DNA of 64,000 nucleotides from Candidatus Poribacteria bacterium. Lineage in GTDB: Bacteria; Poribacteria; WGA-4E; JAJDTR01. The notes below the pieces were generated by a model. It was not told the origin of the DNA, did not search any database, and saw nothing but the letters and a program-made list of their open reading frames with translations. Location of the stretch: positions 3,648,001 to 3,712,000 of the forward strand of contig CBDCTK010000002.1 in NCBI GenBank assembly GCA_965222225.1. The letters are read 5' to 3'. Shown here one piece after another: positions 1 to 64,000 of this stretch. The translations under genes and the position numbers were made by a program. The stretch's first letter is position 1, and every line of letters starts with the position of its first letter.

Positions 1-541
1 CATCACCTCGCTGGACGATCCGATACGCCTCGCCAATCGAATTGTTCGACGTCGCGCAGGCGGTGACCGATGCGAAGTTGGGTCCCTTGAGCTTCAGGTG
101 GATAGAAATTTGACCTGCAGCCATGTTGATGATTTCATACGGCACGAAGAACGGGCTGACACGGCTAGGTCCCTTTTCCATCAGTAGTCGTGCATTGTCT
201 TCAAGGACGCTTATGCCTCCGATGCCGGACCCCACACCAACACCCGCACGGTAAGGATCAGAATCGGACAGGTCAAGTGCTGCATCCTGTTGTGCCATTA
301 TTGCCGAAACAAGTGCATACTGGATGACCAAGGGAAAACGCTTCGCGGCTTTCGGCGATAGGTACCTCCCCGGCTCAAACCCTTTGACCTCGCCGCCTAT
401 TTGTGTCCGAAAGTCCGTCGGATCGAAATGCGTTAGGCGATCTATGCCGTTCTTGCCCGCTGCGAGTGACGCCCAGAACTCCTCCTTGGAGTTGCCAATC
501 GGGCTAATGACACCAAATCCAGTAATAACTACGCGCTCCAC
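1..541 (-). CDS. fabF: 3-oxoacyl-ACP synthase II, 5' part (runs off window)
   Basis: Own translation from GTG at 541: MERVVITGFGVISPIG...GVGVGSGIGG...GPSRVSPFFVP...ACATSNNSIG; located downstream of acpP. Confidence 0.93.
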   Translation of the reverse strand, partial: MERVVITGFGVISPIGNSKEEFWASLAAGKNGIDRLTHFDPTDFRTQIGGEVKGFEPGRYLSPKAAKRFPLVIQYALVSAIMAQQDAALDLSDSDPYRAGVGVGSGIGGISVLEDNARLLMEKGPSRVSPFFVPYEIINMAAGQISIHLKLKGPNFASVTACATSNNSIGEAYRIVQRGD

Positions 542-630
542 AGGCTATACCCCTTCTACAATCGACAGATGCCAATTCAAAGTTTCGCGTTTTCGAGGGT
601 GCCCACAAGGGGCAAAATCAACGCACTTCG

Positions 631-867
631 CTATTCAGCGTGTGATTTCATGTAATTGAGTGCATCTTGAACGGTTCGAATCTTCTCAGCTTCGCTGTCG
701 GGGATTTCCAGGTCAAATTCCTCTTCAAGCGCCATGATTAATTCGACCGTGTCCAAAGAATCAGCTCCCAGGTCATCCATGAACGATGCATCAGGAGTGA
801 CCTGATCTTCGTCAATCTGCAACTGTTCCGCAATAATTGTGACAATTCTATCCGTTTCTAATGCCAT
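631..867 (-). CDS. acpP: acyl carrier protein
   Basis: [20 protein letters not shown] phosphopantetheine motif. Confidence 0.98.
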
Positions 868-948
868 CAGTCCGGTTTAACCTCCTAAGGGTGTTGAGAA
901 TTACGGCTTCAAGAACCGATTTTAATTTCCGATTGTTTGACAACCGGT

Positions 949-1689
949 TTACATAACCATTCCGCCATCAACCTGGATGACTTGACCTGTGATATATCGA
1001 GATGCATCAGAAGCCAAGAACAGGGCTAATTCCGCCACATCTTCCGGTGTGCCGAATGTGGCTAACGGAATCATGGCTCGGATTCGCTCCAGTTCCGTCT
1101 CGGATAAATTGGCAGTCATGTCCGTGGTAATAAAACCGGGGGCAATCGCGTTCACAGTGATGCCCCTGCTGCCAATCTCCTTTGCCATTGATTTTGTCAG
1201 ACCGATAATGCCGGCTTTAGAAGCCGCATAATTGGCTTGACCTGCATTGCCCATCAGTCCAATGACCGAGGATACGTTGATGATTCTGCCACTTTTCTGC
1301 CGCATCATCGTCCGAAGTACGGCACGAGCGCAGTACATCGTGCCCGTCAGGTTGGCATGGAGGACGGTTTCCCAGTCCTCATCCTTCATGCGCATCAGAA
1401 GAGTATCCCGGGTAATGCCCGCATTATTTACCAAGATATCTATGCGCGAAAACTCTTTGAGTGTCAGATCCACTAATGCTTCGACATTGCTTTTCTGCGA
1501 CACATCTGCTTGCGTAAGTTTCGCGCTATAACCTTTTTCCACCAATGCCTCGGCAACCGCGCCAACTGACGCTTCGGAACGCGAGCAAAGCATTACGCTC
1601 GCTCCTTCCTCACAAAATTTTTGGGCAATTGCCGCGCCAATGCCACGTGAGGCACCTGTAACTATTGCGACTTTGTCGTGAAGTTGCAT
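949..1689 (-). CDS. fabG: 3-oxoacyl-ACP reductase
   Basis: TGASRGIG, NNAGITRD and YAASKAG SDR motifs; fab operon context. Confidence 0.97.
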   Translation of the reverse strand: MQLHDKVAIVTGASRGIGAAIAQKFCEEGASVMLCSRSEASVGAVAEALVEKGYSAKLTQADVSQKSNVEALVDLTLKEFSRIDILVNNAGITRDTLLMRMKDEDWETVLHANLTGTMYCARAVLRTMMRQKSGRIINVSSVIGLMGNAGQANYAASKAGIIGLTKSMAKEIGSRGITVNAIAPGFITTDMTANLSETELERIRAMIPLATFGTPEDVAELALFLASDASRYITGQVIQVDGGMVM

Positions 1690-1694
1690 TTGAA

Positions 1695-2636
1695 TTAGTT
1701 GGAATTGATTGATTCTAAGGTTTTCTCAAGACTCTTAACATCCTCGACATTTGAACAAATTGCATTGTCAAGGATTCGGCGAACCAATCCACAAAGGACT
1801 TTGCCAGGCCCCAGTTCCACAAAGTGTGAAACACCGGAGTCACCTATCAATCGAATCGACTTTTCCCACTGCACGGGGCTGATAACTTGGTCGACCAGCA
1901 GTTGGCGAATCTCACCGGGTGAGGGCACATAATAGCCCGTGACATTTGCGACAAACTCTGTCTGAGGGGGTTGAAAATCGAAATCGCCAATCACCGACTG
2001 GAGCTGCATAGCCGCCGGTTTCATCAATGCCGAATGAAACGCACCGCTAACGGGGAGCAAACGGCAGCGCTTGGCACCAACCGTTTCCGATCCTCTTTCG
2101 ACAACGTTCTGTACAGCCGCCGCGTCGCCCGAAATGATTAACTGTCCCGGGCAATTGTAATTTGCAACTTGGACCACCCCGATTGATTGTGCTTCCGCGC
2201 AGTAATCATTGAGGGTATCCTCATTCAGTCCCAGAATCGCTGCCATGGCGCATGCTTGGCGCCTAGAGGCTTCCGCCATGAAACGTGAGCGGCATTGCAC
2301 AAGTTCCAATGCCTCCCGGAAGCTGAGCGCGTTCGCCGAAACCAGCGCGGAATATTCCCCTAGGCTGTGGCCCGCCACAACGCGCGGTGAAATTCCTATT
2401 TCCTGTACGACACGCAACGCTGCGATGCTGCATGTTAAAACGGCAAGCTGCGTGTTTTCGGTTTGCCGAAGTGCTTCCTCAGGTCCCTCAAAGCACAATT
2501 GACTTAATTTCCGGTTTAGAACCGAGTCCGCTTCATCAAACGTAGCGCGCGCTGCAGGATAGGCTCGTGCGAGTTCCAATCCCATCCCTACCTGCTGCGA
2601 CCCTTGACCTGGAAAAATGAAGGCAAATTTCGGCAT
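1695..2636 (-). CDS. fabD: malonyl-CoA-ACP transacylase
   Basis: FPGQGSQ, GHSLGEY and VSGAFHS motifs. Confidence 0.97.
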   Translation of the reverse strand: MPKFAFIFPGQGSQQVGMGLELARAYPAARATFDEADSVLNRKLSQLCFEGPEEALRQTENTQLAVLTCSIAALRVVQEIGISPRVVAGHSLGEYSALVSANALSFREALELVQCRSRFMAEASRRQACAMAAILGLNEDTLNDYCAEAQSIGVVQVANYNCPGQLIISGDAAAVQNVVERGSETVGAKRCRLLPVSGAFHSALMKPAAMQLQSVIGDFDFQPPQTEFVANVTGYYVPSPGEIRQLLVDQVISPVQWEKSIRLIGDSGVSHFVELGPGKVLCGLVRRILDNAICSNVEDVKSLEKTLESINSN

Positions 2637-2712
2637 ATCACCAATAGGCGTGGGCGAGAAGTGAATCGTTCCAGAACAACAGCTTTACAATCAGGGGCTG
2701 CGACATAGCCGC

Positions 2713-3702
2713 CTAGAGCTTTAGCAGCGTACTTCCCCACGTAAGCCCTGCTCCAAATGTCACTAGAAGGATGTTATCTCCCGGTTTTGCCCGTCCCTCG
2801 CGGATGGCTTCGTCAAGCGCGATAATCACCGTTGCTGCGGAGGTATTCCCGTATTTGTCAACATTTACGTACACCTTCTCGCGAGGAATACCGAGTCGCT
2901 CCCCTACTGCTTCAATAATGCGTAGGTTTGCCTGATGTGGAATCAACAGATCGATATCGTCAATCGTAAGCCCCGACTGCTCCAAGACGCGTTGAGCGGA
3001 TTCGGGCATGATGCGAACGCCTAGCTTGAAAACTTCGCGCCCGCGCATCTTTATCGCGTGCAGGTTTTGATCGATTGTTTCATGCGATGGAGGCAAACGA
3101 GACCCGCCGGCTGGTATGCCGAGCAAATCAATATCAGCATTATCGCCGTCCGACCCAATATACGATGCCATTATTCCCTTCGGCTCGTCCGTTGCGCGCA
3201 ACACCGCGGCACCGGCGCCATCGCCAAAGAGTACACAAGTGCTTCGATCTGTCCAGTCAAGAATTTTGCTGAAGACCTCGCCACCGATGACTAGGATGGT
3301 TTCGTAACGCCCCGACTTAATCATACCATCCGCGAGGTCAAGTCCATAAACAAAACCGGCGCACGCTGCCGAAAGGTCAAAAGCACACGCATTCTTCGCG
3401 CCGATCCCTTGCTGCACATAGCAACCCGTTGCCGGGAAAAAGGTATCGGGCGTCACCGTCCCAACAATAATCATATCAATGTCGAGAGGATCCACTTCCG
3501 CCGTTTTGATGGCTTGCCGGGCAGCGCGAACCGCCAGATCCGACGTAGCCATGTCGTTATCGGCAATTCGTCGCTCCACTATCCCCGTCCGTTTCCGAAT
3601 CCATTCATCGCTCGTATCGATCATCTTCTCAAGATCGAAGTTCGTTAAAACTGTCTCCGGGACATACGAACCGGTCCCGGCAATCGCAGCATATCGAGCC
3701 AT
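2713..3702 (-). CDS. fabH: 3-oxoacyl-ACP synthase III
   Basis: AACAGF, HQANLRII and YGNTSAA catalytic motifs. Confidence 0.97.
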   Translation of the reverse strand: MARYAAIAGTGSYVPETVLTNFDLEKMIDTSDEWIRKRTGIVERRIADNDMATSDLAVRAARQAIKTAEVDPLDIDMIIVGTVTPDTFFPATGCYVQQGIGAKNACAFDLSAACAGFVYGLDLADGMIKSGRYETILVIGGEVFSKILDWTDRSTCVLFGDGAGAAVLRATDEPKGIMASYIGSDGDNADIDLLGIPAGGSRLPPSHETIDQNLHAIKMRGREVFKLGVRIMPESAQRVLEQSGLTIDDIDLLIPHQANLRIIEAVGERLGIPREKVYVNVDKYGNTSAATVIIALDEAIREGRAKPGDNILLVTFGAGLTWGSTLLKL

Positions 3703-3827
3703 TCTGATGATTCCTCAACCTGTATTTGTAATCTGTTATCCGTAGATGGTTGCAATACGGGGTTAGTGTTTTGCGTTACTGCCTGACCTTTACTCTCTCC
3801 ATGAGCAATCAACTGCCCTTCCGCTAC

Positions 3828-4028
3828 CTATGCTGACTCCTCAACGGTTTCCTTAACGATTGGTCTGCCTTTGTAATAGCCGCAACTAGGGCACACACGA
3901 TGGGACATAATCGTTTCTGCGCAGTTTGGGCATGTCGGAAAACTGAAGAATGGGAACCCTCGCAAGGCGTGATGGCTCCTTCGCATCTTTTTCTTTGACT
4001 TTGAAGTTCGGCGTTTTGGATGTGCCAT
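3828..4028 (-). CDS. rpmF: 50S ribosomal protein L32
   Basis: MAHPKRRTSK...CPNC...HRVCPSCGYY. Confidence 0.95.
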   Translation of the reverse strand: MAHPKRRTSKSKKKMRRSHHALRGFPFFSFPTCPNCAETIMSHRVCPSCGYYKGRPIVKETVEESA

Positions 4029-4145
4029 TTTTTATACGGTTCAAGGATGAACCAATTTACCTCCTTATCATAACACTCATAATGAAAACATACTGAATCT
4101 CATTTCAAAACAACGTTAAATGAGAAAACGAAAAAAATAACGAGC

Positions 4146-4317
4146 AGGATTTCCTATCGCCATCGCTATCAAAGATCCCTATCGTACTAGGATTTCTATC
4201 GTGGTCGCTGGGGAATCGCTATCGCCCTCGTTGTTCACTCGGTTAATCTTAGTTGATTCTTATTCAGTCGCTTAATCTTCATAGAATCCTATCGCGTTCG
4301 CTATTCGCTCACTTGAT
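4146..4317 (-). repeat. nest of 5 or more copies of the 36-nt cryptic-hairpin element
   Basis: Minus strand shows complete copies at 4283-4317 and 4211-4247 plus split halves. Confidence 0.85.
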
Positions 4318-4857
4318 CTGTTCACCCTCCATTATCTCGGACCACAATTCCGATAACGCGGAAAATGGCGACGACGACTCTGCGGGTTCACGGCAGTTGC
4401 ATTCACCAATGTTGAGATTGGTGCCGCAACTAGCGCACAAACCTTTACATGACTCCGAGCAGAGCGGCCACTCCGGAATTTCAAGTATGAGCCCCTGGCG
4501 AGCATCTTCCGACAAATCTATCACATCGCCCGAATAGTGTCGCTCCCCAGCATCAATCAACCTCGGATCCATCTTCTCCGGGTCATCGACTTGGCAAAAT
4601 TGCAACTCCACCGCCGCTACAATTTCGGTTTGAAGCGATTCTATGCACCGGCGGCACTCAACCACAAGCGATGTCGAAAACTCCGCTTTTGTGTAGACAC
4701 TTTGGTTATGCCGTGAGAACTGAATATAACTATCAATCGGCGCAACAATCTTGAAATCCTCGCCTTCCAAAGCAAACTCTGAGGGCGACACTTGGAGTTC
4801 GCGGATGTCAAGATCGCCATCGGGAATCTCGTTGACAGGGAACTCTAACCCTTTCAT
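4309..4857 (-). CDS. yceD: DUF177/YceD family protein
   Basis: CRRC...LCSESCKGLCASCGTNLN motif; upstream of rpmF. Confidence 0.9.
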   Translation of the reverse strand: MKGLEFPVNEIPDGDLDIRELQVSPSEFALEGEDFKIVAPIDSYIQFSRHNQSVYTKAEFSTSLVVECRRCIESLQTEIVAAVELQFCQVDDPEKMDPRLIDAGERHYSGDVIDLSEDARQGLILEIPEWPLCSESCKGLCASCGTNLNIGECNCREPAESSSPFSALSELWSEIMEGEQIK

Positions 4858-6077
4858 GGTACGACAATTCCTAGTTCAAATTCGTCGTGCACTGCACGCA
4901 CTGCTTGTTCCGTGTGTTGCTCATCAATCGCGCAGGATATCTTAATCTCTGAAGTGCTAATCATCTGAATATTGACGCCTTCCTTGCCAAGTGCGCTGAA
5001 CATCCGCGCGGCAATGCCAACATGGCTCTGCATCCCGATTCCGATTGCCGATATCTTCGCAATAGTCTTGTCGGTGCTGATACTCCGAAAATCTATGTCC
5101 GCTTTCAACTTTTCTACAATTCTAAGTGTTGGGGCTAAATCTTTTTCGGTGACTGTGAATGAAATATCCGCCGTCTCGTCTTGGCCCGCGTTTTGAATGA
5201 TCATATCAATGTTGGTGTTGGCACCTGCAACTTCTTGGAAAATCCGCGCGGCGATTCCTGGCGTATCCGGCAAACCAAGCAGCGAGATTTTTGCCTGATT
5301 CCTATCTGATGTCACACCACTAATAACAACTTCCTCTATCATGTCACTGTCGTTTATAACCATCGTACCTTCATCTTCATTGAAACTGGATCGAACATGG
5401 AGGGGAACATCGAATTTCTTTGCAATTTCCACCGATCGAGAATGTAGCACTTTCGCCCCGAGTTGCGCCATCTCGAACATCTCATCATACGTAATCCGGT
5501 TCAACTTCCGTGCGTTCGGGACGACACGAGGGTCCGCGGTGTAGACGCCGTCGACGTCCGTGTAGATTTCGCAACGATCTGCGCCCAACGTGGCTGCAAC
5601 TGCGGTAGCCGTGGTGTCCGAGGCGCCACGTCCAAGCGTCGTGATTTCGTTGTCAATACTCACGCCCTGAAACCCCGCCAAGATGACGATTTTTCCCTGA
5701 TCCAGTTCTGAAAGGATTCGCGTGTCGTTGATATGCTGAATTCTCGCCTCGCTGTAGAAACCGCCGGTAATTATGCCGACCTGCGTCCCCGTTAGCGAAA
5801 TGGCTTGGCACCCAAGCTCCGATACCGCCATGGCAAGTAGCGCGATGGAGACCTGTTCGCCCGTGGATAGGAGCATGGCGAGTTCACGGTCAGGGGGATT
5901 GGCGGATATTTCATGAGCCAGAAAAGTCAGTCGATCGGTTGTGTCCCCCATTGCTGAGACTACAACGGCGACTCGATGTCCCTCCTCATGTGTCCGCACA
6001 ATGCGTTTGGCGACGTTTTTGATTTTTGTTGCATCGGCAACGGACGTGCCACCAAATTTCTGAACGATAATCCCCAC
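4854..6077 (-). CDS. lysC: aspartate kinase
   Basis: VQKFGGTSV, TTLGRGASD, DVDGVYTADP; two C-terminal ACT domains. Confidence 0.96.
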   Translation of the reverse strand: MGIIVQKFGGTSVADATKIKNVAKRIVRTHEEGHRVAVVVSAMGDTTDRLTFLAHEISANPPDRELAMLLSTGEQVSIALLAMAVSELGCQAISLTGTQVGIITGGFYSEARIQHINDTRILSELDQGKIVILAGFQGVSIDNEITTLGRGASDTTATAVAATLGADRCEIYTDVDGVYTADPRVVPNARKLNRITYDEMFEMAQLGAKVLHSRSVEIAKKFDVPLHVRSSFNEDEGTMVINDSDMIEEVVISGVTSDRNQAKISLLGLPDTPGIAARIFQEVAGANTNIDMIIQNAGQDETADISFTVTEKDLAPTLRIVEKLKADIDFRSISTDKTIAKISAIGIGMQSHVGIAARMFSALGKEGVNIQMISTSEIKISCAIDEQHTEQAVRAVHDEFELGIVVP

Positions 6078-6146
6078 GCCTAGTATTCTCTTCTCCAGTT
6101 GGATTCCGACGTGAATCCGTTGTTCAATGCTACAACGGCGAATACC

Positions 6147-7472
6147 TCAGAACGCGACCTCTTCCTCAATCCTGATGAGCTGACTCGCCCCTTTAACGAC
6201 ATTGAGTGCGTCAATCTCCTTCATCGCAAACTGCATATTCTTCTCAGATGCCATATGAGTAACAATGACGAGGGACGCCGTCTGATCGGATTCATAGCGT
6301 TCTTTTTGGATAACCGATGCGATGCTGATACGATGTTCTCCCAGAATACTACTGATTTGTGCCAAAACTCCCGGTTTATCTTGCACAACCAAGCGAACGT
6401 AGTAACGTGTCTCAATGTCGTCAATAGGACATAGCGAGACTTCCGGTTTAGCGTCAGTTTGCCAAGCACGTGAAACCCGTGAATCCCTCTCGCCCAAAAT
6501 CGACTTCCCGGCATCAATGATGTCTGCTACGACCGCGCTTGCTGTTGGCATTTCTCCCGCGCCCTGACCGTAGAACAGCGTAGGACCAACAGCGTCGCCG
6601 ATAACGCATACGGCGTTGAAAGCGCCGCCGACGTTTGCCAGCAAACTTTGCATCGGCAGCAGCGTCGGGTGAACGCGAACCTCAACCCTTTTTGCCGAAC
6701 TCAACTTGCCAATGGCGAGGAGTTTAATGACATATCCGAGTTCCCGGGCATATTGAATATCCTGCTGGGCAATTTTCGTAATTCCCTCCACGTGAATATG
6801 TTCCGAGGGAGTATTCATGCCGTAAGCAAGAGCGGTAAGAAGTAGAAGTTTCTGAGCGGCGTCATGTCCCTCTATATCAAGCGTTGGGTCGGCTTCCGCG
6901 TACCCTTTGGCTTGAGCCTCCTTCAGAATGACCTCGAAATCCACGCCACCTTCGTGCATCTGGCTCAGGATATAATTACACGTACCGTTAATAATGCCGT
7001 AGAGCGATTGAATACGATTCGCGGCAAAACTCTCTCGCAATATCTTAATAATTGGGATCCCCCCCGCCGTGCTCGCCTCAAAGTTGAGACTGACGCGGTG
7101 TTCGTCGGCAAGCCGAAACAACTCTCCCCCGTGCTCCGCCAGCAAAGCTTTGTTTGCGGTGACGACGTGTTTGCCGTTTCGAATCGCTTTGCTAATAAGA
7201 TCCCGTGAGTCGGTCACACCCCCAATGAGTTCAACAACAATATCAATTCCCGGGTTGTCAACCACCTCGCTAGGGTCCGTGGTTAAACAGTCGTCAGGTA
7301 AGTCAATTCCATCACGCAGGGCGGGGAGTGTGCGCTTTGCAATTTTCTTCAATCGCAGTTCAACGCCCGCATTTTGTGAAATTAGACCACTTTGACCCAA
7401 TAAAATCTTGGAAACTCCTGTACCGACAGTTCCCCAACCAAGCAGCCCAACATTGACACTGGATTTGTCCAC
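6147..7472 (-). CDS. hom: homoserine dehydrogenase with ACT domain
   Basis: GWGTVG, VVTANKA, GIINGTCNYIL and GYAEADP motifs. Confidence 0.97.
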   Translation of the reverse strand: MDKSSVNVGLLGWGTVGTGVSKILLGQSGLISQNAGVELRLKKIAKRTLPALRDGIDLPDDCLTTDPSEVVDNPGIDIVVELIGGVTDSRDLISKAIRNGKHVVTANKALLAEHGGELFRLADEHRVSLNFEASTAGGIPIIKILRESFAANRIQSLYGIINGTCNYILSQMHEGGVDFEVILKEAQAKGYAEADPTLDIEGHDAAQKLLLLTALAYGMNTPSEHIHVEGITKIAQQDIQYARELGYVIKLLAIGKLSSAKRVEVRVHPTLLPMQSLLANVGGAFNAVCVIGDAVGPTLFYGQGAGEMPTASAVVADIIDAGKSILGERDSRVSRAWQTDAKPEVSLCPIDDIETRYYVRLVVQDKPGVLAQISSILGEHRISIASVIQKERYESDQTASLVIVTHMASEKNMQFAMKEIDALNVVKGASQLIRIEEEVAF

Positions 7473-7798
7473 TAATGTACGATTCCTATTTCAATCAAGT
7501 GTCGCCAGTCCCTCCCGTAAAACGAATTTGCCGATTAGCATCGTTTTCGCAAGATCAGCGTCAATTACCAATTAGTCCATTAACAGCGTAGCTGGCCCAT
7601 AGATTCCGATGGATAAATGGAGGTGGGGTTGGCATCGGAGATTGCGGTGCCCTTGATGGCAATCACTCTTCTTCAGGAAAGCGAGCAGTCAACGCCATAG
7701 GACTGAATTGTTAGGAAAGAGACCTATAATCACTATCAGATGCTAGAGTAATCCAAAATTACTGTGGTTTCGGGTTGGCGCCCCATTCGTTTCGAAAG

Positions 7799-7872
7799 TC
7801 GGGGCGACTGGATTCGAACCAGCGACCTCTTGAACCCCATTCAAGCGCGCTTCCGGACTGCGCCACGCCCCG
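7799..7872 (-). tRNA. tRNA-Pro(GGG)
   Basis: Reverse complement CGGGGCGTGGCGCAGTCCGGAAGCGCG-CTTGA-ATGGGGT-TCAAG-AGGTCGCTGGTTCGAATCCAGTCGCCCCGA; CCA not encoded. Confidence 0.96.
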
Positions 7873-7902
7873 TCCAACCTTCAACTCAAAAAACCCCCGT
7901 GA

Positions 7903-7931
7903 ATATTAACATTCACATAGGCGCATGTCAA
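7903..7931 (-). promoter_or_regulatory. sigma70-like promoter for tRNA-Pro
   Basis: Minus strand TTGACA-17 bp-TAATAT about 30 bp upstream of the tRNA. Confidence 0.6.
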
Positions 7932-8059
7932 GAGAAAATAACTGCGCAGTCAGGGCAGTTGTATCTGATTTTGGGATGTAAGGACGTCCTCTACAACATT
8001 CTAGAGCAGAGAAAGTCAGAATTTGAAGCGGCTAAAGCCTACCATGAGAAACCGACAGG

Positions 8060-9709
8060 CTACCGAGCGTCCGGTGTTAGCTGAATCGGCAGTTTTCCCG
8101 GCGCGTCGCTTTCGCCGACCATCACTTTAACCGCCGCCAACACGGATTCGTAGTGTGCATCATAGGCGGCGAGGGACACCGAAACGTTTGGACAACGTTG
8201 AAGAGAATACGGCGATCCGAACGCCGCAACAATGATAGGTGTCTCTGTTTTGGTGCCGAATTGGTAAATCAGTTCTGCCTGTCGGTGATTTGAAATCCCT
8301 GCTATGACAACATTCACCGTTTCGGCTTGACGAGCCAATATCGGCAAAACCGTTTCAATATTCGGTTCCACCGGAATCATCGCGCTGATGCTGTTCGCAT
8401 ATCGCACCCTGAGCAAGTTAAATAGTAAAGGCGATGAACTGATAACCAGCGGACACGTGTCTGTGTTTAGCGGCATGATTCCGGATTGGTTTTCGACAAC
8501 CGTTATCGCCTGATCGGCAATGGTTGCGGCAATCCTCCGGTGCGTTTCGCTTCCGACCAACTCAATCGCTTTCGAGGGGGTAGCATCTTCCCAATCAGAT
8601 ACCCCAAACGCTGTCTTGTACTTCAAAATGCGTTCAACCGATTGATTGATTCTGTCTTCGGAGATTCTTCCACTCTTTACGGCTGAAACGAGTGCATCGA
8701 AAACCTCAAGCTGATTTTGGTACGTCCAAAGCGTGAGCACCATGTCCGCTCCCGCCGCAATTGCCATCACCACCGCTTCACCCGTTCTATAGCGTCTATC
8801 AATGGCTTTCATCTCCATGTCGTCCGTGATGATTAATCCATCGAATCCGAGTTCCTCACGCAATAAATCCGTCAATATCGGTCGTGAAAGTGTAGCCGGA
8901 CAATCCGCATCCAACGTCGAAAAGACAATATGAGCGGTCATAATTGCTGCGACTTTCGCCTCAATCACTGCACGGAAAGGCTTCAGTTCAATGGCTCGAA
9001 TGCGTTCTACATCATGGCTAACTGTGGGCAAATCCGTGTGAGAGTCAACTGTCGTATCACCGTGTCCGGGGAAGTGTTTCGCGGTCGCAAGAACGCCATT
9101 TTGCTGTAAGCCTTTGATATATGCACTCCCCAAGCGCGAGACCAAGTCCGGACCTTCACCAAAGGAGCGGCGATCGATTACAGGGTTACGCGGGTTGTTG
9201 TTGACATCCATAACCGGCGCAAAATTCAGGTTGATGCCGACAGCGGCAAGCTCGATTGCGGTAATTTTCCCCGCCTGCTCTGCCAATTCCGCCGACCTAG
9301 CCGCGCCCAGTGCCATATTCCCCGGAAGAACCGTTGCCCCGGTTTTTAACCGGGCGACCCAACCCCCTTCCTGATCGGTCGCGATAAAAAGCGGGATCCG
9401 GTGTTCGGTTTCCTGTGTCAGTTTTTGAAGGTCGGTGGTCAACCTTGCTAACTGCCGAGGGGATTGGATATTCCGTGCGAAAAGCGTTACTCCACCGACG
9501 AAGTGTTGGCTGATGTTCGATTTGATGTCGGCGTTGATACGGGTACCTTCAAAGCCAACGACAATCAACTGTCCGACTTTTTGCTCAATGGACATGTGTG
9601 CAATGAGTTGGTGCATCTTTTCCTCGGTTAGGGCAAGGTTCCGGGTGGGCGCCAACGAGTCAACAATGCGGCGGGAACAAACGAACGAAACGGGATAGAT
9701 GAAAAGCAA
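8060..9709 (-). CDS. nagZ: GH3 beta-N-acetylhexosaminidase (NagZ-like); start uncertain
   Basis: DQEGG, KHFPGHGDTTVDSH and ITDDMEM motifs. Confidence 0.88.
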   Translation of the reverse strand: MLFIYPVSFVCSRRIVDSLAPTRNLALTEEKMHQLIAHMSIEQKVGQLIVVGFEGTRINADIKSNISQHFVGGVTLFARNIQSPRQLARLTTDLQKLTQETEHRIPLFIATDQEGGWVARLKTGATVLPGNMALGAARSAELAEQAGKITAIELAAVGINLNFAPVMDVNNNPRNPVIDRRSFGEGPDLVSRLGSAYIKGLQQNGVLATAKHFPGHGDTTVDSHTDLPTVSHDVERIRAIELKPFRAVIEAKVAAIMTAHIVFSTLDADCPATLSRPILTDLLREELGFDGLIITDDMEMKAIDRRYRTGEAVVMAIAAGADMVLTLWTYQNQLEVFDALVSAVKSGRISEDRINQSVERILKYKTAFGVSDWEDATPSKAIELVGSETHRRIAATIADQAITVVENQSGIMPLNTDTCPLVISSSPLLFNLLRVRYANSISAMIPVEPNIETVLPILARQAETVNVVIAGISNHRQAELIYQFGTKTETPIIVAAFGSPYSLQRCPNVSVSLAAYDAHYESVLAAVKVMVGESDAPGKLPIQLTPDAR

Positions 9710-9808
9710 AATGTAAGAGATAATACCTGTTGCGTGAAACGTAGGAGCATAGTTGCGTAATCCGGTTGGTGATGGGTATGTATCTCCGACAGTCTACCTG
9801 TTCAGGTT

Positions 9809-10228
9809 TTAGAGATCAAAAATGACCTGAGCCCTCCACCCTCCGTCAGAGGACTGATGGACATCCAGTTGGTGATAGGTTACACTCTTGATTTCCGTGT
9901 ATACAACATGCCTTGTAAAATCTATGGGCTCACCGTAGGCACATGCGGATAGACATGTCTCGGAAAGTTCCGATATTTCAACATACTTTAAGAACACTTC
10001 ATCGACCTCATGTCTGAAGATTAGCTCAGCCAACCAAGCGACCATCAACTCCGCAACGGATTCCGCCTCGACATGGATCTGAAACTGTGCAATGGGATCG
10101 ATGGTATCTAGTACCGCGACCGTGTCAAGCAAGGCGTGCGCCGCATTCGTAAAGAGTTCTTGCAGCGTTTCTCCTCGAACTCGAATGCCAATATCGCCGG
10201 TGTGATCTATGTACTCAAACGCTCTCAT
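9809..10228 (-). CDS. archease
   Basis: FEYIDHTGDIGI...EIKSVTYHQL...VIFDL family signature. Confidence 0.92.
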   Translation of the reverse strand: MRAFEYIDHTGDIGIRVRGETLQELFTNAAHALLDTVAVLDTIDPIAQFQIHVEAESVAELMVAWLAELIFRHEVDEVFLKYVEISELSETCLSACAYGEPIDFTRHVVYTEIKSVTYHQLDVHQSSDGGWRAQVIFDL

Positions 10229-10308
10229 AAATGGATAGAACTCGGTTTGGTCAACGCTAAAACTGTGTTGAGTTTAACAAACAACAGCCTGCATAACAAA
10301 AAAATGGG

Positions 10309-10428
10309 ATTAAACGAGTGGATAGTGAGTGGGATTTTCTATCTGGATTAGCTATCGCCTTGGGATCTCTATCGCACTCGCTATCCGTTCGTTTGATGCA
10401 TCCGCTCAGTTGATCGGTAGAGATCCCC
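10309..10428. repeat. antiparallel nest of 36-nt elements
   Basis: Plus-strand copy split (10309-10330 and 10415-10428) by minus-strand copies, with an intact copy at 10362-10397. Confidence 0.85.
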
Positions 10429-10572
10429 ATGAGGTGTTTGACCACTAATTCCAAGCTTAAACCTGACCAGAATTAGCCCGATTTTATTTCTTAAATCTTC
10501 TTCATTTCTGTCTAGAGGATGAGGGTAAGTTCAAACAACACGGGAACTTATTTTGGAAAGATGTCTATTTCC

Positions 10573-12171
10573 TCATTCGACTCTATTCGGTTGCTCTGCC
10601 CGGTGTCGATAGACTTGCAGGTTTTCTGTGGAATGAATCAGTTCGTAATCCGTATCCAGACTATCTATTATTTCCCGCACATGCACGCCGGAAGGGCCAC
10701 CACCTCTGTAAAATTTCGATTTGTCCATCTTCCATGCCACTATGTAATCGACCGCTCCTGAATGTTTGATTCTCCAATCCAGAGGAAAGTAATCAAACTG
10801 GGGTTCGTAATTGCTCAGACTGACACAGTTGTTACTCAAGCAGTAATAGCTGCTAGCCTGAACAAACGGGCGCACATGGTGATACGGCTGGTGAGTAAAC
10901 GGCGGCGGGTCCTTGACACCAGGACGGGCGTCTGACCAGAGTCCTAAGACGGTCTTGTTTCTTTCGATCAGCTCAACACCTGATGTATACTCTCTCGTAA
11001 TTTTGTCCAGAGAATAATAGTATCGGCAGCTTATGGAAAGACGGGCAACAGAAAGAATGACTATGATAATGATGATCCCGCGCTTGATGTATTTATGGTA
11101 ATCCTCACTGAGAAACGGCAACAGCACCGGAATAATAAACAGATTCACACGGTAATTGATAAAACCGCCGCTCGCCATCCCCCCGGGCATAATGAAGTAG
11201 AGAACTGTGAAAACGCCGAAAATCAGCAGGAACTGGTTGTCCTGGCTCATAATCCTTCTTTCGCGGATTCTTTTATATAAAGTGACTGCGAATAACAGCC
11301 CCAGCATAATTGCCAAAATGCGCGTGGGGATGAGGTGAGCGTCGGTGAAAAACATCAACGACTTGATGCTGAGAAAATAATCCCACGTTTTCCAGTCGCT
11401 GAAACGCTCCCATCTCAGGTGCAAATGACCGTTATCTGCAACGACGTTTGAGAGAAGATAATTAGCCATGATGAAGTATAGCGGCAGCATACTGACCAGA
11501 AGTGCCATAACCCGTTTTGGTCTGCGATAGAAAGATGTGATAGATAGAAGAGTTAGCGAAAGTATGAGAAGGAGATAAGAGAGGATGTGACTGAAGTAGA
11601 TCAGGATGCACAACAGGTTGAGGATGGCTATCTTATTCAGGCTCAGATCTTCTTTGTGCTTCATGAAATAGCCCAATGCGAAGAAAAACAGTGGCACAGA
11701 AAGGGAAAAACTGTAGAATCCCATGTGCAGCAGGTAGTGATAGCTGAACAGAAACCCCACAAAACCGTATAGATTCTTCCCCTTGTGTACCGCGCCAACA
11801 AAATAGAAAAGTGACAATGGTAACAAGCTGATGATAGCGCTCAGATGGATTTTTTCCGCTATTAAAGGAGGGAAAATCTTCATCAGCAGTGACATGAAGG
11901 CATGTGAGGACCAGTTGGGGAAAAGTCTGAGATTGAGTTTGTGATATTCCCTCAAGAGAGTTGATTCTTCATCATGGAATGCACTCAACACATACGAGTT
12001 ATAGACGTGGGCTGGCCCGTCCTGGGTTGGGAAATACTTAAAAACCCACAGCGGCAAGATATGCAAGACGATGAGCAAAGCGATAACAAGTCTTTTCCTT
12101 CGTACCGAGGGATCTGTCTCCTTCCAACGTCCAAGAAGGGAACGCAGGATTGAGATTGCATATTTCAACAT
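10573..12171 (-). CDS. multi-pass membrane protein, probable GT-C fold glycosyltransferase
   Basis: FPTQDGPAH acidic motif after TM1; about 11 hydrophobic segments. Confidence 0.65.
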   Translation of the reverse strand: MLKYAISILRSLLGRWKETDPSVRRKRLVIALLIVLHILPLWVFKYFPTQDGPAHVYNSYVLSAFHDEESTLLREYHKLNLRLFPNWSSHAFMSLLMKIFPPLIAEKIHLSAIISLLPLSLFYFVGAVHKGKNLYGFVGFLFSYHYLLHMGFYSFSLSVPLFFFALGYFMKHKEDLSLNKIAILNLLCILIYFSHILSYLLLILSLTLLSITSFYRRPKRVMALLVSMLPLYFIMANYLLSNVVADNGHLHLRWERFSDWKTWDYFLSIKSLMFFTDAHLIPTRILAIMLGLLFAVTLYKRIRERRIMSQDNQFLLIFGVFTVLYFIMPGGMASGGFINYRVNLFIIPVLLPFLSEDYHKYIKRGIIIIIVILSVARLSISCRYYYSLDKITREYTSGVELIERNKTVLGLWSDARPGVKDPPPFTHQPYHHVRPFVQASSYYCLSNNCVSLSNYEPQFDYFPLDWRIKHSGAVDYIVAWKMDKSKFYRGGGPSGVHVREIIDSLDTDYELIHSTENLQVYRHRAEQPNRVE

Positions 12172-12206
12172 TTGCTCATGTCCTTAGTTGCTCAAGACAC
12201 CAGATT

Positions 12207-12317
12207 AACCAGAAACGACCTCACGCTGAATTAGGTTATTTGACACCGGTTGAATTTGAGCAACAATACTTGTCTTAACTTTGCTTAGTTGTGGTCTAAA
12301 TTCTCGTTGGCACTTCA
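12207..12317 (+). mobile_element. IS3-family right-end remnant
   Basis: Own translation NQKRPHAELGYLTPVEFEQQYLS* (IS3 OrfB C-terminus), followed by an end terminating in CA. Confidence 0.75.
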
Positions 12318-12480
12318 AACTCAGAATTCGCTCTTTCCTTGACAAGGTTAGACACATATAGGTCTCTATGTCAAATGGCAAGAGCAGAAGGACAAGAAAA
12401 TAATTGACTCTTTACTTGACAGTACCGTCAAGGAAAACTCAGCTTCAGATGGAGTGCAGGCGCTTCTCGAAATGGAGAAT

Positions 12481-14286
12481 TTACTGCATTGCATTCCTAC
12501 TACTTCTGCCGAAGCCCTCGAAATCAATATCCACCGCTGGCAAGAGGTCATACTGTATCTCGTATATCTTCAATCCCCTGTCATAAACCAGTTTGAATCC
12601 GGGCATTTCACCTTCTACCAATGGTTTCGTAGCGGGTCGCAGTACCCAGGACGGTATGGACTCTTCAAAGGGGCCCGGGATAGCATACGGTATGATGTGC
12701 GTAACTTTGTAGAATTTCATCACCATGATGATTCTGTCCAACTCTTCCAGCGGTATCTGTATTACTTTCCCCTCCGAATAGAAACACACGCCCCCCGGCT
12801 CACGGTACATCACAACGGAGCCAGGCACGTTCTCCTTGAGCCACTTCCCTGCTTCCATCCTTTCCTCATTAGCTTCTCCATATGGCCAGCCGCGGCGCTT
12901 ATGGTCGCCATATACCTCGGCCGCGGATAAACACAGCACAGGCATCATCAATGTCACAATCAAACATGAAGCTATTGTATGTGAGTGCTTTGTCTTTGCG
13001 AATATCTGTTTTGCTGCCACGTCGTAGGTTGTCCAGCCTATAGCCATATTTATCACCACAAACGGGAACGCTAGACGCGAGATGGGAGACCAGCAGACTG
13101 CGAGAAATGTCATTAGAAAGAAGTTCAACAACCACAAAATATGAAGGTCTCGATTGTGCCAGGGCACGAGGAACTTGCCTATCTCCCGCTCTTCATATTC
13201 CTTCTCTGTAGATGGGCGGCGCAGCAGCGAACATAGACAGGACAGGAAGAACAACAGCAGCCCCAAGATGGCAAGAATGCCTGCATAATAGGCGAGGAAA
13301 TCCTTCGCTTCGAAGTCCTTCCAGGAACCGCCCCTCATGTCCATATCCACAAAAGCCCACCGGAAATACCGTCCGTAGAATTCCCAGGTCTTTTCACAGA
13401 CTCTCTTGAATCCCGCTTCTCTGAACTTGTCAAACAGGAACGGCATCTCCTTGCCCCAGTGGAGGGAGTATGAACCTTCTTCCCAATCTTTGTAGCCGAT
13501 GTGGCCAGCCGCGTATTGTTGTGTGCTGAAAATAGGGTTGTGAAAATGGATGGTATTTCTGACAAACCACGGTAGCATAACTAAGAATACGATAGCAAAA
13601 CAGATCCACACCTTCCGGCTTCGCAGGATTTTGAAGCCGCCCGAAATAACACAGAATACAAAATAAGCGGGGATGATCCAGAGCCCAGTGCCCTTTGCAT
13701 AATATGCAAGCCCGATGAAGACCCCCGCAGGATAAAAGAACTTCGGCGAGTCCTGCGCCTTTATGATGAAAAAGCAACTTGTCAGGATCATGAAGGAGAA
13801 CAGCAAATCACTGTCAGCCCGCAGCGAAGATGAGAAGATAACCGGGAAAAACATCGCGCTCAATCCTGCGGCGAGCCCCGCTACTCGGCTGCGACTTAAT
13901 CGCTTTGTGAGCAGATAAAGGAAAACCGGCAGGAAGATGGAACCAATCAGTATGGCGGGCAATTTGGCTGCAAAGGCGGTCTTTCCCAGTATCAGGAAGA
14001 ACGGTACGATTAGAAGGGAATACAACGGAGGATAATGGGCTTCCGGATGTGTGATCTCAGGATATTTCAGCCGAGACATGAAATACGAATACTGCATGTG
14101 GTCGTTAGAGAACCCTTTGCCATTAACCAGATTAACCGCCATGCCGATGTACGCCGCTTCATCGGTACCCCCGATATACTCAATAGGGTATACTATACTG
14201 CACTTAAACGATAGCACGGCGATTCCAACGAGGACAATGACAACCAAAAAGGGGTCTATCTTCCATTTGGGTCTTTGTATGCGCAT
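12481..14286 (-). CDS. ArnT/PMT-like GT-C glycosyltransferase
   Basis: TDEAAY, YPPLY, AYYAKGTG and PWFVRN motifs; many TM helices. Confidence 0.8.
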   Translation of the reverse strand: MRIQRPKWKIDPFLVVIVLVGIAVLSFKCSIVYPIEYIGGTDEAAYIGMAVNLVNGKGFSNDHMQYSYFMSRLKYPEITHPEAHYPPLYSLLIVPFFLILGKTAFAAKLPAILIGSIFLPVFLYLLTKRLSRSRVAGLAAGLSAMFFPVIFSSSLRADSDLLFSFMILTSCFFIIKAQDSPKFFYPAGVFIGLAYYAKGTGLWIIPAYFVFCVISGGFKILRSRKVWICFAIVFLVMLPWFVRNTIHFHNPIFSTQQYAAGHIGYKDWEEGSYSLHWGKEMPFLFDKFREAGFKRVCEKTWEFYGRYFRWAFVDMDMRGGSWKDFEAKDFLAYYAGILAILGLLLFFLSCLCSLLRRPSTEKEYEEREIGKFLVPWHNRDLHILWLLNFFLMTFLAVCWSPISRLAFPFVVINMAIGWTTYDVAAKQIFAKTKHSHTIASCLIVTLMMPVLCLSAAEVYGDHKRRGWPYGEANEERMEAGKWLKENVPGSVVMYREPGGVCFYSEGKVIQIPLEELDRIIMVMKFYKVTHIIPYAIPGPFEESIPSWVLRPATKPLVEGEMPGFKLVYDRGLKIYEIQYDLLPAVDIDFEGFGRSSRNAMQ

Positions 14287-14337
14287 CGTGGGTCAGACCT
14301 TCTTTCTTGAAGGATAATATGTTCCGGGTTTAATTCT

Positions 14338-14514
14338 GGTAGCTCTATAGATGTAGTGCTCTTTGAAGATTACAGTGGCAAATGAAATACTTGATGGGGC
14401 CGATATGATTTGCAAGCTTCTTAGAGAACGAGAGAGACTTTCTGGCCAAACGAGATATCCGCTGTCTCAATGTTCGGCTTCTTGTCAACTACATTCCACA
14501 TGTAGTGCACTACC
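14338..14514 (-). mobile_element. internally deleted IS1-family element
   Basis: Minus-strand TLRQRISRLARKSLSFSKKLANHIGPIKYFICHCN (IS1 transposase C-terminus); imperfect IRs GGTAGCTCTATAGATGT / GGTAGTGCACTACATGT. Confidence 0.75.
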
Positions 14515-14616
14515 GCCTTCACTTTGCCCACCAGGTTGTCGCAAGTTTTGAAGCAGGCTCAACGGCAAAGGTGGTGTCGATGTTTCCCGAATCTCGTCCG
14601 CGCTTAGTGCCTTGTC

Positions 14617-14919
14617 AGGGAAAATATACATCAGCAGTGACATGAAGGGATATGAGGACCAGTTCGGGGAAAGTGTGAGATTGAGTTTGTAATATTCCCT
14701 CAAGAGAGTTGATTCTTCATCATGGAATGCACTCAACACATACGAATTGTAAACGTGGGCTCGCCCGTCCTGGGATGGGAAGTATTTGAAGATCCATAGC
14801 GGCAAGATATGCAAGACGATGAGCAATGAGATAAGAATTCTTTTCCTCCGTACTGAGGGATCTGTCTCCTTCCAACGTCCAGGAAGGGAACTCAGACTTG
14901 ATATTGCTGATTTCAACAT
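14617..14919 (-). pseudogene. truncated paralog of the 10573-12171 membrane protein
   Basis: First ~100 aa nearly identical; homology stops next to the IS1 remnant. Confidence 0.88.
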
Positions 14920-15062
14920 TCGCCTATATCCTTAATTGCTCAAATATATGTGTAGCGGCATCAGTTAAGTGCTTGGACAAATCTAATTCAATCTTTAGAC
15001 TTCCGAAGTCTTATACCAATTCCCGATCTATAGACCACTAATTATTCATTGGAGACCCGCGA

Positions 15063-15113
15063 TTTCAACTTTCAACGTTCAACTTTCAACGTTCAACTTC
15101 CAACGTTCAACTT
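15063..15113. repeat. heptamer tandem repeat (TTCAACT/TTCAACG)
   Basis: About 7 units; complementary units GTTGAAA/GTTGAGA/GTTGGAG at ~15605-15650. Confidence 0.9.
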
Positions 15114-15114
15114 C

Positions 15115-15494
15115 TTACTTCTGGCGCCTTGCTCTGTTGTTCTCTGATGTTTTTATACTTGCGAAGAATATCTTTATCAATTCCTCCGTTTCAGACAGCA
15201 GTGGGTCGACTTTCGAGGGCGGTTTAATCATCGGTATGGCTTTGATTAGTCTCTTAGGCAACGAAGTGACTCCCGAAGTTCTTTGAGGCAAATTCTCATC
15301 TTGTGTACAAAGTCATTGATGGATTCGGCCGCTTGAGCTTCACCGTGATTCAAGCATGGAGAAGTCCCGGATCGCAATAACTGACCACCCACATGGTTTG
15401 CGGCACGCGTATTTGGAAGGGATTCGACCCATCGAATGATTCGAGCAGAATAGTCGAGCAGTCGTTGTTCAAGGTCAAATTCTTGTCTCGCCAT
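15115..15494 (-). pseudogene. four helix bundle protein (TIGR02436/23S rRNA-IVP/Avd-like), frameshifted
   Basis: QLLRSGTS...EAQAAES..DFVHKMRICLKELRES; an extra GA at ~15250 shifts the frame; tail LIKAIP...ETEELIKIFFASIKT* is in the other frame. Confidence 0.85.
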
Positions 15495-15770
15495 TTTCTC
15501 TCCTGCATTTGATGGTCGCAAGCACGGCAATCGACAACAAAAAATGCAAAAACGCCCAATTTCAACATCACAGCTGAACACATGGAAAAAGTCCGAACTT
15601 GGCCGTTGAAAGTTGAGAGTTGGAGTATATCAATGCCCCTGAAAGTTGGAGATATTATATCTATTAGTAGCCAAGAGATCAAGAAATGGTATTAGTCAGT
15701 ATCTATTAAGCCAAGTGTAGGCAAGATTCTCAAAATCGGGGGAAATAATCCTTAGTATCACTGCATTCTG

Positions 15771-16645
15771 TCAATTCTTGCCGATGCTCTTCTGCTTAAG
15801 CCAGCCCCATGTTGCTCGGAGCTTGCCACCAGGGGAGACAGGATACCCAGCAGGATCAAACCAGGCACCATTCTCGTCAGCGCCCGGTTCCCGTGTTAAC
15901 TGGATCATATCTCCGGTACCGTTGTCATTCGTAATTCAGACCTCACCCTTGGTGGCGATCAAGATCCTACCGTCATGAGTCCAGTCGGTCGGCCAGCCAC
16001 CCCAGTCCGGCCCAATCTTCGCGCTCAGGTTTCGTTGATTGCGGCCATCGGCATCCATAACCCAGGTTTGCAGTATCCCCTTTCGATCGCTCCAGAAGGC
16101 GATCTTTTTACGGTCAGGAGACCAGACTGGATCCCGGTCATGGGCGAGTTTTCTTGTTAGCCTGGTTTGATTGCGTCCATCGGCATCCATAACGTAGATT
16201 TCACTGTTCGCATCCCGCTCGGAGGCGAAGGCGATACGACCGTCAGGACCCCAGTCTGGCTGCATGTTTCCGATCCCCTCTTTAGTGTCTGTTAGTTGAC
16301 GTCAATTGCGACCATCGACATCTACACGGACGACTTGACGGGCTTCTTCAGGCACAAAGGTCTCGAAGACGATGCTTTTGCCGTCAGGAGACACCGATGG
16401 GCTCAGGTCGCCCACACCCGGACTGTCCGTTACCTGGCGTAGATTGCTACCATCGGCGTCTATAGCCAGAAGTCAGCCAGCCAACCGTCGTGAACCCTAT
16501 CGCTGGAAAAGGCGATAGTTTTACCGTCAGGAAACCATGCTGGATAGCCGTCCATGGCCACATTGTCTGTTAGCCTTCGTTCATTTTTCCCATCGGCATC
16601 CGCAACGTAGATTTCGTAGTCCTTATCTGATACCGCTAAAGACCT
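15771..16645 (-). pseudogene. TolB/PD40-repeat protein pseudogene
   Basis: Similar to 24008-25051; internal TGA stops at ~15936 and ~16302, frameshift at ~16465; ends WFDPAGYPVSPGGKLRATWGWLKQK. Confidence 0.85.
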
Positions 16646-16814
16646 GTGAAGTAGAAGAATTTACCACGACGGCTCGAATCCAATCAGTATTTGGGTTTGA
16701 GCCGTTTTTCTGTGTCTATAATACCAACGTTTGCTGGACGGTCAAAACCTCATAGCGAGCGAGATATGCTGAGACTGTCAAGAATTTTGTGTAAGATTCA
16801 CCCAATTTCCCAGA

Positions 16815-17780
16815 CTACCGCACAAGTCGTTTGAGCCACCCCCACGTCGTGATTTTCTTGCCTGCAGGAGATACCACAAAAAAAGGGTTAAACCAGTCAG
16901 GGTCAGCATCTCTTAAGGGATTGTGTGTTAGCTTTCGAGGATTCCGACCATCAGCACCTATCACGTAGATTTCAAAGTTGTCGTCTCTATGGGACGAGAA
17001 GGCAATGTGTCTACCATCAGGAGACCATGAGGGAGTCCAGTCATGGTCGCGATGGTTTGTTAGCCTTCGAGGATTCTCACCATTGGCGTCCATTACGTAG
17101 ATTTCCCAGTTCTCGTCTCTATAGGACGCGAAGGCAATGCGTCTACCACCAGCAATGCGTCTTTCAGCAGGCGACCATGAGGGATTACGGTCAGACCTAG
17201 GATTGTTTGTGAGGTTTCGGGGATTCTCACCATCGGCATCCATTACGTAGATTTCATCATTTCCATCTCTGTCAGACACGAAGGCAATGCTTTCACCATC
17301 AGGCGACCATGAGGGATTACGGTCAGACTTAGGATTGTTTGTGAGGTTTCGGGGATTCCCACCATCGGCATCCATTACGTAGATTTCCGAGTTCCCATCT
17401 CTCTCGGAATCGAAGACAATGCTTTCACCGTCAGGCGACCATGAGGGACACCCGTCAGGCAAGGGATTGTCTGTAAGCCGTTGCGGATTTTGACCATCGG
17501 CATCCATCACGTAAATTTCAGGGTTCCCAGCTCTCTGGGATGCAAAGACAATGGTTCCGCCACCAGGCGACCATGAGGGAAACCAGTCAGACGCGGGATT
17601 GTTTGTGAGGTTTCGAGGATTCAGACCATCGGCATCCATCACGTAGATTTCAGGGTTACCATCTCTCTCAGACCTGAAGGCAATCTGTGCTTGTACGTCA
17701 ACGCCTGCCATCAGAGTTGTCAGACTCAAGGCTAGAACGCTAGCTAGAACGAAATATGCGAGATTGTATTTCCGTTGCAT
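16815..17780 (-). CDS. secreted TolB-like PD40-repeat beta-propeller protein
   Basis: Signal peptide; repeated PSWSPDG..IAF.S.RDGN.EIYVMDADG. Confidence 0.92.
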   Translation of the reverse strand: MQRKYNLAYFVLASVLALSLTTLMAGVDVQAQIAFRSERDGNPEIYVMDADGLNPRNLTNNPASDWFPSWSPGGGTIVFASQRAGNPEIYVMDADGQNPQRLTDNPLPDGCPSWSPDGESIVFDSERDGNSEIYVMDADGGNPRNLTNNPKSDRNPSWSPDGESIAFVSDRDGNDEIYVMDADGENPRNLTNNPRSDRNPSWSPAERRIAGGRRIAFASYRDENWEIYVMDANGENPRRLTNHRDHDWTPSWSPDGRHIAFSSHRDDNFEIYVIGADGRNPRKLTHNPLRDADPDWFNPFFVVSPAGKKITTWGWLKRLVR

Positions 17781-18094
17781 CTTCTTTTGCTCCCTCCCCT
17801 ATCGGACTGAACTGTCACCGCACCCCGACTGTCATCACCTTGTTTATTGGACGAAACAAGCTGACGTTGGGTCTATTGAAAACAGATACAAGCTCCACAG
17901 GTGGCATGCTTTACAGGTATAGAGTGACTTGGTCTTGAAAGTGAATTGCCAACCGAGTAAGAATCTGATTCAGCCGTCTAGCAAACCGTGGTTTGATAGA
18001 CGGCTGAAGGCGACGCGAAACCTACGCTTTCTGCGTCAATACGCGCTTTCTGATGAGGGCATTTCATTCCTCATCGCTTTCCTCACCTCATCGT

Positions 18095-18219
18095 CCTGAT
18101 GCCGTTGGGTCATCCAGGCAATCATTGGTTCTGTCAGTGCCTGTGCGTTTGTAAATAGCACAGCGACGCTGAACAGTAGCACGCAACTTAGCGTGATATA
18201 CCCAAGTTTCTTTTTCATG
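18095..18219 (-). pseudogene. orphan 5' fragment of a TolB-like paralog
   Basis: MKKKLGYITLSCVLLFSVAVL...MIAWMTQRHQD matches the N-terminus of 24008-25051; upstream AAGCCCTGTAAAATCTA is also shared. Confidence 0.75.
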
Positions 18220-18387
18220 GTAAATCGCCTTTTCAAGTTGTGGAAGCCCTGTAAAATCTACGAACCTTTCAGTTGGCAAAGTAGAACATGCCGCTGGCTT
18301 GTTCAGAATATGCTACCAGCTTGTTTCGTGGCGATACAGTATTTGATTGAATTATCAAACCACTACCTTTGGTAGGCCGGTACTATA

Positions 18388-18505
18388 TACTCAGCGTCGC
18401 ATAAAACTGCGCTTTTTTTACAGCAGTTCGTCTGAAGCGCAACGTGAAAGTAGCAGTGGCAGTAGCAGGACAGCTCAAAAGCGGAATTTATGCCGTTGCC
18501 AAGTA
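18388..18505. mobile_element. MITE with TA target duplication (IS630-like)
   Basis: Imperfect TIRs TACTCAGCGTCGCATAAA / TACTTGGCAACGGCATAAA; an empty-site paralog at 20833-20880 shows a single TA. Confidence 0.8.
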
Positions 18506-18535
18506 TAAGAAGGTTCAAGCGTTAGGGAGGAAAGC

Positions 18536-19945
18536 CTATCGATGCACCTCGAATATGCTGTAGCCGTATGGCGGGAGCGGCAACTCCAGTGTTTTCTCCA
18601 CCTTTTGATGTTTCCCGCTAAAGATATCGACCAACTCCGTCTCCCAATCGAGATAAACCTCTATCATCGCATCTTCGCTCTGGAAGTTGAGCACTACGAG
18701 CAGCATCTCATTATCTGTAGTTGATGCGCGAAGGAATGCGTAGTATCGACCATCGTTGTTCGTAGGCAGCCGGCGTCTGGAACCCGTGGCGCAAAGTGCC
18801 GGATACTTCTGCCTGGCCTTCATAATCTCTTTGAGCTGTGATAGAAACCTCGTGGACCATATAGGTTCAAAGATACGGTCGCTGGCTACGAACAACTCAC
18901 CGACTGTCGCCAGCGACACCACTTCCAACAGCATCTGTGCCGGAGAGAGGTTTCCCGTCGTTTCCCCCATCACCCGCAAAGCCGGCCCTGACATGCCCCC
19001 CATTACCCCAGCCCATGTTACTCCGCCGGCTTTGACAACGCGGTCCCGGTACAGCCGCAGTTTAACCTCAATTCCTGTGGGATTGCCGGTTTCCAAGGCT
19101 AACCTGATGGCCTGCGCCCAACGCCGACCAACCCGCGAATCGCGGATTCCGTAGTCCTGTACGCTGTCATAGTGCCCGTCGGTAATCCACGGGACCGGGT
19201 CGCAGCGTATTCCGGCTCCTTCAGGAAGCACAAACGTATTTGGATATTCGTGGACCACGTCAGTAATCGTGCTGTTGTTCACCTCCCAAGTACAGTTGGT
19301 GTATTCAGGTACGGCGTCAACCATTATGCCGTCGACCCCTCTCTCCATCCAAAAGCGAACAACCCGCCTGCATTCCTCCTGCCACGACTCCTCTCCATAA
19401 TTAAACTGAGGCAAATCCTCATCGCCGGTACGGCCGCGCCATCTGACCCAATGGTACTTCCCTGCTCTCTCGCTGAATTGCCAACTACTTGAGTTTACCT
19501 CGACATCATTTAGGAAAAAAGGCACTTGGCTTCGATCCAGTTCGGCAGACTTGGTGTCGCTCCACACGAACCAGCGAGACTCTGGGCTGTCCACGCCGGC
19601 TTTCACATCGTCACAGGCCCGTATAAAGGGAGGAAACTCCGTGGCGGCGTAACCGAGGTTGAGAAAAGCCATGACGGCAATGTCTCTGTCGTGACACGCC
19701 GTAACGAGTTCATCAAAGTCATCCATGGTTCCAAGGGCGGGATCGACGGCATAGTAGTCGAGGACATCCAGCCCTGAGTACTGGATGCCTCCATGGTACG
19801 GGATGCCCATGCAAATAGCGTTAAAGCCCCACTCTTTGACCTCGTCGACCATTCCGATGATCTTTTTGAGCGTTCGGCCCTTGTGTTTGGGACTGGTAAA
19901 ATGCATTAGTGTAGCGTTTTCCCACCAACGGGGTTTCAAACTCAT
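18536..19945 (-). CDS. GH13 alpha-amylase-family glycosidase
   Basis: DYYAVDPALGTMDDFDEL, FWMERGVDGIMVDAV and C-terminal beta domain. Confidence 0.85.
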   Translation of the reverse strand: MSLKPRWWENATLMHFTSPKHKGRTLKKIIGMVDEVKEWGFNAICMGIPYHGGIQYSGLDVLDYYAVDPALGTMDDFDELVTACHDRDIAVMAFLNLGYAATEFPPFIRACDDVKAGVDSPESRWFVWSDTKSAELDRSQVPFFLNDVEVNSSSWQFSERAGKYHWVRWRGRTGDEDLPQFNYGEESWQEECRRVVRFWMERGVDGIMVDAVPEYTNCTWEVNNSTITDVVHEYPNTFVLPEGAGIRCDPVPWITDGHYDSVQDYGIRDSRVGRRWAQAIRLALETGNPTGIEVKLRLYRDRVVKAGGVTWAGVMGGMSGPALRVMGETTGNLSPAQMLLEVVSLATVGELFVASDRIFEPIWSTRFLSQLKEIMKARQKYPALCATGSRRRLPTNNDGRYYAFLRASTTDNEMLLVVLNFQSEDAMIEVYLDWETELVDIFSGKHQKVEKTLELPLPPYGYSIFEVHR

Positions 19946-20275
19946 ATGTGTACTCCCTCCCTAACGGGCGCCCAAATGGGCTCCGTCCGTGAATTTCCCA
20001 AAACGAATCTTCGTATCACGATTCATAACGTGGTCCTCAGTATACCTTGTTCTCTTCGCCGGTTAAATCAATGTGTGGTTTCTTGCACGGTATATCGCCA
20101 TAGGGCATCAAAGTGATGTACGGTAGCTTAGAAGAGCCGCCGACTCCTTCCCATTTCACCCACGGACTTCTGAGTCCCACTGCTCGCTCTGGGATGAGTC
20201 GGTAGACACTCAGGCTATTTTGCAAAAGATAACGTTCGATGAATTGCCAAGCTTCTTCTTTTGCAAAGTAGCTAA

Positions 20276-20460
20276 TACCATTTCGCTTGAATAATAGTGC
20301 ATATAATGTCAGAATTATACCGTTTACTTTCTCCGTAGGCGGGGCATCTTGCCCCGCCGACTTTGCGCGGAGACAAGGCGTCTTACTCCGCTCCTCGCAA
20401 GTTTCTTTACTTGATACTTGATCCACGTAATCAATGCACTTGCATTTTAGAGAAATGGTA
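20276..20460. mobile_element. MITE with TACCATTTC termini containing a GTAG REP
   Basis: TACCATTTC...GAAATGGTA; internal GTAGGCGGGGCATCTTGCCCCGCC. Confidence 0.65.
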
Positions 20461-20464
20461 TTAG

Positions 20465-20832
20465 CACTTGAGAAAGTCGATCATCACTGAAATCGGTAGG
20501 GCGGAGCGGTGTGCCAAGCAATTCGGAAAGAATATCCTGATGCTCAACCGCCCAATCCTCAACAGCCACTTTTCGGCGATCTCCTTCTGAAAGGACGTAG
20601 GCGATCCAACCGATGACCAATTGCCCAATTGATAGTTCTTGATGCAACCAGTGACGATTTATCGCCTCGTCAATCACATTATCAAGACCTAGATGCTGTT
20701 GTCGCGATATCAATAACGGAATGTCCTCAAGTCATTCGATGACGACTTCTTGATTGCGTTGAAATCGAGTAGTCATACTCTATCTCAACGTCTTACTTCA
20801 ACTTTTCAACTTCGCATTATGCGAACCGTAAG
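20465..20832 (-). mobile_element. IS1634-family transposase 5' remnant (DUF4277-like)
   Basis: DIPLL...LGLDNVID...LSIGQLVIGWIAYVLSEGD...DFSDDRL, with an internal stop. Confidence 0.75.
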
Positions 20833-20934
20833 CACTACCTTTGGTAGTCCGATACTATAAGAAGGTTCAACCGTTAGAGGTATTATAATGTACCTCCCTA
20901 ATACTACAACCGCATTCAGTGGCGAGGACCTCTG

Positions 20935-21140
20935 TAGGGGCGGGTTCACTCTATGACAGAAACCGATGTGAGGTCGGCATTGCGTTCTATAACAAGGGCG
21001 TCAGTACGCCCGCTATGGCGGAAACCCGCCCAGAACAAATTCGAGGTTTCTCCTTTGACAACGCGGAGTCAGTGCAATGGAGTGTGTATCTGCAATAAAC
21101 GCCGTGTTAGCAAGATCAAATCTGCACCCACAAACACACT
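20935..21140 (+). repeat. ~205-bp dispersed repeat, copy 1
   Basis: TAGGGGCGGGTT.ACTCTATGACAGAAACCGA...ACAAACACACTA; second copy at 23050-23256. Confidence 0.85.
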
Positions 21141-21329
21141 AATGTGTATAGATCCGGTTGTAGTACTAAGTTGTATCTTCCGGTCGCGGCTCAAGCGAAA
21201 CCGCGAGGTCTCAGAGGGTGTTTCAAAAGGTAAACTTGAAGCTAAGAAAGCACAGCGGCCTTGGGTATCGTAATCTGAAGCATTTCTCCCTGCGTGCGCA
21301 GAGAAATGCGGACGCGCAGACGCTGTTTA

Positions 21330-21489
21330 GAGCTTGTTTGAATAATGGGCGGCAAAGAATTTTTAGGCTATTGGAGGCTGGTGCGCAGTGCGCACCCTAC
21401 AGGATTTCGCAAGAAGAAGCCGAGTTTTCAAGAAGAAACGCCGTTTCAGGACAAATTGCTCTAACGGAAATGAATTTTCAAACAAGTTC
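21330..21489. mobile_element. IS5-family-like MITE
   Basis: TIRs GAGCTTGTTTGAA / TTCAAACAAGTTC with TTA flanks; contains a REP; lone matching end at ~22911-22923. Confidence 0.7.
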
Positions 21490-21518
21490 TTAGCACAGTA
21501 AATGTCAAAGAGCCTTTT

Positions 21519-22514
21519 CTATTCGCTCTTCTGCTTAAGCCAGCCCCATATTGCTCGGAGCTTGCCACCAGGGGAGACAGGATACCGAGCACGATCAAAC
21601 CAGGCAGGATTCTTGTCAGAGCCAGGAACTGCCGCTAGTCTGCGTTGCTTTTTCCCATCGGCATCCATAACGTAGATTTCATAGTTCCCATCCCGCTTGG
21701 AGTGGAAGGCGATACTTTTACCGTCAGGAGACCAGGCAGGAGACTCGTCCTTCGCGGGATCGTCTGTTAGTCTACGTTGATTTTTCCCATCGGCATCCAT
21801 AACGTAGATTTCCTCGTTCCCGTCTCGCTTGGAGTGGAAGGCGATACTCTTACCGTTAGGAGACCAGTCTGGATCCCGGTCCTTCGCGGGATTGTTTGTT
21901 AGCCTGTATTGATTCTTTCCATCGGCATCCATAGCGTAGATTTCACTGTTTCCATCCCGCTCGGAGTAGAAGACGATACTTTTACCGTTAGGAGACCAGT
22001 CTGGAGAACTGTCAGTCGCGGGATTGTTCGTTAGCCTGGTTTGATTGTTCCCATCGGCACCCATAACGTAGATTTCCTTGTTACCGTCCCGATCGGACCA
22101 GAAGGCGATCCTTTGAGCGTAAGGATGCCAGGCTGGATTGCCGTCACTCGGGGCATTGTCGGTTATCTGGCGTTGATTTTTCCCATCGGCATCCATAACG
22201 TAGATTTCAAAGTCCCCACCCCGACTGGAGTAAAAGGCGATACTTTTACCGTCAGGAGACCAGTCTGGATTTTGGTCGAAGGGCTCGTTGACTTCAACTT
22301 CAAAAAAGTCACCTCCCGTTACGTCGCGTTGATTCTCCCCATCGACATCCATAACGTAGATCCTCATACCCCACAAGATATCAAGATTGCCCTTGTCCCG
22401 AGAGGTCTGGAAGGCGATCTTTGCTTCTTCGCGCGCTTGTGCGGGTATAGATAGCGCAACGCCACTCAACACTAGGACGCAACTTAGCGCGATACGCATA
22501 AGTTTCTTTTTCAT
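21519..22514 (-). CDS. secreted TolB-like PD40-repeat protein
   Basis: Signal peptide; six PDWSPDGKSIAF repeats. Confidence 0.92.
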   Translation of the reverse strand: MKKKLMRIALSCVLVLSGVALSIPAQAREEAKIAFQTSRDKGNLDILWGMRIYVMDVDGENQRDVTGGDFFEVEVNEPFDQNPDWSPDGKSIAFYSSRGGDFEIYVMDADGKNQRQITDNAPSDGNPAWHPYAQRIAFWSDRDGNKEIYVMGADGNNQTRLTNNPATDSSPDWSPNGKSIVFYSERDGNSEIYAMDADGKNQYRLTNNPAKDRDPDWSPNGKSIAFHSKRDGNEEIYVMDADGKNQRRLTDDPAKDESPAWSPDGKSIAFHSKRDGNYEIYVMDADGKKQRRLAAVPGSDKNPAWFDRARYPVSPGGKLRAIWGWLKQKSE

Positions 22515-23049
22515 CGTAAACCTCCTTGGAGCTCTGATGCCTTACATGAAAACAGTGACGGTTCTTTTCGCTTGGTCTCAATACGTCGCTTCGTTCCTAC
22601 TCGACCAGCGTTCGCTAATTGACAAAGAATACTAGACGGTTAGGGTAACATTTTTTGTAACTGTTTAGTTCAGTTTATGGAACTGGAAAAAGAGCACCGC
22701 ATTATGGCAATCGCACCTGATTCTAGAGCTGGAGAGATCTTCTTTGCAATCACTAAATTACTGATTTTCCTCGTTCTCTTTACACGAGCATCAAAAGCCC
22801 CAGCGGGCGACACGTGTATAGAAACGTGGATTCACCACACACCCCAAGCCCCAGAGGGGCGACATGTGCATAGAAACTCAAATGGCCGAAAATGGCTCTC
22901 CCCCCTATTATTCAAACAAGCTCTAAGCAGTTACCATTTTTTAAAACCACAGAGGCACGAAGACACGGAGTTTTTTCTTTTCTCTGTGTTGCTTCTGTGC
23001 CTTCGCGGTAAAAATGAATTAACTCAATGATTCATACTAGAACCGCATT

Positions 23050-23256
23050 TAGGGGCGGGTTTACTCTATGACAGAAACCGAATGTCAGGTGGGCATTGCG
23101 TGTCATAACAAGGGCGTCAATACACCCGATATGGCGGAAACCCGCCCAAGGCAGATTTGGGTTTCTCCTTTGAGAACGCCGAGTCAGTGCAATGAAGTGT
23201 GTATCTGCAATGAACGCCCGGTTGGCAAGACTAAATCTGTCCCTACAAACACACTA
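23050..23256 (+). repeat. ~205-bp dispersed repeat, copy 2
   Basis: Aligns by eye with 20935-21140. Confidence 0.85.
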
Positions 23257-23849
23257 GTGGTCAACCAAATTAGTTTATTGGGTTATTTCCGCTTTCCTCG
23301 GGCCCGCCCACCAAGGCGCCTCATTCCCTCCCCCTGACGGTTCAGGGGGCAGACAATTCTGGGAAAGCATAGCATTCTGGGTATTTCAAGTTGCGACTCT
23401 TCAAGTCCCCCTTTTCATGAAGATTAACAATTTAATTCGGTAATTTCTTGGTGAAGCCCGGTAGGTGCGGTTAGGAAACCGGACCTACCGGGCCTGGGGG
23501 AAATATAGAATTACCGAAATATTTATTTAAACTTCATCCAAAGGGGGATTTAGGGGAATTTTTGAAATGTGAATCTCCTCGTCAAATCCCCCTAACCGCC
23601 CTTTACGAAAGGGTGGAACAAAAGTGTCCACCCCATTCATCATGAGTCCGTAAAGGGGGTAACATCTTGCATCCTCCTGGTGACAGATTTCTAGTTCTGT
23701 TTAAGAATAAACTGGCGGGATGCAAGGTTTCAGAGCGCGATTAAATTTAAAAGATACAACTTCCTGATAGGGGACACAAAAAACGACTCAAATCCAGAGT
23801 TGGACTGAATTTGAGCCATTTGAAAAAACTATTGGTTTTCAGCTTATCG

Positions 23850-23998
23850 TGTATTGGTCAAGATGATGAGTTACACCCCCATTTGGATGCCCGACTTCAG
23901 TCGGGGGCGATGGCCGTCTCGACTGAAGTCAAGCATCCAGCGTCAAGAGACTGTGCGTATTTAACGGCGCACTGCCAATCATCTTGTTGACCAATACA
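23850..23998. mobile_element. MITE-like element
   Basis: Termini GTATTGGTCAAGATGAT / ATCATCTTGTTGACCAATAC; internal palindrome CCCGACTTCAGTCGGG. Confidence 0.6.
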
Positions 23999-24007
23999 GT
24001 TTCTAGC

Positions 24008-25051
24008 TTATCGACTGCTCTTGATTTCTCCCCATGAGGTTGTCAGCTTGCCAGCAGGGGAGACAGATGTGGGCGGCGGGGCAAAAGCAGGATCAAAGTA
24101 GACACCATTTAACTCCCCTGCGTCCACTATCAGCTCGCTCGCCTCGGAAGTACCGTCGGCATTCGCAATCCAGGTATGGCCCCCGCCGTTGATCAAGATC
24201 CTACCGTCAGGAGTCCAGTCGCTCGGCCAGCCACCTCCAGGTCCATCGGGGAAGGCTTCTTTGATCATCGCACTCAGGTTTCGTTCATTGCCGCCATCGG
24301 CATCCATAACCCAGGTTTGCAGCCCATCAGCTCGATTGCTCCAGAAGGCGATACTTTTACCGTCAGGAGACCAGACTGGATCCCGGTCAGTGCCGAGACT
24401 GCCTGTTAGCTTGATTTGATTGCTTCCATCGGCATCCATAACCCAGATATCATCGTTCCCGCCCTGCCCGGAGGAGAAGACGATACGACCGTCAGGCCCC
24501 CAGTCTGGCTGTACGTTTCCGATCCCTTCTTCACTGTCTGTTAGTTCACGTCGATTGCTACCATCAATATTTACACTGACGATTTGACGGAATTCATCAG
24601 GCGCATAGGTCTCGAAGCAGACACTTTTGCCGTCAGGAGAGAACGATGGGCCCAGGTCACCCACAGTCGGACTGTCCGTTACCTTGCGTAGATTGCTACC
24701 ATCGACGTTTATAAGCCAGATCTCAGCCAGCCAACCGTCGTGAATCCTATCGCTGGAAAAGGCGATAGTTTTACCGTCAGGAGACCATGCTGGATAGCCG
24801 TCCATGGCCACATTGTCTGTTAGCCTTCGTTCGTTACTCCCGTCAGCATTCGCAACGTAGATGTCGGAGTCCTTATCTGATACCGCAATGTCCTGATTCC
24901 GATTGGTCATCCAGGCAATCATTTGTGCGTCTATACATAGCACAGCGACGCTGAACAGTAGCACGCAACTTAGCGCGATACACGTAGCTTTCGTTCCCAT
25001 TTGCATTCTCATGATAAACTCCTTCTTAAGTTTTGGATTCAAGTTTTGCAA
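24008..25051 (-). CDS. secreted TolB-like PD40-repeat protein (true start probably ~25000-25013)
   Basis: PAWSPDGKTIAF repeats; tail VSPAGKLTTSWGEIKSSR. Confidence 0.9.
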   Translation of the reverse strand: MQNLNPKLKKEFIMRMQMGTKATCIALSCVLLFSVAVLCIDAQMIAWMTNRNQDIAVSDKDSDIYVANADGSNERRLTDNVAMDGYPAWSPDGKTIAFSSDRIHDGWLAEIWLINVDGSNLRKVTDSPTVGDLGPSFSPDGKSVCFETYAPDEFRQIVSVNIDGSNRRELTDSEEGIGNVQPDWGPDGRIVFSSGQGGNDDIWVMDADGSNQIKLTGSLGTDRDPVWSPDGKSIAFWSNRADGLQTWVMDADGGNERNLSAMIKEAFPDGPGGGWPSDWTPDGRILINGGGHTWIANADGTSEASELIVDAGELNGVYFDPAFAPPPTSVSPAGKLTTSWGEIKSSR

Positions 25052-25787
25052 GCCCTGTAAAATCTAAGCGTCAACATTGCAGGACTTCTGCACTAAAGAG
25101 GTCGATTCTACGACCTGCACAATGGTAACTATTCACCGCAGACACATTCTCACATAAATTATGCCGTACTCTTAGCCCAACTGTCAAGAAAATTCCAGCT
25201 TTAGATGGGAGCTGTCCATGTGTGACCGTTCCATAGACCTAATCTGCTAGTCTCACGGGGTTCAGGGGCAACAATCCAGTAAAATCAGGGGTTCAGTTCC
25301 AACTTGACATACCCCTCAAACCCGCAGCCGGGTTGACACGTTCAAACACCGTTTTATGGGAATTTGCCAAAACGGATGTTTTGGGGACGCAAAACAAGCG
25401 TCTTTTGGGCCAAGATCCGCCCCGGGTGTGGATTGATGCGGTTTGAGGGTGGAAGATCGTATGTCAACAAAATTGTGGATTTAACGGTCTCGTCCATGTC
25501 TCTCGTTATACCAGTTCCAGATCCAAATACCTCTAACCCTCCTTGGAGGATCAGTGATGGACGGAACTGCTTTCGTATTACTGCCGGCTGACGGCTCATC
25601 CTTGGCTCAGGAGTTCACCGGAGTAATTCATGTCAATGTAATTTAGGACGCGTCACTAAACCCGCCTTTGTACAAAAGTATAATACTGAGGTGCGTCAGG
25701 CCAAACGCACCTGATTAAGGTATAAGAAACTAAGGCCATCAAATCAAGATGGAACAACGCATCATTTCTTGTAGGACGGGCATTGCG

Positions 25788-25969
25788 ATCAAATGAGCGA
25801 ATAGCGATGCGATAGAGATCCCACCAGCCTATGAAAGCGCCAGCGGCGATCAAGCGAGCGAATAGCGAGTGCGATAGAGTTCCTCAGGTGTATAGCGATA
25901 CCAAGTCACCCTAAACCAAAGCCTCAGCGCGGGATCAAACGAGTGAACAACGAGTGCGATAGAGATCCC
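25788..25969 (+). repeat. three 35-36-nt elements, each inserted in a REP
   Basis: Copies at 25788-25822, 25849-25884 and 25934-25969. Confidence 0.9.
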
Positions 25970-26381
25970 GACAGGCTACTTGATCTCAGAAACACTGGCG
26001 ACTTTCTCCGATGCACTGGGGTGGGTGAGACACCAGGTCCAGTTTGCGGAGACGACTTTTTCAATGGTCAACCAAAAGACCAGATGGTTAAAATCTCCCC
26101 CGCTTTTCTTCAACGCTTGATTGACGCTTTCTGTTTTCGCGCTTGATTGTACAAAGTCGAGCTAAGTACGTATTACCTCCTACGCCTTTGTCTCTTTCTA
26201 TGAATCATGGAGAGTAGGGAGCGCAGATCTGTGTTCCCTACTCTCCATTCACCAATGTTTTTCGGAATTAGTAGCTTGTAGCTTTTAGACTGACGACAAA
26301 CATAAAACTTGGTACCCTGTCGTAAATCTTTTCGTCACACGTAGATGTCCATAGTGACTATTCTTCTCGTAGGAGTTTGCT

Positions 26382-27236
26382 ATGGACATTTTGAATCTTA
26401 TGAAAGAGTTTCCAAATCAAGAATCTTGTCTCAGATTTATAGAGGAAAAACGTTGGAAGGACGGTGTTTGCTGTATCCACTGTGGCAGTGAAAAAGTTGG
26501 ACGCAAGAACAAAAACGACATTACTACTGGTTGGAATTGCTACGATTGTGAATCTAGCTTTTCGGCTACAGCAGGAACCATCTTCCATGGTACCAAGATA
26601 CCTCTCCAGAAATGGTTTTTGGCTATCTCAATTCTTTCCAATGCCAAGAAAAGCATATCGAGTTGTCAGCTTGCTCGTGACTTGGACATGAATCAAAAGT
26701 CCGCTTGGTATATGGCAATGCGCCTCCGTGAGAAAATGAGTGATAGTGATGAATTGCTGAAAGGGATAGTTGAAGCGGACGAAACCTATGTCGGCGGCAA
26801 ACCCAGAGCAAAATCTAAGAGAGGTAGAGGCACAAATAAATCTCCCGTCATCGGCGTAGTCGAGAGAGGCGGTCGGGTGGTTGCTAAATTCATGAAGGTT
26901 CTATCTGGTGAAAATATCAGAGAATTCATCCTTAGCAATGTCTCACCCGATGAGTCTATTCTTATGACTGATGAATTTCGCTCTTACAATAGTCTGGACG
27001 AAGATATCGAAAGACATGTTATCCATCACCAAGAGAGATATGTTTCTGAGGACGGCGTAACTCACACCAACACCATCGAGTCGTTTTGGGCTTGTGTCAA
27101 GAGGTCATTCTACGGAACGCATCATCACTACAGCAAGAAGTGGCTGCCACTGTATATCATGGAGTCTTGCTGGAAATATAATCGCAGAAAAGATGATGAG
27201 ATTTTCATAAGATTTTTTGATGAATGCTTCACCTGA
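26382..27236 (+). mobile_element. IS1595-family transposase
   Basis: Zinc ribbon CIHC...CYDC; VEADETYVGGK, TDEFRSY and HTNTIESFW motifs; element ends not determined. Confidence 0.93.
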
Positions 27237-27887
27237 GCCACATGAATTGTTTGGCTATCGGTATATTCTGTCAACGACAACATCATGGTGTGCTGAAAAT
27301 CCCATAGTGTTGGAAATTAAAATCCCGCAGATAACCCGCAATGCTCCCGCGAGCATGTACAAACGCTTGGTCAACATGATATGCCTCCATTTCTCTCTTA
27401 TAGAGATGTATTTTAGTGTGAATCAAGATTCCGAACACTGTCTAAAGTTATTGTACATTAAGAAGAGAAAAGCAAGCAAATCGACCAAAAAGCAGTTAAC
27501 TACTAAGTCCCATGTTTTTTCTTGTCACAAGCCAATGTGTTTACCGATTTTGGTCTCTTCTCTTTTCATCGCACGTCAACTCCGGCGCGAAGCTCATAGG
27601 TTGGGTTGAACGGAAATCCATGGCATATCATACACAGAGAGAGGAGTTGCGAGGTTTCATTTCGCCCAAAAACTCCGAAATTCGAGTGAAACCCAACACA
27701 TCGTCGCAAACAATCGACAATCATCAAGTTCTCGATTGCTCCGCATGTCGATAATTCACTTCGCATAGTTCCACGTTTTTGATATAATCTGCGCGAAATT
27801 TCAGAATAGCCCGCCAATGCCAAAGGACGCTTCCCATCCCTTCGTCGACCAACAAACGTCTTGTTTACCTAAAGCGACGATAAAAGA

Positions 27888-28264
27888 ATGACGCCTGAAC
27901 AGCGATATCAGTTTGACACCATCGGATCCTTCACTTGGAGGACGTTCTCACACCTGAGGAGTTGCGGCGCGCTTAGGAAGCTGTCGACCGTTATATCAAC
28001 TCGCCACCCGAAAAACTGCCAGTCGGCTTTAGTTTCAGGAATCGGGCACAGCACAAACACTATCTGCGCGGGTTCGCATTCGACCAAGCGCTCGAACACT
28101 TGACGATTCATCCATCAGTTTGGCAAATTATAAAAGAGTTCACCGGAAATAAACCGTGTCTCGCCCGAGCGAACCTGATTTGCGATACACACGAGCATGC
28201 CCCGCTACATCTCCACAACGGTCCAGGTAAAACCATGGGACTCGGCGTCAACAAGGGAGGTTAA
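27888..28264 (+). pseudogene. phytanoyl-CoA dioxygenase (PhyH)-family pseudogene
   Basis: MTPEQRYQFDTIG, then a frameshift to LHLEDVLTPEELRRA*EAVDRY...FAFDQALEHLTIHP...PLHLH; truncated. Confidence 0.75.
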
Positions 28265-28734
28265 TGATGAACTCATGCGATCCGACCATCGAAGCTGAGG
28301 TCATGAGAGTGCATGATGAGTGGCAGGGGACATTCCGCGGACGAGACATGCAGGCTTGGGAAAGGACATACCATTTCCCGCACTATCGATTGGGTCTGGC
28401 AAGCGGAGAGATGCGTGTGCTGCCTGAACCGGGCACTCAGGACCCCGAATCATTCACACGCCTTGCAGCGAGGGGCTGGCATTATAGCAAGTGGACACGA
28501 CGAAAAATCATCCATGCGTCCGACACAAAAGTGCACGTGAATGTTCAATTCACGAGATGCCGAAAAGATCGTACTCCCATAGAAAGTTTTGACGCGCTCT
28601 ACATTTTGACCAAAGTAGACGGAAGATGGGGTGTTAAGATGCGGTCGAGTTACGCAGGGAAAGAGATTCTAAACCGTCAACTCCCGCGGCGATACCTGTT
28701 CTTTCCCACAAGGTCGGCACCCATCTCAAAATAG
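28264..28734 (+). CDS. NTF2/SnoaL-like hypothetical protein
   Basis: YHFPHYRL...ALYILTKVDGRWGVKMRSS pattern; RBS GGAGG. Confidence 0.7.
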   Translation: MMNSCDPTIEAEVMRVHDEWQGTFRGRDMQAWERTYHFPHYRLGLASGEMRVLPEPGTQDPESFTRLAARGWHYSKWTRRKIIHASDTKVHVNVQFTRCRKDRTPIESFDALYILTKVDGRWGVKMRSSYAGKEILNRQLPRRYLFFPTRSAPISK

Positions 28735-28970
28735 CCCGTACTTTCCGACTGGTGAACGCACGTTGGGAATTGCATTTACATTCTTCAAGATTCTAGTCTA
28801 TAATATCAATAATATCAATACAAAAACCGTGACATCTAGGTTGCGCCCTATGCCCAAGGCTACTTCAATTTGTGGCACAAAGTTGCGGTTAACAGTCAAG
28901 TTAATGGCTTACCCAAATCCGAATCTGTAGTTAATCATAACGAACCATCTTAACGTTCTATAAGGAGATT

Positions 28971-29351
28971 TTGCCAGTGGAATACGAATTTCATCATGTA
29001 CACCTTCGTTGCGAAGATCTGGATGCGGCTATCGATTTTTATGAAAATGTGCTCAATGGGAAGATTACCGAGCGTTTGGAACTTGGTGGTATGCTTATTG
29101 TTCGCATGGAGGTAGGCGGACAGAGACTCTTTCTTTCCCCAAAGTTTGGCGATATTGATGTCGAACCCACGAGCGGAAACGCGCGTTGGGGCGTTTACCA
29201 ACTTGCGTTTCTCGTGGATGACATTGATACCGCGGTCGAGGAACTCAAAGCAAGAGGGGCACAAGCTCAAAATATCAAACCGTCCGGAAATCCAATCGCC
29301 TTCTTTGCGGGACCCGACAATGTGCAGATCGAACTGATGCAGCGCTCCTAG
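28971..29351 (+). CDS. VOC/glyoxalase family protein
   Basis: HHVHLRCEDLDAAIDFY...QLAFLVDDID...GPDNVQIEL. Confidence 0.9.
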   Translation: MPVEYEFHHVHLRCEDLDAAIDFYENVLNGKITERLELGGMLIVRMEVGGQRLFLSPKFGDIDVEPTSGNARWGVYQLAFLVDDIDTAVEELKARGAQAQNIKPSGNPIAFFAGPDNVQIELMQRS

Positions 29352-29385
29352 TTTGCACAGATGTCAACACACCTTACGGCTCCAT

Positions 29386-30066
29386 ATGAAATTCAGTGAA
29401 CTCTTCTACACCATTCAGGGCGAAGGAAAATTCGTCGGCGTGCCATCTGTATTTTTCAGGACAAGCTATTGCAACCTTAGGTGTATTTGGTGTGATACTG
29501 CTTATACGAGTTGGACGCCGGAGAACAAAGACATAACTGTCGATGTAGCTGTCAAGGCTATCACTCAGTATGAGTGCAGGCACATCGTCATCACGGGTGG
29601 AGAACCGTTTATCCAAGTCAAGGAACTAACGCAACTGTGTCAAGAGCTGAATCGACGAGGGCATCACATTACCGTGGAGACGAATGCTACCGTCTTTGCG
29701 CCTGTTGCAGCCAACCTAATATCGATGAGCCCGAAACTCCGAAACTCCAACCCCACCCCCGACAACCGGTTCTTTACGCGTCATGAACGAGGACGCATCT
29801 GTTCCGATGTCATACGCGAATTTCTCGGTCAATACGAGTGCCAAGTCAAGTTCGTTGTTGATTGTCCCGAAGACCTTGAGGAAATTAAGACCTTGCAAGC
29901 CGAAATCCCCATTCCGGCGGAGACTATTTTACTCATGCCCCAGGGCATGACTCCCGAAGAATTACAGCCCAAACAGGAATGGCTGGTGGAGATTTGTAAG
30001 GAAGAGGGATACCGCTATTCGCCGCGGGTACACGTGGATATCTGGGGGAACAAGCGCGGCGTGTAA
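29386..30066 (+). CDS. queE: 7-carboxy-7-deazaguanine synthase
   Basis: TIQGEG, CNLRCIWCDT, ITGGEP and VETN radical-SAM motifs. Confidence 0.93.
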   Translation: MKFSELFYTIQGEGKFVGVPSVFFRTSYCNLRCIWCDTAYTSWTPENKDITVDVAVKAITQYECRHIVITGGEPFIQVKELTQLCQELNRRGHHITVETNATVFAPVAANLISMSPKLRNSNPTPDNRFFTRHERGRICSDVIREFLGQYECQVKFVVDCPEDLEEIKTLQAEIPIPAETILLMPQGMTPEELQPKQEWLVEICKEEGYRYSPRVHVDIWGNKRGV

Positions 30067-30125
30067 TGCTAGAAGCGGAGATTTGCAGGTCGACTCGATT
30101 CGGCAATCGGGGGAAGTTGCGATAA

Positions 30126-30518
30126 ATGGCAGAGTTCAAAATGCTACAGGGATGTTATCGACGGATACTGCTTTTTCTGTTTGCAATCGCCGTCATCCTT
30201 CTAGCGGCGTGCTTTATCTTCTACCAGCAAGTTGGCGGTATTGAAGGATCGCGATTCTGGATGGCGGGACGGGCGCTAGGCGAAGTGGAAGAGCATCTGT
30301 TGAAAAATCGGCCCGACGGTATCTCAAAAACGGATGTTGAACGCCGGTTTGAAAAGGTTCAAAACGCAACCTCCGAGTGGCGTGTGGACTTAGTGGAACT
30401 CCACCGTGTGCTCAAGGATTATCAAGACCGATTTCAGAACACAAAGCCGTCAACTCCCGAGACTGTACAATTCCTCACGATTCTTGAGGCTACAGTTCCC
30501 CCTGAAGACAGTAACTAA
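30126..30518 (+). CDS. membrane-anchored hypothetical protein
   Basis: N-terminal TM segment; co-oriented with queE. Confidence 0.65.
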   Translation: MAEFKMLQGCYRRILLFLFAIAVILLAACFIFYQQVGGIEGSRFWMAGRALGEVEEHLLKNRPDGISKTDVERRFEKVQNATSEWRVDLVELHRVLKDYQDRFQNTKPSTPETVQFLTILEATVPPEDSN

Positions 30519-30593
30519 CCTCCAATTTTGCGTCTCTAGCTTTCTAGGTTGCGCTCCCTTGATCCTTCGAAAACGTGGTTTGGTTAAAGTTAC

Positions 30594-31310
30594 TTGATTG
30601 ACAAAATCCTACACACCGCATCGCGCTGTTTTGGCGAGGGACCGCTAACCCGACAGGATTTTCGGCTGATAACCCGCCTCTATTCCTCTCTACCCCTAGC
30701 CGCACAACTGCAAGTGTGGGCACGCCTGATTTGCTTGCAACCTGTACTGAGAGCGATTGAGCAACACGTTCCTCTTTCCACCGAGCGGCTGGTCGACTTA
30801 GGGAGTGGTTACGGACTAGTGAGCGCTCTCACCGCGCTGCGACGGGAAGGAATGATTTTGGGGGTTGAAGCCTCGCCCTCAAGACTCGCGATTGCGCGGC
30901 AAGCCACGGCCGGACACATCCCAAATGTCACCTTTCAGCACGAGGACATCGCACAAATCTCCCTTCCCCCAAGCGACGCCATCCTGTTAATCGATGTTTT
31001 ATGCCTTTTTGCCGATGACGCCCAAGCGCATGTTCTAGCGAATTGCGCGAATGCGCTGTGTCCGGGCGGCGTTCTCCTCATCAAGGACAATACGACGACC
31101 CCTCGGTGGAAGTACCGATACGCAAATCTGGAGGAAAGAGTTAAGCTTTGGTTGGGGACCTATGGAGTCAGAGCGCAGCTGCAACCTAACTATCGCGCTC
31201 CCGAGGCATGGCGGCAGCTTATCACGAACGCAAACCTAAAAATTGAAGAGGAACGTTACATCGGATCGATTGCCCCTTATCCTGGGGTAATCTATCTCTG
31301 CCGAAAATAG
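30594..31310 (+). CDS. class I SAM-dependent methyltransferase
   Basis: VDLGSGYG and LCPGGVLLI motifs. Confidence 0.85.
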   Translation: MIDKILHTASRCFGEGPLTRQDFRLITRLYSSLPLAAQLQVWARLICLQPVLRAIEQHVPLSTERLVDLGSGYGLVSALTALRREGMILGVEASPSRLAIARQATAGHIPNVTFQHEDIAQISLPPSDAILLIDVLCLFADDAQAHVLANCANALCPGGVLLIKDNTTTPRWKYRYANLEERVKLWLGTYGVRAQLQPNYRAPEAWRQLITNANLKIEEERYIGSIAPYPGVIYLCRK

Positions 31311-31313
31311 CAT

Positions 31314-32417
31314 CTACCCTGTTGCGGCGCCATTTCGAAATCTCCGCACGAACTCCCGAATCTGTCGAGCGGTCAAATCATCACTCAAGTCGGAATCTAC
31401 GAGGCCTTCCAACGCACGAGCCAATCTAGCCTCCGCATCTCCCCACGCTTTGAGTAGCATTCTGTTTTTCTCCCTTCTCGGCTGAGCCGCCGCCGCCAAC
31501 AACCGATGGACAACTGAAAGGTAGAAGAGGATATTGTGGTAATCTAGCTGCGCGAAAACGTCTTCCTCAGAGATGCCTGACCGGTATGTGACAGCCCGGC
31601 TTGCGTAAGCGCCAATGACATCTCGATTCAGCAAGTTGATAAAGTTTCCACCCTCACGGTTTGCGCCCAGGCTATTGAAGAACTGAACGATTCGCCTTTC
31701 ACTCCAATCCCACCCCACACTCCCAAAATCCACGAAGGTGCTTTTTCCTGCGTCCATCACGATGTTGCGTGCATTATAGTCGAGCGTGCCCAGCGTCGCC
31801 GAGTTCCTATGGAGGGCTTGAGAGAATTTCGACCAAAACTTGTCAAGATCCGATGATTCCGTCTCGCCGATCGACTGAGCTAGATAGCCCATCGTTTTTC
31901 GACCTTGGTCTAGCATCTCCTGCATCCTCTGACGCAGATAGGTCGGATAGTCCAGCGGGTAAACATACGGCGCGAAATCCGTTTGGCGGTCGGCGAAACT
32001 TTTCTCTATTTGACAAAATTCACCAAGAGCGCTGATTATCACTTCCTTCAGCGACTCAAGGGGCGTTGTTTGAGCCAAATCGTCAAGCGTTGATTCGCCG
32101 CGCCAATCCAACAGCAGGCAGAAATCCGGATCCGATTGCCACACAATCTCTGGGACACTGCAACCGGCGTCGCGCAGCGTCGAAAGCACTGCCGATTCTA
32201 CCTCAAATGGCGTAAACGCCGAATCCCCGATGGGGCGTGTGATAAAGTGCTGTTTGAGCAGGTAGCTCTGTCCATTAACTATCACCCGCCAGAGGCTGTT
32301 TCTCTCGACGCTGCCGTGCTTTATCGGCGCGACGTGCAGGCATTCCGGCGACTTACCAAATAGATCCGCAACCTTTGGAATAATACGCGGCAATTCAGGG
32401 AACATAGGCGTGAGCAC
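31314..32417 (-). CDS. APH/choline-kinase-like phosphotransferase
   Basis: YLLK, LDYNARNI and FVDFG kinase-fold motifs. Confidence 0.75.
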   Translation of the reverse strand: MLTPMFPELPRIIPKVADLFGKSPECLHVAPIKHGSVERNSLWRVIVNGQSYLLKQHFITRPIGDSAFTPFEVESAVLSTLRDAGCSVPEIVWQSDPDFCLLLDWRGESTLDDLAQTTPLESLKEVIISALGEFCQIEKSFADRQTDFAPYVYPLDYPTYLRQRMQEMLDQGRKTMGYLAQSIGETESSDLDKFWSKFSQALHRNSATLGTLDYNARNIVMDAGKSTFVDFGSVGWDWSERRIVQFFNSLGANREGGNFINLLNRDVIGAYASRAVTYRSGISEEDVFAQLDYHNILFYLSVVHRLLAAAAQPRREKNRMLLKAWGDAEARLARALEGLVDSDLSDDLTARQIREFVRRFRNGAATG

Positions 32418-32748
32418 CCAGTCGATCGAATCTGTTGCGGAGCAGTATACCGCAAGTCAGCCCATCGTTCCAACCCTATCGTGTTTAGCTAGCCAAACTG
32501 CCTGCGACTAGTGTAGGGGACTGCCCCTGTGCCGTCCCGGAATTGTAGGGTGGGATCGGCGATTGTCAAATCGTCGAATTCCCTTCATCTCTTACCGCCC
32601 ATCATCCTTCCCTTCTTCCACCCTTCCATCCTTCCTCATCCCCTGCGATTCGATGCAATTGCCCTTGTTCGCATGTATTGTCTATCGCATCTGGAGGCCG
32701 GATGTGATATAATTAACCGCTAATTTTTGTTGAAATCGGGAGCATAAC

Positions 32749-35700
32749 GTGTCAAAGATTAAACTCATCGTCTGGTTAATTTTCCTTTTGTCCGGGGCAA
32801 GCGGCCTCGTCTATGAAGTCATCTGGACGCGCCAACTCACGCTGCTTTTCGGCAGCACCGTGTTCGCTACAAGCACAGTCTTGACGGCGTTTATGGCGGG
32901 ATTGGCACTTGGAAGCTACTACTTCGGACGCTTGGCAGACCGCGAGAAACGCCCATTGCGTCTGTACGCCCTCCTCGAAGTCGGAATTGGGGTGTTCGCA
33001 CTGATTTGGCCCCTGCTATTAAGCGTGTTGAACGCCATATACATTCTCGCGTATCGAGGCCTTGATGCCGAATTTTACTCCCTATCGTTGATCCGTTTTG
33101 TCCTTTCGTTCCTCGTGCTGCTCCTTCCATCAACGTTGATGGGCGGAACACTCCCCATCCTGAGCCGCTTCTTTGTAAACCGCTTGGAAAAACTCGGTCT
33201 CAATGTCGGTGCGCTTTACGCGTTAAACACCTTCGGCGCCGTTGTCGGCTGTGTCGCGGCGGGATTTTTCTTAATCCAGTTCCTGGGAGTCCAAGCGTCA
33301 ATTTACCTTGCCGCGGCGATAAATTTTGGTGTCGCCATTACCGCTTTTCTGCTAGACCGAAAGAGCATCCGGACTGCGAAGCCAAGCGACGATGGGATGA
33401 GCGAAACACAACCCGCCTCCGAGTCAGCGCCTGCCGATACCGGCTCTGCCCCGGTTTTCCGTCTAGTTCTTTGGGCTTTCGCCGTATCCGGGTTCTGTGC
33501 GCTCTCCTACGAAGTCTTCTGGACTCGGATTCTCGTCTTCTTCCTCGGTAGCACGACCTATGCCTTCTCGACGATGCTGGCGGCTTTTCTCTTCGGAATT
33601 GCGCTAGGGAGTTTCATCTTTGCGTGGGTTGCCGATCGCCTGAAAGCCCTTGTCAACCTCTTCGGTCTGGTTCAGATCGGGATCGGGTTAGCAGCAGTGG
33701 CGCTAATCCCCGCGTTCGGAGGACTATACGACATCAGCAGCACGCTCCAATCCATGTTCGGAGGGGGGCGGTTCTGGTCATTTGTCGCCTGCGTCATCGT
33801 GATGAGCGTTCCGACGCTATTGATGGGGATCAGTTTTCCACTCGTCGCTCGCATCTACACGGTTAATGCGGCGAAACTTGGTCGCAGCATCGGGAATGTC
33901 TACGCGCTCAACACCGTCGGATCTATCCTTGGCGCCTTCTGTGCCGGGTTCATTCTGATTCCTCTAATCGGTATCCGCCCGGGCATCGTCCTGATGGCGA
34001 TGCTGAACGTCATCACCGGGTGTGTCCTAATCTTGCGGAACGAAAAGCGATCGAGATTCTTCAACGGCGCGGCGGTCGGAGGGACCGTCCTGACCGTTGG
34101 GATTGCCGTAATTATCCTCTTCGTAGCGAACAAACCGCTCTTTCTCAAAAGTGCCATTTTCCGCACACAGCGACCGGGCGACACCGTCATTGATTACAAA
34201 GAAGAGGTTGACGCAACAGTTACGACGCTTAAGGACGATGAAGATGTGTACCGGCTATATGTGGATACGAATCAGGCAGCCGATGCTTCCCGTTGGGATT
34301 CGCCATCGCATCGCGTCATTGCGCACCTCCCGCTGCTCCTGCATCCCAACCCGAAACGAGCGCTTGTGGTAGGATTCGGCATGGGCGTAACCTCCTACTC
34401 AATCACGCAGCACGGTGTTCGCGTCGACGCCGTCGAGATCTCGAAAGGAGTAATTGACTCCGCGCGAGCGCATTTCAGCCATGTGAACCACGACGTTCTT
34501 GATAATCCGCTCTTCAGCCATTCAGTCAATGACGGACGGAACTATATTCTGATGACCGAGCGGAAATACGACATGATCTCAACCGGAATTATCCATCCAT
34601 TGGTCAGTGCGGGAAGTTCAAACATCTACACGGCGGATTTTTACCGACTTTGCCAGCGGATCCTAACCGACGACGGAATCATGTGCCAATGGGTGCCGCT
34701 GCACCGCGTGCCCGAGGAACACTACAAGACAATCGTGAGAACATTCGTCAAGGTGTTTCCCCACACAACGCTCTGGTACAAATATACCCCTGATTTTGTC
34801 ATCTTGATCGGCACGCCTCGACCACTCAGGATTAACTACAATGACTTTCTGGCGCGCGCCCAAATCCCAAGCATCCGTGAAGGGTTGGCGCACGATGATT
34901 TGGACGGTATGTCACTGCTCGACTCGTTCATGATGGGCGAGAAACGGGTGCTCGAATATGTTGGGGAGGGGCGCATTCATACAGACAACCACCCGCTTCT
35001 GGAATTTTTCCGTACGCAAGATTTGGCGAATACAACAGCTGCCAACGTCGCCGGGATGACGAAACACCGCGAACGGGTGACCTCCTATTTGGACAACTAC
35101 GGACGCACGATGGGCGAAAAGGCGGAGGTCAGACGTAAGTCTCGTGTATACTTCAATGCCACTCAGAAACTGATTGGCGGACAGATTGAGTACGCTAAGG
35201 GACAATACGACCGAGCGGCCGGTTTGCTAAATCAGGCAGTCGCCATCAATCCGGATGATGACACGATTCGCTATAACCTCCGTGTTGTCGCGGACCTCTT
35301 CAACAAGGAATACCAAGGGGAACTCAAGCAACTTGAGCAACTCGTGAAACAGGCGCAGCAGAAGGACCCCAAAGACGCCGAGGGTTATTTCCAACTGGCA
35401 GTCATTTACGAAGGGCAAGGCAAGCTGGAGGAGGCAGGCGAAGCATTGGAGCAGGCAATCGATCTCGCGCCGGATCAAGTCCATTTCTTCCTACTGCTTG
35501 GACCCATCTATGAGCGGCAAGATCGCTTTGACGAGGCATTGCGCACCTACCAGCGGCTTGAAACAGTGGATGCAAACCTACCGTCCCCAATCTTGCAGGC
35601 GATGGCGTTAATCCAGCATCAAAAGAACGAGCACGACGAAGCGCTTAACTACGCTCAACGGGCGTTTGAGGCGGACGCAACTTCATGGCGCGTCCATTAT

Positions 35701-35937
35701 CTCTTGGGTAGCATTCATGCCGCTCAAGCTCGGGTTCAGTTAGCGATTCAATTCTATCGACGGGCAATCGAACTCGCACCCAATGAACCGATACCGCACA
35801 CCGACTTGGCAGCGTTATATTTCTCGCAAAAGCGGTATGATGACGCACTGAAAGCCAATGCGTCTGCAATCCGCCTCGTACCCGATGTTCCGGAACTTGA
35901 GGAGCAGCGACGACGGATCCAGGATGCGATGCGATAG
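32749..35937 (+). CDS. fused MFS-like/spermidine synthase protein with C-terminal TPRs
   Basis: SGASGLVYEVIW, LYALNTFGA, VVGFGMG, AVEIS and DGRNY motifs; TPR repeats. Confidence 0.9.
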   Translation: MSKIKLIVWLIFLLSGASGLVYEVIWTRQLTLLFGSTVFATSTVLTAFMAGLALGSYYFGRLADREKRPLRLYALLEVGIGVFALIWPLLLSVLNAIYILAYRGLDAEFYSLSLIRFVLSFLVLLLPSTLMGGTLPILSRFFVNRLEKLGLNVGALYALNTFGAVVGCVAAGFFLIQFLGVQASIYLAAAINFGVAITAFLLDRKSIRTAKPSDDGMSETQPASESAPADTGSAPVFRLVLWAFAVSGFCALSYEVFWTRILVFFLGSTTYAFSTMLAAFLFGIALGSFIFAWVADRLKALVNLFGLVQIGIGLAAVALIPAFGGLYDISSTLQSMFGGGRFWSFVACVIVMSVPTLLMGISFPLVARIYTVNAAKLGRSIGNVYALNTVGSILGAFCAGFILIPLIGIRPGIVLMAMLNVITGCVLILRNEKRSRFFNGAAVGGTVLTVGIAVIILFVANKPLFLKSAIFRTQRPGDTVIDYKEEVDATVTTLKDDEDVYRLYVDTNQAADASRWDSPSHRVIAHLPLLLHPNPKRALVVGFGMGVTSYSITQHGVRVDAVEISKGVIDSARAHFSHVNHDVLDNPLFSHSVNDGRNYILMTERKYDMISTGIIHPLVSAGSSNIYTADFYRLCQRILTDDGIMCQWVPLHRVPEEHYKTIVRTFVKVFPHTTLWYKYTPDFVILIGTPRPLRINYNDFLARAQIPSIREGLAHDDLDGMSLLDSFMMGEKRVLEYVGEGRIHTDNHPLLEFFRTQDLANTTAANVAGMTKHRERVTSYLDNYGRTMGEKAEVRRKSRVYFNATQKLIGGQIEYAKGQYDRAAGLLNQAVAINPDDDTIRYNLRVVADLFNKEYQGELKQLEQLVKQAQQKDPKDAEGYFQLAVIYEGQGKLEEAGEALEQAIDLAPDQVHFFLLLGPIYERQDRFDEALRTYQRLETVDANLPSPILQAMALIQHQKNEHDEALNYAQRAFEADATSWRVHYLLGSIHAAQARVQLAIQFYRRAIELAPNEPIPHTDLAALYFSQKRYDDALKANASAIRLVPDVPELEEQRRRIQDAMR

Positions 35938-36049
35938 AAGTCTTCTGGCTGTCATTTTGGTCGATTTAAACCCTATTGAGAATCATCACTGTAAATACTT
36001 TTGCTTTTTTATAGAGATTCAGGAAGTAAAAAGGAGCTATCGGTAACAA

Positions 36050-37303
36050 ATGCAGATTCAATCACCAAAGGGGACGCGAGACATCCTCCCTTCAGACATC
36101 CAAACTTGGCAGTGGGTGGAGAAAGTCGCGCGGTCGATTTTCGAGACCTACGGCTATCAAGAGATTCGCACGCCGATTTTCGAGAGCACCGAACTCTTTG
36201 TGCGCGGCGTAGGCGATACCACCGACATCGTTGAAAAGGAGATGTACACCTTCAACGACAAAGCCAACCGCAGCATCACGCTCCGTCCGGAAGGCACGGC
36301 GCCGGTAGTTCGCGCGATTCTCCAGAATCGGCTGCTGGAGGGAACGAATGTGCTGAAGCTGTACTACAATGGACGAATGTACCGCTACGAAAGACCGCAG
36401 GCTGGACGTTTTCGCGAGCACTGGCAGGTGGGAGTGGAAGTCTTCGGGGCTGCGGACCCCGCCGTAGATGCGGAAGTTATTTCACTAGCCCACCACTTTT
36501 ACTCGACGCTCGGTTTCAAAGATCTGATGTTACGCCTCAACACCATCGGCGATCGCGCTTGCCGCCCAAACTATGTAACGGAACTCAAGACGTTCACAAA
36601 AAGCCGCCTGGACCTCTTCTGCAAAGAGTGCCAAGGTCGCTATGAACGCAATCCGTTACGCCTCTTCGATTGCAAGAAGGGCTGCCGCGAAATCCTGAAT
36701 GAAGGGCCTCGACTGGTGGACTACCTATGTGAACCGTGCCGTGAACATTTCGACTCGGTCAAGAGTTACTTGGAGGTGTCACAGATTGATTATACCGAAA
36801 ATCCGGATCTCGTGAGAGGGATGGATTACTACTCTCGCACCACGTTTGAATTCACCGCGGGCGGTCTCGGTGCACAGAACGCAATCGGAGGCGGCGGACG
36901 CTACGATTACCTTGTCGAAGAACTCGGCAATAAGCCGACACCGGGCATCGGGTTCGGGCTTGGCGTTGACCGCATAATTCTCGCCTTGAAGGCGCAAGAA
37001 GTTGCGATTCCGACGCAGCCACCCGTCGAAGTGTATATCGCCGTGCTCGGGGAAGAGACGATGCCCGCCGCCTTTCAGTTGGCGCAACGCCTTCGGGTGG
37101 GAGACATCAGAACCGAGCTTGAGTACACCGGACGCAGCTTGAAAGCCCAGATGAAGACAGCAAACAAGCTGAATGCGCGGTATGTCGTCATCCTCGGTGA
37201 AGATGAAATTCGGGACAAAACGGCGACAATTCGCGATATGGAGACCGGCGACCAACAATCCATCGCGTTCGATCGATTAGTAGACGAACTTAGGAAACAG
37301 TAA
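36050..37303 (+). CDS. hisS: histidine--tRNA ligase
   Basis: LRPEGTA, YRYERPQAGR, VRGMDYY and GGGRYD motifs. Confidence 0.98.
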   Translation: MQIQSPKGTRDILPSDIQTWQWVEKVARSIFETYGYQEIRTPIFESTELFVRGVGDTTDIVEKEMYTFNDKANRSITLRPEGTAPVVRAILQNRLLEGTNVLKLYYNGRMYRYERPQAGRFREHWQVGVEVFGAADPAVDAEVISLAHHFYSTLGFKDLMLRLNTIGDRACRPNYVTELKTFTKSRLDLFCKECQGRYERNPLRLFDCKKGCREILNEGPRLVDYLCEPCREHFDSVKSYLEVSQIDYTENPDLVRGMDYYSRTTFEFTAGGLGAQNAIGGGGRYDYLVEELGNKPTPGIGFGLGVDRIILALKAQEVAIPTQPPVEVYIAVLGEETMPAAFQLAQRLRVGDIRTELEYTGRSLKAQMKTANKLNARYVVILGEDEIRDKTATIRDMETGDQQSIAFDRLVDELRKQ

Positions 37304-37318
37304 ATCTAGGGAGCTTTC

Positions 37319-37339
37319 GTAGGGTGGGCACTGCCCACC
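37319..37339 (+). repeat. GTAG-type REP (GTAGGGTGGGCACTGCCCACC family)
   Basis: Copies or variants also at 37720, 39937, 39992, 46767, 47359, 55064, 25771 and ~21378 (minus strand). Confidence 0.9.
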
Positions 37340-37372
37340 AGCCTTTTTTCCATGCAATATCCCCTCTAGGCG

Positions 37373-37441
37373 ATCAAGCGAACGAATAGATCAACCGAGT
37401 GAATAGCGAGGACGATAGAGATCCCAGTGCGATAGAGATCC
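37373..37441 (+). repeat. 36-nt element inserted into another copy
   Basis: Outer 37373-37389 plus 37426-37441; inner 37390-37425. Confidence 0.9.
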
Positions 37442-37915
37442 ATGAAGGTTTATAGAACCGCAGAAACCCAACGCATCTAAGCCCCAGCGCGGGCGATAGA
37501 AGTCCCACAGGTGACAACTTGCGTTAATCTAGGAAATCCTTGTAGGGAATAAAGATCGTTATTCCCCTTATGATGTCCCGAATCAACGTGCATCGGAAGG
37601 CAGACATCGTTTATGGCAGCGCAATTCACCCCATGCCTACTGTAGGAGCGAGTTTCACTCGCGACAGAAGGTCGCGCCACCTAGAGGAGGTCTCTGCGGA
37701 ACTCTATCGCGCTCCTATGGTAGGGTGGGCATTGCCCACCATTCCCAAACGCGTTGATCGCGCCGCAAACCAACTCAAACTTCATTGTGATTCCACCGCA
37801 GATCGGTTTGTAGCAGCAATCTTCGACTATAAAATCGCCCATTTCCCTTTTTCAGTGCACCTCATGAATAAAACTCTGACCTACTCATACAACAAGGAGA
37901 AACGAAATACACAAA

Positions 37916-39913
37916 ATGCCTGAAATGAAAAGGACGCACTATTGCGGAGAACTACGGCTCGCCGATGCCGGAAAATCTGCCCGATTAACCGGCTGGGTAG
38001 CCCGCCGTCGAGATCACGGCGGCGTCATTTTCGTCGACGTGCGGGATCGGACGGGAATCACCCAGGTCGTCTTTGACCCCGAGATTGACCCCGAGCCGCA
38101 CCAACTAGCACACCAGATCCGGAACGAATTTGTGCTGAGCGTCGCCGGAAGCGTGCGCGAGCGCGTCGAAGGCGATTTATTGGCGCTGACCGATCGGAAG
38201 CATCAAGCCGACCTTGATGCCGGGCATCTCTCCGAAGAATTGAAATCCACTTTCGAGAACGATAGACATTCACTCTCGGCGGATGTGACGATTTCCGTTC
38301 GAGAAGCCGGAAGCCGATGGCTTATCACCGACAATGAAAGCAAGCGCACCTACGCGGCCAAAGTCGTTGACGATGCCCTCCACATCTATCAGGGCACCAT
38401 CAATCCGGAACTTGCCACGGGCGAAATCGAACTGGCAACGGTTCAGCTTGAGATTTTGAACCGCGCCGAAACGCCTCCGTTCCCCGTTGAGGATGATATC
38501 GACACCGACGAGGAGATTCGCATGATATACCGATACATCGATCTCCGTCGTCCCAAGATGCAAAAGACTTTGGCGGTTCGACACAAAGCCATGCTCGCCG
38601 CCCGGAAATACATGGATGAACAGGGGTTCCTTGAAATCGAAACCCCAATCCTGATGAACAGCACGCCGGAAGGCGCACGGGACGTGCTGGTGCCAAGCCG
38701 ACTCAACGCTGGCAGCTTCTACGCGCTTCCCCAGTCGCCGCAGCAGTTCAAGCAAATCTTGATGATGAGCGGCGTCGATCGCTATTTCCAGATTCCTCGC
38801 TGCTTCCGCGATGAGGACACCCGCGCCGACCGCCAACTTGAGTTCACGCAACTCGATCTTGAGATGTCTTTCGCGACGGTGGATGACGTTCTCGAAGTCA
38901 CAGAGGGGTTGATGAAACGCATGTTTGAGGAAGCTGCGGACATTCCCGTACCAACGCCGTTTCCGCGTATCTCCTACCACGACTCCATGACGCGGTTCGG
39001 CAACGACAAACCGGACACCCGTTTCGGGATGGAGCTCTCCGAGCTCTCCGACCTCGTCGCCGACTGTGATTTCAAGGTGTTTACCGGTGCCTTGGAACGA
39101 AAGGGGCGGGTCAAGGGAATCGCCGTTCCCGGCGGAGCGGTGTTTTCCAGAAAAGAGATTGAGAACTTGACCGAATTTGTCGCAATCTACAAAGCGAGGG
39201 GATTGGCGTGGATTAAAGTCGCAGAGAAGGGATTCGAGTCCAGCATCGTCAAGTTCTTCAGCGAGGAGACGCTCAAGGCGGTGGCGGAACGGATGGGAGC
39301 AAAGCCGGGTGACATCATGATGTTCGTCGCCGATAAGCCGAAGATAGTCGCCGACGCCCTGTCGAATCTCCGACTTCGGCTCGGACGGCAACTCGGTCTT
39401 ATCGACGAGAGCCGTTTCGACTTCCTGTGGATTGTCGATTATCCGCTATTCGAGTGGAACGAAGACGAAAACCGTTACGAACCCTTCCACCATCTCTTCA
39501 CCGCGCCCACCGACGACAGCATTCCGCTTTTGGAGACCGATCCGGGGGACGCCCAATCGCAGCACTACGATCTCGTCATCAACGGCATAGAGATTTGCAG
39601 CGGCAGCGTACGAATCCATCGCTGGGATATTCAGCAGAAAGTGTTGGAACTCCTGAACATCGGTCCCGAGGAAGTCGAAAGCCGATATGGCTACTTCATC
39701 AAAGCCTTGCAACACGGCACGCCGCCGCACGCCGGCATTGCGCCCGGGCTGGATCGCATCCTGATGCTGATGACCGGCGAAGAGAATATCCGCGAAGTCA
39801 TCGCCTTCCCGAAAACCCAAAAAGGCTTATGCCTCCTCACCAGCGCCCCCTCCCAAGTCACCGACGAGCAGTTGGAGGAATTATCAATCAAAGTGGATCT
39901 GGAGCAGGAATAA
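37916..39913 (+). CDS. aspS: aspartate--tRNA ligase (probably non-discriminating) with a ~74-aa insertion
   Basis: RRDHGG, FRDEDTRADRQLEF and PPHAGIAPGLDR motifs. Confidence 0.97.
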   Translation: MPEMKRTHYCGELRLADAGKSARLTGWVARRRDHGGVIFVDVRDRTGITQVVFDPEIDPEPHQLAHQIRNEFVLSVAGSVRERVEGDLLALTDRKHQADLDAGHLSEELKSTFENDRHSLSADVTISVREAGSRWLITDNESKRTYAAKVVDDALHIYQGTINPELATGEIELATVQLEILNRAETPPFPVEDDIDTDEEIRMIYRYIDLRRPKMQKTLAVRHKAMLAARKYMDEQGFLEIETPILMNSTPEGARDVLVPSRLNAGSFYALPQSPQQFKQILMMSGVDRYFQIPRCFRDEDTRADRQLEFTQLDLEMSFATVDDVLEVTEGLMKRMFEEAADIPVPTPFPRISYHDSMTRFGNDKPDTRFGMELSELSDLVADCDFKVFTGALERKGRVKGIAVPGGAVFSRKEIENLTEFVAIYKARGLAWIKVAEKGFESSIVKFFSEETLKAVAERMGAKPGDIMMFVADKPKIVADALSNLRLRLGRQLGLIDESRFDFLWIVDYPLFEWNEDENRYEPFHHLFTAPTDDSIPLLETDPGDAQSQHYDLVINGIEICSGSVRIHRWDIQQKVLELLNIGPEEVESRYGYFIKALQHGTPPHAGIAPGLDRILMLMTGEENIREVIAFPKTQKGLCLLTSAPSQVTDEQLEELSIKVDLEQE

Positions 39914-40131
39914 CTCATGCGGTGGTGTCCTGCTTTGTAGGGTGCGCATTGCGCACCAGCCTTTGTAAGCCCCAATGACGCGACAGTTGTTGTAGGGTAG
40001 GCATCGCCCACCAGCGTTTGATTTTATAGGGTGGGATTTGCGATTACAAATCGCAGATTTCTTCTCTTACCGCCCATCAGCCTTTGGTTTTGTAGCATAA
40101 ACATTCCCCACTAACAACGCCGTGTCGCCTA

Positions 40132-40413
40132 TTATGCGCGCTCGGTTTCGCGCACTCTTTTTCCGCGGTGATAGACATCGGTAGGCATGTCCTTGCGTGC
40201 GAGTGGGTGCGCTAAATTGTAATCCGCCCCCTGCTTTCTCAAGCGAACGCCACTCCCCGATGCAGCAATAACGCGTTCGTATTCCTCAATTAAACGGTAA
40301 AATTCCAATAGTAGTTGATGGTCAACTTTCGGTTTTTTTAGTATTTCCATGTCAGTTTTCCTGTGAGTCTTGACCCCTTGAACGAAAATAGAGTATTGCT
40401 GAGAGTTTTTCAT
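40132..40413 (-). CDS. hypothetical protein
   Basis: RBS GAAAGGA before the ATG at 40413; 93 aa. Confidence 0.5.
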   Translation of the reverse strand: MKNSQQYSIFVQGVKTHRKTDMEILKKPKVDHQLLLEFYRLIEEYERVIAASGSGVRLRKQGADYNLAHPLARKDMPTDVYHRGKRVRETERA

Positions 40414-40526
40414 GGTGAGCTTCCTTTCAATTTTGTAGTATAATATCATGATTTTACCGCTTAATTCCAGCGTTTTACCCTCACGACCAACGAACAATTT
40501 CAATCCCAATATCTGAGATAATCTTC

Positions 40527-41679
40527 ATGGCTGAATACATGAAAGGGATTAATCCCGACATAATCAAGTGGGCGAGAGAACGCTCGGGATACACGCTTAA
40601 GGAAGTCGCCGATTCCGTCAACAAGGACGCTGAAACCATCTCCAACTGGGAGTCCGGGAGTTCCGCACCGACCTATGCCCAGCTTGAAAAACTGGCTGAC
40701 AAATTCAAACGTCCCACCGCTCTGTTCTTCTTCCCAGAAATTCCACAAGAACCCAATCTCGTGAACCAGTTTTCGTTACGAAGTTCGGAAATTGAGAAAC
40801 TGAGTCCAAAAATCCATCTGCTATTGCGTCAAGCAGCCGCTAGACAGATTTCATTGATGGAGCTGAATATGGGCGTGAATCCTGCGGAAACAAGAATTTT
40901 TCGCGATCTTCATGCCCAACTTGATGCCCCTTTAGCGGACATAGCACGCCAAACCCGGGAGTATTTGGATGTGAGCGTTGAAACCCAAGCAAGTTGGAGC
41001 AACCCGACGAAGGCCCTCGAAATCTGGCGAGACCGTATTGAGGAAAAAGGCATCTTCGTATTCAAAGACGCATTCCGGAGCGACGTTGTTGATGGTTTTT
41101 GTCTAGTCCATAATGAGTTTCCTGTTATCTATCTGAACAATAGTATGCCCCATTCCAGACAGATTTTCACACTCTTTCATGAGTTGGCTCACTTACTGTT
41201 CCGGCGGAATGGCATCACACGCGGCGTCAAAATTGGAGGGGAGAGAATTGAGCGGTTTTGCAACCAATTTGCCGCTGAATTTCTGGTGCCATCTTCCGAT
41301 TTGGAAACGCGGCTTGATTTCCCAAATTACGATGATACTGCAATTGGGGAGTTGACAAGTCATTATAAAGTTAGTCGTCCGGTTATACTGCTCAAACTGA
41401 TCGAGCAAAACATCTTCACACCAGCCGACTATGAACATAAAGATAAAAAAATGGAAAGAGGTATACGAATCTAGCCTTGAAAAAGTGGCGGAGAGCAAGA
41501 GATCTGGCGGAGGAGACTATTACAATACCCGTGCAATCTACTTAGGCTACAGATTCCTAGAGCTCGCTTTCGGCAAATATCATCAAGGAGGGTGTTCAAT
41601 TGAAGAACTCGCAGGGCATCTGAATGTCAAAGTCAAGAATTTGCCTGGGCTGGAAGACCGTCTACTCGGAGGATCATGA
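40527..41679 (+). pseudogene. XRE-HTH + ImmA/IrrE metallopeptidase, frameshifted near the 3' end
   Basis: N-terminal HTH, FTLFHELAH, CNQFAAEFLVP; C-terminus (GGGDYY...LNVKVKNL) is in the +1 frame after the A-rich tract at 41439-41451. Confidence 0.85.
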
Positions 41680-41996
41680 AATCCTCGAATTCCCTTTTCA
41701 TCTTTCAGGTGCGTAAAAACTGTAAGGTAGGCATCGCCCACCGTGAAGGATTTGGCAAGTACCCAAGCCAGTTTTCGATCTGAAACTACGCGGTATTTTC
41801 CACTAGCCAAAATATCTAGAAAAGGGTATGATATCAACGTTGATACGCTAACCTTCGCGGAAATCTGATGTCTTCAAAGCGGCGTTTTAGGTTCGTAAAT
41901 GTGAAGATGGCGACCTGCCTTGTCTCTGCTTCGACGATTTGACTTTACTATAAATACTGGCAGTTTTAGAATAAAACGTACCACTGGAAGGAAATC

Positions 41997-43343
41997 ATGA
42001 CGGCTGAAGTTGCGGTGATGAATAAGCAAGCAATTGCCCTCGCAGCAGACAGCGCTGCTACATTTCGTGATGAAATAGGACAGAAGATTTTCCCCTCCGC
42101 AAGCAAAATCTTCACGTTGTCCAAATACCACCCTGTAGGCGTAATGGTTTATGGTAACGCCAGTATTATGGGCGTTCCTTGGGAAACAGTTATCAAGGCT
42201 TACAGAAGTCAATTAAAGCAGAAAGCATTTCCGTCAATAAACGATTACGCTGCTGATTTTATTTCCTATCTGACCGAAGGAAAGTTATTTGTCTCGGAAC
42301 TAGAAGAAGAAGAGTATGTAAGGAATTCCGTCTATGGTTACTTTAGACTCATCGTGAACCAGGTCGGTGAAAAACTTCAGCCAATCATCGAATCAGAGGG
42401 CGAACAAGAGAAGGCACAGGTAGAGGAAATAATTGCTCAAATTATCCAGGACCACTTCGAGACGTGGGAGAACACAGATTTACTTCCGCAAGTTCCCCCG
42501 GATTGCGTTGAAATTCTCAAGACAAAATATGGGAGTTTAATACAAGAAGCCAAGAAACGCTCTTTTGAGAATATATCAGATGTTTTATCTGGGCAACTGA
42601 CGGAGATTGCGCTTAGTCTTTTCGTAAAGTATCCGGAGGGTGTGTTTAATTCAGGTACATCCGGCGTTGTTATTGCTGGGTTTGGTACAGAAGACATGTT
42701 TCCTGTCCTTGTGTCATATTCAATTGAGGGTAACGTGTGTGATATTTTGAAGTATAAAGAGAATGAAGAAGAATCTACAAGAATCGACTTTGAGAATAAC
42801 GCAACGATTATTCCATTTGCTCAAGGGGAAATGGTAGCAACCTTTATGACAGGTGTTGACCCAAACTATCAAACAGCTCTAGAAGGAGGCCTGCATGAGT
42901 TGTTTACGTCGTACCCAGAGATTCTTGTAGACAGTATAGACAAATTCAGCACTCAAGAGAAGGATGAATTGAAGGCGAAACTACAAGCAATTTCGGATGA
43001 GACGTTTTCTGAATATAGAGATCGGTTGCGCAGTCATCGAAGTGAATTCTACGTGGAACCTATCATGACGGTCGTTCATATGCTTCCCAAAGATGAGCTT
43101 GCCGCAATGGCGGAATCACTCATTAACTTGACTTCCTTCAAGAGAAGGGTTTCAATGGAGGAAGAAACAGTAGGCGGCCCAATTGATGTAGCCGTTATTT
43201 CTAAGGGGGATGGTTTTATTTGGATAAAACGGAAACATTACTTTGACCGCGATTTAAACCAACAATTTTTTGCGAACTATTATAAGGAGATTGAAAACGA
43301 TGAAAGCCGAGAATCAACGAACAAGAAAAACTCCACAGGCTAA
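41997..43343 (+). CDS. proteasome-like Ntn hydrolase with a large helical insertion
   Basis: N-terminal M-T-AEVAV..ALAADS..KIF; GVVIAGF; C-terminal TVGGPIDVAVISK. Confidence 0.75.
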   Translation: MTAEVAVMNKQAIALAADSAATFRDEIGQKIFPSASKIFTLSKYHPVGVMVYGNASIMGVPWETVIKAYRSQLKQKAFPSINDYAADFISYLTEGKLFVSELEEEEYVRNSVYGYFRLIVNQVGEKLQPIIESEGEQEKAQVEEIIAQIIQDHFETWENTDLLPQVPPDCVEILKTKYGSLIQEAKKRSFENISDVLSGQLTEIALSLFVKYPEGVFNSGTSGVVIAGFGTEDMFPVLVSYSIEGNVCDILKYKENEEESTRIDFENNATIIPFAQGEMVATFMTGVDPNYQTALEGGLHELFTSYPEILVDSIDKFSTQEKDELKAKLQAISDETFSEYRDRLRSHRSEFYVEPIMTVVHMLPKDELAAMAESLINLTSFKRRVSMEEETVGGPIDVAVISKGDGFIWIKRKHYFDRDLNQQFFANYYKEIENDESRESTNKKNSTG

Positions 43344-43509
43344 GAAGAAACCCCCTGAAAAAGTGTTTCACTCAATAGAGGAGATTAGAAAACACTTCTT
43401 CCCAAATTTCTATGAGAAGGAAGAGCGAAGAAAACAAACTTCCGAGACTGCTGCGCTCGGTTTAACAAAAGACATCTTGGAACAGATCCGATGCAAACTT
43501 TGCGAATAA
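43300..43509 (+). CDS. small hypothetical protein overlapping the Ntn hydrolase 3' end
   Basis: RBS AAGGAG then ATG at 43300; 69 aa. Confidence 0.55.
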   Translation: MKAENQRTRKTPQAKKKPPEKVFHSIEEIRKHFFPNFYEKEERRKQTSETAALGLTKDILEQIRCKLCE

Positions 43510-43737
43510 GCTAGACGCAACAATCAGCGCGCTTTTCCCTTCAGAGGGGTGCGCTGCCCCTCCCCTCTATACGACGCGATCTAGTTGTTTCATCGGCTCC
43601 GGCAATTTCATATCCTATATTACGAATATGCCCTGGACCGACACGTATTAAATTCTAACGGTCCAGATCCCTATCCTCATATCAATAACTCCCCCTTACG
43701 CCCAGAAACCCCAAAACACGCCCAAGGAGAACCACCT

Positions 43738-46686
43738 ATGCCACAAAACAACCGCACCCCCGAAATCCAAGACTACCGACACGACGCCGCCACCCGAAGA
43801 AACAACCCTCCCGCCGGCATCGCCTCCCACGGGGGGCTCCGCGAAAAACCAAAGCGAGAATACGCCTACAACCCCCACCTGCCGCCTGTCCTCCGATTCA
43901 ACGAGACCGGAGCAGCCGACCAACTCCCCGAACTCCTCGAAAAGGCGAAGAACGGACTTTCCGACGACGAAATCAAAATCCTCGCCGACGCATTGAAAGA
44001 CCGCGCCCCCTGGCTCGAATGGGCAGGCAAACAGGAGGCGAAATCCTTCGCCGTCGATCCGGTGGCGCTGCATATCCACGAGCGCGTGAGCGCAAAAGCC
44101 ATTATGCGAGCCGCGGGACGCCAAGATGTCCAACGCCACCTCTTCGCCGACCCGCAGCAGGCGTATCACGAGGCGGTGCAGTTCTACCAGCACGACGTGG
44201 ATTGGTCTAACCGCCTCATCTTGGGCGATAGCCTCACCGTGATGAGTTCCCTCGCGCATCGCGAAGACCTCGCCGGCAAAGTGCAGATGATCTACATCGA
44301 CCCGCCCTACGGCATCAAGTTTGCCTCAAACTTTCAGCCCACCGTGTTTCAGCGTGATGTGAAGGACAAGGAGAGCGACCTAACCCGCGAACCGGAACAG
44401 ATTAAAGCCTACCGTGACACCTGGACGCTGGGCGTGCATTCCTACCTCGCCTACTTGCGTGATCGTCTGATTGTCGCCAAGGAATTGCTGACTGATAGCG
44501 GGAGTATCTTTGTTCAGATTAGTGATGAGAATGTCCATCGCGTGCGGTGTTTGATGGATGAAGTGTTTGAGAGCGAGAATTTTGTCAGTATGATTAGCTA
44601 CACAACAACCTCTGGTCTCGGAAATAAGAATCTGGAAACCACTGGTGATTATCTTATTTGGTACTGCAAAGACATTTCCCAAATAAAAACTCGTACGATT
44701 TGGCTGGAAAAAGAATTAAAGCCCGATAAGGCCTATAGGAATCTTGAACTCAAACATGGAGCGCGCCGCTATATGTCAAACTCCGATATCGAAGGGCGAA
44801 GTGCCTTCCTTAGGAAGTGTCGTATATTCAGATACGACAACCTGCAAAGTCAAAGTGGAGGCGAGAGTGGACAGTTCCCTGTCGAATTCGAGGGGCGGAC
44901 ATTTAGGATTGCACGAGGTAGCTGGAAAACGAGCAAAACTGGCATGAGTATTCTTATTCAGAGTGGTAGGATTGACCGTTTTGGAAACACGTTGAGTTAC
45001 ATTCGATATATTGATGATTTCCTATGCAAACGATTGACAAATATGTGGACGGATACGAGCATCTCAGGGTTTGCAAGCAATAAAAAATACGTTGTAGAAA
45101 CTAGTCTAAAAGTCATCCAGCGCTGCATTTTAATGACCACAGACCCCGGCGATCTTGTCCTCGATCCCACCTGCGGAAGCGGTACCACCGCTTACGTCGC
45201 AGAGAGTTGGGGCAGGCGCTGGATAACCATTGATACCAGCCGCGTCGCGATTGCCCTAGCGCGTCAACGCCTTCTGACAGGAACCTTCAACTACTACAAA
45301 CTCAAAGATGATTCGGCAGGCGTTGTGGGCGGCTTCATCCATAGAAGTGCCGCGTATATCACGCTCAAGGGAATGGCTCAGAACATAGCGCTTGACCCCA
45401 TCTTCACAAAGCATGAACCGGTTCTTGAGGAGAAGTTGGAGGCGTTGAACCGTACCTTGGAGGCGGTAACACCTGAGATTCGCACCGCGCTGCACGCCAA
45501 ACTCGTGGAAAAAGGGAAACGCGAAGGGAAGAAAGCCGTCACCGATGCCGACCGGCGGCGCTGGGAACTCTCGGGGAGCGCTTGGAAGGGGTGGGAGGTG
45601 CCGTTTGATACCGATCCCGATTGGCACCCAGAGTTGCAGCAAGCCTTAACCGATTACCGCGAGGCGTGGCGGGCAAAGATGGATGAAGTGAACGAATGCA
45701 TCGCTGCCGCGTCCGACATTGAGGAGCTGGTCGATCAGCCAGAGGTGGACAGAAAGAAACTGAGGGTGAGTGGCCCCTTCACCGTGGAGGCGGTGCAACC
45801 CGCCGAAGAATCGCTCCACGACGATTCACCGATTGGGGGTGAACCTGAAGACATGTCGGACACGTTCGAGTCCGAAGGCAGCGGTAGCGAATCGGCAAAC
45901 GCCGAAGCCTATCTTGACAGCATGATTCGTCTGCTCCGAAATGACGGCGTCCGTTTTCCCGATAACCGAACCATGGAATTCGATCGGCTTGACCCGATTG
46001 AAGCTGACGTTCTCCATGCCGAAGGCGCTTGGAAAGACGACACCGAAGATCGACTTATTGCCGTAGTATTCGGGCCTCAACACGGTCCGGTGACGGCGAT
46101 GCAGGTTGAGGAATGCCTGCCGATTGCATCTCGCCGCGGCTACGACGATCTAGTCTTTGCGGGTTTCGGTTTCGATGGCGCCGCCCAAGCCGCTATCGGC
46201 GACGATCCGAATCCCAGAGTCCGTATCCACATGGCGCACATCAACCCCGACGTGGCAATGGGCGGCTTGCTCAAAGAGACGCCAACCAGTCAGCTCTTCA
46301 CCGTGTTCGGCGAGCCTCGTACAAAAGTTGAAATGTCGGAAGACGACGAGTACATCGTCACGATGGAGGGCGTCGATGTCTACAATCCCGTCGACAACAT
46401 GGTGACCTCCGAAGGCAGCGACAGGGTGGCGGCGTGGTTCATTGATTCCGACTACGACGGCAGGACCTTCTGCATCACCCAAGCCTTTTTTCCCGACAAG
46501 AAAGCCTGGAGCAGAATTGCCCGCGCCCTGAAGGGCGTCATCGATCCGGAGCGTTTTGAAAACTTCAGCGGTACCACTTCCTTGCCGTTTCCTGCGGGTG
46601 AACATCGACGCGTCGCCGTCAAGGTCATCGACCCGCGCGGAAATGAGGTCATGCGAGTACACAACCTCGGCGAGCAGGGATACTGA
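43738..46686 (+). CDS. type III R-M DNA methyltransferase (Mod)
   Basis: IYIDPPY and VLDPTCGSGTT in beta-class order; RBS AAGGAG before MPQNN. Confidence 0.92.
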   Translation: MPQNNRTPEIQDYRHDAATRRNNPPAGIASHGGLREKPKREYAYNPHLPPVLRFNETGAADQLPELLEKAKNGLSDDEIKILADALKDRAPWLEWAGKQEAKSFAVDPVALHIHERVSAKAIMRAAGRQDVQRHLFADPQQAYHEAVQFYQHDVDWSNRLILGDSLTVMSSLAHREDLAGKVQMIYIDPPYGIKFASNFQPTVFQRDVKDKESDLTREPEQIKAYRDTWTLGVHSYLAYLRDRLIVAKELLTDSGSIFVQISDENVHRVRCLMDEVFESENFVSMISYTTTSGLGNKNLETTGDYLIWYCKDISQIKTRTIWLEKELKPDKAYRNLELKHGARRYMSNSDIEGRSAFLRKCRIFRYDNLQSQSGGESGQFPVEFEGRTFRIARGSWKTSKTGMSILIQSGRIDRFGNTLSYIRYIDDFLCKRLTNMWTDTSISGFASNKKYVVETSLKVIQRCILMTTDPGDLVLDPTCGSGTTAYVAESWGRRWITIDTSRVAIALARQRLLTGTFNYYKLKDDSAGVVGGFIHRSAAYITLKGMAQNIALDPIFTKHEPVLEEKLEALNRTLEAVTPEIRTALHAKLVEKGKREGKKAVTDADRRRWELSGSAWKGWEVPFDTDPDWHPELQQALTDYREAWRAKMDEVNECIAAASDIEELVDQPEVDRKKLRVSGPFTVEAVQPAEESLHDDSPIGGEPEDMSDTFESEGSGSESANAEAYLDSMIRLLRNDGVRFPDNRTMEFDRLDPIEADVLHAEGAWKDDTEDRLIAVVFGPQHGPVTAMQVEECLPIASRRGYDDLVFAGFGFDGAAQAAIGDDPNPRVRIHMAHINPDVAMGGLLKETPTSQLFTVFGEPRTKVEMSEDDEYIVTMEGVDVYNPVDNMVTSEGSDRVAAWFIDSDYDGRTFCITQAFFPDKKAWSRIARALKGVIDPERFENFSGTTSLPFPAGEHRRVAVKVIDPRGNEVMRVHNLGEQGY

Positions 46687-47375
46687 GATCTCGTCTCGTA
46701 ACTATCATTCACACTTGCGCCGTAAGCCGGATTGTGATATACTTAACGTGTGTAATGTGTCTAATTGTAGGGTGGGCACTGCCCACCATCTCCGACTACT
46801 AACCGTACGTATCCCATGGTTTCCTGATATTGATTAGGACTACGCAAACGTGAAACTCCTAGCCCACCGCTGGGCTCACGACGTGGCGATGCGTAAAGGT
46901 GTAACGATACTGTTGCGAATATTTTCCGTGAAAGACTTCTGGCGATGGACTGTTACACGAAGTTTACTGGGTTGCCTGTTACCCCAAAAAAATCCAATGT
47001 TTGTGACATTTTGTGATATTTTGTGACAATTCGTGACATCGCAAGAATCAAACACATTAAGACGGCGTAGATTGGGCTGTACGAACAACCTCCTCGTCCC
47101 AACCATTTTGTATGGATAGATGCCAACCGTGTTTTTCATACCTACTTTCCCGTGCAATTCATACAGAACTTGCTAAGAAGCCGGTTATAGCGTGTATTTT
47201 CGCGCCTTTTTTCCCGTAAAAGTTTCCCAATTCTGCATATTACGTACGAAGAGTATGAAATGCTGTGATGATCCCGTAGAATGCAGCCACTTGTAGTTTT
47301 TCTCTTTTGCGTTCTAGCGGAGCAGAATGTGGTTCAGGCAAACCTGCAGGTCGTTTTTGTAGGGTGCGCACTGCA

Positions 47376-47411
47376 ATCAAGCGAGTGGATAGCGAGTGCG
47401 ATAGCCATCTT
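47376..47411 (+). repeat. 36-nt element inserted in a REP arm
   Basis: GTAGGGTGCGCACTGCA[ATCAAGCGAGTGGATAGCGAGTGCGATAGCCATCTT]ACCAGCCT. Confidence 0.9.
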
Positions 47412-47480
47412 ACCAGCCTTTGAAAGCGCCAGCGGGGCGATAGATAGCAATCTGCATTAAGATAGCCGAGGAAGCACAGG

Positions 47481-47852
47481 ATGGGTAAAAACCACGACAT
47501 CTTTGACGGCTACACCGTCAACCTATTCCTTGATGAAGATGGCGATTATCTTGCGCATCTCGTCGAACTCCCAAATGTCTCGGCTTTCGGACCAACGCCT
47601 GCCCAAGCACTAGTTGAATTGAAAGCAGCTTGGGAATTGATGAAAGAATGCTACCAAGAGGATGGCGCTCCTGTCCCTAAAGCACCGTCACGGGAAGGAT
47701 ACGAAGGGCCGTTCAACGTTCCCGTTGATGCCCGACTTTATCATGAATTAACAAATGGAGCGGCGCAAGCGGGAATCAGTCTTTACGCGCTTGTGGCAGA
47801 GAAGCTAGCGAAGCCGACATCACGTGGCACAAATAGGACAAAAATAACATAA
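47481..47852 (+). CDS. HicB-family antitoxin
   Basis: DEDGDYLAHLVELPNVSAFGPTPAQAL...VPKAP; RHH-like tail FNVPV. Confidence 0.85.
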   Translation: MGKNHDIFDGYTVNLFLDEDGDYLAHLVELPNVSAFGPTPAQALVELKAAWELMKECYQEDGAPVPKAPSREGYEGPFNVPVDARLYHELTNGAAQAGISLYALVAEKLAKPTSRGTNRTKIT

Positions 47853-48826
47853 TGTCTAAAGAAAAATCCCACGATCTATATGACTTCATGCAGCAGTTAA
47901 GCGATGAGATGGCTGCAGAATATACACGCATCCAAAAGCGAGCAGCCGAGGACCCAGGGACCGCTGGAGACCAAGGCGAAGAAAACTGGGCTAAACTGTT
48001 GAGCGAATGGCTTCCCCGTACCTATCACGTTGCTACAAAAGGACGCATCATTAGCTCAGATGGCCGCACAAGCCCTCAGGTTGATGTTTTAGTGCTAAAG
48101 GACGTGTATCCCAAGAAACTACTCGACAAGAAATTGTATCTCGCTGCAGGTGTTGCCGCCGCGTTTGAATGCAAAACCACGCTGAAGGCATCACATATTG
48201 AGGAAGCCGTGAAGAGATGTGTAGAGATCAAGAATTTGTATCCGGTCCGGGAAGGCACGCCTTACAAGGAATTACACGCGCCCATTGTATATGGGTTGTT
48301 GGCACATTCTCATTCTTGGAAGGGAAAGAATTCAACGCCTGAAGAAAATATTGAGCAAAAACTGTCGAAGGCTGACGAATTGCACGTGTCTCATCCTCGG
48401 CTAAGCCTTGATGTGCTCTGTGTTGCCGATCTTGCTTCGTGGACAATGTCTAAGATGACGTTTTTTGCTCCATGGATGATTCCCGGATATGAATGGTCGT
48501 TTCCTCAAGAATATCCGCGGCATGGCGTAGCATTGAGTTCGTATATTGCACATACAACCTCCGTCGAAAATCAAGTCTATTATTTCACTCCAATTGGTGT
48601 TCTCATTTCCATACTGTCGCACCTGCTCGCATGGGAAACCCCAGCACTGCGTGACCTCGTGGACTATTACCAAATTACAGACATAGGGGGTTCTGGTGCG
48701 GGAGTCCCTCGCCCGTGGCCTAGTTCAATATACAGCGAAAGCGTTCGCGACCGTGCCAAGTTCGGCCCCTTAGCAACCGGCAAAACCAAGAGATGGGATG
48801 AATGGAATATGGCTTTCTGGCCTTGA
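47852..48826 (+). CDS. putative PD-(D/E)XK nuclease (DUF6602-like)
   Basis: GDQGEENW...SPQVDVLV...AAFECKTTL. Confidence 0.7.
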   Translation: MSKEKSHDLYDFMQQLSDEMAAEYTRIQKRAAEDPGTAGDQGEENWAKLLSEWLPRTYHVATKGRIISSDGRTSPQVDVLVLKDVYPKKLLDKKLYLAAGVAAAFECKTTLKASHIEEAVKRCVEIKNLYPVREGTPYKELHAPIVYGLLAHSHSWKGKNSTPEENIEQKLSKADELHVSHPRLSLDVLCVADLASWTMSKMTFFAPWMIPGYEWSFPQEYPRHGVALSSYIAHTTSVENQVYYFTPIGVLISILSHLLAWETPALRDLVDYYQITDIGGSGAGVPRPWPSSIYSESVRDRAKFGPLATGKTKRWDEWNMAFWP

Positions 48827-49025
48827 GTGAGTGCAACGGCAATTTCTTCTAGTAGAAGTCTTGTAACAAAAACGGGATTAAGAGAAGAACACTGGGGCAA
48901 AGTCAAAGGAACCATCTCGCTTGAGATAAGGCGTTGGAGGAGTACCTACTCTATAGTTAACTCGCCCGCTAGGTCGGCTTTTACAGGGGCCATTCCACTA
49001 TAACGCACGTGTTGCAATGCTTCCT

Positions 49026-49140
49026 TGTCTGAATCACGGATTAACTGGATAACGCAGATGACGCGGATTAAAATCCGATTGGACCTTTGGACGAAAAATC
49101 CGTGAAATCCAGTAATCCGTGCGAATCCGCGATTCAGACA
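49026..49140. repeat. inverted-repeat element with 9-mer sub-repeats
   Basis: TGTCTGAATC...GATTCAGACA termini; CACGGATTA-like units opposite AATCCGTG-like units; a similar element lies at ~22946-23010. Confidence 0.7.
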
Positions 49141-49198
49141 CCCCATTAACGTCGTACACACTGTGAACACCTTGCAACACAAATGAAGGTCCGGACAC

Positions 49199-50357
49199 AT
49201 GAAACAATTTATTGCCTATTTATCATTGGGAGCTTTTTTGGGGATGATGCCACCTCCGTTATTCGCCCAACAGAATCAATCCCCGCAACAGCTAGTCCAA
49301 GAAATCGAACTTCTCAAGAACAAAGTCTCAAAGCTAGAAAAGCAACTTCGGACTGTGGAAAATGTTGAGAAGATAGAGTTACAAGCACAACTCGCTGAGG
49401 CAAATGCAAAACTTGCCGAAGCTAACGCTAAGCTTGTTAATACAGAGTTTGAGAAATTCAAGCGAGAGCTGAGGATTGATAATGAGGAGCTGGAGTTATT
49501 GGCTTTTTGGTATTCTTAGCTTTATTGCAGTAGCTAGCGGCACTGCTGTTTGGTTTTCGCTCAAATCATTAATAGCGGATAGAGTTGAAAAGAGCCTAGA
49601 CGGGTTTAAAAAAGGCCTGAAAGAGTTGGACCTACTGAAAAATCAACTTGGAGTATTGGAAAAAGAACATACAGTGTCAATATTGCAGGATTTGCGCGGC
49701 TGGTTCCTACAGGACGAACATGACCATCCTGAACCAGTTAAAGCACTCCGTGAAGAAACTCTTTTGGAGATACTTACCGATGGAAGATATGACGACGCAA
49801 ATCTTGATTTACAACTCAGATATAAAGCCGTAGAAATTTTAGCCGCACGAAAATCTTCCAGATTAGTTTCTCCTACGCTGGAAATCTTAAATTCAGTTGT
49901 GGATTCAGACTCACACATTGATTTTCAAACAGAGAATTCCTTGTGTGGATTTATCAACTCGCTTGCACGTATACACACGCCTGAATCTTATCAGGGGCTT
50001 AAAAGATTTCTCAACCGTTTATTGACAGAGAGTCCGAAACATAAGGATTCATTTTTAATGGCAACAGTTCTTGCATTTGGCCGGGCTGCTATTGAATTGA
50101 ATATGAGAGACTCGGTTTCTATATTGAAATCGGCTATGCCCCATTTACAGGATCCTGGATACGAAGACCTAAGTAAATTGGTTGAATATTTTGATAGATT
50201 CAACGATTCTGCAGGAATAAAGGAAATCTTGACCAAGCACGTAACGAGTGGGATGCCTGAGGTGAAAAGGCAATGCTTGGACGCATTGGAAAAGTACGAC
50301 CCCGAGTTTGCAGCAAATTGGCGAGCACAACACACAACTGACGACGCCGAATCATAA
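49199..50357 (+). pseudogene. signal peptide + coiled-coil + TM protein, frameshifted at ~49480
   Basis: Two overlapping ORFs (49199-49519 and 49476-50357) read as one protein. Confidence 0.65.
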
Positions 50358-50366
50358 GGATTCCTC

Positions 50367-50755
50367 ATGAACCAAAACCAACGCGAAATCCCAATCCAAC
50401 CCGTTGAGCGCCCCATTCTGTGCAACCCCTACGAAGAACCGAACGCCCACTGGGTCTACGACACCGAGACCGGAGAAGCCAGCCAGAATCCCGGACGCCG
50501 TGACGCAGGCTACTGGTACAAAACGCAACGCACGGGAACTGAGCAACTTCAAATGCGTTTTGTTCAAGAAGAGCAGCGGGACGACCTCTTTGCCGGTTTT
50601 CGCTAGTAAACATTGACGCGTTGCCGTCAAAGTCATCGATCGCCGCGGGAATGAGGTCATGCGCGTACACAACCTCGCCGAGTTGCGTCACTGAATCGTC
50701 GCGGACGAATATCATTTACACTTGCAGCTTGAGCCAATATGTGATATACTTAACA
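50367..50755 (+). pseudogene. chimeric remnant: res 5' end fused to mod 3' end
   Basis: 50367-50586 matches the start of res (52029-); 50587-50755 matches the end of mod and its downstream DNA (46575-46748). Confidence 0.85.
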
Positions 50756-51352
50756 CACATAAGGCATTTAGATGTAGGGTTGGATTGGCGATCTCCTCTC
50801 TTATTGCCGCCCAAGAAACCTATTTCCCCTGACAATTTGTGACATCACAGCGCCGACGGATGCCAATTGTCTCACATTCCACCGTTTGGAACGTTTCCGA
50901 TTATTGGAATATTGAGTTGCTCAACACACGTAGCTTGCATGAAGATTACTCCAAAATACTCTCACCTTCGAAGATTTTCGCTTCTGCATTCGTCGCGCAT
51001 TGAACTTTATCCGATGTGGCATTATACTTTACGCTGGTGGCCTCGAGACGCCTCTCTGATCCGCGTGAAAAGCATCACTCAAGGGAAGGCTCCCCAATTC
51101 GGTGAGCGCACTTTAGCGCACTTTCGTGAAACGGGGCATACCATGCTTGAAGCGGCGTCCGGCAAGCATTGGAGCCCGATTTTCGATACTGTGTGATTAG
51201 TGCGCTACCCTTACCCTAAAAAAGTGGCGCCAGAAAATACTGAAAAAACTGAGGAAACTGAAAAAAGCGAAATATCAGAACGACGCGGCAACAATATGAA
51301 CTGTTTCCCTTAAGTGGTCTTCTCGCTAAGTATTTGACACATATTGAAACCG

Positions 51353-51388
51353 ATTAACTGAGTGGATAGCGAAGGCGATAGAGATCCC
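51353..51388 (+). repeat. solo 36-nt element
   Basis: ATTAACTGAGTGGATAGCGAAGGCGATAGAGATCCC. Confidence 0.9.
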
Positions 51389-52028
51389 ATTCATTGCCCG
51401 TCTTACGGTTTCACGGTTTTCACTGACCACTAATCACTAGCCACTAAACACTTACGAAATGGTATAAGAAACTCCCTACGGCAATAGAACGGCATTGATA
51501 AGCATCGGGCATGGGTTCCGCTAACTGAGTAAGGTCGGATCGACGATCATCAAATCGTCGATTTCCCCTCTTTTTGCCCGTCACCTTCTTTTACCTAGAA
51601 CTGCCGCTATTGCCATTCGTACCATGACAAAACCTCATCGTGGCCAAACTTTTTTTCTTGTTAGCATTTTGTTAGCATTAGGATTCCCGGGAACCCGCAC
51701 TACCAAAGGACACTCCCATTTTAGAAAATGCTAACACGCCGCTTAAATCGACGCTCCGTTAGCATCTCTTTTCACGTTGTCGGTTCGCTGATTCGCACCA
51801 TTGTAGGGGACGATTGTGGATTTTCAATCAACCTTATGTGACCATCAAATCAACATGGAATCCGTGTTCGACAGCCGTCTTATGACCGGAAATGGCTGTA
51901 CTATCTATTAGTCAAACAGGCGCTTAATTCACCCCATTAACGCACTGTCATTTTGGAGAAATGGTATAACCTAATCACTCCTGCGGAGACACTGTCACCC
52001 AAACTTCACCAATAAACTAGGACGCACC

Positions 52029-55022
52029 ATGAACCAAAACCAACTCGACATCCCAATCCAACCCGTTGAGCGCCCCATCCTGTGCAGCCCCTACGAAGAA
52101 CCGAGCGCCCACTGGGTCTACGCCACCAAAACCGGTGAAGCCAGTCAGAATCCCGGACGGCGCGAAGCCGGTTACTGGTACAAAACTGAGCGCACGGGAA
52201 CCGAGCAACTTCAAATGCGTTTCGTTCAAGAAGAGGAGCGGGACGACCTGCCTCTGGTGAATGCGTTACGCGCCGATATCAAGAGGTGGCGTGAATCGAA
52301 TTACCGGAACGCCACCAATGTGACGCGCGAACTGCTAAACCATTGGACGCGCGAGGATAAAGAACGGCGACTGTTTTTCTGCCAGCTTGAAGCCGTTGAG
52401 ACGGTTATCTGGCTCGCCGAAATTCGCCGCGCAGGCAAACGTACTGGTTTCAATCCCCAATTCACCGATGAAAATCTCAACGAGTTGGTTGACGCACCTG
52501 AATTAACAGACCTCCCTGAGTTAATCCGTTACGGGTGCAAAATGGCGACCGGCAGCGGCAAGACGGTTGTGATGGCGATGTTGATTGCGTGGGCGTTCTG
52601 CAACCGCGGCAAAGTGCCCTCCGACGACCGCTTCCCGAAAGCCGCGCTGGTCGTCTGCCCCAACCTGACAATCAAAGAACGCCTTCAGGTGCTGCGCCCC
52701 GAATTGTCGGACAACTACTACGATGCGTTTGAACTTATCCCGACAAAACTCCGCCCGCTGCTCAACAGCGGGAAAGTGCTGGTAACCAACTGGCACCAAT
52801 TCGCTCTGGAATCCCCACAGGCAGAGGGCGGCTCCACCTACTCCGTCGTGAACAAAGGCGAGGAGACGCCCGACGCTTTTGCGAAACGCGTGTTGGGCGA
52901 ACTCCATGAACGCGCGCCAATCATGGTGCTGAACGATGAGGGGCACCACGCATACCGACCCGCGCCTATCGATGAAAAAGAAAAACTTTCCCGCACCGAG
53001 AAGTCCGAACGCCAAGATGCCACTGTTTGGATTTCCGGCTTGGACCGGATGAACGCCGCCTGCGGTGTCCGTTTCTGCGTCGATCTCTCCGCCACGCCGT
53101 TCTACATTCACGCCAGCGGGCACCCGGAGGGTACCCCCTTCCCTTGGCTCGTTAGCGATTTCGGATTGGTGGACGCCATCGAGAGCGGCATCACCAAGAT
53201 TCCGCGATTGCCCGTAAGCGACACCACCGGGCGTCCCGAGCCAAAATACTTCCGTCTCTGGCGCGCGGTTAACGACCAAATCCTGCCGGGCGATCGATTG
53301 CCGGGCAAGGGGAAGAAACCCAAACCGGAAGCCGTCTATCGTGAAGCCCAAGACGCGCTCAACACCCTCGCCAGCCAGTGGGTGGAACGCTTTGAATACA
53401 TCGAACAGGCATCCGACGCCAAAGACAAAACGCCGCCCGTCATGATTATCGTCTGCGACAATACCAACATTGCGGAACTGTTTTTCCGAAAAATCTCCGG
53501 CGAAGACGAGGTGGAGAATGTCGAAGAAAATGGGGGAAACCGGGGGCGCAGAAGGCGAAAGGACACCAGAACAGTCTACGGACAGGGAGCCGTGTTTTCC
53601 GATCTGCTATCCAACGACAAAGACCTGCTGCGAACGCTGCGAATTGACAGCAAGATGTTGGCTGACGCGGAAAGCGAGGACCCGGGGAAGAACAGAGCTC
53701 AGGCGGCGGAAGACCTGCGCCAGATTGTCGCCACCATCGGCAAGCCCGGCAAGCCTGGCGAGCAGGTGCGATGCGTCGTGTCCGTGGCGATGTTGAACGA
53801 GGGTTGGGACGCCAACAACGTCACACACATCCTCGGGCTGCGTGCCTTCACGAGCCAGCTCCCCTGCGAACAGGTGGTTGGCAGAGGTTTGCGGCGCATG
53901 AACTACACTCCCGACCCCGAGACGGGATTGCTGACCGAGGAGTACGTTGATGTGTACGGCATCCCGTTTTCCGTCATCCCGTTCAAGGGAAGAACGCCGG
54001 GCCGTTCTGAACCCGATCAGCCAAAGAATCATGTTCGCGCAATGCCGGAGCGGGAGCGTTTTGAGATACGCTTCCCCGTCGTCGAGGGATACGCCTTTGC
54101 CCTAAGAAAGAACGAAATCAAGGCGGATATTAAAGCCATGGAACTGCTCTTCGTTGAACCTGAGCGAACGCCAATCGCCGTATTCGTCAAACCAGCCGTC
54201 GGCTACGACACCGGCAATCCCTCCGCCTTGGGTCCCGGTCAATTCGAAGAGCAAAACCGCCAAGAATATTACAACACAACGCACATTCAAGCCATCAAGT
54301 TCGAGATTGCGCGGCGAATTGTACTGAATTTGGTCGGCGGGGGCAATCTCCAACCCGATAGCAGTAGTAATCCCAAGCTGCGGTTGCAATCTCGACACCG
54401 TCTATTCCCCCAAGTGTACAGGCTGGTTGACGCTTACGTCGGAACAAAAGTCGACTTCCACGGGTGTAACCCGTGTGAGATTGGCCACGAGAAGTACACT
54501 ACTCGTATCGTGGAGCGCCTGATGGCGGCTATCCAGCCAAACGAAGTGGAAGGAGAAACCCCGCTGCTGCCCATCCTGAATCGGTACAAACCCATCGTAA
54601 CATCGCGGGAAGTGGATTTCATGACCACCCGCCCGTGCCACGGCACCGAGCGCAGCCAGATTAACCAAGTCGTTCTGGATACCGAGACGTGGGAGAGTTC
54701 AGCCTGCTTCCGGCTGGAGCGGTCTGATGTTGTAGATTACTATGTCCGCAACGACCATCTTGGCCTTGGCATTCCGTATGAGTACACCGACATCTCCCAC
54801 AGCTACGAGCCAGACTTCATCGTCCGACTCAAGAACAATGTCAACCTAATCGTGGAGATAAAGGGCAACGAAACCGAACAAGACCGCGCCAAACATGAAG
54901 GCGCAAGACGATGGGTGTCCGCCGTCAACAACTGGAACGAACTCGGACAGTAGGGTTTCCATGTATGCCGCGACCCGCAGCTACTGGAGCGCGAGTTAGC
55001 CTACATCGTTCCTCAAAACTAA
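52029..55022 (+). CDS. type III restriction subunit (Res), with a premature TAG at 54951-54953
   Basis: MATGSGKT, DEGHH, QVVGRGLR and YEPDFIV..VEIKG motifs; frame continues GFHVCRDPQ... to TAA at 55022. Confidence 0.9.
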
Positions 55023-55393
55023 CCCCTCTTCGGTAGGAGCGATCAACCGAGCGGATAGTTGTTGTAGGGTGGGCACTGCCCACCAGCCTTTGGTTTCGTA
55101 GGGTGCGACAGGAATTCATCAAATCGCCAATTTCCCCTTCTTATCTTCAAGGTGTGTCCCAGCCATCAACAAAGACATGAAAAAGTCTCTATACCGAATG
55201 ACCAATAACGACTTCGCTACCGATTACTCAAACCGACTCCCATTTCCCGTCCGATTTTAGTTACAATTGGCGAAGGAAATGGTATAATTTAGAAAATCGC
55301 ATCAATTCCGATTCATCAAGCGCTTGGACATGTGCGCACCACCGCTAATTCGCCGAATCAGAAGCCTTAGTATTCAACATAGGAGACTAGCAA

Positions 55394-57016
55394 ATGGATC
55401 AAACGAATCACGACGCACCTGCCGAAACAAGTGGCGGTCACAAAATCCTCATTGGTATCATTATCGCCATTATTTTCGGAACGATCGTCGGTGGCTGGCT
55501 GCCGGGCGTCGCCGTAAAGACTTCAATTCTCGGCGAAATCTTCCTCAATTCGCTGAAGATGATTGTCGTCCCGCTCGTCATGCTCTCAATGATCGTTGGC
55601 ATCACCGGCTTGGGCGATATACGGAACCTAGGTCCCATTGGCGGACGTACCGTTCTCTACTATATGGCGACAACAGGGATTTCGGTGTTGATTGGCATTA
55701 TCTTGGTCAATGTCATTCAACCGGGAAAAGGCATTTCGCACGGCGAAGAACGCCCCGAGTTGGCGTATACCCTCAGCGGCGATGGGGACCGCACCGTCAA
55801 TCTGACAAACGGCACATGGAAAAGGACACGATACAGCGAAAAATACATGCTGATGTTGTCGGATCAGCAGGTTGAGGGCGAGATAGAATCCCTCTCCGAG
55901 GAGTCGGCGACGGTGAAATCCTGGAAAAACAAGGTGGAAGGCGTATTCCACATCGCAACCGATAGCGGCGAGCATCTGCCATTCCGCCGCGTGAACGGAG
56001 AGGTAGTTTCTGCCGAGCCTGAACTTTTACAGAATGGAACAGGGCTTGAGGTCAAGTTGCCCGTCGCCCAGAAACTTCGTGGTAAAGAGAAACGGGATAT
56101 GGGTGGCACGTTGAAGGAGGTGCTGCTCGGAGACAAATCGACCGGAAAAGAGGGTATGATTCCACGCAATGTCTTCAATGCGATGGTGCGAATGGATATC
56201 TTGCCCCTGATATTCTTCTCGCTACTGATTGGCGCCACGCTTTCAGTTCTCGGCGAGCGGGGGCGACCCGCCATATCAGTTATTTCCGGCTTGAATGATG
56301 CCGTAATGCAACTGGTGCACTGGATTATGGTTCTCGCCCCGGTCGGCATCTTTGGACTGATAGCCGGACGTATTGGTGACGCTGGGGGATTCAAAAGCTT
56401 TTTGCCGGAACTGATGGCAGTCGGGAAATACAGTTTCACCGTCGTGTTTGGACTTGGGGTGCATGGCATTATTGTATTGCCGCTTATCCTCCTGCTGATT
56501 GCCCGCAGAAATCCGGTGAAGTACCTAAAGGGCATGAGTACTGCGCTACTGAACGCTTTTTCGACAGCTTCCTCCTCCGCCACGCTTCCGCTATCAATGA
56601 GGGCGGTCCAAAAGGAAAATGGGGTTTCTAACCGCACGGCGAGTTTTGTCCTGCCGCTCGGCGCTACAATCAACATGGACGGCACCGCCCTCTACGAAGC
56701 CATTGCGGCGATGTTCATCGCGCAGGTCTACGGGATCGAGCTCGGCCCAGCCCAACAGACTGTTATCTTTCTGACAGCCACCCTAGCAGCGATTGGCGCG
56801 GCGGGAATTCCGGAAGCCGGGCTTGTCACTATGGTCATCGTCCTTAGAGCCGTTGACCTGCCGATTGAAGGTATCGGGCTTATTCTGACGATTGATTGGT
56901 TGCTTGACCGATTCCGAACAACTGTTAATGTCTGGGGCGACAGCGTCGGAGCCGGTGTTATCGAAACGCTCGAAAACCGCAGTACCTCGGAACATGCGGA
57001 TCAAGCGAATGGATAA
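55394..57016 (+). CDS. dicarboxylate/amino acid:cation symporter (DAACS)
   Basis: FSTASSSATLP, GATINMDGTALY and DRFRTTVNV motifs. Confidence 0.95.
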   Translation: MDQTNHDAPAETSGGHKILIGIIIAIIFGTIVGGWLPGVAVKTSILGEIFLNSLKMIVVPLVMLSMIVGITGLGDIRNLGPIGGRTVLYYMATTGISVLIGIILVNVIQPGKGISHGEERPELAYTLSGDGDRTVNLTNGTWKRTRYSEKYMLMLSDQQVEGEIESLSEESATVKSWKNKVEGVFHIATDSGEHLPFRRVNGEVVSAEPELLQNGTGLEVKLPVAQKLRGKEKRDMGGTLKEVLLGDKSTGKEGMIPRNVFNAMVRMDILPLIFFSLLIGATLSVLGERGRPAISVISGLNDAVMQLVHWIMVLAPVGIFGLIAGRIGDAGGFKSFLPELMAVGKYSFTVVFGLGVHGIIVLPLILLLIARRNPVKYLKGMSTALLNAFSTASSSATLPLSMRAVQKENGVSNRTASFVLPLGATINMDGTALYEAIAAMFIAQVYGIELGPAQQTVIFLTATLAAIGAAGIPEAGLVTMVIVLRAVDLPIEGIGLILTIDWLLDRFRTTVNVWGDSVGAGVIETLENRSTSEHADQANG

Positions 57017-57104
57017 TGACCGATCAACTGAGTGGTCAACGAAGGCGATAGTAAAGCTCGATAGAAGTCCCATAGTGGCCGCGATCGAGTTCCTATAGAG
57101 ATCC
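57000..57104 (+). repeat. nest of 3 or more 36-nt elements overlapping the symporter stop
   Basis: Outer ATCAAGCGAATGGATAATGACCG...ATAGAGATCC; inner copy starts at 57023. Confidence 0.85.
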
Positions 57105-57270
57105 TTTTTTCTTGAAAACTCGGTTTCTTCCCAATGTCAAGCGCTCATTGACCACTAACCAGCGCGACCACCGCTTTTGGTCTATTCCCTAACTATTCAA
57201 TGCTTACGGGACTTGTGCCTTTATCGGCTGCGTCGTGCGGCGGTGCCACACTAGCCACTGGCCACTGCTT

Positions 57271-58305
57271 CTAGCGATTCGGTTGGATTAGCACCTTGGC
57301 CGATGATTTCGCTGCCTCAATCGCCAGCGTCGCGTCCTCAAGTGGAAAGACCTCCGAAACCAACGATTTCACAGGTAAACTCTCCCTCGTCAGGAGTCCG
57401 ATTGCCTTTGCGAATGGCCCGCAACGGGACGTTTGAATCCGCACCTCATCAACGACCAACTTGGTAGCGTCAATGCCCGTTGCGGGCAAGCCGCAGGTGG
57501 TCTTCAGCGCAATGGTGCCGCGCGGGCGCACGATTTCTGTGGCGAGACGGAGACCTTCCGGGTTGCCGGTCGTGTCAACCACGACATCGCCGCCAATGCC
57601 TTCAGTCCACTCGCGCACGGCTTCGATCCATTTTGGTTGATTGGCGTTGATAGCCTCAACCGCCCCCCAAGCCAGCGCACGCTTGAGTTTGTCCGGCGAA
57701 CGAGAAACGGCGCACACCCGCGCTTCTTTGAGGGCGGCAACCGTACAAATTAGCAATCCCAATCTGCCGACGCCAAGAACGACAACTTGGCTTGATGGGG
57801 AAATCGGCGTCAACTCGAATGTCTGAATGGCTGCGGCAAGCGGTTCAATGAAAACACCCTCCTCCCAAGAGACTCTATCGGGGAGTGGGTGGAGGTTCAG
57901 AATCGGCACCCGCAGGTATTCAGCGTATGCTCCATCATAGTTGATGATACCCACGACGGTGCGTTCCATACAGTGATTGGACAGTCCGCGTCGACACGCC
58001 GCGCAGAACACCTCACGATTATAAGCACGGCAGGTATTGTTGATTTCCGCGGCAACCCGTTTCCCAATCCAAGGATGGCTGTTTTCGGATCCAACTTCCA
58101 CAACTTCGCCAACTAGCTCGTGACCGAGCACCAGCGGCAGAGGTACCGCATAATCCCCGGAGAATAGCGCGATGTCGGTGCCGCACACGCCGACGCACTC
58201 CACGCGAACGATTGCCTCGCTCGGTTGCAAAGATGGAAATCGGCGCGTGACAACTTCAAATTTTCGGATGGCTGTGAGTGCGGCGGCGCGGTGATTTGGA
58301 ATCAT
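57271..58305 (-). CDS. zinc-dependent MDR alcohol dehydrogenase
   Basis: GVCGTD, GHE, structural-zinc Cys cluster and GVGRLG; ATG at 58305 preferred. Confidence 0.9.
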   Translation of the reverse strand: MIPNHRAAALTAIRKFEVVTRRFPSLQPSEAIVRVECVGVCGTDIALFSGDYAVPLPLVLGHELVGEVVEVGSENSHPWIGKRVAAEINNTCRAYNREVFCAACRRGLSNHCMERTVVGIINYDGAYAEYLRVPILNLHPLPDRVSWEEGVFIEPLAAAIQTFELTPISPSSQVVVLGVGRLGLLICTVAALKEARVCAVSRSPDKLKRALAWGAVEAINANQPKWIEAVREWTEGIGGDVVVDTTGNPEGLRLATEIVRPRGTIALKTTCGLPATGIDATKLVVDEVRIQTSRCGPFAKAIGLLTRESLPVKSLVSEVFPLEDATLAIEAAKSSAKVLIQPNR

Positions 58306-58537
58306 ATTGGTTTGTGATTTTTTGCGGGAAGGAATGCTACCATTGTAACTTGGGAGTCGCGAGGTGTCAACCTCGATCAGTGCTGCGCCTCCGGTTTCAA
58401 TCCTTTGTCGCACGCATCTCAAAAACAATGAACCGGAACACGTCAATCGGGTGTCCAAGTCACCGAAAGAAATCGCTAATTCATGCTGCTGTTGAAACCA
58501 TTTTTGTATGGCAGGCGTTATTTGTGTACAGATAGCC

Positions 58538-58567
58538 TTGACGAATCATCAACGGCTAATGTATAAT
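58538..58567 (+). promoter_or_regulatory. sigma70-like promoter upstream of rho
   Basis: TTGACG-18 bp-TATAAT. Confidence 0.55.
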
Positions 58568-59358
58568 TGCGATATTGACATTCCCACCCGCAATTATCCA
58601 CAGCGAGGATTACTTCGTCAGACGGATCGCAAGCCCCAAGGTTGAACCGGGAACAAATCATGGTGATTCAAAGCAGATTGTGAAGATTTGTCCCTCCGCT
58701 GCCTAAGCCCATCCAAGGTTGATGCTTTCAATCGGATTAGACGGAGTCTTTGAGATAACGCTGTGTGAATAGTGTATAATTGTCACAGCACTCAAACATT
58801 ATTCCTAGAAGAGCCGAGAACCCCCGCCTTGAAGTGAAGGAATTGTTATCCCCTTCTATTTCTGATGTGAGATCTCGTCTATTGCGTTAAATCGTCTGGT
58901 AATGTGTGAAACCAGAGTCCAACCAACCACGAACCCCAAGGTACTTCAGGGAACGCGGCTTTCCTTAAGTCAAACTCGATCAAGTGAAGTCATCCACCGA
59001 GGGCATATAAATAATTGATTCATCATATCCATTAGAGCTGCGCCGAAAGGTATCTTTACCTAGTCAGGAGATTCTAAATAGTTTCGCTGGGTGACGGTAA
59101 CCTTGTCCGCGGCGTTAAAGCTACCTACACAATGAGGTTAAACTTTCCAAGGAAACCCCTCCATTTCTCAACCGAAGGCACCCCAAAGTGAATAGCTGTT
59201 TCTACCTCCAATTCGGTGAGCTTCCCCTGAGTCTGTGTCTTGTCGGTATAAAACCATCCATAGATTGAATACAGAACGGATTGCATCTTCATGAATGAAT
59301 CCTGTATTCGCTGAGTAATCTATGAAAGTCTAGTGTTAAACGAGGAGTAACGAAGATT

Positions 59359-60678
59359 ATGGAGAATTTGGACATCGGTAAACTCCAAGAAATGAGAATC
59401 TCCGAACTGAATACTATGGCCCGGAAACTCGGGATCACAGGCTACAGCGGACTTCGCAAACAGGAGTTGATTACCCGAATTCTTGAAGCCAAAGCAGAGA
59501 ACACCGACGCGTTATCCGGATCAGGTGTGCTCGAGATTTTACATGACCGGGATCAGGGATACGGTTTCCTTAGATCGTCCCGCTACAATTACTTGCAAAG
59601 TAATGATGACATCTATGTATCTCCTTCACAGATTCGTCGGTTCGATCTTCGCACCGGCCATGAGGTCGCGGGGAAGATTCGCCCGCCCAAGAAGAGCGAG
59701 AACAAAGAGGAACGTTACTTTGCTCTGCTGCAGATTGAAACCGTCAACCAAGAAAATCCCGATATAGCCAAGGAGAGGATTCTCTTTGACAATCTTACTC
59801 CGGTCTATCCCTTTGAGCGATTGCAACTAGAACACGATCCCTCCGAGTTTTCTACCCGCATTGTCGATCTGATGTCACCCATAGGCAAAGGACAACGTGG
59901 GTTGATTGTCGCGCCACCCTACAGCGGCAAGACAACAATCTTAAAAAATATCGCACGAGGAATCGAGGCGAACCATCCGGAAATCAAGCTAATTTTTCTC
60001 TTGATTGATGAACGTCCGGAAGAGGTGACCGATGTCGCCAGATCTGTCAACGGAGAGGTAATCAGTTCGACGTTTGACGAGCATCCGGAACGACATATCC
60101 AAGTCGCCGATATGGTAATCGAGAAGGCGCGGCGCTGGGTGGAATACGGCAAAGACGTAGTCATACTCTTAGATAGTATGACGCGGCTGGCGCGCGCGCA
60201 CAATGTTATGGCACCGCACAGTGGCAAGACATTGTCGGGCGGTTTGGATGCGCTCGCTTTCGTCAAACCACGGCGCTTCTGTGGCGCCGCCCGGAAAATC
60301 GAAGAAGGCGGCAGCTTGACAATTATGGCAACAGTATTGATTGATACGGAAAGTCGCGCCGATGAACATATTTACGAGGAGTTCAAAGGCACCGCGAACA
60401 TGGAAATCCATCTTGAACGCTCACTTCTGGATCGACGCATCTTCCCCTCCATCAATATCGAGAAATCGAAAACGAGGCGCGAAGAACTGCTGCTCAAACC
60501 GGAAGCACTCAGCAAAGTATGGGTGTTGCGAAAATTCATGGGCCAGATGAACACCGCGGAATCAATGGAGCTTTTGGTTGAACAACTGGGCAAAACCGAA
60601 TCAAACGAAGAATTCATTGAAATGATGGTAAACAACAATAGGAGCAAAAATGGATCGTCGCGCGGTGCGCGATTCTAA
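59359..60678 (+). CDS. rho: transcription termination factor Rho
   Basis: GYGFLR, DIYVSPSQIRRF, GKGQRGLIVAPP.SGKT and EEFKGT motifs. Confidence 0.98.
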   Translation: MENLDIGKLQEMRISELNTMARKLGITGYSGLRKQELITRILEAKAENTDALSGSGVLEILHDRDQGYGFLRSSRYNYLQSNDDIYVSPSQIRRFDLRTGHEVAGKIRPPKKSENKEERYFALLQIETVNQENPDIAKERILFDNLTPVYPFERLQLEHDPSEFSTRIVDLMSPIGKGQRGLIVAPPYSGKTTILKNIARGIEANHPEIKLIFLLIDERPEEVTDVARSVNGEVISSTFDEHPERHIQVADMVIEKARRWVEYGKDVVILLDSMTRLARAHNVMAPHSGKTLSGGLDALAFVKPRRFCGAARKIEEGGSLTIMATVLIDTESRADEHIYEEFKGTANMEIHLERSLLDRRIFPSINIEKSKTRREELLLKPEALSKVWVLRKFMGQMNTAESMELLVEQLGKTESNEEFIEMMVNNNRSKNGSSRGARF

Positions 60679-60736
60679 TGCTATTCCAGAATTGCTGATT
60701 TTTACACTTTAATGTTTCAGACGTGGAGGACATATC

Positions 60737-60949
60737 ATGAAACCGAATATCCATCCGGAGAACATGGATTGTGTGATTACCTGTGCATGTGGTGCAACCT
60801 TCAAAACGACTACCACAAAGTCTCGAATTGGAATTGACGTTTGCGCCAAGTGCCACCCGTTTTTCACCGGGGAGCAGAGTCGCGTTGTTGATACTGCGGG
60901 ACGCGTGGAAAGTTTCCGCCGGCGCTACGGTCTCACGGCGAAAGAGTGA
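60737..60949 (+). CDS. rpmE: 50S ribosomal protein L31 (zinc-binding type)
   Basis: IHP, CACG and [10 protein letters not shown] motifs. Confidence 0.97.
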
Positions 60950-61098
60950 GGTGGCCCGCGCAGCCAAAAGTGGAATTCGCCATGTCGCATCGGAGGCCAA
61001 GATGCCATGGCGCCCGGAAAGCGCACAGGTGTTTCGAACCAATCAACTGATGGAAGGGCGATGAATCGCGAGGCGAAAAGCCGAGGTACGGGTTAAAG

Positions 61099-62169
61099 AT
61101 GTTTGACAAATTGATAGATATTGAAGCCAAATACGTTGAGGTCGAGAAATCGTTGTCCGATCTAACGCAGATATCCAATCCGCAAAGGTTGCAGAGCCTC
61201 GCGAAGATGCATGCGGAACTCGCCCCAATCGTTTCGACATTCAAAGAATACCAAAAAGTGATAGCGGAAGCGGATGAGGTTCTATCTCTGCTTGAAGAAG
61301 AGATAGAAGAAGACCTTGTTGAATTGGCTAAGGGAGAGTTCGAATCACTGACGGAGCAGAAGGAGCAACTGGAAAAACAACTTCAGTTGATTTTGCTTCC
61401 TAAAGACTCGAACGACGAAAAGAACGTCATCACCGAGATTCGTGCCGGCACTGGGGGTGAAGAGGCGAGCCTATTTGCGGCTGAACTCTTCCGAATGTAT
61501 TCGAGATATGCCGAGCGTCAGGGTTGGAAAATTGAAATTCTCAGTGCAAACGAAACGGGGCTCAAGGGTTTCAAGGAAGTCATCTTTTCTTTACAAGGCG
61601 ATCGCGCCTATAGCAAACTGAAATTTGAAGGCGGGATTCACCGCGTGCAGAGGGTTCCCGCAACGGAAGGCAGCGGCAGGATTCACACGTCAGCCGTTAG
61701 CGTTGCCGTACTGCCCGAGGCGGAAGAGGTCGATCTCGTCATTGAACCGTCGGATATTCGCATCGACCTGTATCGCTCTTCGGGTCCCGGCGGTCAGAGC
61801 GTCAATACGACCGACTCGGCGGTGCGGATTACCCATCTGTCGACAGATCTTGTCGTCACCTGCCAAGATGAAAAATCGCAGCATAAGAACCGAGCGAAGG
61901 CGATGAAAATACTTCGCTCTCGTCTGTTGGAGCAGATGCAACTTGAGCAAGACGCCGAACGATCCCAAACCCGCCGAACAATGGTCGGCAGCGGTGACCG
62001 AAGCGAGAAGATTCGCACCTACAATTTCCCGCAAACCCGTGTCACGGATCATCGAATCGGATTAACCATTCATCAACTTGACGCCGTTCTAGATGGAGCA
62101 CTTGACCCCCTCATCGGCGCTCTGACGACCGCCGACCAGACGGAAAAGCTAAAGACACTGCAGCCGTGA
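61099..62169 (+). CDS. prfA: peptide chain release factor 1
   Basis: VQRVPATE (PxT), GPGGQ and IRTYNFPQ motifs. Confidence 0.97.
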
Positions 62170-63026
62170 AAACCTGGCGCGTCATAGATCTCATCCAGTG
62201 GACAACCGAATACTTTAAGCGTTACGACATCTCCACCTCTCGCCTGGATGCCGAGTTGCTGCTCAGTCATATTTTGGAAACAAGCCGATTGCAACTCTAT
62301 TTGCGGTTCGAGATGCCGGTTTTGCCTGAACACCTCGCGGCATTCCGAAAACTCATCAAGAAACGAGCCGCTCATTCCCCCGTTAGCTACCTTACAAGCC
62401 GAAAAGAGTTCCTCTCTCTTGATTTTTACGTGGACTCCCGGGTATTAATCCCTCGCCCGGAGACGGAGGTATTGGTCGAAAATGTTCTACAAGCCCAAGA
62501 AGCACCGTGTCAGCTAATTGACATCGGTACGGGCAGTGGCGCAATCGCCATTAGCCTCGCGGTCAACCGTCCCGAGTGGGAAGTATTAGCCACGGATATA
62601 TCGGTTGATGCCCTTGAAGTCGCGCAAAGAAACGCGGTCGCGCATAAATGCGCTGATCGACTCACCTTCCTGCAAGGCAATCTGTTTGAACCTTTAGAGG
62701 GGTTGCCGAATCCCCGATTCGATTGGATAGTTTCTAACCCGCCCTATGTAAGCACGGTCGAATACTCTTCCCTGCCGCCAGATGTGCGCGACCACGAACC
62801 GGAGACTGCACTTCTTGCGGGCACCGATGGGCTTGATGTCACTACCGCCGTTCTAGAAGGCGCTCCCCAATTCCTCAAGCCGGGTGGACGGGTCGGACTC
62901 GAAATCGGTCACAATCATAGCCAAGATGTCCAAGGCATAGTCCAATCCAACTCGGCGTATAGCGGATGTCAAGTCATCAAAGACTATTCCGGCGTTGAGC
63001 GCGTCATTATTGCCACCGTGGAGTGA
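62166..63026 (+). CDS. prmC: release factor glutamine methyltransferase
   Basis: [15 protein letters not shown] and SNPPY motifs. Confidence 0.96.
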
Positions 63027-63064
63027 ACTCGTCTCAAACCCGCCAAAGCATCCAGGTACAGACC

Positions 63065-63541
63065 ATGAAGAGAGTGTTGATAAGTGCGTGCCTGTTAGGT
63101 GTGAAGTGCCGTCACAACGGACGCGATAGCAAGAGCGAAGAGGTGATGGGAAGGTTTGGAGGGGATGAACTCGTTCCGGTCTGTCCCGAACAACTCGGCG
63201 GATTGTCAACCCCACGCCCTCCCGCAGAGATCGTCGGTGGCGATGGAGCGGATGTTCTAGATGGATCCGCCTCCGTAATTACCGTTGATGGCGAGGACAA
63301 GACGAGCGAATTTCTAGGCGGCGCATATCAAACGCTTGAAATAGCCAAATCACATAACGCCATGCACGCCGTTCTCAAATCGAAAAGCCCATCCTGCGGC
63401 TGTGGTCAAATCTACGATGGAACCTTTACCCGCAAACTCGGCAATGGTGATGGGGTGACGGCAGCGCTGCTCCGCAGACACGGTATCCACGTCATGAGCG
63501 AAGCGGATATCGAAACTAATGACTCGTCACAAGATTCCTGA
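63065..63541 (+). CDS. DUF523 / 2-thiouracil desulfurase family protein
   Basis: ISACLLG, CPEQLGGL.TPR and KSPSCG motifs. Confidence 0.9.
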   Translation: MKRVLISACLLGVKCRHNGRDSKSEEVMGRFGGDELVPVCPEQLGGLSTPRPPAEIVGGDGADVLDGSASVITVDGEDKTSEFLGGAYQTLEIAKSHNAMHAVLKSKSPSCGCGQIYDGTFTRKLGNGDGVTAALLRRHGIHVMSEADIETNDSSQDS

Positions 63542-63555
63542 GCGCGTAGGTTGGG

Positions 63556-63626
63556 ATTAACAATCTTCGATCAAGCAGCTGAATTAAGGAGCGCGATAGA
63601 ATCCCTAATAGTGCCCATAGAAATTC
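63556..63626 (+). repeat. diverged nest of 36-nt elements within a REP
   Basis: GTAGGTTGGG[...ATCAAGCAGCTGAATTAAGGAGCGCGATAGAATCCC...]...AATCCCAAC. Confidence 0.65.
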
Positions 63627-63780
63627 GCGTGAATCCCAACACTTCATCGCACACAATCTACAATCATCAACTCCCAGATGGATTCCCAAAAAACTAGGGA
63701 CTTGTAGGAGCGATCTCCCGATCGCGACTTCTTGTGGAATCGCCAATCATCAAACTCCGACCTCATCTCCACTCTCCTCT

Positions 63781-64000
63781 TCAACTTGTCAACTCACCGC
63801 ACACTACGGGCTGCTCAACCAGCAGTTCTCCCTCCCGGCTCCGCGTCCCGGTAGGCATGTAGTGAATCACCATCGCTCGACGCTCTCGCGCCGATGTGTT
63901 CGGGTTCGATTGATGCAGCGTCAGGCAATGATGTACCATCGCATGCCCCGCTTTGACCGGCATCGCCACGGCGTGTTCGGTATCCACCTTAGCTGCCAGA
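63781..64000 (-). CDS. PhyH-family dioxygenase, 3' part
   Basis: VKAGHAMVHHCLTLHQSNPNTS..ERRAMVIHY. Confidence 0.85.
   Translation of the reverse strand, partial: LAAKVDTEHAVAMPVKAGHAMVHHCLTLHQSNPNTSARERRAMVIHYMPTGTRSREGELLVEQPVVCGELTS

Follow-up and report, generated by a model that had tools for sequence, protein, structure and literature searches.

What is the short sequence that recurs throughout a 64-kb stretch (the window) of the genome of a sponge-symbiont Candidatus Poribacteria MAG, and does it move? The initial annotation had listed about 25 full or partial copies at 12 loci and had proposed a tiny, strand-specific, structure-selected mobile unit. We trained a covariance model (CM) on 150 copies and scanned the window with filters off, which returned 11 full-length copies, 10 of them at E<=3.2e-6 and one (63566-63610) at E=0.005. 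At E<=1, nhmmer reported 17 full or partial matches, and the 14-mer of the tail was matched 11 times with <=2 mismatches, compared to 0.55 matches expected (maximum 4 across 100 shuffles). After re-examination of the 12 loci (4146-4321, 10312-10428, 25784-25973, ~35927, 37370-37441, 37493-37506, 37697-37715, 47372, 51349, 55039, 56998-57104, and 63566-63610), the original count is fair, every listed locus being covered by model matches or direct reading (Table 1). Across the 5.7-Mb genome, we detected approximately 1,151 copies at E<=0.01, 1,104 of which (96%) are intergenic.

Table 1. Copies, modules, and related features in the window. Coordinates of full copies are those of the covariance model, with 4 nt of flank on both sides (given for 4208..4251).
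Feature	Position	Strand	Evidence
Tail-module run (GCGATAGnnATCC-like) and partial copy	4146..4209	-	Reading; nhmmer 4188-4209, E 0.79; tail match 4212-4225
Full copy	4208..4251	-	CM 47.7 bits, E 1.7e-6
Full copy; 5' end overlaps 3' end of ORF 4309-4857	4278..4321	-	CM 47.7 bits; ORF list
Partial hairpin module	10312..10331	+	nhmmer E 0.44
Full copy	10358..10401	-	CM 51.6 bits
Head-to-head junction: reverse-complemented copy 5' end (..CAGTTGATC) against plus-strand tail GGTAGAGATCCC	10403..10428	.	Reading
Full copy, 1-nt deletion	25784..25826	+	CM 47.7 bits
Full copy	25845..25888	+	CM 58.5 bits
Full copy	25930..25973	+	CM 56.8 bits
Tail-like remnant GCGATGCGATAGAAGTCTT, end of ORF 32749-35937	35927..35945	+	Reading; unscored by models
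Empty REP1 palindrome GTAGGGTGGGCACTGCCCACC; filled target in congeners	37319..37339	+	Reading and congener comparison
Copy cut off after loop by nested insertion	37370..37389	+	nhmmer E 0.069
Full copy, nested in copy 37370..37389	37386..37429	+	CM 51.2 bits
Rest of interrupted copy (AGT and tail), 3 nt missing	37426..37441	+	Reading; nhmmer
Tail-only module, REP-P context CCCCAGCGCGG-GCGATAGAAGTCCC-ACAGGTG	37493..37506	+	Tail match; reading
Tail-only module	37697..37715	-	Tail match; nhmmer
Full copy	47372..47415	+	CM 48.9 bits
Full copy, ATTAA variant (T3.G25 would be a wobble pair)	51349..51392	+	CM 48.7 bits
Partial hairpin module	55039..55059	+	nhmmer E 0.044
Tail-less hairpin module, broken by next copy; begins in last codons of ORF 55394-57016	56998..57022	+	nhmmer; reading
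Full copy, nested after hairpin 56998..57022	57019..57062	+	CM 46.2 bits
Run of 11-nt tail sub-units (GATAGAAGTCCC, ATAGAGATCC)	57063..57104	+	Reading
Divergent copy, indels	63566..63610	+	CM 27.6 bits, E 0.005
Distinct related 35-nt "type 2" insert GATT-TGCGAT-TACAA-ATCGCA-GATTTCTTCTCTTA, REP1 apex position	40035..40069	+	

The unit is ~37 nt long, with the consensus G-ATCAA-xx-GA-yy-GRAYA-y'y'-GA-x'x'-GCGATAGAGATCCC. From the 5' end, it consists of G-ATCAA, a 17-nt stem-loop, GCGAT, which could close the helix against ATC, and a looser 3' tail, AGAGATCCC. Within the stem-loop, two 2-bp Watson-Crick or G.T steps flank an invariant GA/GA step, capped by a near-invariant G-R-A-Y-A loop. Among 973 copies with unrelated flanks, information content drops abruptly at -1 and fades past +36, indicating a discrete unit. 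This sharp 5' start (G at -1 in 88%) and the 3' fade beyond position 36 bear out the consensus given in the initial annotation. The ends carry no inverted repeats (GATCAA compared to GATCCC). Head-to-head junctions like that in Table 1 recur in the genome, where gttga precedes 34 tails.

We analyzed covariation genome-wide in 812 copies collected with an anchor that leaves the stem unconstrained (ATCAA.{17}GCGATAG). The four pairs with the highest mutual information were 10-18, 7-21, 6-22, and 11-17, exactly those predicted from the window, and G8, A9, G19, and A20 are invariant at 94 to 99%. Across 150 distinct copies drawn from several genomes, 95.7% of stem cells are paired, compared to 63.3% when shuffled, and double-changed cells number 266, compared to 44. 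The covariation score of 1.014 (0.356 shuffled) was reached by 0 of 500 shuffles, with slid controls at <=0.214, making this a very strong result for the covariation first claimed from a few copies. The stem itself is diverse, with 40 of 48 possible 5'-side haplotypes and 668 distinct 36-mers among the 812. Of 3,248 stem cells, 343 are G.T and 41 are A.C, indicating that the hairpin forms on one strand only, in agreement with the strand specificity proposed earlier. Mutual information gave no second covarying helix, which supports a single hairpin. ATC(1-3) and GAT(25-27) are almost invariant and leave little variation for a pairing test, so covariation neither proves nor refutes their pairing; variants at position 4:24 create a Watson-Crick pair in 24 of 30 cases. 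The hairpin also deserves the word "cryptic": ViennaRNA with DNA parameters fails to return the fold (sense-strand z 0.3 to 1.4), and its nearest-neighbor thermodynamics give no stability for the free hairpin. Judging from the sequence context, the GA/GA step would form tandem G.A pairs of sheared geometry.

Because G.U-type pairs are tolerated, the hairpin might instead act in RNA, as a protein-binding module (tandem G.A pairs plus a GNR(N)A-like pentaloop) selected locus by locus for transcript stability, processing, or antitermination. The G-R-A-Y-A loop would be compatible with a GNRA-like pentaloop, a fold known from phage boxB RNAs. Contigs of three RNA libraries, which may reflect DNA carry-over and carry no strand information, span the REP1-element region 37319-37493, and copies between tandem genes show a slight sense excess (437 sense compared to 349 antisense). 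However, gene orientation is near random, with 179 copies in divergent and 138 in convergent spacers; 73 of 278 multi-copy clusters are of mixed orientation; copies are nested, truncated, and polymorphic among species; and no Rfam family was matched. We consider this host-level RNA function improbable.

Empty orthologous or paralogous sites, which had been suggested as a check on mobility, were found, and the unit is mobile or exchangeable. The REP palindrome just 3' of gene 36050-37303 is empty here, and congeners have the orthologous site, bounded by unique genes, filled with the element as haplotype a or b, with two nested copies, or with another element of 35 nt. The 35-nt "type 2" insert also fills the orthologous REP1 of genomes G005 and G001. 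In congener G005, a full copy stands at the site of the tail-only module at 37493..37506, whereas G006, G003, and G007 have this site empty, and 14 boundary-resolved comparisons yielded nine further empty-versus-filled rows (8 distinct). In these comparisons, the insertion is a single piece of 37 to 38 nt, hairpin plus tail, placed directly 3' of a G (consensus WGSG^). Filled sites have 1 to 4 nt replaced, in the typical case a G-Y-R triplet (GCA at the REP1 apex, for example), and no target duplication appears at the resolved boundaries. Because the replaced nucleotides vary, the junction rule is untidy.

The favored landing places are four GTAG-headed REP families, the CCCCAGNGGGG-CG-ACAGGT repeat, CRISPR repeats, and the element's own resident copies; overall, no fewer than six unrelated contexts hold the unit, and its sharp 5' boundary is the same in each. 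Every target takes the unit in a fixed orientation (REP1 79:1, REP2 31:0, REP-P 72:0). In the near-palindromic REP1, which offers the same local motif on both strands, the GTAG strand carries 103 copies and the opposite strand 7. In the present genome, 131 REP1 apices read GCA and 39 are occupied by the element. The element has also invaded the one regular CRISPR array (G000:C2:2705821-2707937), whose 37-nt repeat is a different one. Given this difference and the irregular spacing of element copies within clusters, we rejected the possibility that the element is itself a CRISPR repeat.

Turnover also occurs on a larger scale. Whole repeat blocks of 190 to 320 nt are present or absent between species, and, of 24 strictly orthologous intervals, 17 contain 1 to 4 hairpin modules in a relative and none in the present genome, often with only 0 to 25 nt left. 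A single haplotype accounts for 38 of the ~78 REP1-embedded copies (about half). The shared REP1 haplotype and the whole-block turnover suggest that part of the copy number derives from composite spread, not from the 37-mer alone. Carried further, these data would make the 37-mer a passenger without machinery of its own: it would have entered a few REP families once and spread via REP/RAYT units and ~200-nt composite blocks, with short-patch conversion or template switching among homologous REPs exchanging loop contents. Loop nucleotides that are swapped out, not duplicated, are consistent with this, as are two observations described below, the strand bias shared with empty REP1 and the cognate REPs of the Y1 genes, which are other repeats. 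However, passive carriage leaves unaccounted for the high pairing, the invariant GA/GA step, and the excess of G.T over A.C across 40 haplotypes. It also fits poorly with a constant 5' boundary in contexts that include CRISPR repeats and the element's own interior, and with different haplotypes and another element at the identical position of one orthologous REP. Overall, we regard it as unlikely.

In 552 of 809 copies (68%), the hairpin strand is the one locally rich in C, irrespective of gene direction (+-50 kb). Counted per cluster, this replication-linked asymmetry has an odds ratio of 0.21 (p=5e-20), and the association with gene direction is weak. Empty REP1 copies show the same bias (C-rich strand in 116 of 157); therefore, the element's bias may come from its carrier REPs. 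Such polarity would suit a chromosome-architecture or replication signal, in which the host selects a polar single-strand hairpin for a role at the fork, for example, as a priming or loading site. We consider this very improbable, given that the polarity is modest and common to unrelated REP1, that copies are clustered and nested, and that presence varies among congeners, the element being absent or present only as traces in 162 of the 176 genomes from the phylum.

The initial annotation had suggested looking for an HUH/Y1 (RAYT), reverse transcriptase, or other gene that co-occurs with the element, and none tracks it: no enzyme co-varies with the element across the genera compared. The genome has five PF01797 (Y1) loci. 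Among its Y1 genes, a subclass-1.2 TnpA-like one is intact, and several others are RAYT-like. Convergent element copies flank three of the five loci, compared to 9 of 4,155 called genes. The subclass-1.2 gene is present in 9/9 genomes of g1, 7/7 of g6, and 5/10 of g3 (g6 and g3 are element-free or have traces), and it was not found in two of the four g4 genomes, which have ~120 to 140 element copies. Its orthologues have inverted CCCCAGNGGGG-CG-ACAGGTG as constant flanks, where the element is an occasional insert, and class-2 RAYT genes are flanked by inverted GTAGGAGCGA REPs. Because the orthologues are flanked by these other REPs, we rejected the element as the cognate repeat of the Y1/RAYT genes. 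The genome has no TnpB.

Only one reverse transcriptase turned up in the genome, an AbiA-like one (254.8 bits against the PADLOC AbiA/DRT model), and no group II intron or retron-type enzyme was seen. This argues against retromobility, in which a transcript of the unit would be reverse-transcribed and then integrated, a route that would otherwise suit a one-strand hairpin with G.U-type pairs and a unit with neither terminal inverted repeats nor target duplication. Typical retrocopies are 5'-truncated, the opposite of the sharp 5' and fuzzy 3' ends observed here, and we consider this route highly unlikely.

The closest known systems are the small dispersed repeats (SDR) of Nostoc and REP/BIME mosaics. 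The Nostocaceae repeats SDR4-6, of which SDR5 is the nearest parallel, were reportedly described by Elhai et al. in 2008 (Genome Res 18:1484). SDRs are said to be 21 to 27 nt long and nested in other repeats, with the hairpin of one family kept through compensatory changes. Both SDRs and the element are very short, dispersed, presumed-mobile units placed precisely within an abundant palindromic repeat, and the element likewise combines precise insertion inside another repeat with empty sites in relatives. SDR5 lies between nucleotides 3 and 4 of HIP1, GCG^ATCGC (PMC4390886), compared to GSG^ATCAA at the 5' junction of the element. Neither has a known mobilizing enzyme, and SDR origins are listed as an open question (PMC3116915). 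Compared with SDRs as described, the element is longer (37 nt), its stem contains an internal GA/GA step, and its tail forms a module of its own. The hosts also differ, Nostocaceae in one case and in the other a poribacterium with no Photo_RC match and only 120 HIP1 sites; PMC5861425 reports that no SDR-like repeat was found outside Nostocaceae.

Like REP/REPIN-RAYT repeats and Escherichia coli BIMEs, the element is a high-copy extragenic hairpin repeat in a genome with RAYT-like Y1 genes, and it is interleaved with GTAG-headed REPs into BIME-like mosaics. It shares with REP/REPINs the absence of terminal inverted repeats and target duplication and the replication-strand asymmetry, and its abundance (1,151 copies, 96% intergenic) and covariation match the high-copy, extragenic, hairpin-forming 20- to 40-nt unit of a REPtron. 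However, its conserved 5' end is G-ATCAA, the GTAG heads being those of carrier REPs; its stem has 2+2 canonical pairs around non-canonical pairs; and it inserts into REPs and is not itself one. We rejected it as a REPtron repeat because it has no GT[AG]G head and does not supply the constant inverted flanks of orthologous Y1 (RAYT) genes.

Other families are more distant. The element may resemble IS200/IS605 in recognition of a one-strand structure over sequence, lack of target duplication, and a link to replication; however, it is only 37 nt long, has one hairpin and no TnpB, and lacks the distinct left and right subterminal hairpins of an IS200/IS605-derived non-autonomous element. IS608 is biased toward the lagging-strand template, and the element's bias is the opposite. 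Integron attC sites are strand-specific folded single-stranded DNA in which structure, not stem sequence, is conserved; the element shares these features but is dispersed in intergenic repeats and not cassette-associated. As with MITEs, it is short, non-coding, intergenic, and polymorphic among relatives, but it is ~5 to 10 times shorter, and we rejected this assignment because terminal inverted repeats are absent and 1 to 4 nt of the target site are replaced instead of duplicated.

Searches of Rfam returned a tRNA alone in the 64-kb window at gathering score; over 25740-26020, where three full copies lie, nothing matched at E<=1. Viral contigs and plasmids gave no match to the element, and a literature search on DNA repeats of Poribacteria found no paper. 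The 37-nt module is apparently without earlier description. The view that it belongs to no described family holds as regards Rfam, but Nostoc SDRs mean that its kind is not wholly unprecedented. Within the phylum, the element is abundant in only two of 31 genera. Its presence in 14 genomes of these two genera in separate assemblies, and the partial presence of the window in 20 public runs from 11 studies, rule out an artefact.

Given the covariation, the empty sites, the lack of an Rfam match, and the exclusion of an artefact, the mobile unit proposed from the window is supported; all the refuting conditions named in the initial annotation were checked, at least approximately, and none came true. 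We favor, at a probability of roughly 0.5, a non-autonomous ~37-nt repeat module whose propagation depends on the one-strand hairpin. A trans-acting protein working on single-stranded DNA would recognize the hairpin, most plausibly at the replication fork, and the best available candidates for the mover would be the genome's HUH Y1 transposase-like proteins. Lineages that lose pairing would cease to spread, which would explain >95% paired stem cells across at least 40 stem haplotypes. Because the favored targets are other hairpin-forming repeats, insertion builds mosaic blocks that are themselves gained or lost whole. With its hairpin kept by compensating changes and its sites turning over between related species, the element is a real, very small mobile DNA module of Candidatus Poribacteria.

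We searched the window for the element with a covariance model from 150 copies (filters off), which recovered 11 full-length copies, and with nhmmer, which gave 17 full or partial matches at E ≤ 1. The tail 14-mer, allowing up to two mismatches, matched 11 times in the window compared to 0.55 expected. Taken with tail-only pieces and our direct reading of the listed loci, these searches agree with the roughly 25 full or partial copies at 12 loci reported in the initial annotation. The window occupies G000:C2:3648001-3712000 in a genome of 5.70 Mb (two contigs, 49.8% G+C). Across this genome, nhmmer detected 1,151 matches at E ≤ 0.01, rising to 1,518 when the cutoff was relaxed to E ≤ 1. Genome-wide copy numbers rest on nhmmer, as the covariance model scored 150 of about 4,400 candidates. 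When 973 copies were aligned on the hairpin skeleton, the unit was discrete: information content rises from at most 0.5 bits to 1.3 to 1.9 bits at G(-1)-A1 and fades past position 36, with unrelated flanks. Loose regular-expression counts of hairpin-only and tail-only modules include chance matches and served for recurrent junction types only. Because the element is present in independent assemblies, and because parts of the stretch recur in 20 public runs from 11 studies, an adapter or amplification (MDA) artefact is excluded.

The structure of the element was examined by mutual information in 812 copies, using the anchor ATCAA.{17}GCGATAG, which leaves positions 6 to 22 free (numbered from the A of ATCAA). 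These copies comprise 668 distinct 36-mers and 40 of the 48 possible 5′-side stem haplotypes. The four strongest pairs were 10-18, 7-21, 6-22, and 11-17, with no other pair near them, while G8, A9, G19, and A20 are invariant in 94 to 99% of copies and the loop reads G-R-A-Y-A. For a separate test of covariation, we used 150 copies, all distinct, of which 6 came from the window and 144 were drawn at random from 212 in other Poribacteria genomes. Standard pairs occupied 95.7% of stem cells compared to 63.3% in shuffles, and double-sided changes occurred in 266 cells compared to 44. The covariation score of 1.014, which none of 500 shuffles reached, compares to 0.356 when shuffled, and sliding the partner by 1 to 3 columns gave at most 0.214. 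The proposed hairpin with co-varying stem pairs is therefore borne out, and so is its restriction to the ATCAA strand, given that G.T outnumbers A.C by 343 to 41 among 3,248 cells.

Outside the four co-varying pairs, ATC(1-3):GAT(25-27) is nearly without variation, and 24 of the 30 variants at 4:24 give a Watson-Crick pair. We rejected an alternative outer helix between the 5′ and 3′ GATC motifs, as C.A (272) is about as frequent as C-G (278) at 3:31. The bases permitted around the invariant step match 5′-Y-GA-R-3′ on both sides, and the loop is closed by Y-R. Sheared tandem G.A pairs favor the 5′-Y-GA-R-3′ context, and the permitted bases make the stem a candidate for that geometry. ViennaRNA with DNA parameters predicted the hairpin on neither strand; because nearest-neighbor folding misses it, the earlier description of the hairpin as cryptic is apt. 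The failed fold may reflect a folding model that has no terms for such motifs or a fold that needs a partner, and we did not weigh it against the covariation. Stem positions carry no mutual information with flanking bases, and guide-target coupling of the IS608 type was rejected.

The distribution of the element is narrow. GTDB species genomes were scanned for the exact pattern, and among the matches listed all record titles were Candidatus Poribacteria. In a survey of 176 Poribacteria genomes, the strict pattern proved abundant in only two genera: that of the window (g1; 10 of 10 genomes, 339 to 912 strict matches each) and one in another family (g4; 4 of 4 genomes, 118 to 142). Seven further genomes had 1 to 14 strict matches, and a reversed-pattern control gave 0 in every genome. 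Viral contigs yielded 0 matches and PLSDB plasmids none. Rfam returned no match at gathering score or E ≤ 1, in line with the initial annotation, which had recognized no described family. A cyanobacterial origin of the sequence was rejected, with no Photo_RC match and just 120 GCGATCGC sites in the genome. A full-text literature search on Poribacteria REP, intergenic, or hairpin repeats found nothing relevant, and nothing comparable has been reported for Poribacteria in the literature searched.

Gene calls from a crude in-house ORF-based caller (79% coding) place 1,104 of the 1,151 copies between genes. The copies fall into 701 clusters; of the 278 with more than one copy, 73 have mixed orientations. 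Divergent spacers hold 179 copies and convergent spacers 138. Spacers between co-directional genes hold 437 copies in sense and 349 in antisense. The RNA data are weak: the metatranscriptome contigs from three runs that cover the intergenic repeat region are strandless, possibly include DNA carry-over, and neither show nor deny expression. A host function of the element at the RNA level seems to us quite improbable.

Many copies reside in other hairpin repeats. REP1 (GTAGGGTGS-GCA-CTGCSCACC) has the apex GCA in 131 copies and the element in its place in 39. Further carriers are REP2 (GTAGGCGGGG-CAT-CTTGCCCCGCC), a GGTAGGTGC... REP, a GTAGGAGCGA... REP, and REP-P (GCCCCAGNGGGG-CG-ACAGGT), and some copies are nested in other copies of the element. 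Within a given target the element almost always faces the same way, at 79:1 in REP1, 31:0 in REP2, and 72:0 in REP-P; in REP1, which is nearly palindromic, the GTAG strand carries 103 copies and the opposite strand 7. Directly complementary flanks of at least 6 bp occur in 53 of 669 copies compared to 11 in the shuffle; on so few copies, apex-only insertion was rejected, and the apex counts as one target among others. The window holds at least four families of GTAG-headed REPs (table).

Features of the window, of orthologous sites, and of the genome outside the window. Positions without a contig label are window coordinates; G000 is the window's genome, and G001 to G009 are its congeners.
Feature	Genome	Position	Observation
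REP1 just past stop codon of gene 36050-37303	G000		Empty
Same REP1, orthologous gene	G006		Single element copy
Same REP1, orthologous gene	G003, G007		Copy of G006 plus second 38-nt copy between its hairpin and tail
Same REP1, orthologous gene	G002		Copy with different stems
Same REP1, orthologous gene	G005, G001		Unrelated 35-nt hairpin-plus-tail insert, type 2 (extracted loci L112, L116)
Same REP1, orthologous gene	G004, G009		REP absent altogether
Spacer after same gene	G008		Four tandem REP1 units
Second site, same spacer, CCCCAGCGGGG-CG-ACAGGTG	G006, G003, G007		Empty
Second site, same spacer	G005		Full copy
Second site, same spacer	G000		Tail only
GTAG-headed REP, GTAGGGTGSGCACTGCSCACC	G000	37319-37339	
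GTAG-headed REP, GTAGGCGGGGCATCTTGCCCCGCC	G000	37720-37740	
GTAG-headed REP, GTAGGGAATAA..TTATTCCC	G000	37558-37585	
GTAG-headed REP, GTAGGAGCGA...	G000	37656-37690	
GCCCCAGNGGGG-CG-ACAGGTG repeat	G000	within 37470-37520	
Type 2 insert	G000	40035-40069	35 nt
3.9-kb stretch	G000	43724-47589	Recurs at G000:C2:1357108-1360972, 100% identity
1,033-aa ORF	G000	43585-46686	Mostly spanned by the 3.9-kb stretch
132-nt tandem repeat arrays	G000	17168-17684; 21636-22269	3.9 and 4.8 copies, 81-82% matches; within minus-strand ORFs
CRISPR array (extracted locus L161)	G000	G000:C2:2705821-2707937	Outside window; 21 element matches
AbiA-like reverse transcriptase, 670 aa	G000	G000:C2:4499560-4501572 (L168:514-2526)	Minus strand

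The table also lists other features of the window: the 3.9-kb repeat either arose by recent segmental duplication or was duplicated in assembly, and the ORFs with 132-nt arrays probably encode repeat-domain proteins.

We recovered the spacer after gene 36050-37303 from nine congeners. Empty orthologous sites, which the initial annotation had expected for a mobile unit, were found: the REP1 in this spacer is empty in the window's genome and filled or alternatively filled in congeners. The type 2 insert, unrelated to the element in sequence, shares its REP1 apex position and consists of GATY, a perfect 6-bp hairpin (TGCGAT/ATCGCA), and a pyrimidine-rich tail; the window's genome has only one or two copies. 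Mapping element flanks from other genomes onto the window's genome gave 14 boundary-resolved comparisons. The window's genome is empty in 9 rows (8 distinct), with 2 to 5 nt in place of the relative's unit, and filled in 5, mostly with other stem haplotypes. In all these cases 1 to 4 nt are replaced (CA, CG, CAT, G, GTT; with G counted, a G-Y-R triplet), and none of the 14 shows a target duplication. Empty sites have no GATC, and an origin by cutting and ligating at GATC was rejected.

Under a stricter definition of orthology (both flanks at least 100 nt; 24 intervals), 17 intervals have 1 to 4 hairpin modules in the relative and zero in the window's genome, where often an entire repeat block of 190 to 320 nt is gone. 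Because single-unit and whole-block differences were both seen, turnover takes place in two layers, that of the single 37-mer and that of the composite blocks containing it. That the element is a passenger of mobile composites plus conversion, an explanation that the block differences favor, appears unlikely to us.

The largest element cluster is a CRISPR array with a 37-nt repeat (GTAGCAACCATTGCCSCGAYGAAAAGSGGACTGAAAG) and spacers of 36 to 37 nt, several repeats of which are split by plus- and minus-strand element copies at the two feet of the hairpin that the repeat forms. The spacers of this array are as long as the element. Off-target integration by Cas1-Cas2, raised by the 36- to 37-nt spacers, was set aside because no repeat or target duplication was seen.

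In 552 of 809 copies, the hairpin strand is the one locally richer in C. We used local skew rather than replichore position because the GC skew along chromosome C2 switches sign at least six times, beyond a simple two-replichore pattern, which suggests rearrangements or MAG mis-joins. Single-orientation clusters are associated with local GC skew (odds ratio 0.21, p = 5e-20, ±50 kb) and show no association with gene direction at the same scale. The element's own composition opposes this signal, since its sense strand is G-rich. Empty REP1 copies are biased likewise (116 of 157 on the C-rich strand), so the asymmetry belongs to the entire REP/element system; it fits single-strand DNA processing at forks generally and gives no separate evidence on the mechanism of the 37-mer itself. 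That the element is itself a polar chromosome signal, a reading to which the same skew association and the same bias of empty REP1 apply, we regard as very improbable.

Five Y1_Tnp matches were detected in the window's genome: one intact protein, two open RAYT-like genes, and two broken loci. The intact protein (157 aa; DHIH, WQ, and YIKNQ..HH motifs; 65.8 bits to the IS200 NCBIfam model) fits subclass 1.2 of Quentin et al. 2018, whose table lists that subclass without a REP. Convergent element copies flank 3 of the 5 Y1 loci compared to 9 of 4,155 called genes. Eight other genes that lie between convergent copies are ordinary, seven with enzyme, domain-of-unknown-function, or dockerin Pfam matches and one without a Pfam match. 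Subclass-1.2 orthologues always lie between inverted GCCCCAGNGGGG-CG-ACAGGTG repeats (extracted loci L141-L151, ten genomes), reading ACATGTG in genus g6, and the element is within these flanking repeats in some genomes only. The repeat may be cognate to the subclass-1.2 Y1. It also builds tandem units of about 85 nt. Class-2 RAYT orthologues sit between inverted GTAGGAGCGA REPs.

The subclass-1.2 gene is present in 7 of 7 g6 genomes and 5 of 10 genomes of g3, genera with no element or traces only, and is absent from search results in 2 of the 4 g4 genomes carrying the element. By phyletic matching, neither this gene nor the class-2 RAYT tracks the element. The check proposed in the initial annotation, for a Y1 (RAYT) gene consistently flanked by copies or co-occurring with them, thus turned up convergent copies at three loci, but the orthologues are bracketed by other repeats and distributed differently. 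No TnpB was found in the window's genome, and its sole RVT_1 match is a defence reverse transcriptase of AbiA-like type, which scores 254.8 bits against the PADLOC AbiA/DRT model. An origin of the copies by retro-mobility, for which this enzyme is the one reverse transcriptase at hand, is highly unlikely in our judgment. Given the mismatched Y1 distributions, the absence of TnpB, and a single AbiA-like reverse transcriptase, none of these genes is singled out as the mover.

We put the probability at about one half that the element is a non-autonomous, structure-dependent single-strand DNA module. A single-strand DNA form would be acted on and recognized by its structure, a protein acting in trans, for which the HUH Y1 type is the most plausible, would insert it after G in other hairpin repeats, and selection among element lineages would maintain the hairpin. 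Part of the probability is given to none of the readings considered. As a tentative proposal, which we hold to be possible rather than probable, such modules may form a self-standing class: single-strand hairpin-plus-tail transposable modules of 35 to 37 nt, of at least two unrelated types (GA/GA, and TGCGAT/ATCGCA for type 2), inserted after G at the apex or foot of DNA hairpins (REPs, CRISPR repeats) by a structure-specific enzyme not recognized as a transposase. A subclass-1.2 Y1 HUH protein might be that enzyme.

Among described systems, the closest in their working are the small dispersed repeats of Nostocaceae, in which a tiny unit is placed precisely inside an abundant palindrome, a likeness by description only; one passage of PMC4390886 places SDR5 in GCG^ATCGC. 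REP/BIME mosaics are also among the closest. Unlike REPs, the element has no GTAG head and is not the cognate flank of a RAYT, and it lacks defining features of MITEs, IS200-derived elements, and CRISPR repeats.

Repeats too small to encode anything, and without transposon ends, have spread in a few bacteria, and to our knowledge how they move has been an open question since at least 2008. For this question the element family is uncommonly rich material. Genomes carry about a thousand diverged copies each, and their covariation defines the recognized structure. Orthologous sites are filled, empty, or alternatively filled across ten genomes of the genus, junctions follow a defined rule, another type of element uses the same target, and the candidate HUH proteins make a short list. 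If the self-standing class is true, its modules would act as hyper-parasites on REP systems and would erode CRISPR arrays, and would provide the first tractable model for the movement of Nostoc-type 'very small mobile repeats.' In this phylum of uncultivated sponge symbionts, intergenic DNA forms a mosaic in which layers of repeats parasitize other repeats, with one CRISPR array disrupted, which is relevant to MAG assembly, annotation, and surveys of defence systems.

Follow-up and report, generated by a model that had tools for sequence, protein, structure and literature searches.

How a repeat of 36 nt came to lie inside one repeat hairpin after another is the question raised by positions 25771 to 25976 of the DNA analysed here, a window of 64,000 nucleotides from a Candidatus Poribacteria bacterium (assembly GCA_965222225.1, contig CBDCTK010000002.1, positions 3,648,001 to 3,712,000 of the forward strand). 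Three copies of the repeat stand in this interval, all on the plus strand. Copy 1 (25787..25822 with position 37, discussed below, included; nhmmer E=6e-08) lies in the 3' arm of a GTAG-tagged REP at 25771..25829 (plus strand), which it splits when compared with the uninterrupted REP at 39937-39957; its core (25787-25821) is 35 nt long, one internal base short of the alignment consensus. Copy 2 (25848..25884, core span 25848-25883 without position 37; E=1.6e-09) is found at the 3' end of an untagged G+C hairpin, and copy 3 (25933..25969, core span 25933-25968; E=1.3e-08) occupies an equivalent site in another copy of that hairpin. The untagged hairpin normally follows the GTAG REP, here the one split by copy 1, and is uninterrupted near 22795 and 22846. 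An earlier note on this DNA had described each of the three copies as interrupting a recognisable REP hairpin, with related uninterrupted REPs at 39937, ~22795 and ~22846, and both the split hosts and the intact forms are present as claimed.

The three-copy block is non-genic, with a beta-propeller repeat gene on one side and an IS1595-family insertion sequence on the other. The stretch 25785-25976, consisting of the host repeat and its three inserts, recurs as a unit at many places in sister genomes with a match of 78-85%, so the three copies are not three independent witnesses. Taken with its copies elsewhere in the genome and in related genomes, the 36-nt repeat is very probably a mobile mini-element. 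The best explanation of the whole, which joins a mobile, non-coding and non-autonomous mini-element to the mechanism proposed below, is regarded as somewhat probable. Confidence is high in the mobile-element reading and low in the mechanism.

Sharp ends and a covarying hairpin

A hidden Markov model (HMM) built from six window copies was searched over the 5.70 Mb genome and yielded 1394 matches, 832 of them at E<=0.01. Full-length copies number 528, and 487 copies, with 383 distinct sequences among them, have a length of exactly 36 nt. These 487 copies are under ~40 nt, sharp-ended and without coding capacity. The information content stays below 0.6 bit throughout the left flank, where no position exceeds 0.56 bit, rises to 1.6-2.0 bits at position 1 and drops again past position 37, while positions 2, 3 and 35 are invariant in 487/487 copies. 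The 5' end reads GATC in 452 of the 487 copies and AATC in 30. Positions 36-37 are pyrimidine-pyrimidine in 445/487 copies across all target classes, and position 37 is therefore part of the element, which is best described as a unit of 37 nt with the form R-ATC ... GATC-Y-Y. Its anatomy consists of a 5' arm starting with GATC, a hairpin, and a 13-base tail ending in GATC and two pyrimidines; in the hairpin, a tandem G-A/G-A mismatch lies between two stem segments of 2 bp each, and the loop measures 5 bases. GATC is avoided genome-wide (observed/expected 0.55), yet it is kept at both ends of the element. No terminal inverted repeats were found beyond this 4-base GATC, and a search for a parent element found no larger element with the same ends. 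One variant accounts for 24 copies of identical sequence, the majority of them at a single REP site.

The window holds several copies outside the three-copy block. Two lie on the minus strand at 4213..4318 (4213-4248 and 4283-4318) and another at 10363..10398 on the same strand, whereas the plus strand carries one in the 3' arm of a GTAG REP (47375..47411), one at 51352..51388, and a degenerate copy nested in another copy (57022..57057, HMM positions 1-30).

The hairpin is supported by compensatory changes. The variable positions form four pairs, 7-23, 8-22, 11-19 and 12-18, with a mutual information of 0.45-1.08 bits. Among the 383 distinct copies of this genome, 94.6% of the cells are paired (81.1% Watson-Crick and 13.5% G.T) against a mean of 63.4% in 500 shuffles and at most 57% with slid partners. 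Similarly, in a cross-genome alignment of 66 distinct copies, to which the window contributed nine and loci in other genomes of three genera the remainder, 95.1% are paired against 65.5% in shuffles (0/500 as high) and at most 62% in slid controls, with changes on both sides in all four pairs. The G-A opposite G-A between the stem halves is retained in 337/383 copies. As DNA, the nearest-neighbour energy is -1.6 kcal/mol, a weak value that 179/200 shuffles equal or better, and the support for the fold is evolutionary rather than thermodynamic, suggesting a protein partner. The G.T cells far outnumber the A.C cells (207 vs 26, of 1532), which identifies the strand given here as the folding strand.

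Pairs compatible with G.U on one strand only would also be expected if the repeat spread through RNA, a hairpin RNA being copied into a nicked target by a reverse transcriptase. Target-primed reverse transcription is known to produce small target deletions and could thereby account for the loss of a few target bases, and RNA runs contain parts of the region. However, a search for RVT_1 found nothing better in this genome than a weak match of 27.5 bits, and nothing at all in three congeners, G006, G007 and G009, which carry 471-611 copies of the element. The orientation of the copies is unrelated to the flanking genes (258 co-oriented, 234 opposed), giving no link to transcription; no pattern of 5' truncation or tails was seen, and Rfam matched nothing within 25700-26050 at E<=1, its one match in the whole window being a tRNA. 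Spread through RNA is consequently rated very improbable.

Insertion sites and junctions

The targets were compared by clustering the 14+14 flanking bases of each copy, which gave 226 flank contexts, 191 of them singletons. The largest class, with 58 copies, is a position inside the element itself, followed by the 3' end of the untagged hairpin with 52, a first REP position with 37 copies (17 distinct sequences), a second REP family with 21, a second REP position with 18, and a second position inside the element with 16. Nesting uses three fixed positions within the element in all. In addition, about 10 more GTAG-tagged REP families are invaded, usually 4-5 bases past the tag, and other targets include further small repeats and, by frame reading, one IS3-like gene. 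One conserved filled site had been considered as a tRNA; ARAGORN rejected this assignment, and by frame reading the site falls inside the IS3-like gene. Long open frames, crudely called from stop to stop at >=150 codons, contain 60/829 matches against 648 expected, so that the location is mainly intergenic. Many insertions lie in a stem arm and not in the loop, and a simple loop test, in which the flanks pair around the insert, was weakly positive (6.2% vs 2.5%).

The earlier note held that the element targets REP hairpins and posed enrichment over random intergenic DNA as a check. A GTAG on the same strand within 12 nt upstream is found at 157/487 copies, compared with 816/20000 random intergenic positions (4.1%), or 5.9% when the random positions are restricted to those following a G; at the level of flank clusters, GTAG is nearby in 48/226. 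The enrichment is thus ~5- to 8-fold per copy and ~4- to 5-fold per cluster, and the preference for REPs stands but is not exclusive. Only 12/487 copies have the opposite orientation relative to GTAG although REP stems are palindromic, which indicates asymmetric recognition. By local GC skew, 567/829 copies lie on the C-rich strand; the empty REPs carry the same bias (119/160), and the skew is therefore not evidence about the element. The GC-skew curve of the genome has several turns.

Part of this picture could be produced by copies that travel with their hosts. If a few ancient insertions had been multiplied by the spread of REPs (by RAYT) and by gene conversion, and the element were now largely immobile, one would find what the 24 identical copies, the 17 distinct sequences among the 37 copies of the first REP position, the recurrence of block 25785-25976 in sister genomes and the constant junction within each target class display. 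The identical copies and the recurring block do mean that hitch-hiking in REP units certainly adds copies and inflates the counts. The diversity of contexts, on the other hand, is more than hitch-hiking in REP units can explain: most of the 226 contexts are singletons, nests occur at three internal positions, an orthologous outer copy has an inner copy in one species and lacks it in another, a single orthologous REP holds either of two stem variants or a different insert depending on the species, and one insertion is located in the IS3-like gene. Moreover, the REP arms of ~9 nt are short for homologous conversion. A largely immobile passenger is accordingly considered unlikely, and the repeat is better read as a mobile element of which some copies were carried along.

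The junctions were examined in paralogs and in orthologs, of which the paralog comparisons are noisy and the related genomes do not count as independent samples. An exact-anchored empty paralog exists for 114/487 copies, a comparison with which alignments of joined flanks agree, and 61 copies were scorable with stricter anchors. Ten of these have positions 2-37 replacing two bases after G, seven have one base replaced, three are clean insertions, and 41 are spread over many classes, a scatter that is tentatively attributed to substitutions between diverged old paralogs. The rule is that the element replaces 2-3 target bases (G-C-N), equivalently 1-2 bases after G, and never produces a duplication.

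The cleanest view is given by orthologous sites. A GTAG REP just 3' of hisS (37319..37339, plus strand) is empty in this genome and has G-C-A at its stem-loop junction, in place of which the filled orthologs of sister species carry the 37-nt element; in the hairpin next to this REP, G-C-G is replaced likewise. The hisS REP is filled with different stem variants in L020 and L024 and carries a nest in L021 and L023. At a second orthologous site, three species (L020, L021 and L023) are empty and one (L019) is full, while this genome retains a remnant of the 3' 13 nt of the element (37493..37505, hand-counted, plus strand). In one species pair the outer copy occurs with and without the inner copy, which replaces G-C. 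A self-nest in the window at 37372..37441 (plus strand) consists of an outer copy (37372-37388 and 37426-37441) and a full inner copy (37389-37425), the HMM covering positions 1-36 of the inner copy and 21-36 in the right half of the outer one.

A second mini-element family, called E-B here, uses the same REP position. This different insert of ~35-41 nt starts with GATC and has a 9-bp hairpin that looks covarying and a pyrimidine-rich tail; its profile gave 101 matches at E<=1. Copies on the plus strand of the window are found at the apex of a GTAG REP (32554..32594, hand-counted), in a REP (40035..40069, hand-counted) and in a REP-like hairpin (51538..51573, end approximate). E-B fills the hisS REP, empty in this genome, in two sister species (L019 and L029).

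At the three copies of the block, a duplicated host word is absent from all six junctions. With position 37 counted as element, the host has lost 1 base at copies 1 and 3 and ~3 at copy 2; counted as host, the losses are 0 at copy 1, ~2 at copy 2 and 0 at copy 3. The figure of about one lost host base given in the earlier note is a fair average over these readings (0-1, ~2-3 and 0-1), its loss of two bases in self-nests is confirmed (the bases being C-G), and its claim that there is no target site duplication holds at copies 1-3 and in the genome-wide paralog and ortholog comparisons.

The neighbouring insertion sequence provides an internal contrast. The IS1595-family element at 26255..27511 (plus strand; Pfam DDE_Tnp_IS1595, 1.2e-36) is separate from the 36-nt element and is missing from the contigs of 4/4 other runs (X3, X4, X7 and X10, compared with 25400-45300), in which position 26254 is joined to 27512 with 8 bases shared. 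This 8-base overlap is a classic DDE duplication, and the absence of IS1595 is the only clear presence/absence call from these contigs, which are short and have cross-mapped repeats. Near-identical strains are present in several public runs. With no duplication, 1-3 bases replaced and no long terminal inverted repeats, the 36-nt element is indeed unlike DDE transposition, as had been proposed.

From the same junctions, the earlier note suggested capture at nicks or breaks. In such a process, repair enzymes would ligate short element copies into nicks or breaks at hairpins or cruciforms with the loss of a few target bases, and the missing duplication, the loss of 1-3 bases, the hairpin nature of the targets and the lack of a dedicated enzyme in the searches described below are all consistent with it. 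The suggestion therefore accounts for the small losses but fits poorly with the sharp ends and the covariation. The ends and the length are constant in 487 copies, the orientation bias of 157:12 relative to GTAG persists even at palindromic local targets, and the same exact positions recur as insertion points across many REP families and both genera; precisely cut fragments of 36-37 nt would, furthermore, still require a specific nuclease. Capture of this kind is thus judged improbable, and insertion of a defined mobile unit is preferred.

Distribution and the search for a mobilising enzyme

For the cross-genome count, the element was searched as a pattern with up to two mismatches, which gave 601 copies in this genome and 438-988 in nine other genomes of the genus, whose members are sponge symbionts (10/10 genomes positive). 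Four closed genomes from one genus of another family have 20-35 copies spread along the chromosome, mostly in one REP family and at the same REP position as in the first genus. Altogether, 176 genomes of the phylum were scanned and 19 had a match, and the reversed pattern gave 0 matches in all genomes searched. Outside the two genera, 1-18 copies were found on few small contigs of fragmented assemblies; the matches in genera g6 and g9 may be binning carry-over, and the same may be true of three copies in G010. Viral contigs gave 0 matches to the element.

This restriction to lineages also bears on whether the repeat moves at all. A conserved functional module of the REP, for instance a protein-binding site, that evolved in place would be strongly conserved and covarying, and it could retain GATC at both ends despite the genome-wide avoidance. 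Such a module is nevertheless extremely improbable here, as the repeat is present and absent at orthologous sites, is nested, occurs in unrelated contexts, and is missing in most of those genera of the order in which REPs and Y1 genes occur. Mobility remains the favoured reading.

Y1_Tnp genes of the IS200/RAYT type are present in 10/10 genomes of the genus and 4/4 of the second genus, and are also found in genera without the element (25/31 genomes). This genome has an intact Y1_Tnp gene on contig 2 (3080255-3080752), with inverted REP units carrying element copies on both sides. The copies flanking this RAYT-like gene sit within REP units, and the distribution of the gene is unlike that of the element. 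Its orthologs occur in element-free genera (3/3 genomes of g6, plus g3 and g9) and the search found none in G021 or G027, genomes with 33 and 34 element copies; as a phyletic match to the element the gene was rejected on this distribution. Classical IS200-type genes (~125 bits) were found in another genus only. In the genome, 76 frames have element copies at both ends. A Pfam scan covered 19 of them, selected for the most part because their two copies face opposite ways, and the one DNA-mobilising enzyme among these was Y1_Tnp.

From these observations, a mechanism of movement in trans through a single-stranded hairpin intermediate is proposed, with about an even chance of being correct. A host-encoded enzyme acting on single-stranded DNA would recognise the hairpin on the given strand; the data point this way in that the ends are sharp and look enzyme-defined, the hairpin has to be retained for propagation, and insertion is strand-specific. 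The element enters DNA as a fixed-length unit, takes the place of 2-3 target bases (G-C-N) and leaves no duplication behind. It prefers fixed positions in GTAG REPs, the untagged companion hairpin and three positions of its own, and a part of the copy number comes from riding inside multiplying REP units. The best known candidates for the enzyme that reads the single-stranded hairpin are nucleases of the HUH/Y1 (IS200/RAYT-type) kind whose genes lie next to the targeted REPs. HUH single-strand nucleases would account for the strand specificity and the hairpin, for the missing duplication and for the association with GTAG, but they are at odds with the base loss, the lack of a fixed target word and the phyletic test. 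The 'peel and paste' insertion of HUH enzymes deletes no target bases and uses a fixed target word of 4-5 bases. A Y1/RAYT-type protein is put forward as the mobilising enzyme only tentatively, at a rather low probability.

The element is too small to encode anything and has ~600 copies and a covarying hairpin, so some host activity must move a 37-base hairpin, and that activity must act with single-bond precision. Among the closed genomes, 10 hold hundreds of copies (nearly 1000 at most), four hold tens and over 100 hold none, a spread that makes the mechanism accessible to comparative genomics and oligonucleotide biochemistry.

Comparison with known systems

A narrow search of the literature on Poribacteria repetitive extragenic palindromes found no earlier description of the element. 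Several known classes of small repeats share some of its features. MITEs are likewise non-autonomous and repeated, but the 36-nt element is 3-10 times smaller and has no same-ended parent element, and it was rejected as a MITE on the grounds that it has no terminal inverted repeats beyond GATC and no duplication.

Elements of the IS200/IS605 type insert without duplication, and their hairpin ends are recognised as single strands. The lack of a target duplication is shared with the element described here. In contrast, IS200/IS605 have two different subterminal hairpins and a fixed word of 4-5 bases with no loss of target, whereas the present element has one hairpin and a target in which only G is constant. 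A miniature derived from IS200/IS605 was rejected in view of the low information content of the left flank and the replacement of 1-3 bases.

REPs and REPINs consist of a short tag and a hairpin, are intergenic and are linked to RAYT, as described in parts of PMC3733652 and PMC6006769. The element resembles them in its tag and hairpin, intergenic location, strand specificity and hundreds of copies, and in the Y1 genes flanked by repeats. It differs in having a GATC tag, less often AATC, instead of GTAG/CGTC, and in being a guest inside REPs, and on account of the wrong tag it was rejected as a REP or REPIN. A passage of PMC3733652 names REPs as known insertion targets of IS elements. The findings indicate that guests add to REP hairpins layer upon layer, a point of relevance to REP annotation and modelling. 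A broader and more doubtful proposal is that the 36-nt element and the unrelated E-B may represent a class of GATC-tagged hairpin mini-transposons that are parasites of REPs and use a novel single-strand 'replace' reaction, exchanging 2-3 target bases for the element, which could also explain the cyanobacterial SDRs; on that reading the host REPs would themselves be parasites or domesticated elements.

The closest described relatives in kind are these SDR elements of heterocyst-forming cyanobacteria. In the 2008 work of Elhai et al., SDR1-8 reportedly have other repeats, and one another, among their insertion targets, and several unrelated SDR families are said to share a hairpin backed by compensatory changes. 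To our knowledge, the mechanism of SDRs has remained unknown since 2008. The function of SDR5 is still given as 'unknown' in the relevant part of a 2026 paper (PMC13756078). Copies of SDR5 enter the HIP1 octamer at a precise point, after its 3rd and before its 4th base, according to a passage of PMC4390886, and a passage of PMC5861425 reports that no SDR-like repeats were found outside Nostocaceae.

The two groups are alike in being very small (21-27 nt for SDRs and 36-37 nt here), non-coding and highly repeated, and in inserting precisely with no duplication. Nesting in repeats and in itself and a compensated hairpin, both found here, are also features that SDRs are said to possess. They differ in host, which is Candidatus Poribacteria here and Nostocaceae for SDRs, and in target, which is GTAG REPs and a G-C-N site here and HIP1 for SDRs, the HIP1 octamer occurring 116 times in this genome. 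Furthermore, the present element is longer and replaces 1-3 target bases. In all features tested it behaves like an SDR, but in host, target and size it is unrelated. It represents a second, apparently unrelated SDR-like instance, in a distant phylum, of a kind of repeat thought to be confined to one family.

GTAG REPs and a second mini-element family

In addition to the 36-nt element, a hairpin-forming mobile mini-element of 36-37 nt, a second and unrelated family of mini-elements, approximately 35-41 nt long, occupies the GTAG-tagged repeat hairpins (GTAG REPs). Its members start with GATC, continue with a hairpin of 9 bp and a tail rich in pyrimidines, and lie at the apex of the GTAG REP, in a position identical to that used by the 36-nt element. 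The window contains copies at 32554-32594, 40035-40069, 51538-51573, and about 55107-55143, and a search of the genome returned 101 matches at E<=1. Of 160 unfilled copies of the main GTAG REP on the whole of contig 2, which belongs to the same genome as the window, 119 carry their tagged strand on the locally C-rich strand, which shows that a strand bias exists in the REPs themselves. A link of this bias with replication is possible; several turning points mark the GC-skew curve of contig 2.

GATC in the 36-nt element

Among the palindromic 4-mers of contig 2 (whole genome), only GGCC (observed/expected 0.34) is avoided more strongly than GATC (0.55). Despite this genome-wide avoidance, GATC is kept at both ends of the 36-nt element, whose matches hold 1338 of the 18912 GATC sites.

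Putative IS3-like and reverse-transcriptase-like genes

One copy of the 36-nt element (contig 2, 2517037-2517072) lies inside a putative IS3-like transposase gene, in what appears by eye to be the first frame, with a run of A directly downstream. The same site is also filled by the 36-nt element in one genome of a second genus, from another family (locus L149 of genome G027), so that the element might travel from lineage to lineage on an insertion sequence, with the IS3 identity assigned by eye. Elsewhere on contig 2 (4500547-4501089), an open frame of 679 residues gave a reverse-transcriptase-like match that is weak (27.5 bits); frames of 628-695 residues in five sister genomes and a 655-residue frame in one genome of the second genus gave similarly weak matches.

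Repeats and an IS1595-family insertion in the window

Several paralogous genes at 15800-25100 contain 132-nt tandem repeat units (families D1-D4 and D7), and the single paralog scanned (24008-25051) encodes PD40/WD40-like beta-propeller repeats. A repeat of approximately 115 nt at 26054-26170 has hundreds of matching places in five sister genomes, with 82-90% identity. The IS1595-family insertion sequence at 26255-27511 is missing from the contigs of all four other public runs with near-identical DNA, and comparison with these contigs showed eight bases common to both sides at its joint. These shared bases, together with the absence from 4/4 runs, identify it as a recent, polymorphic insertion of the DDE type.
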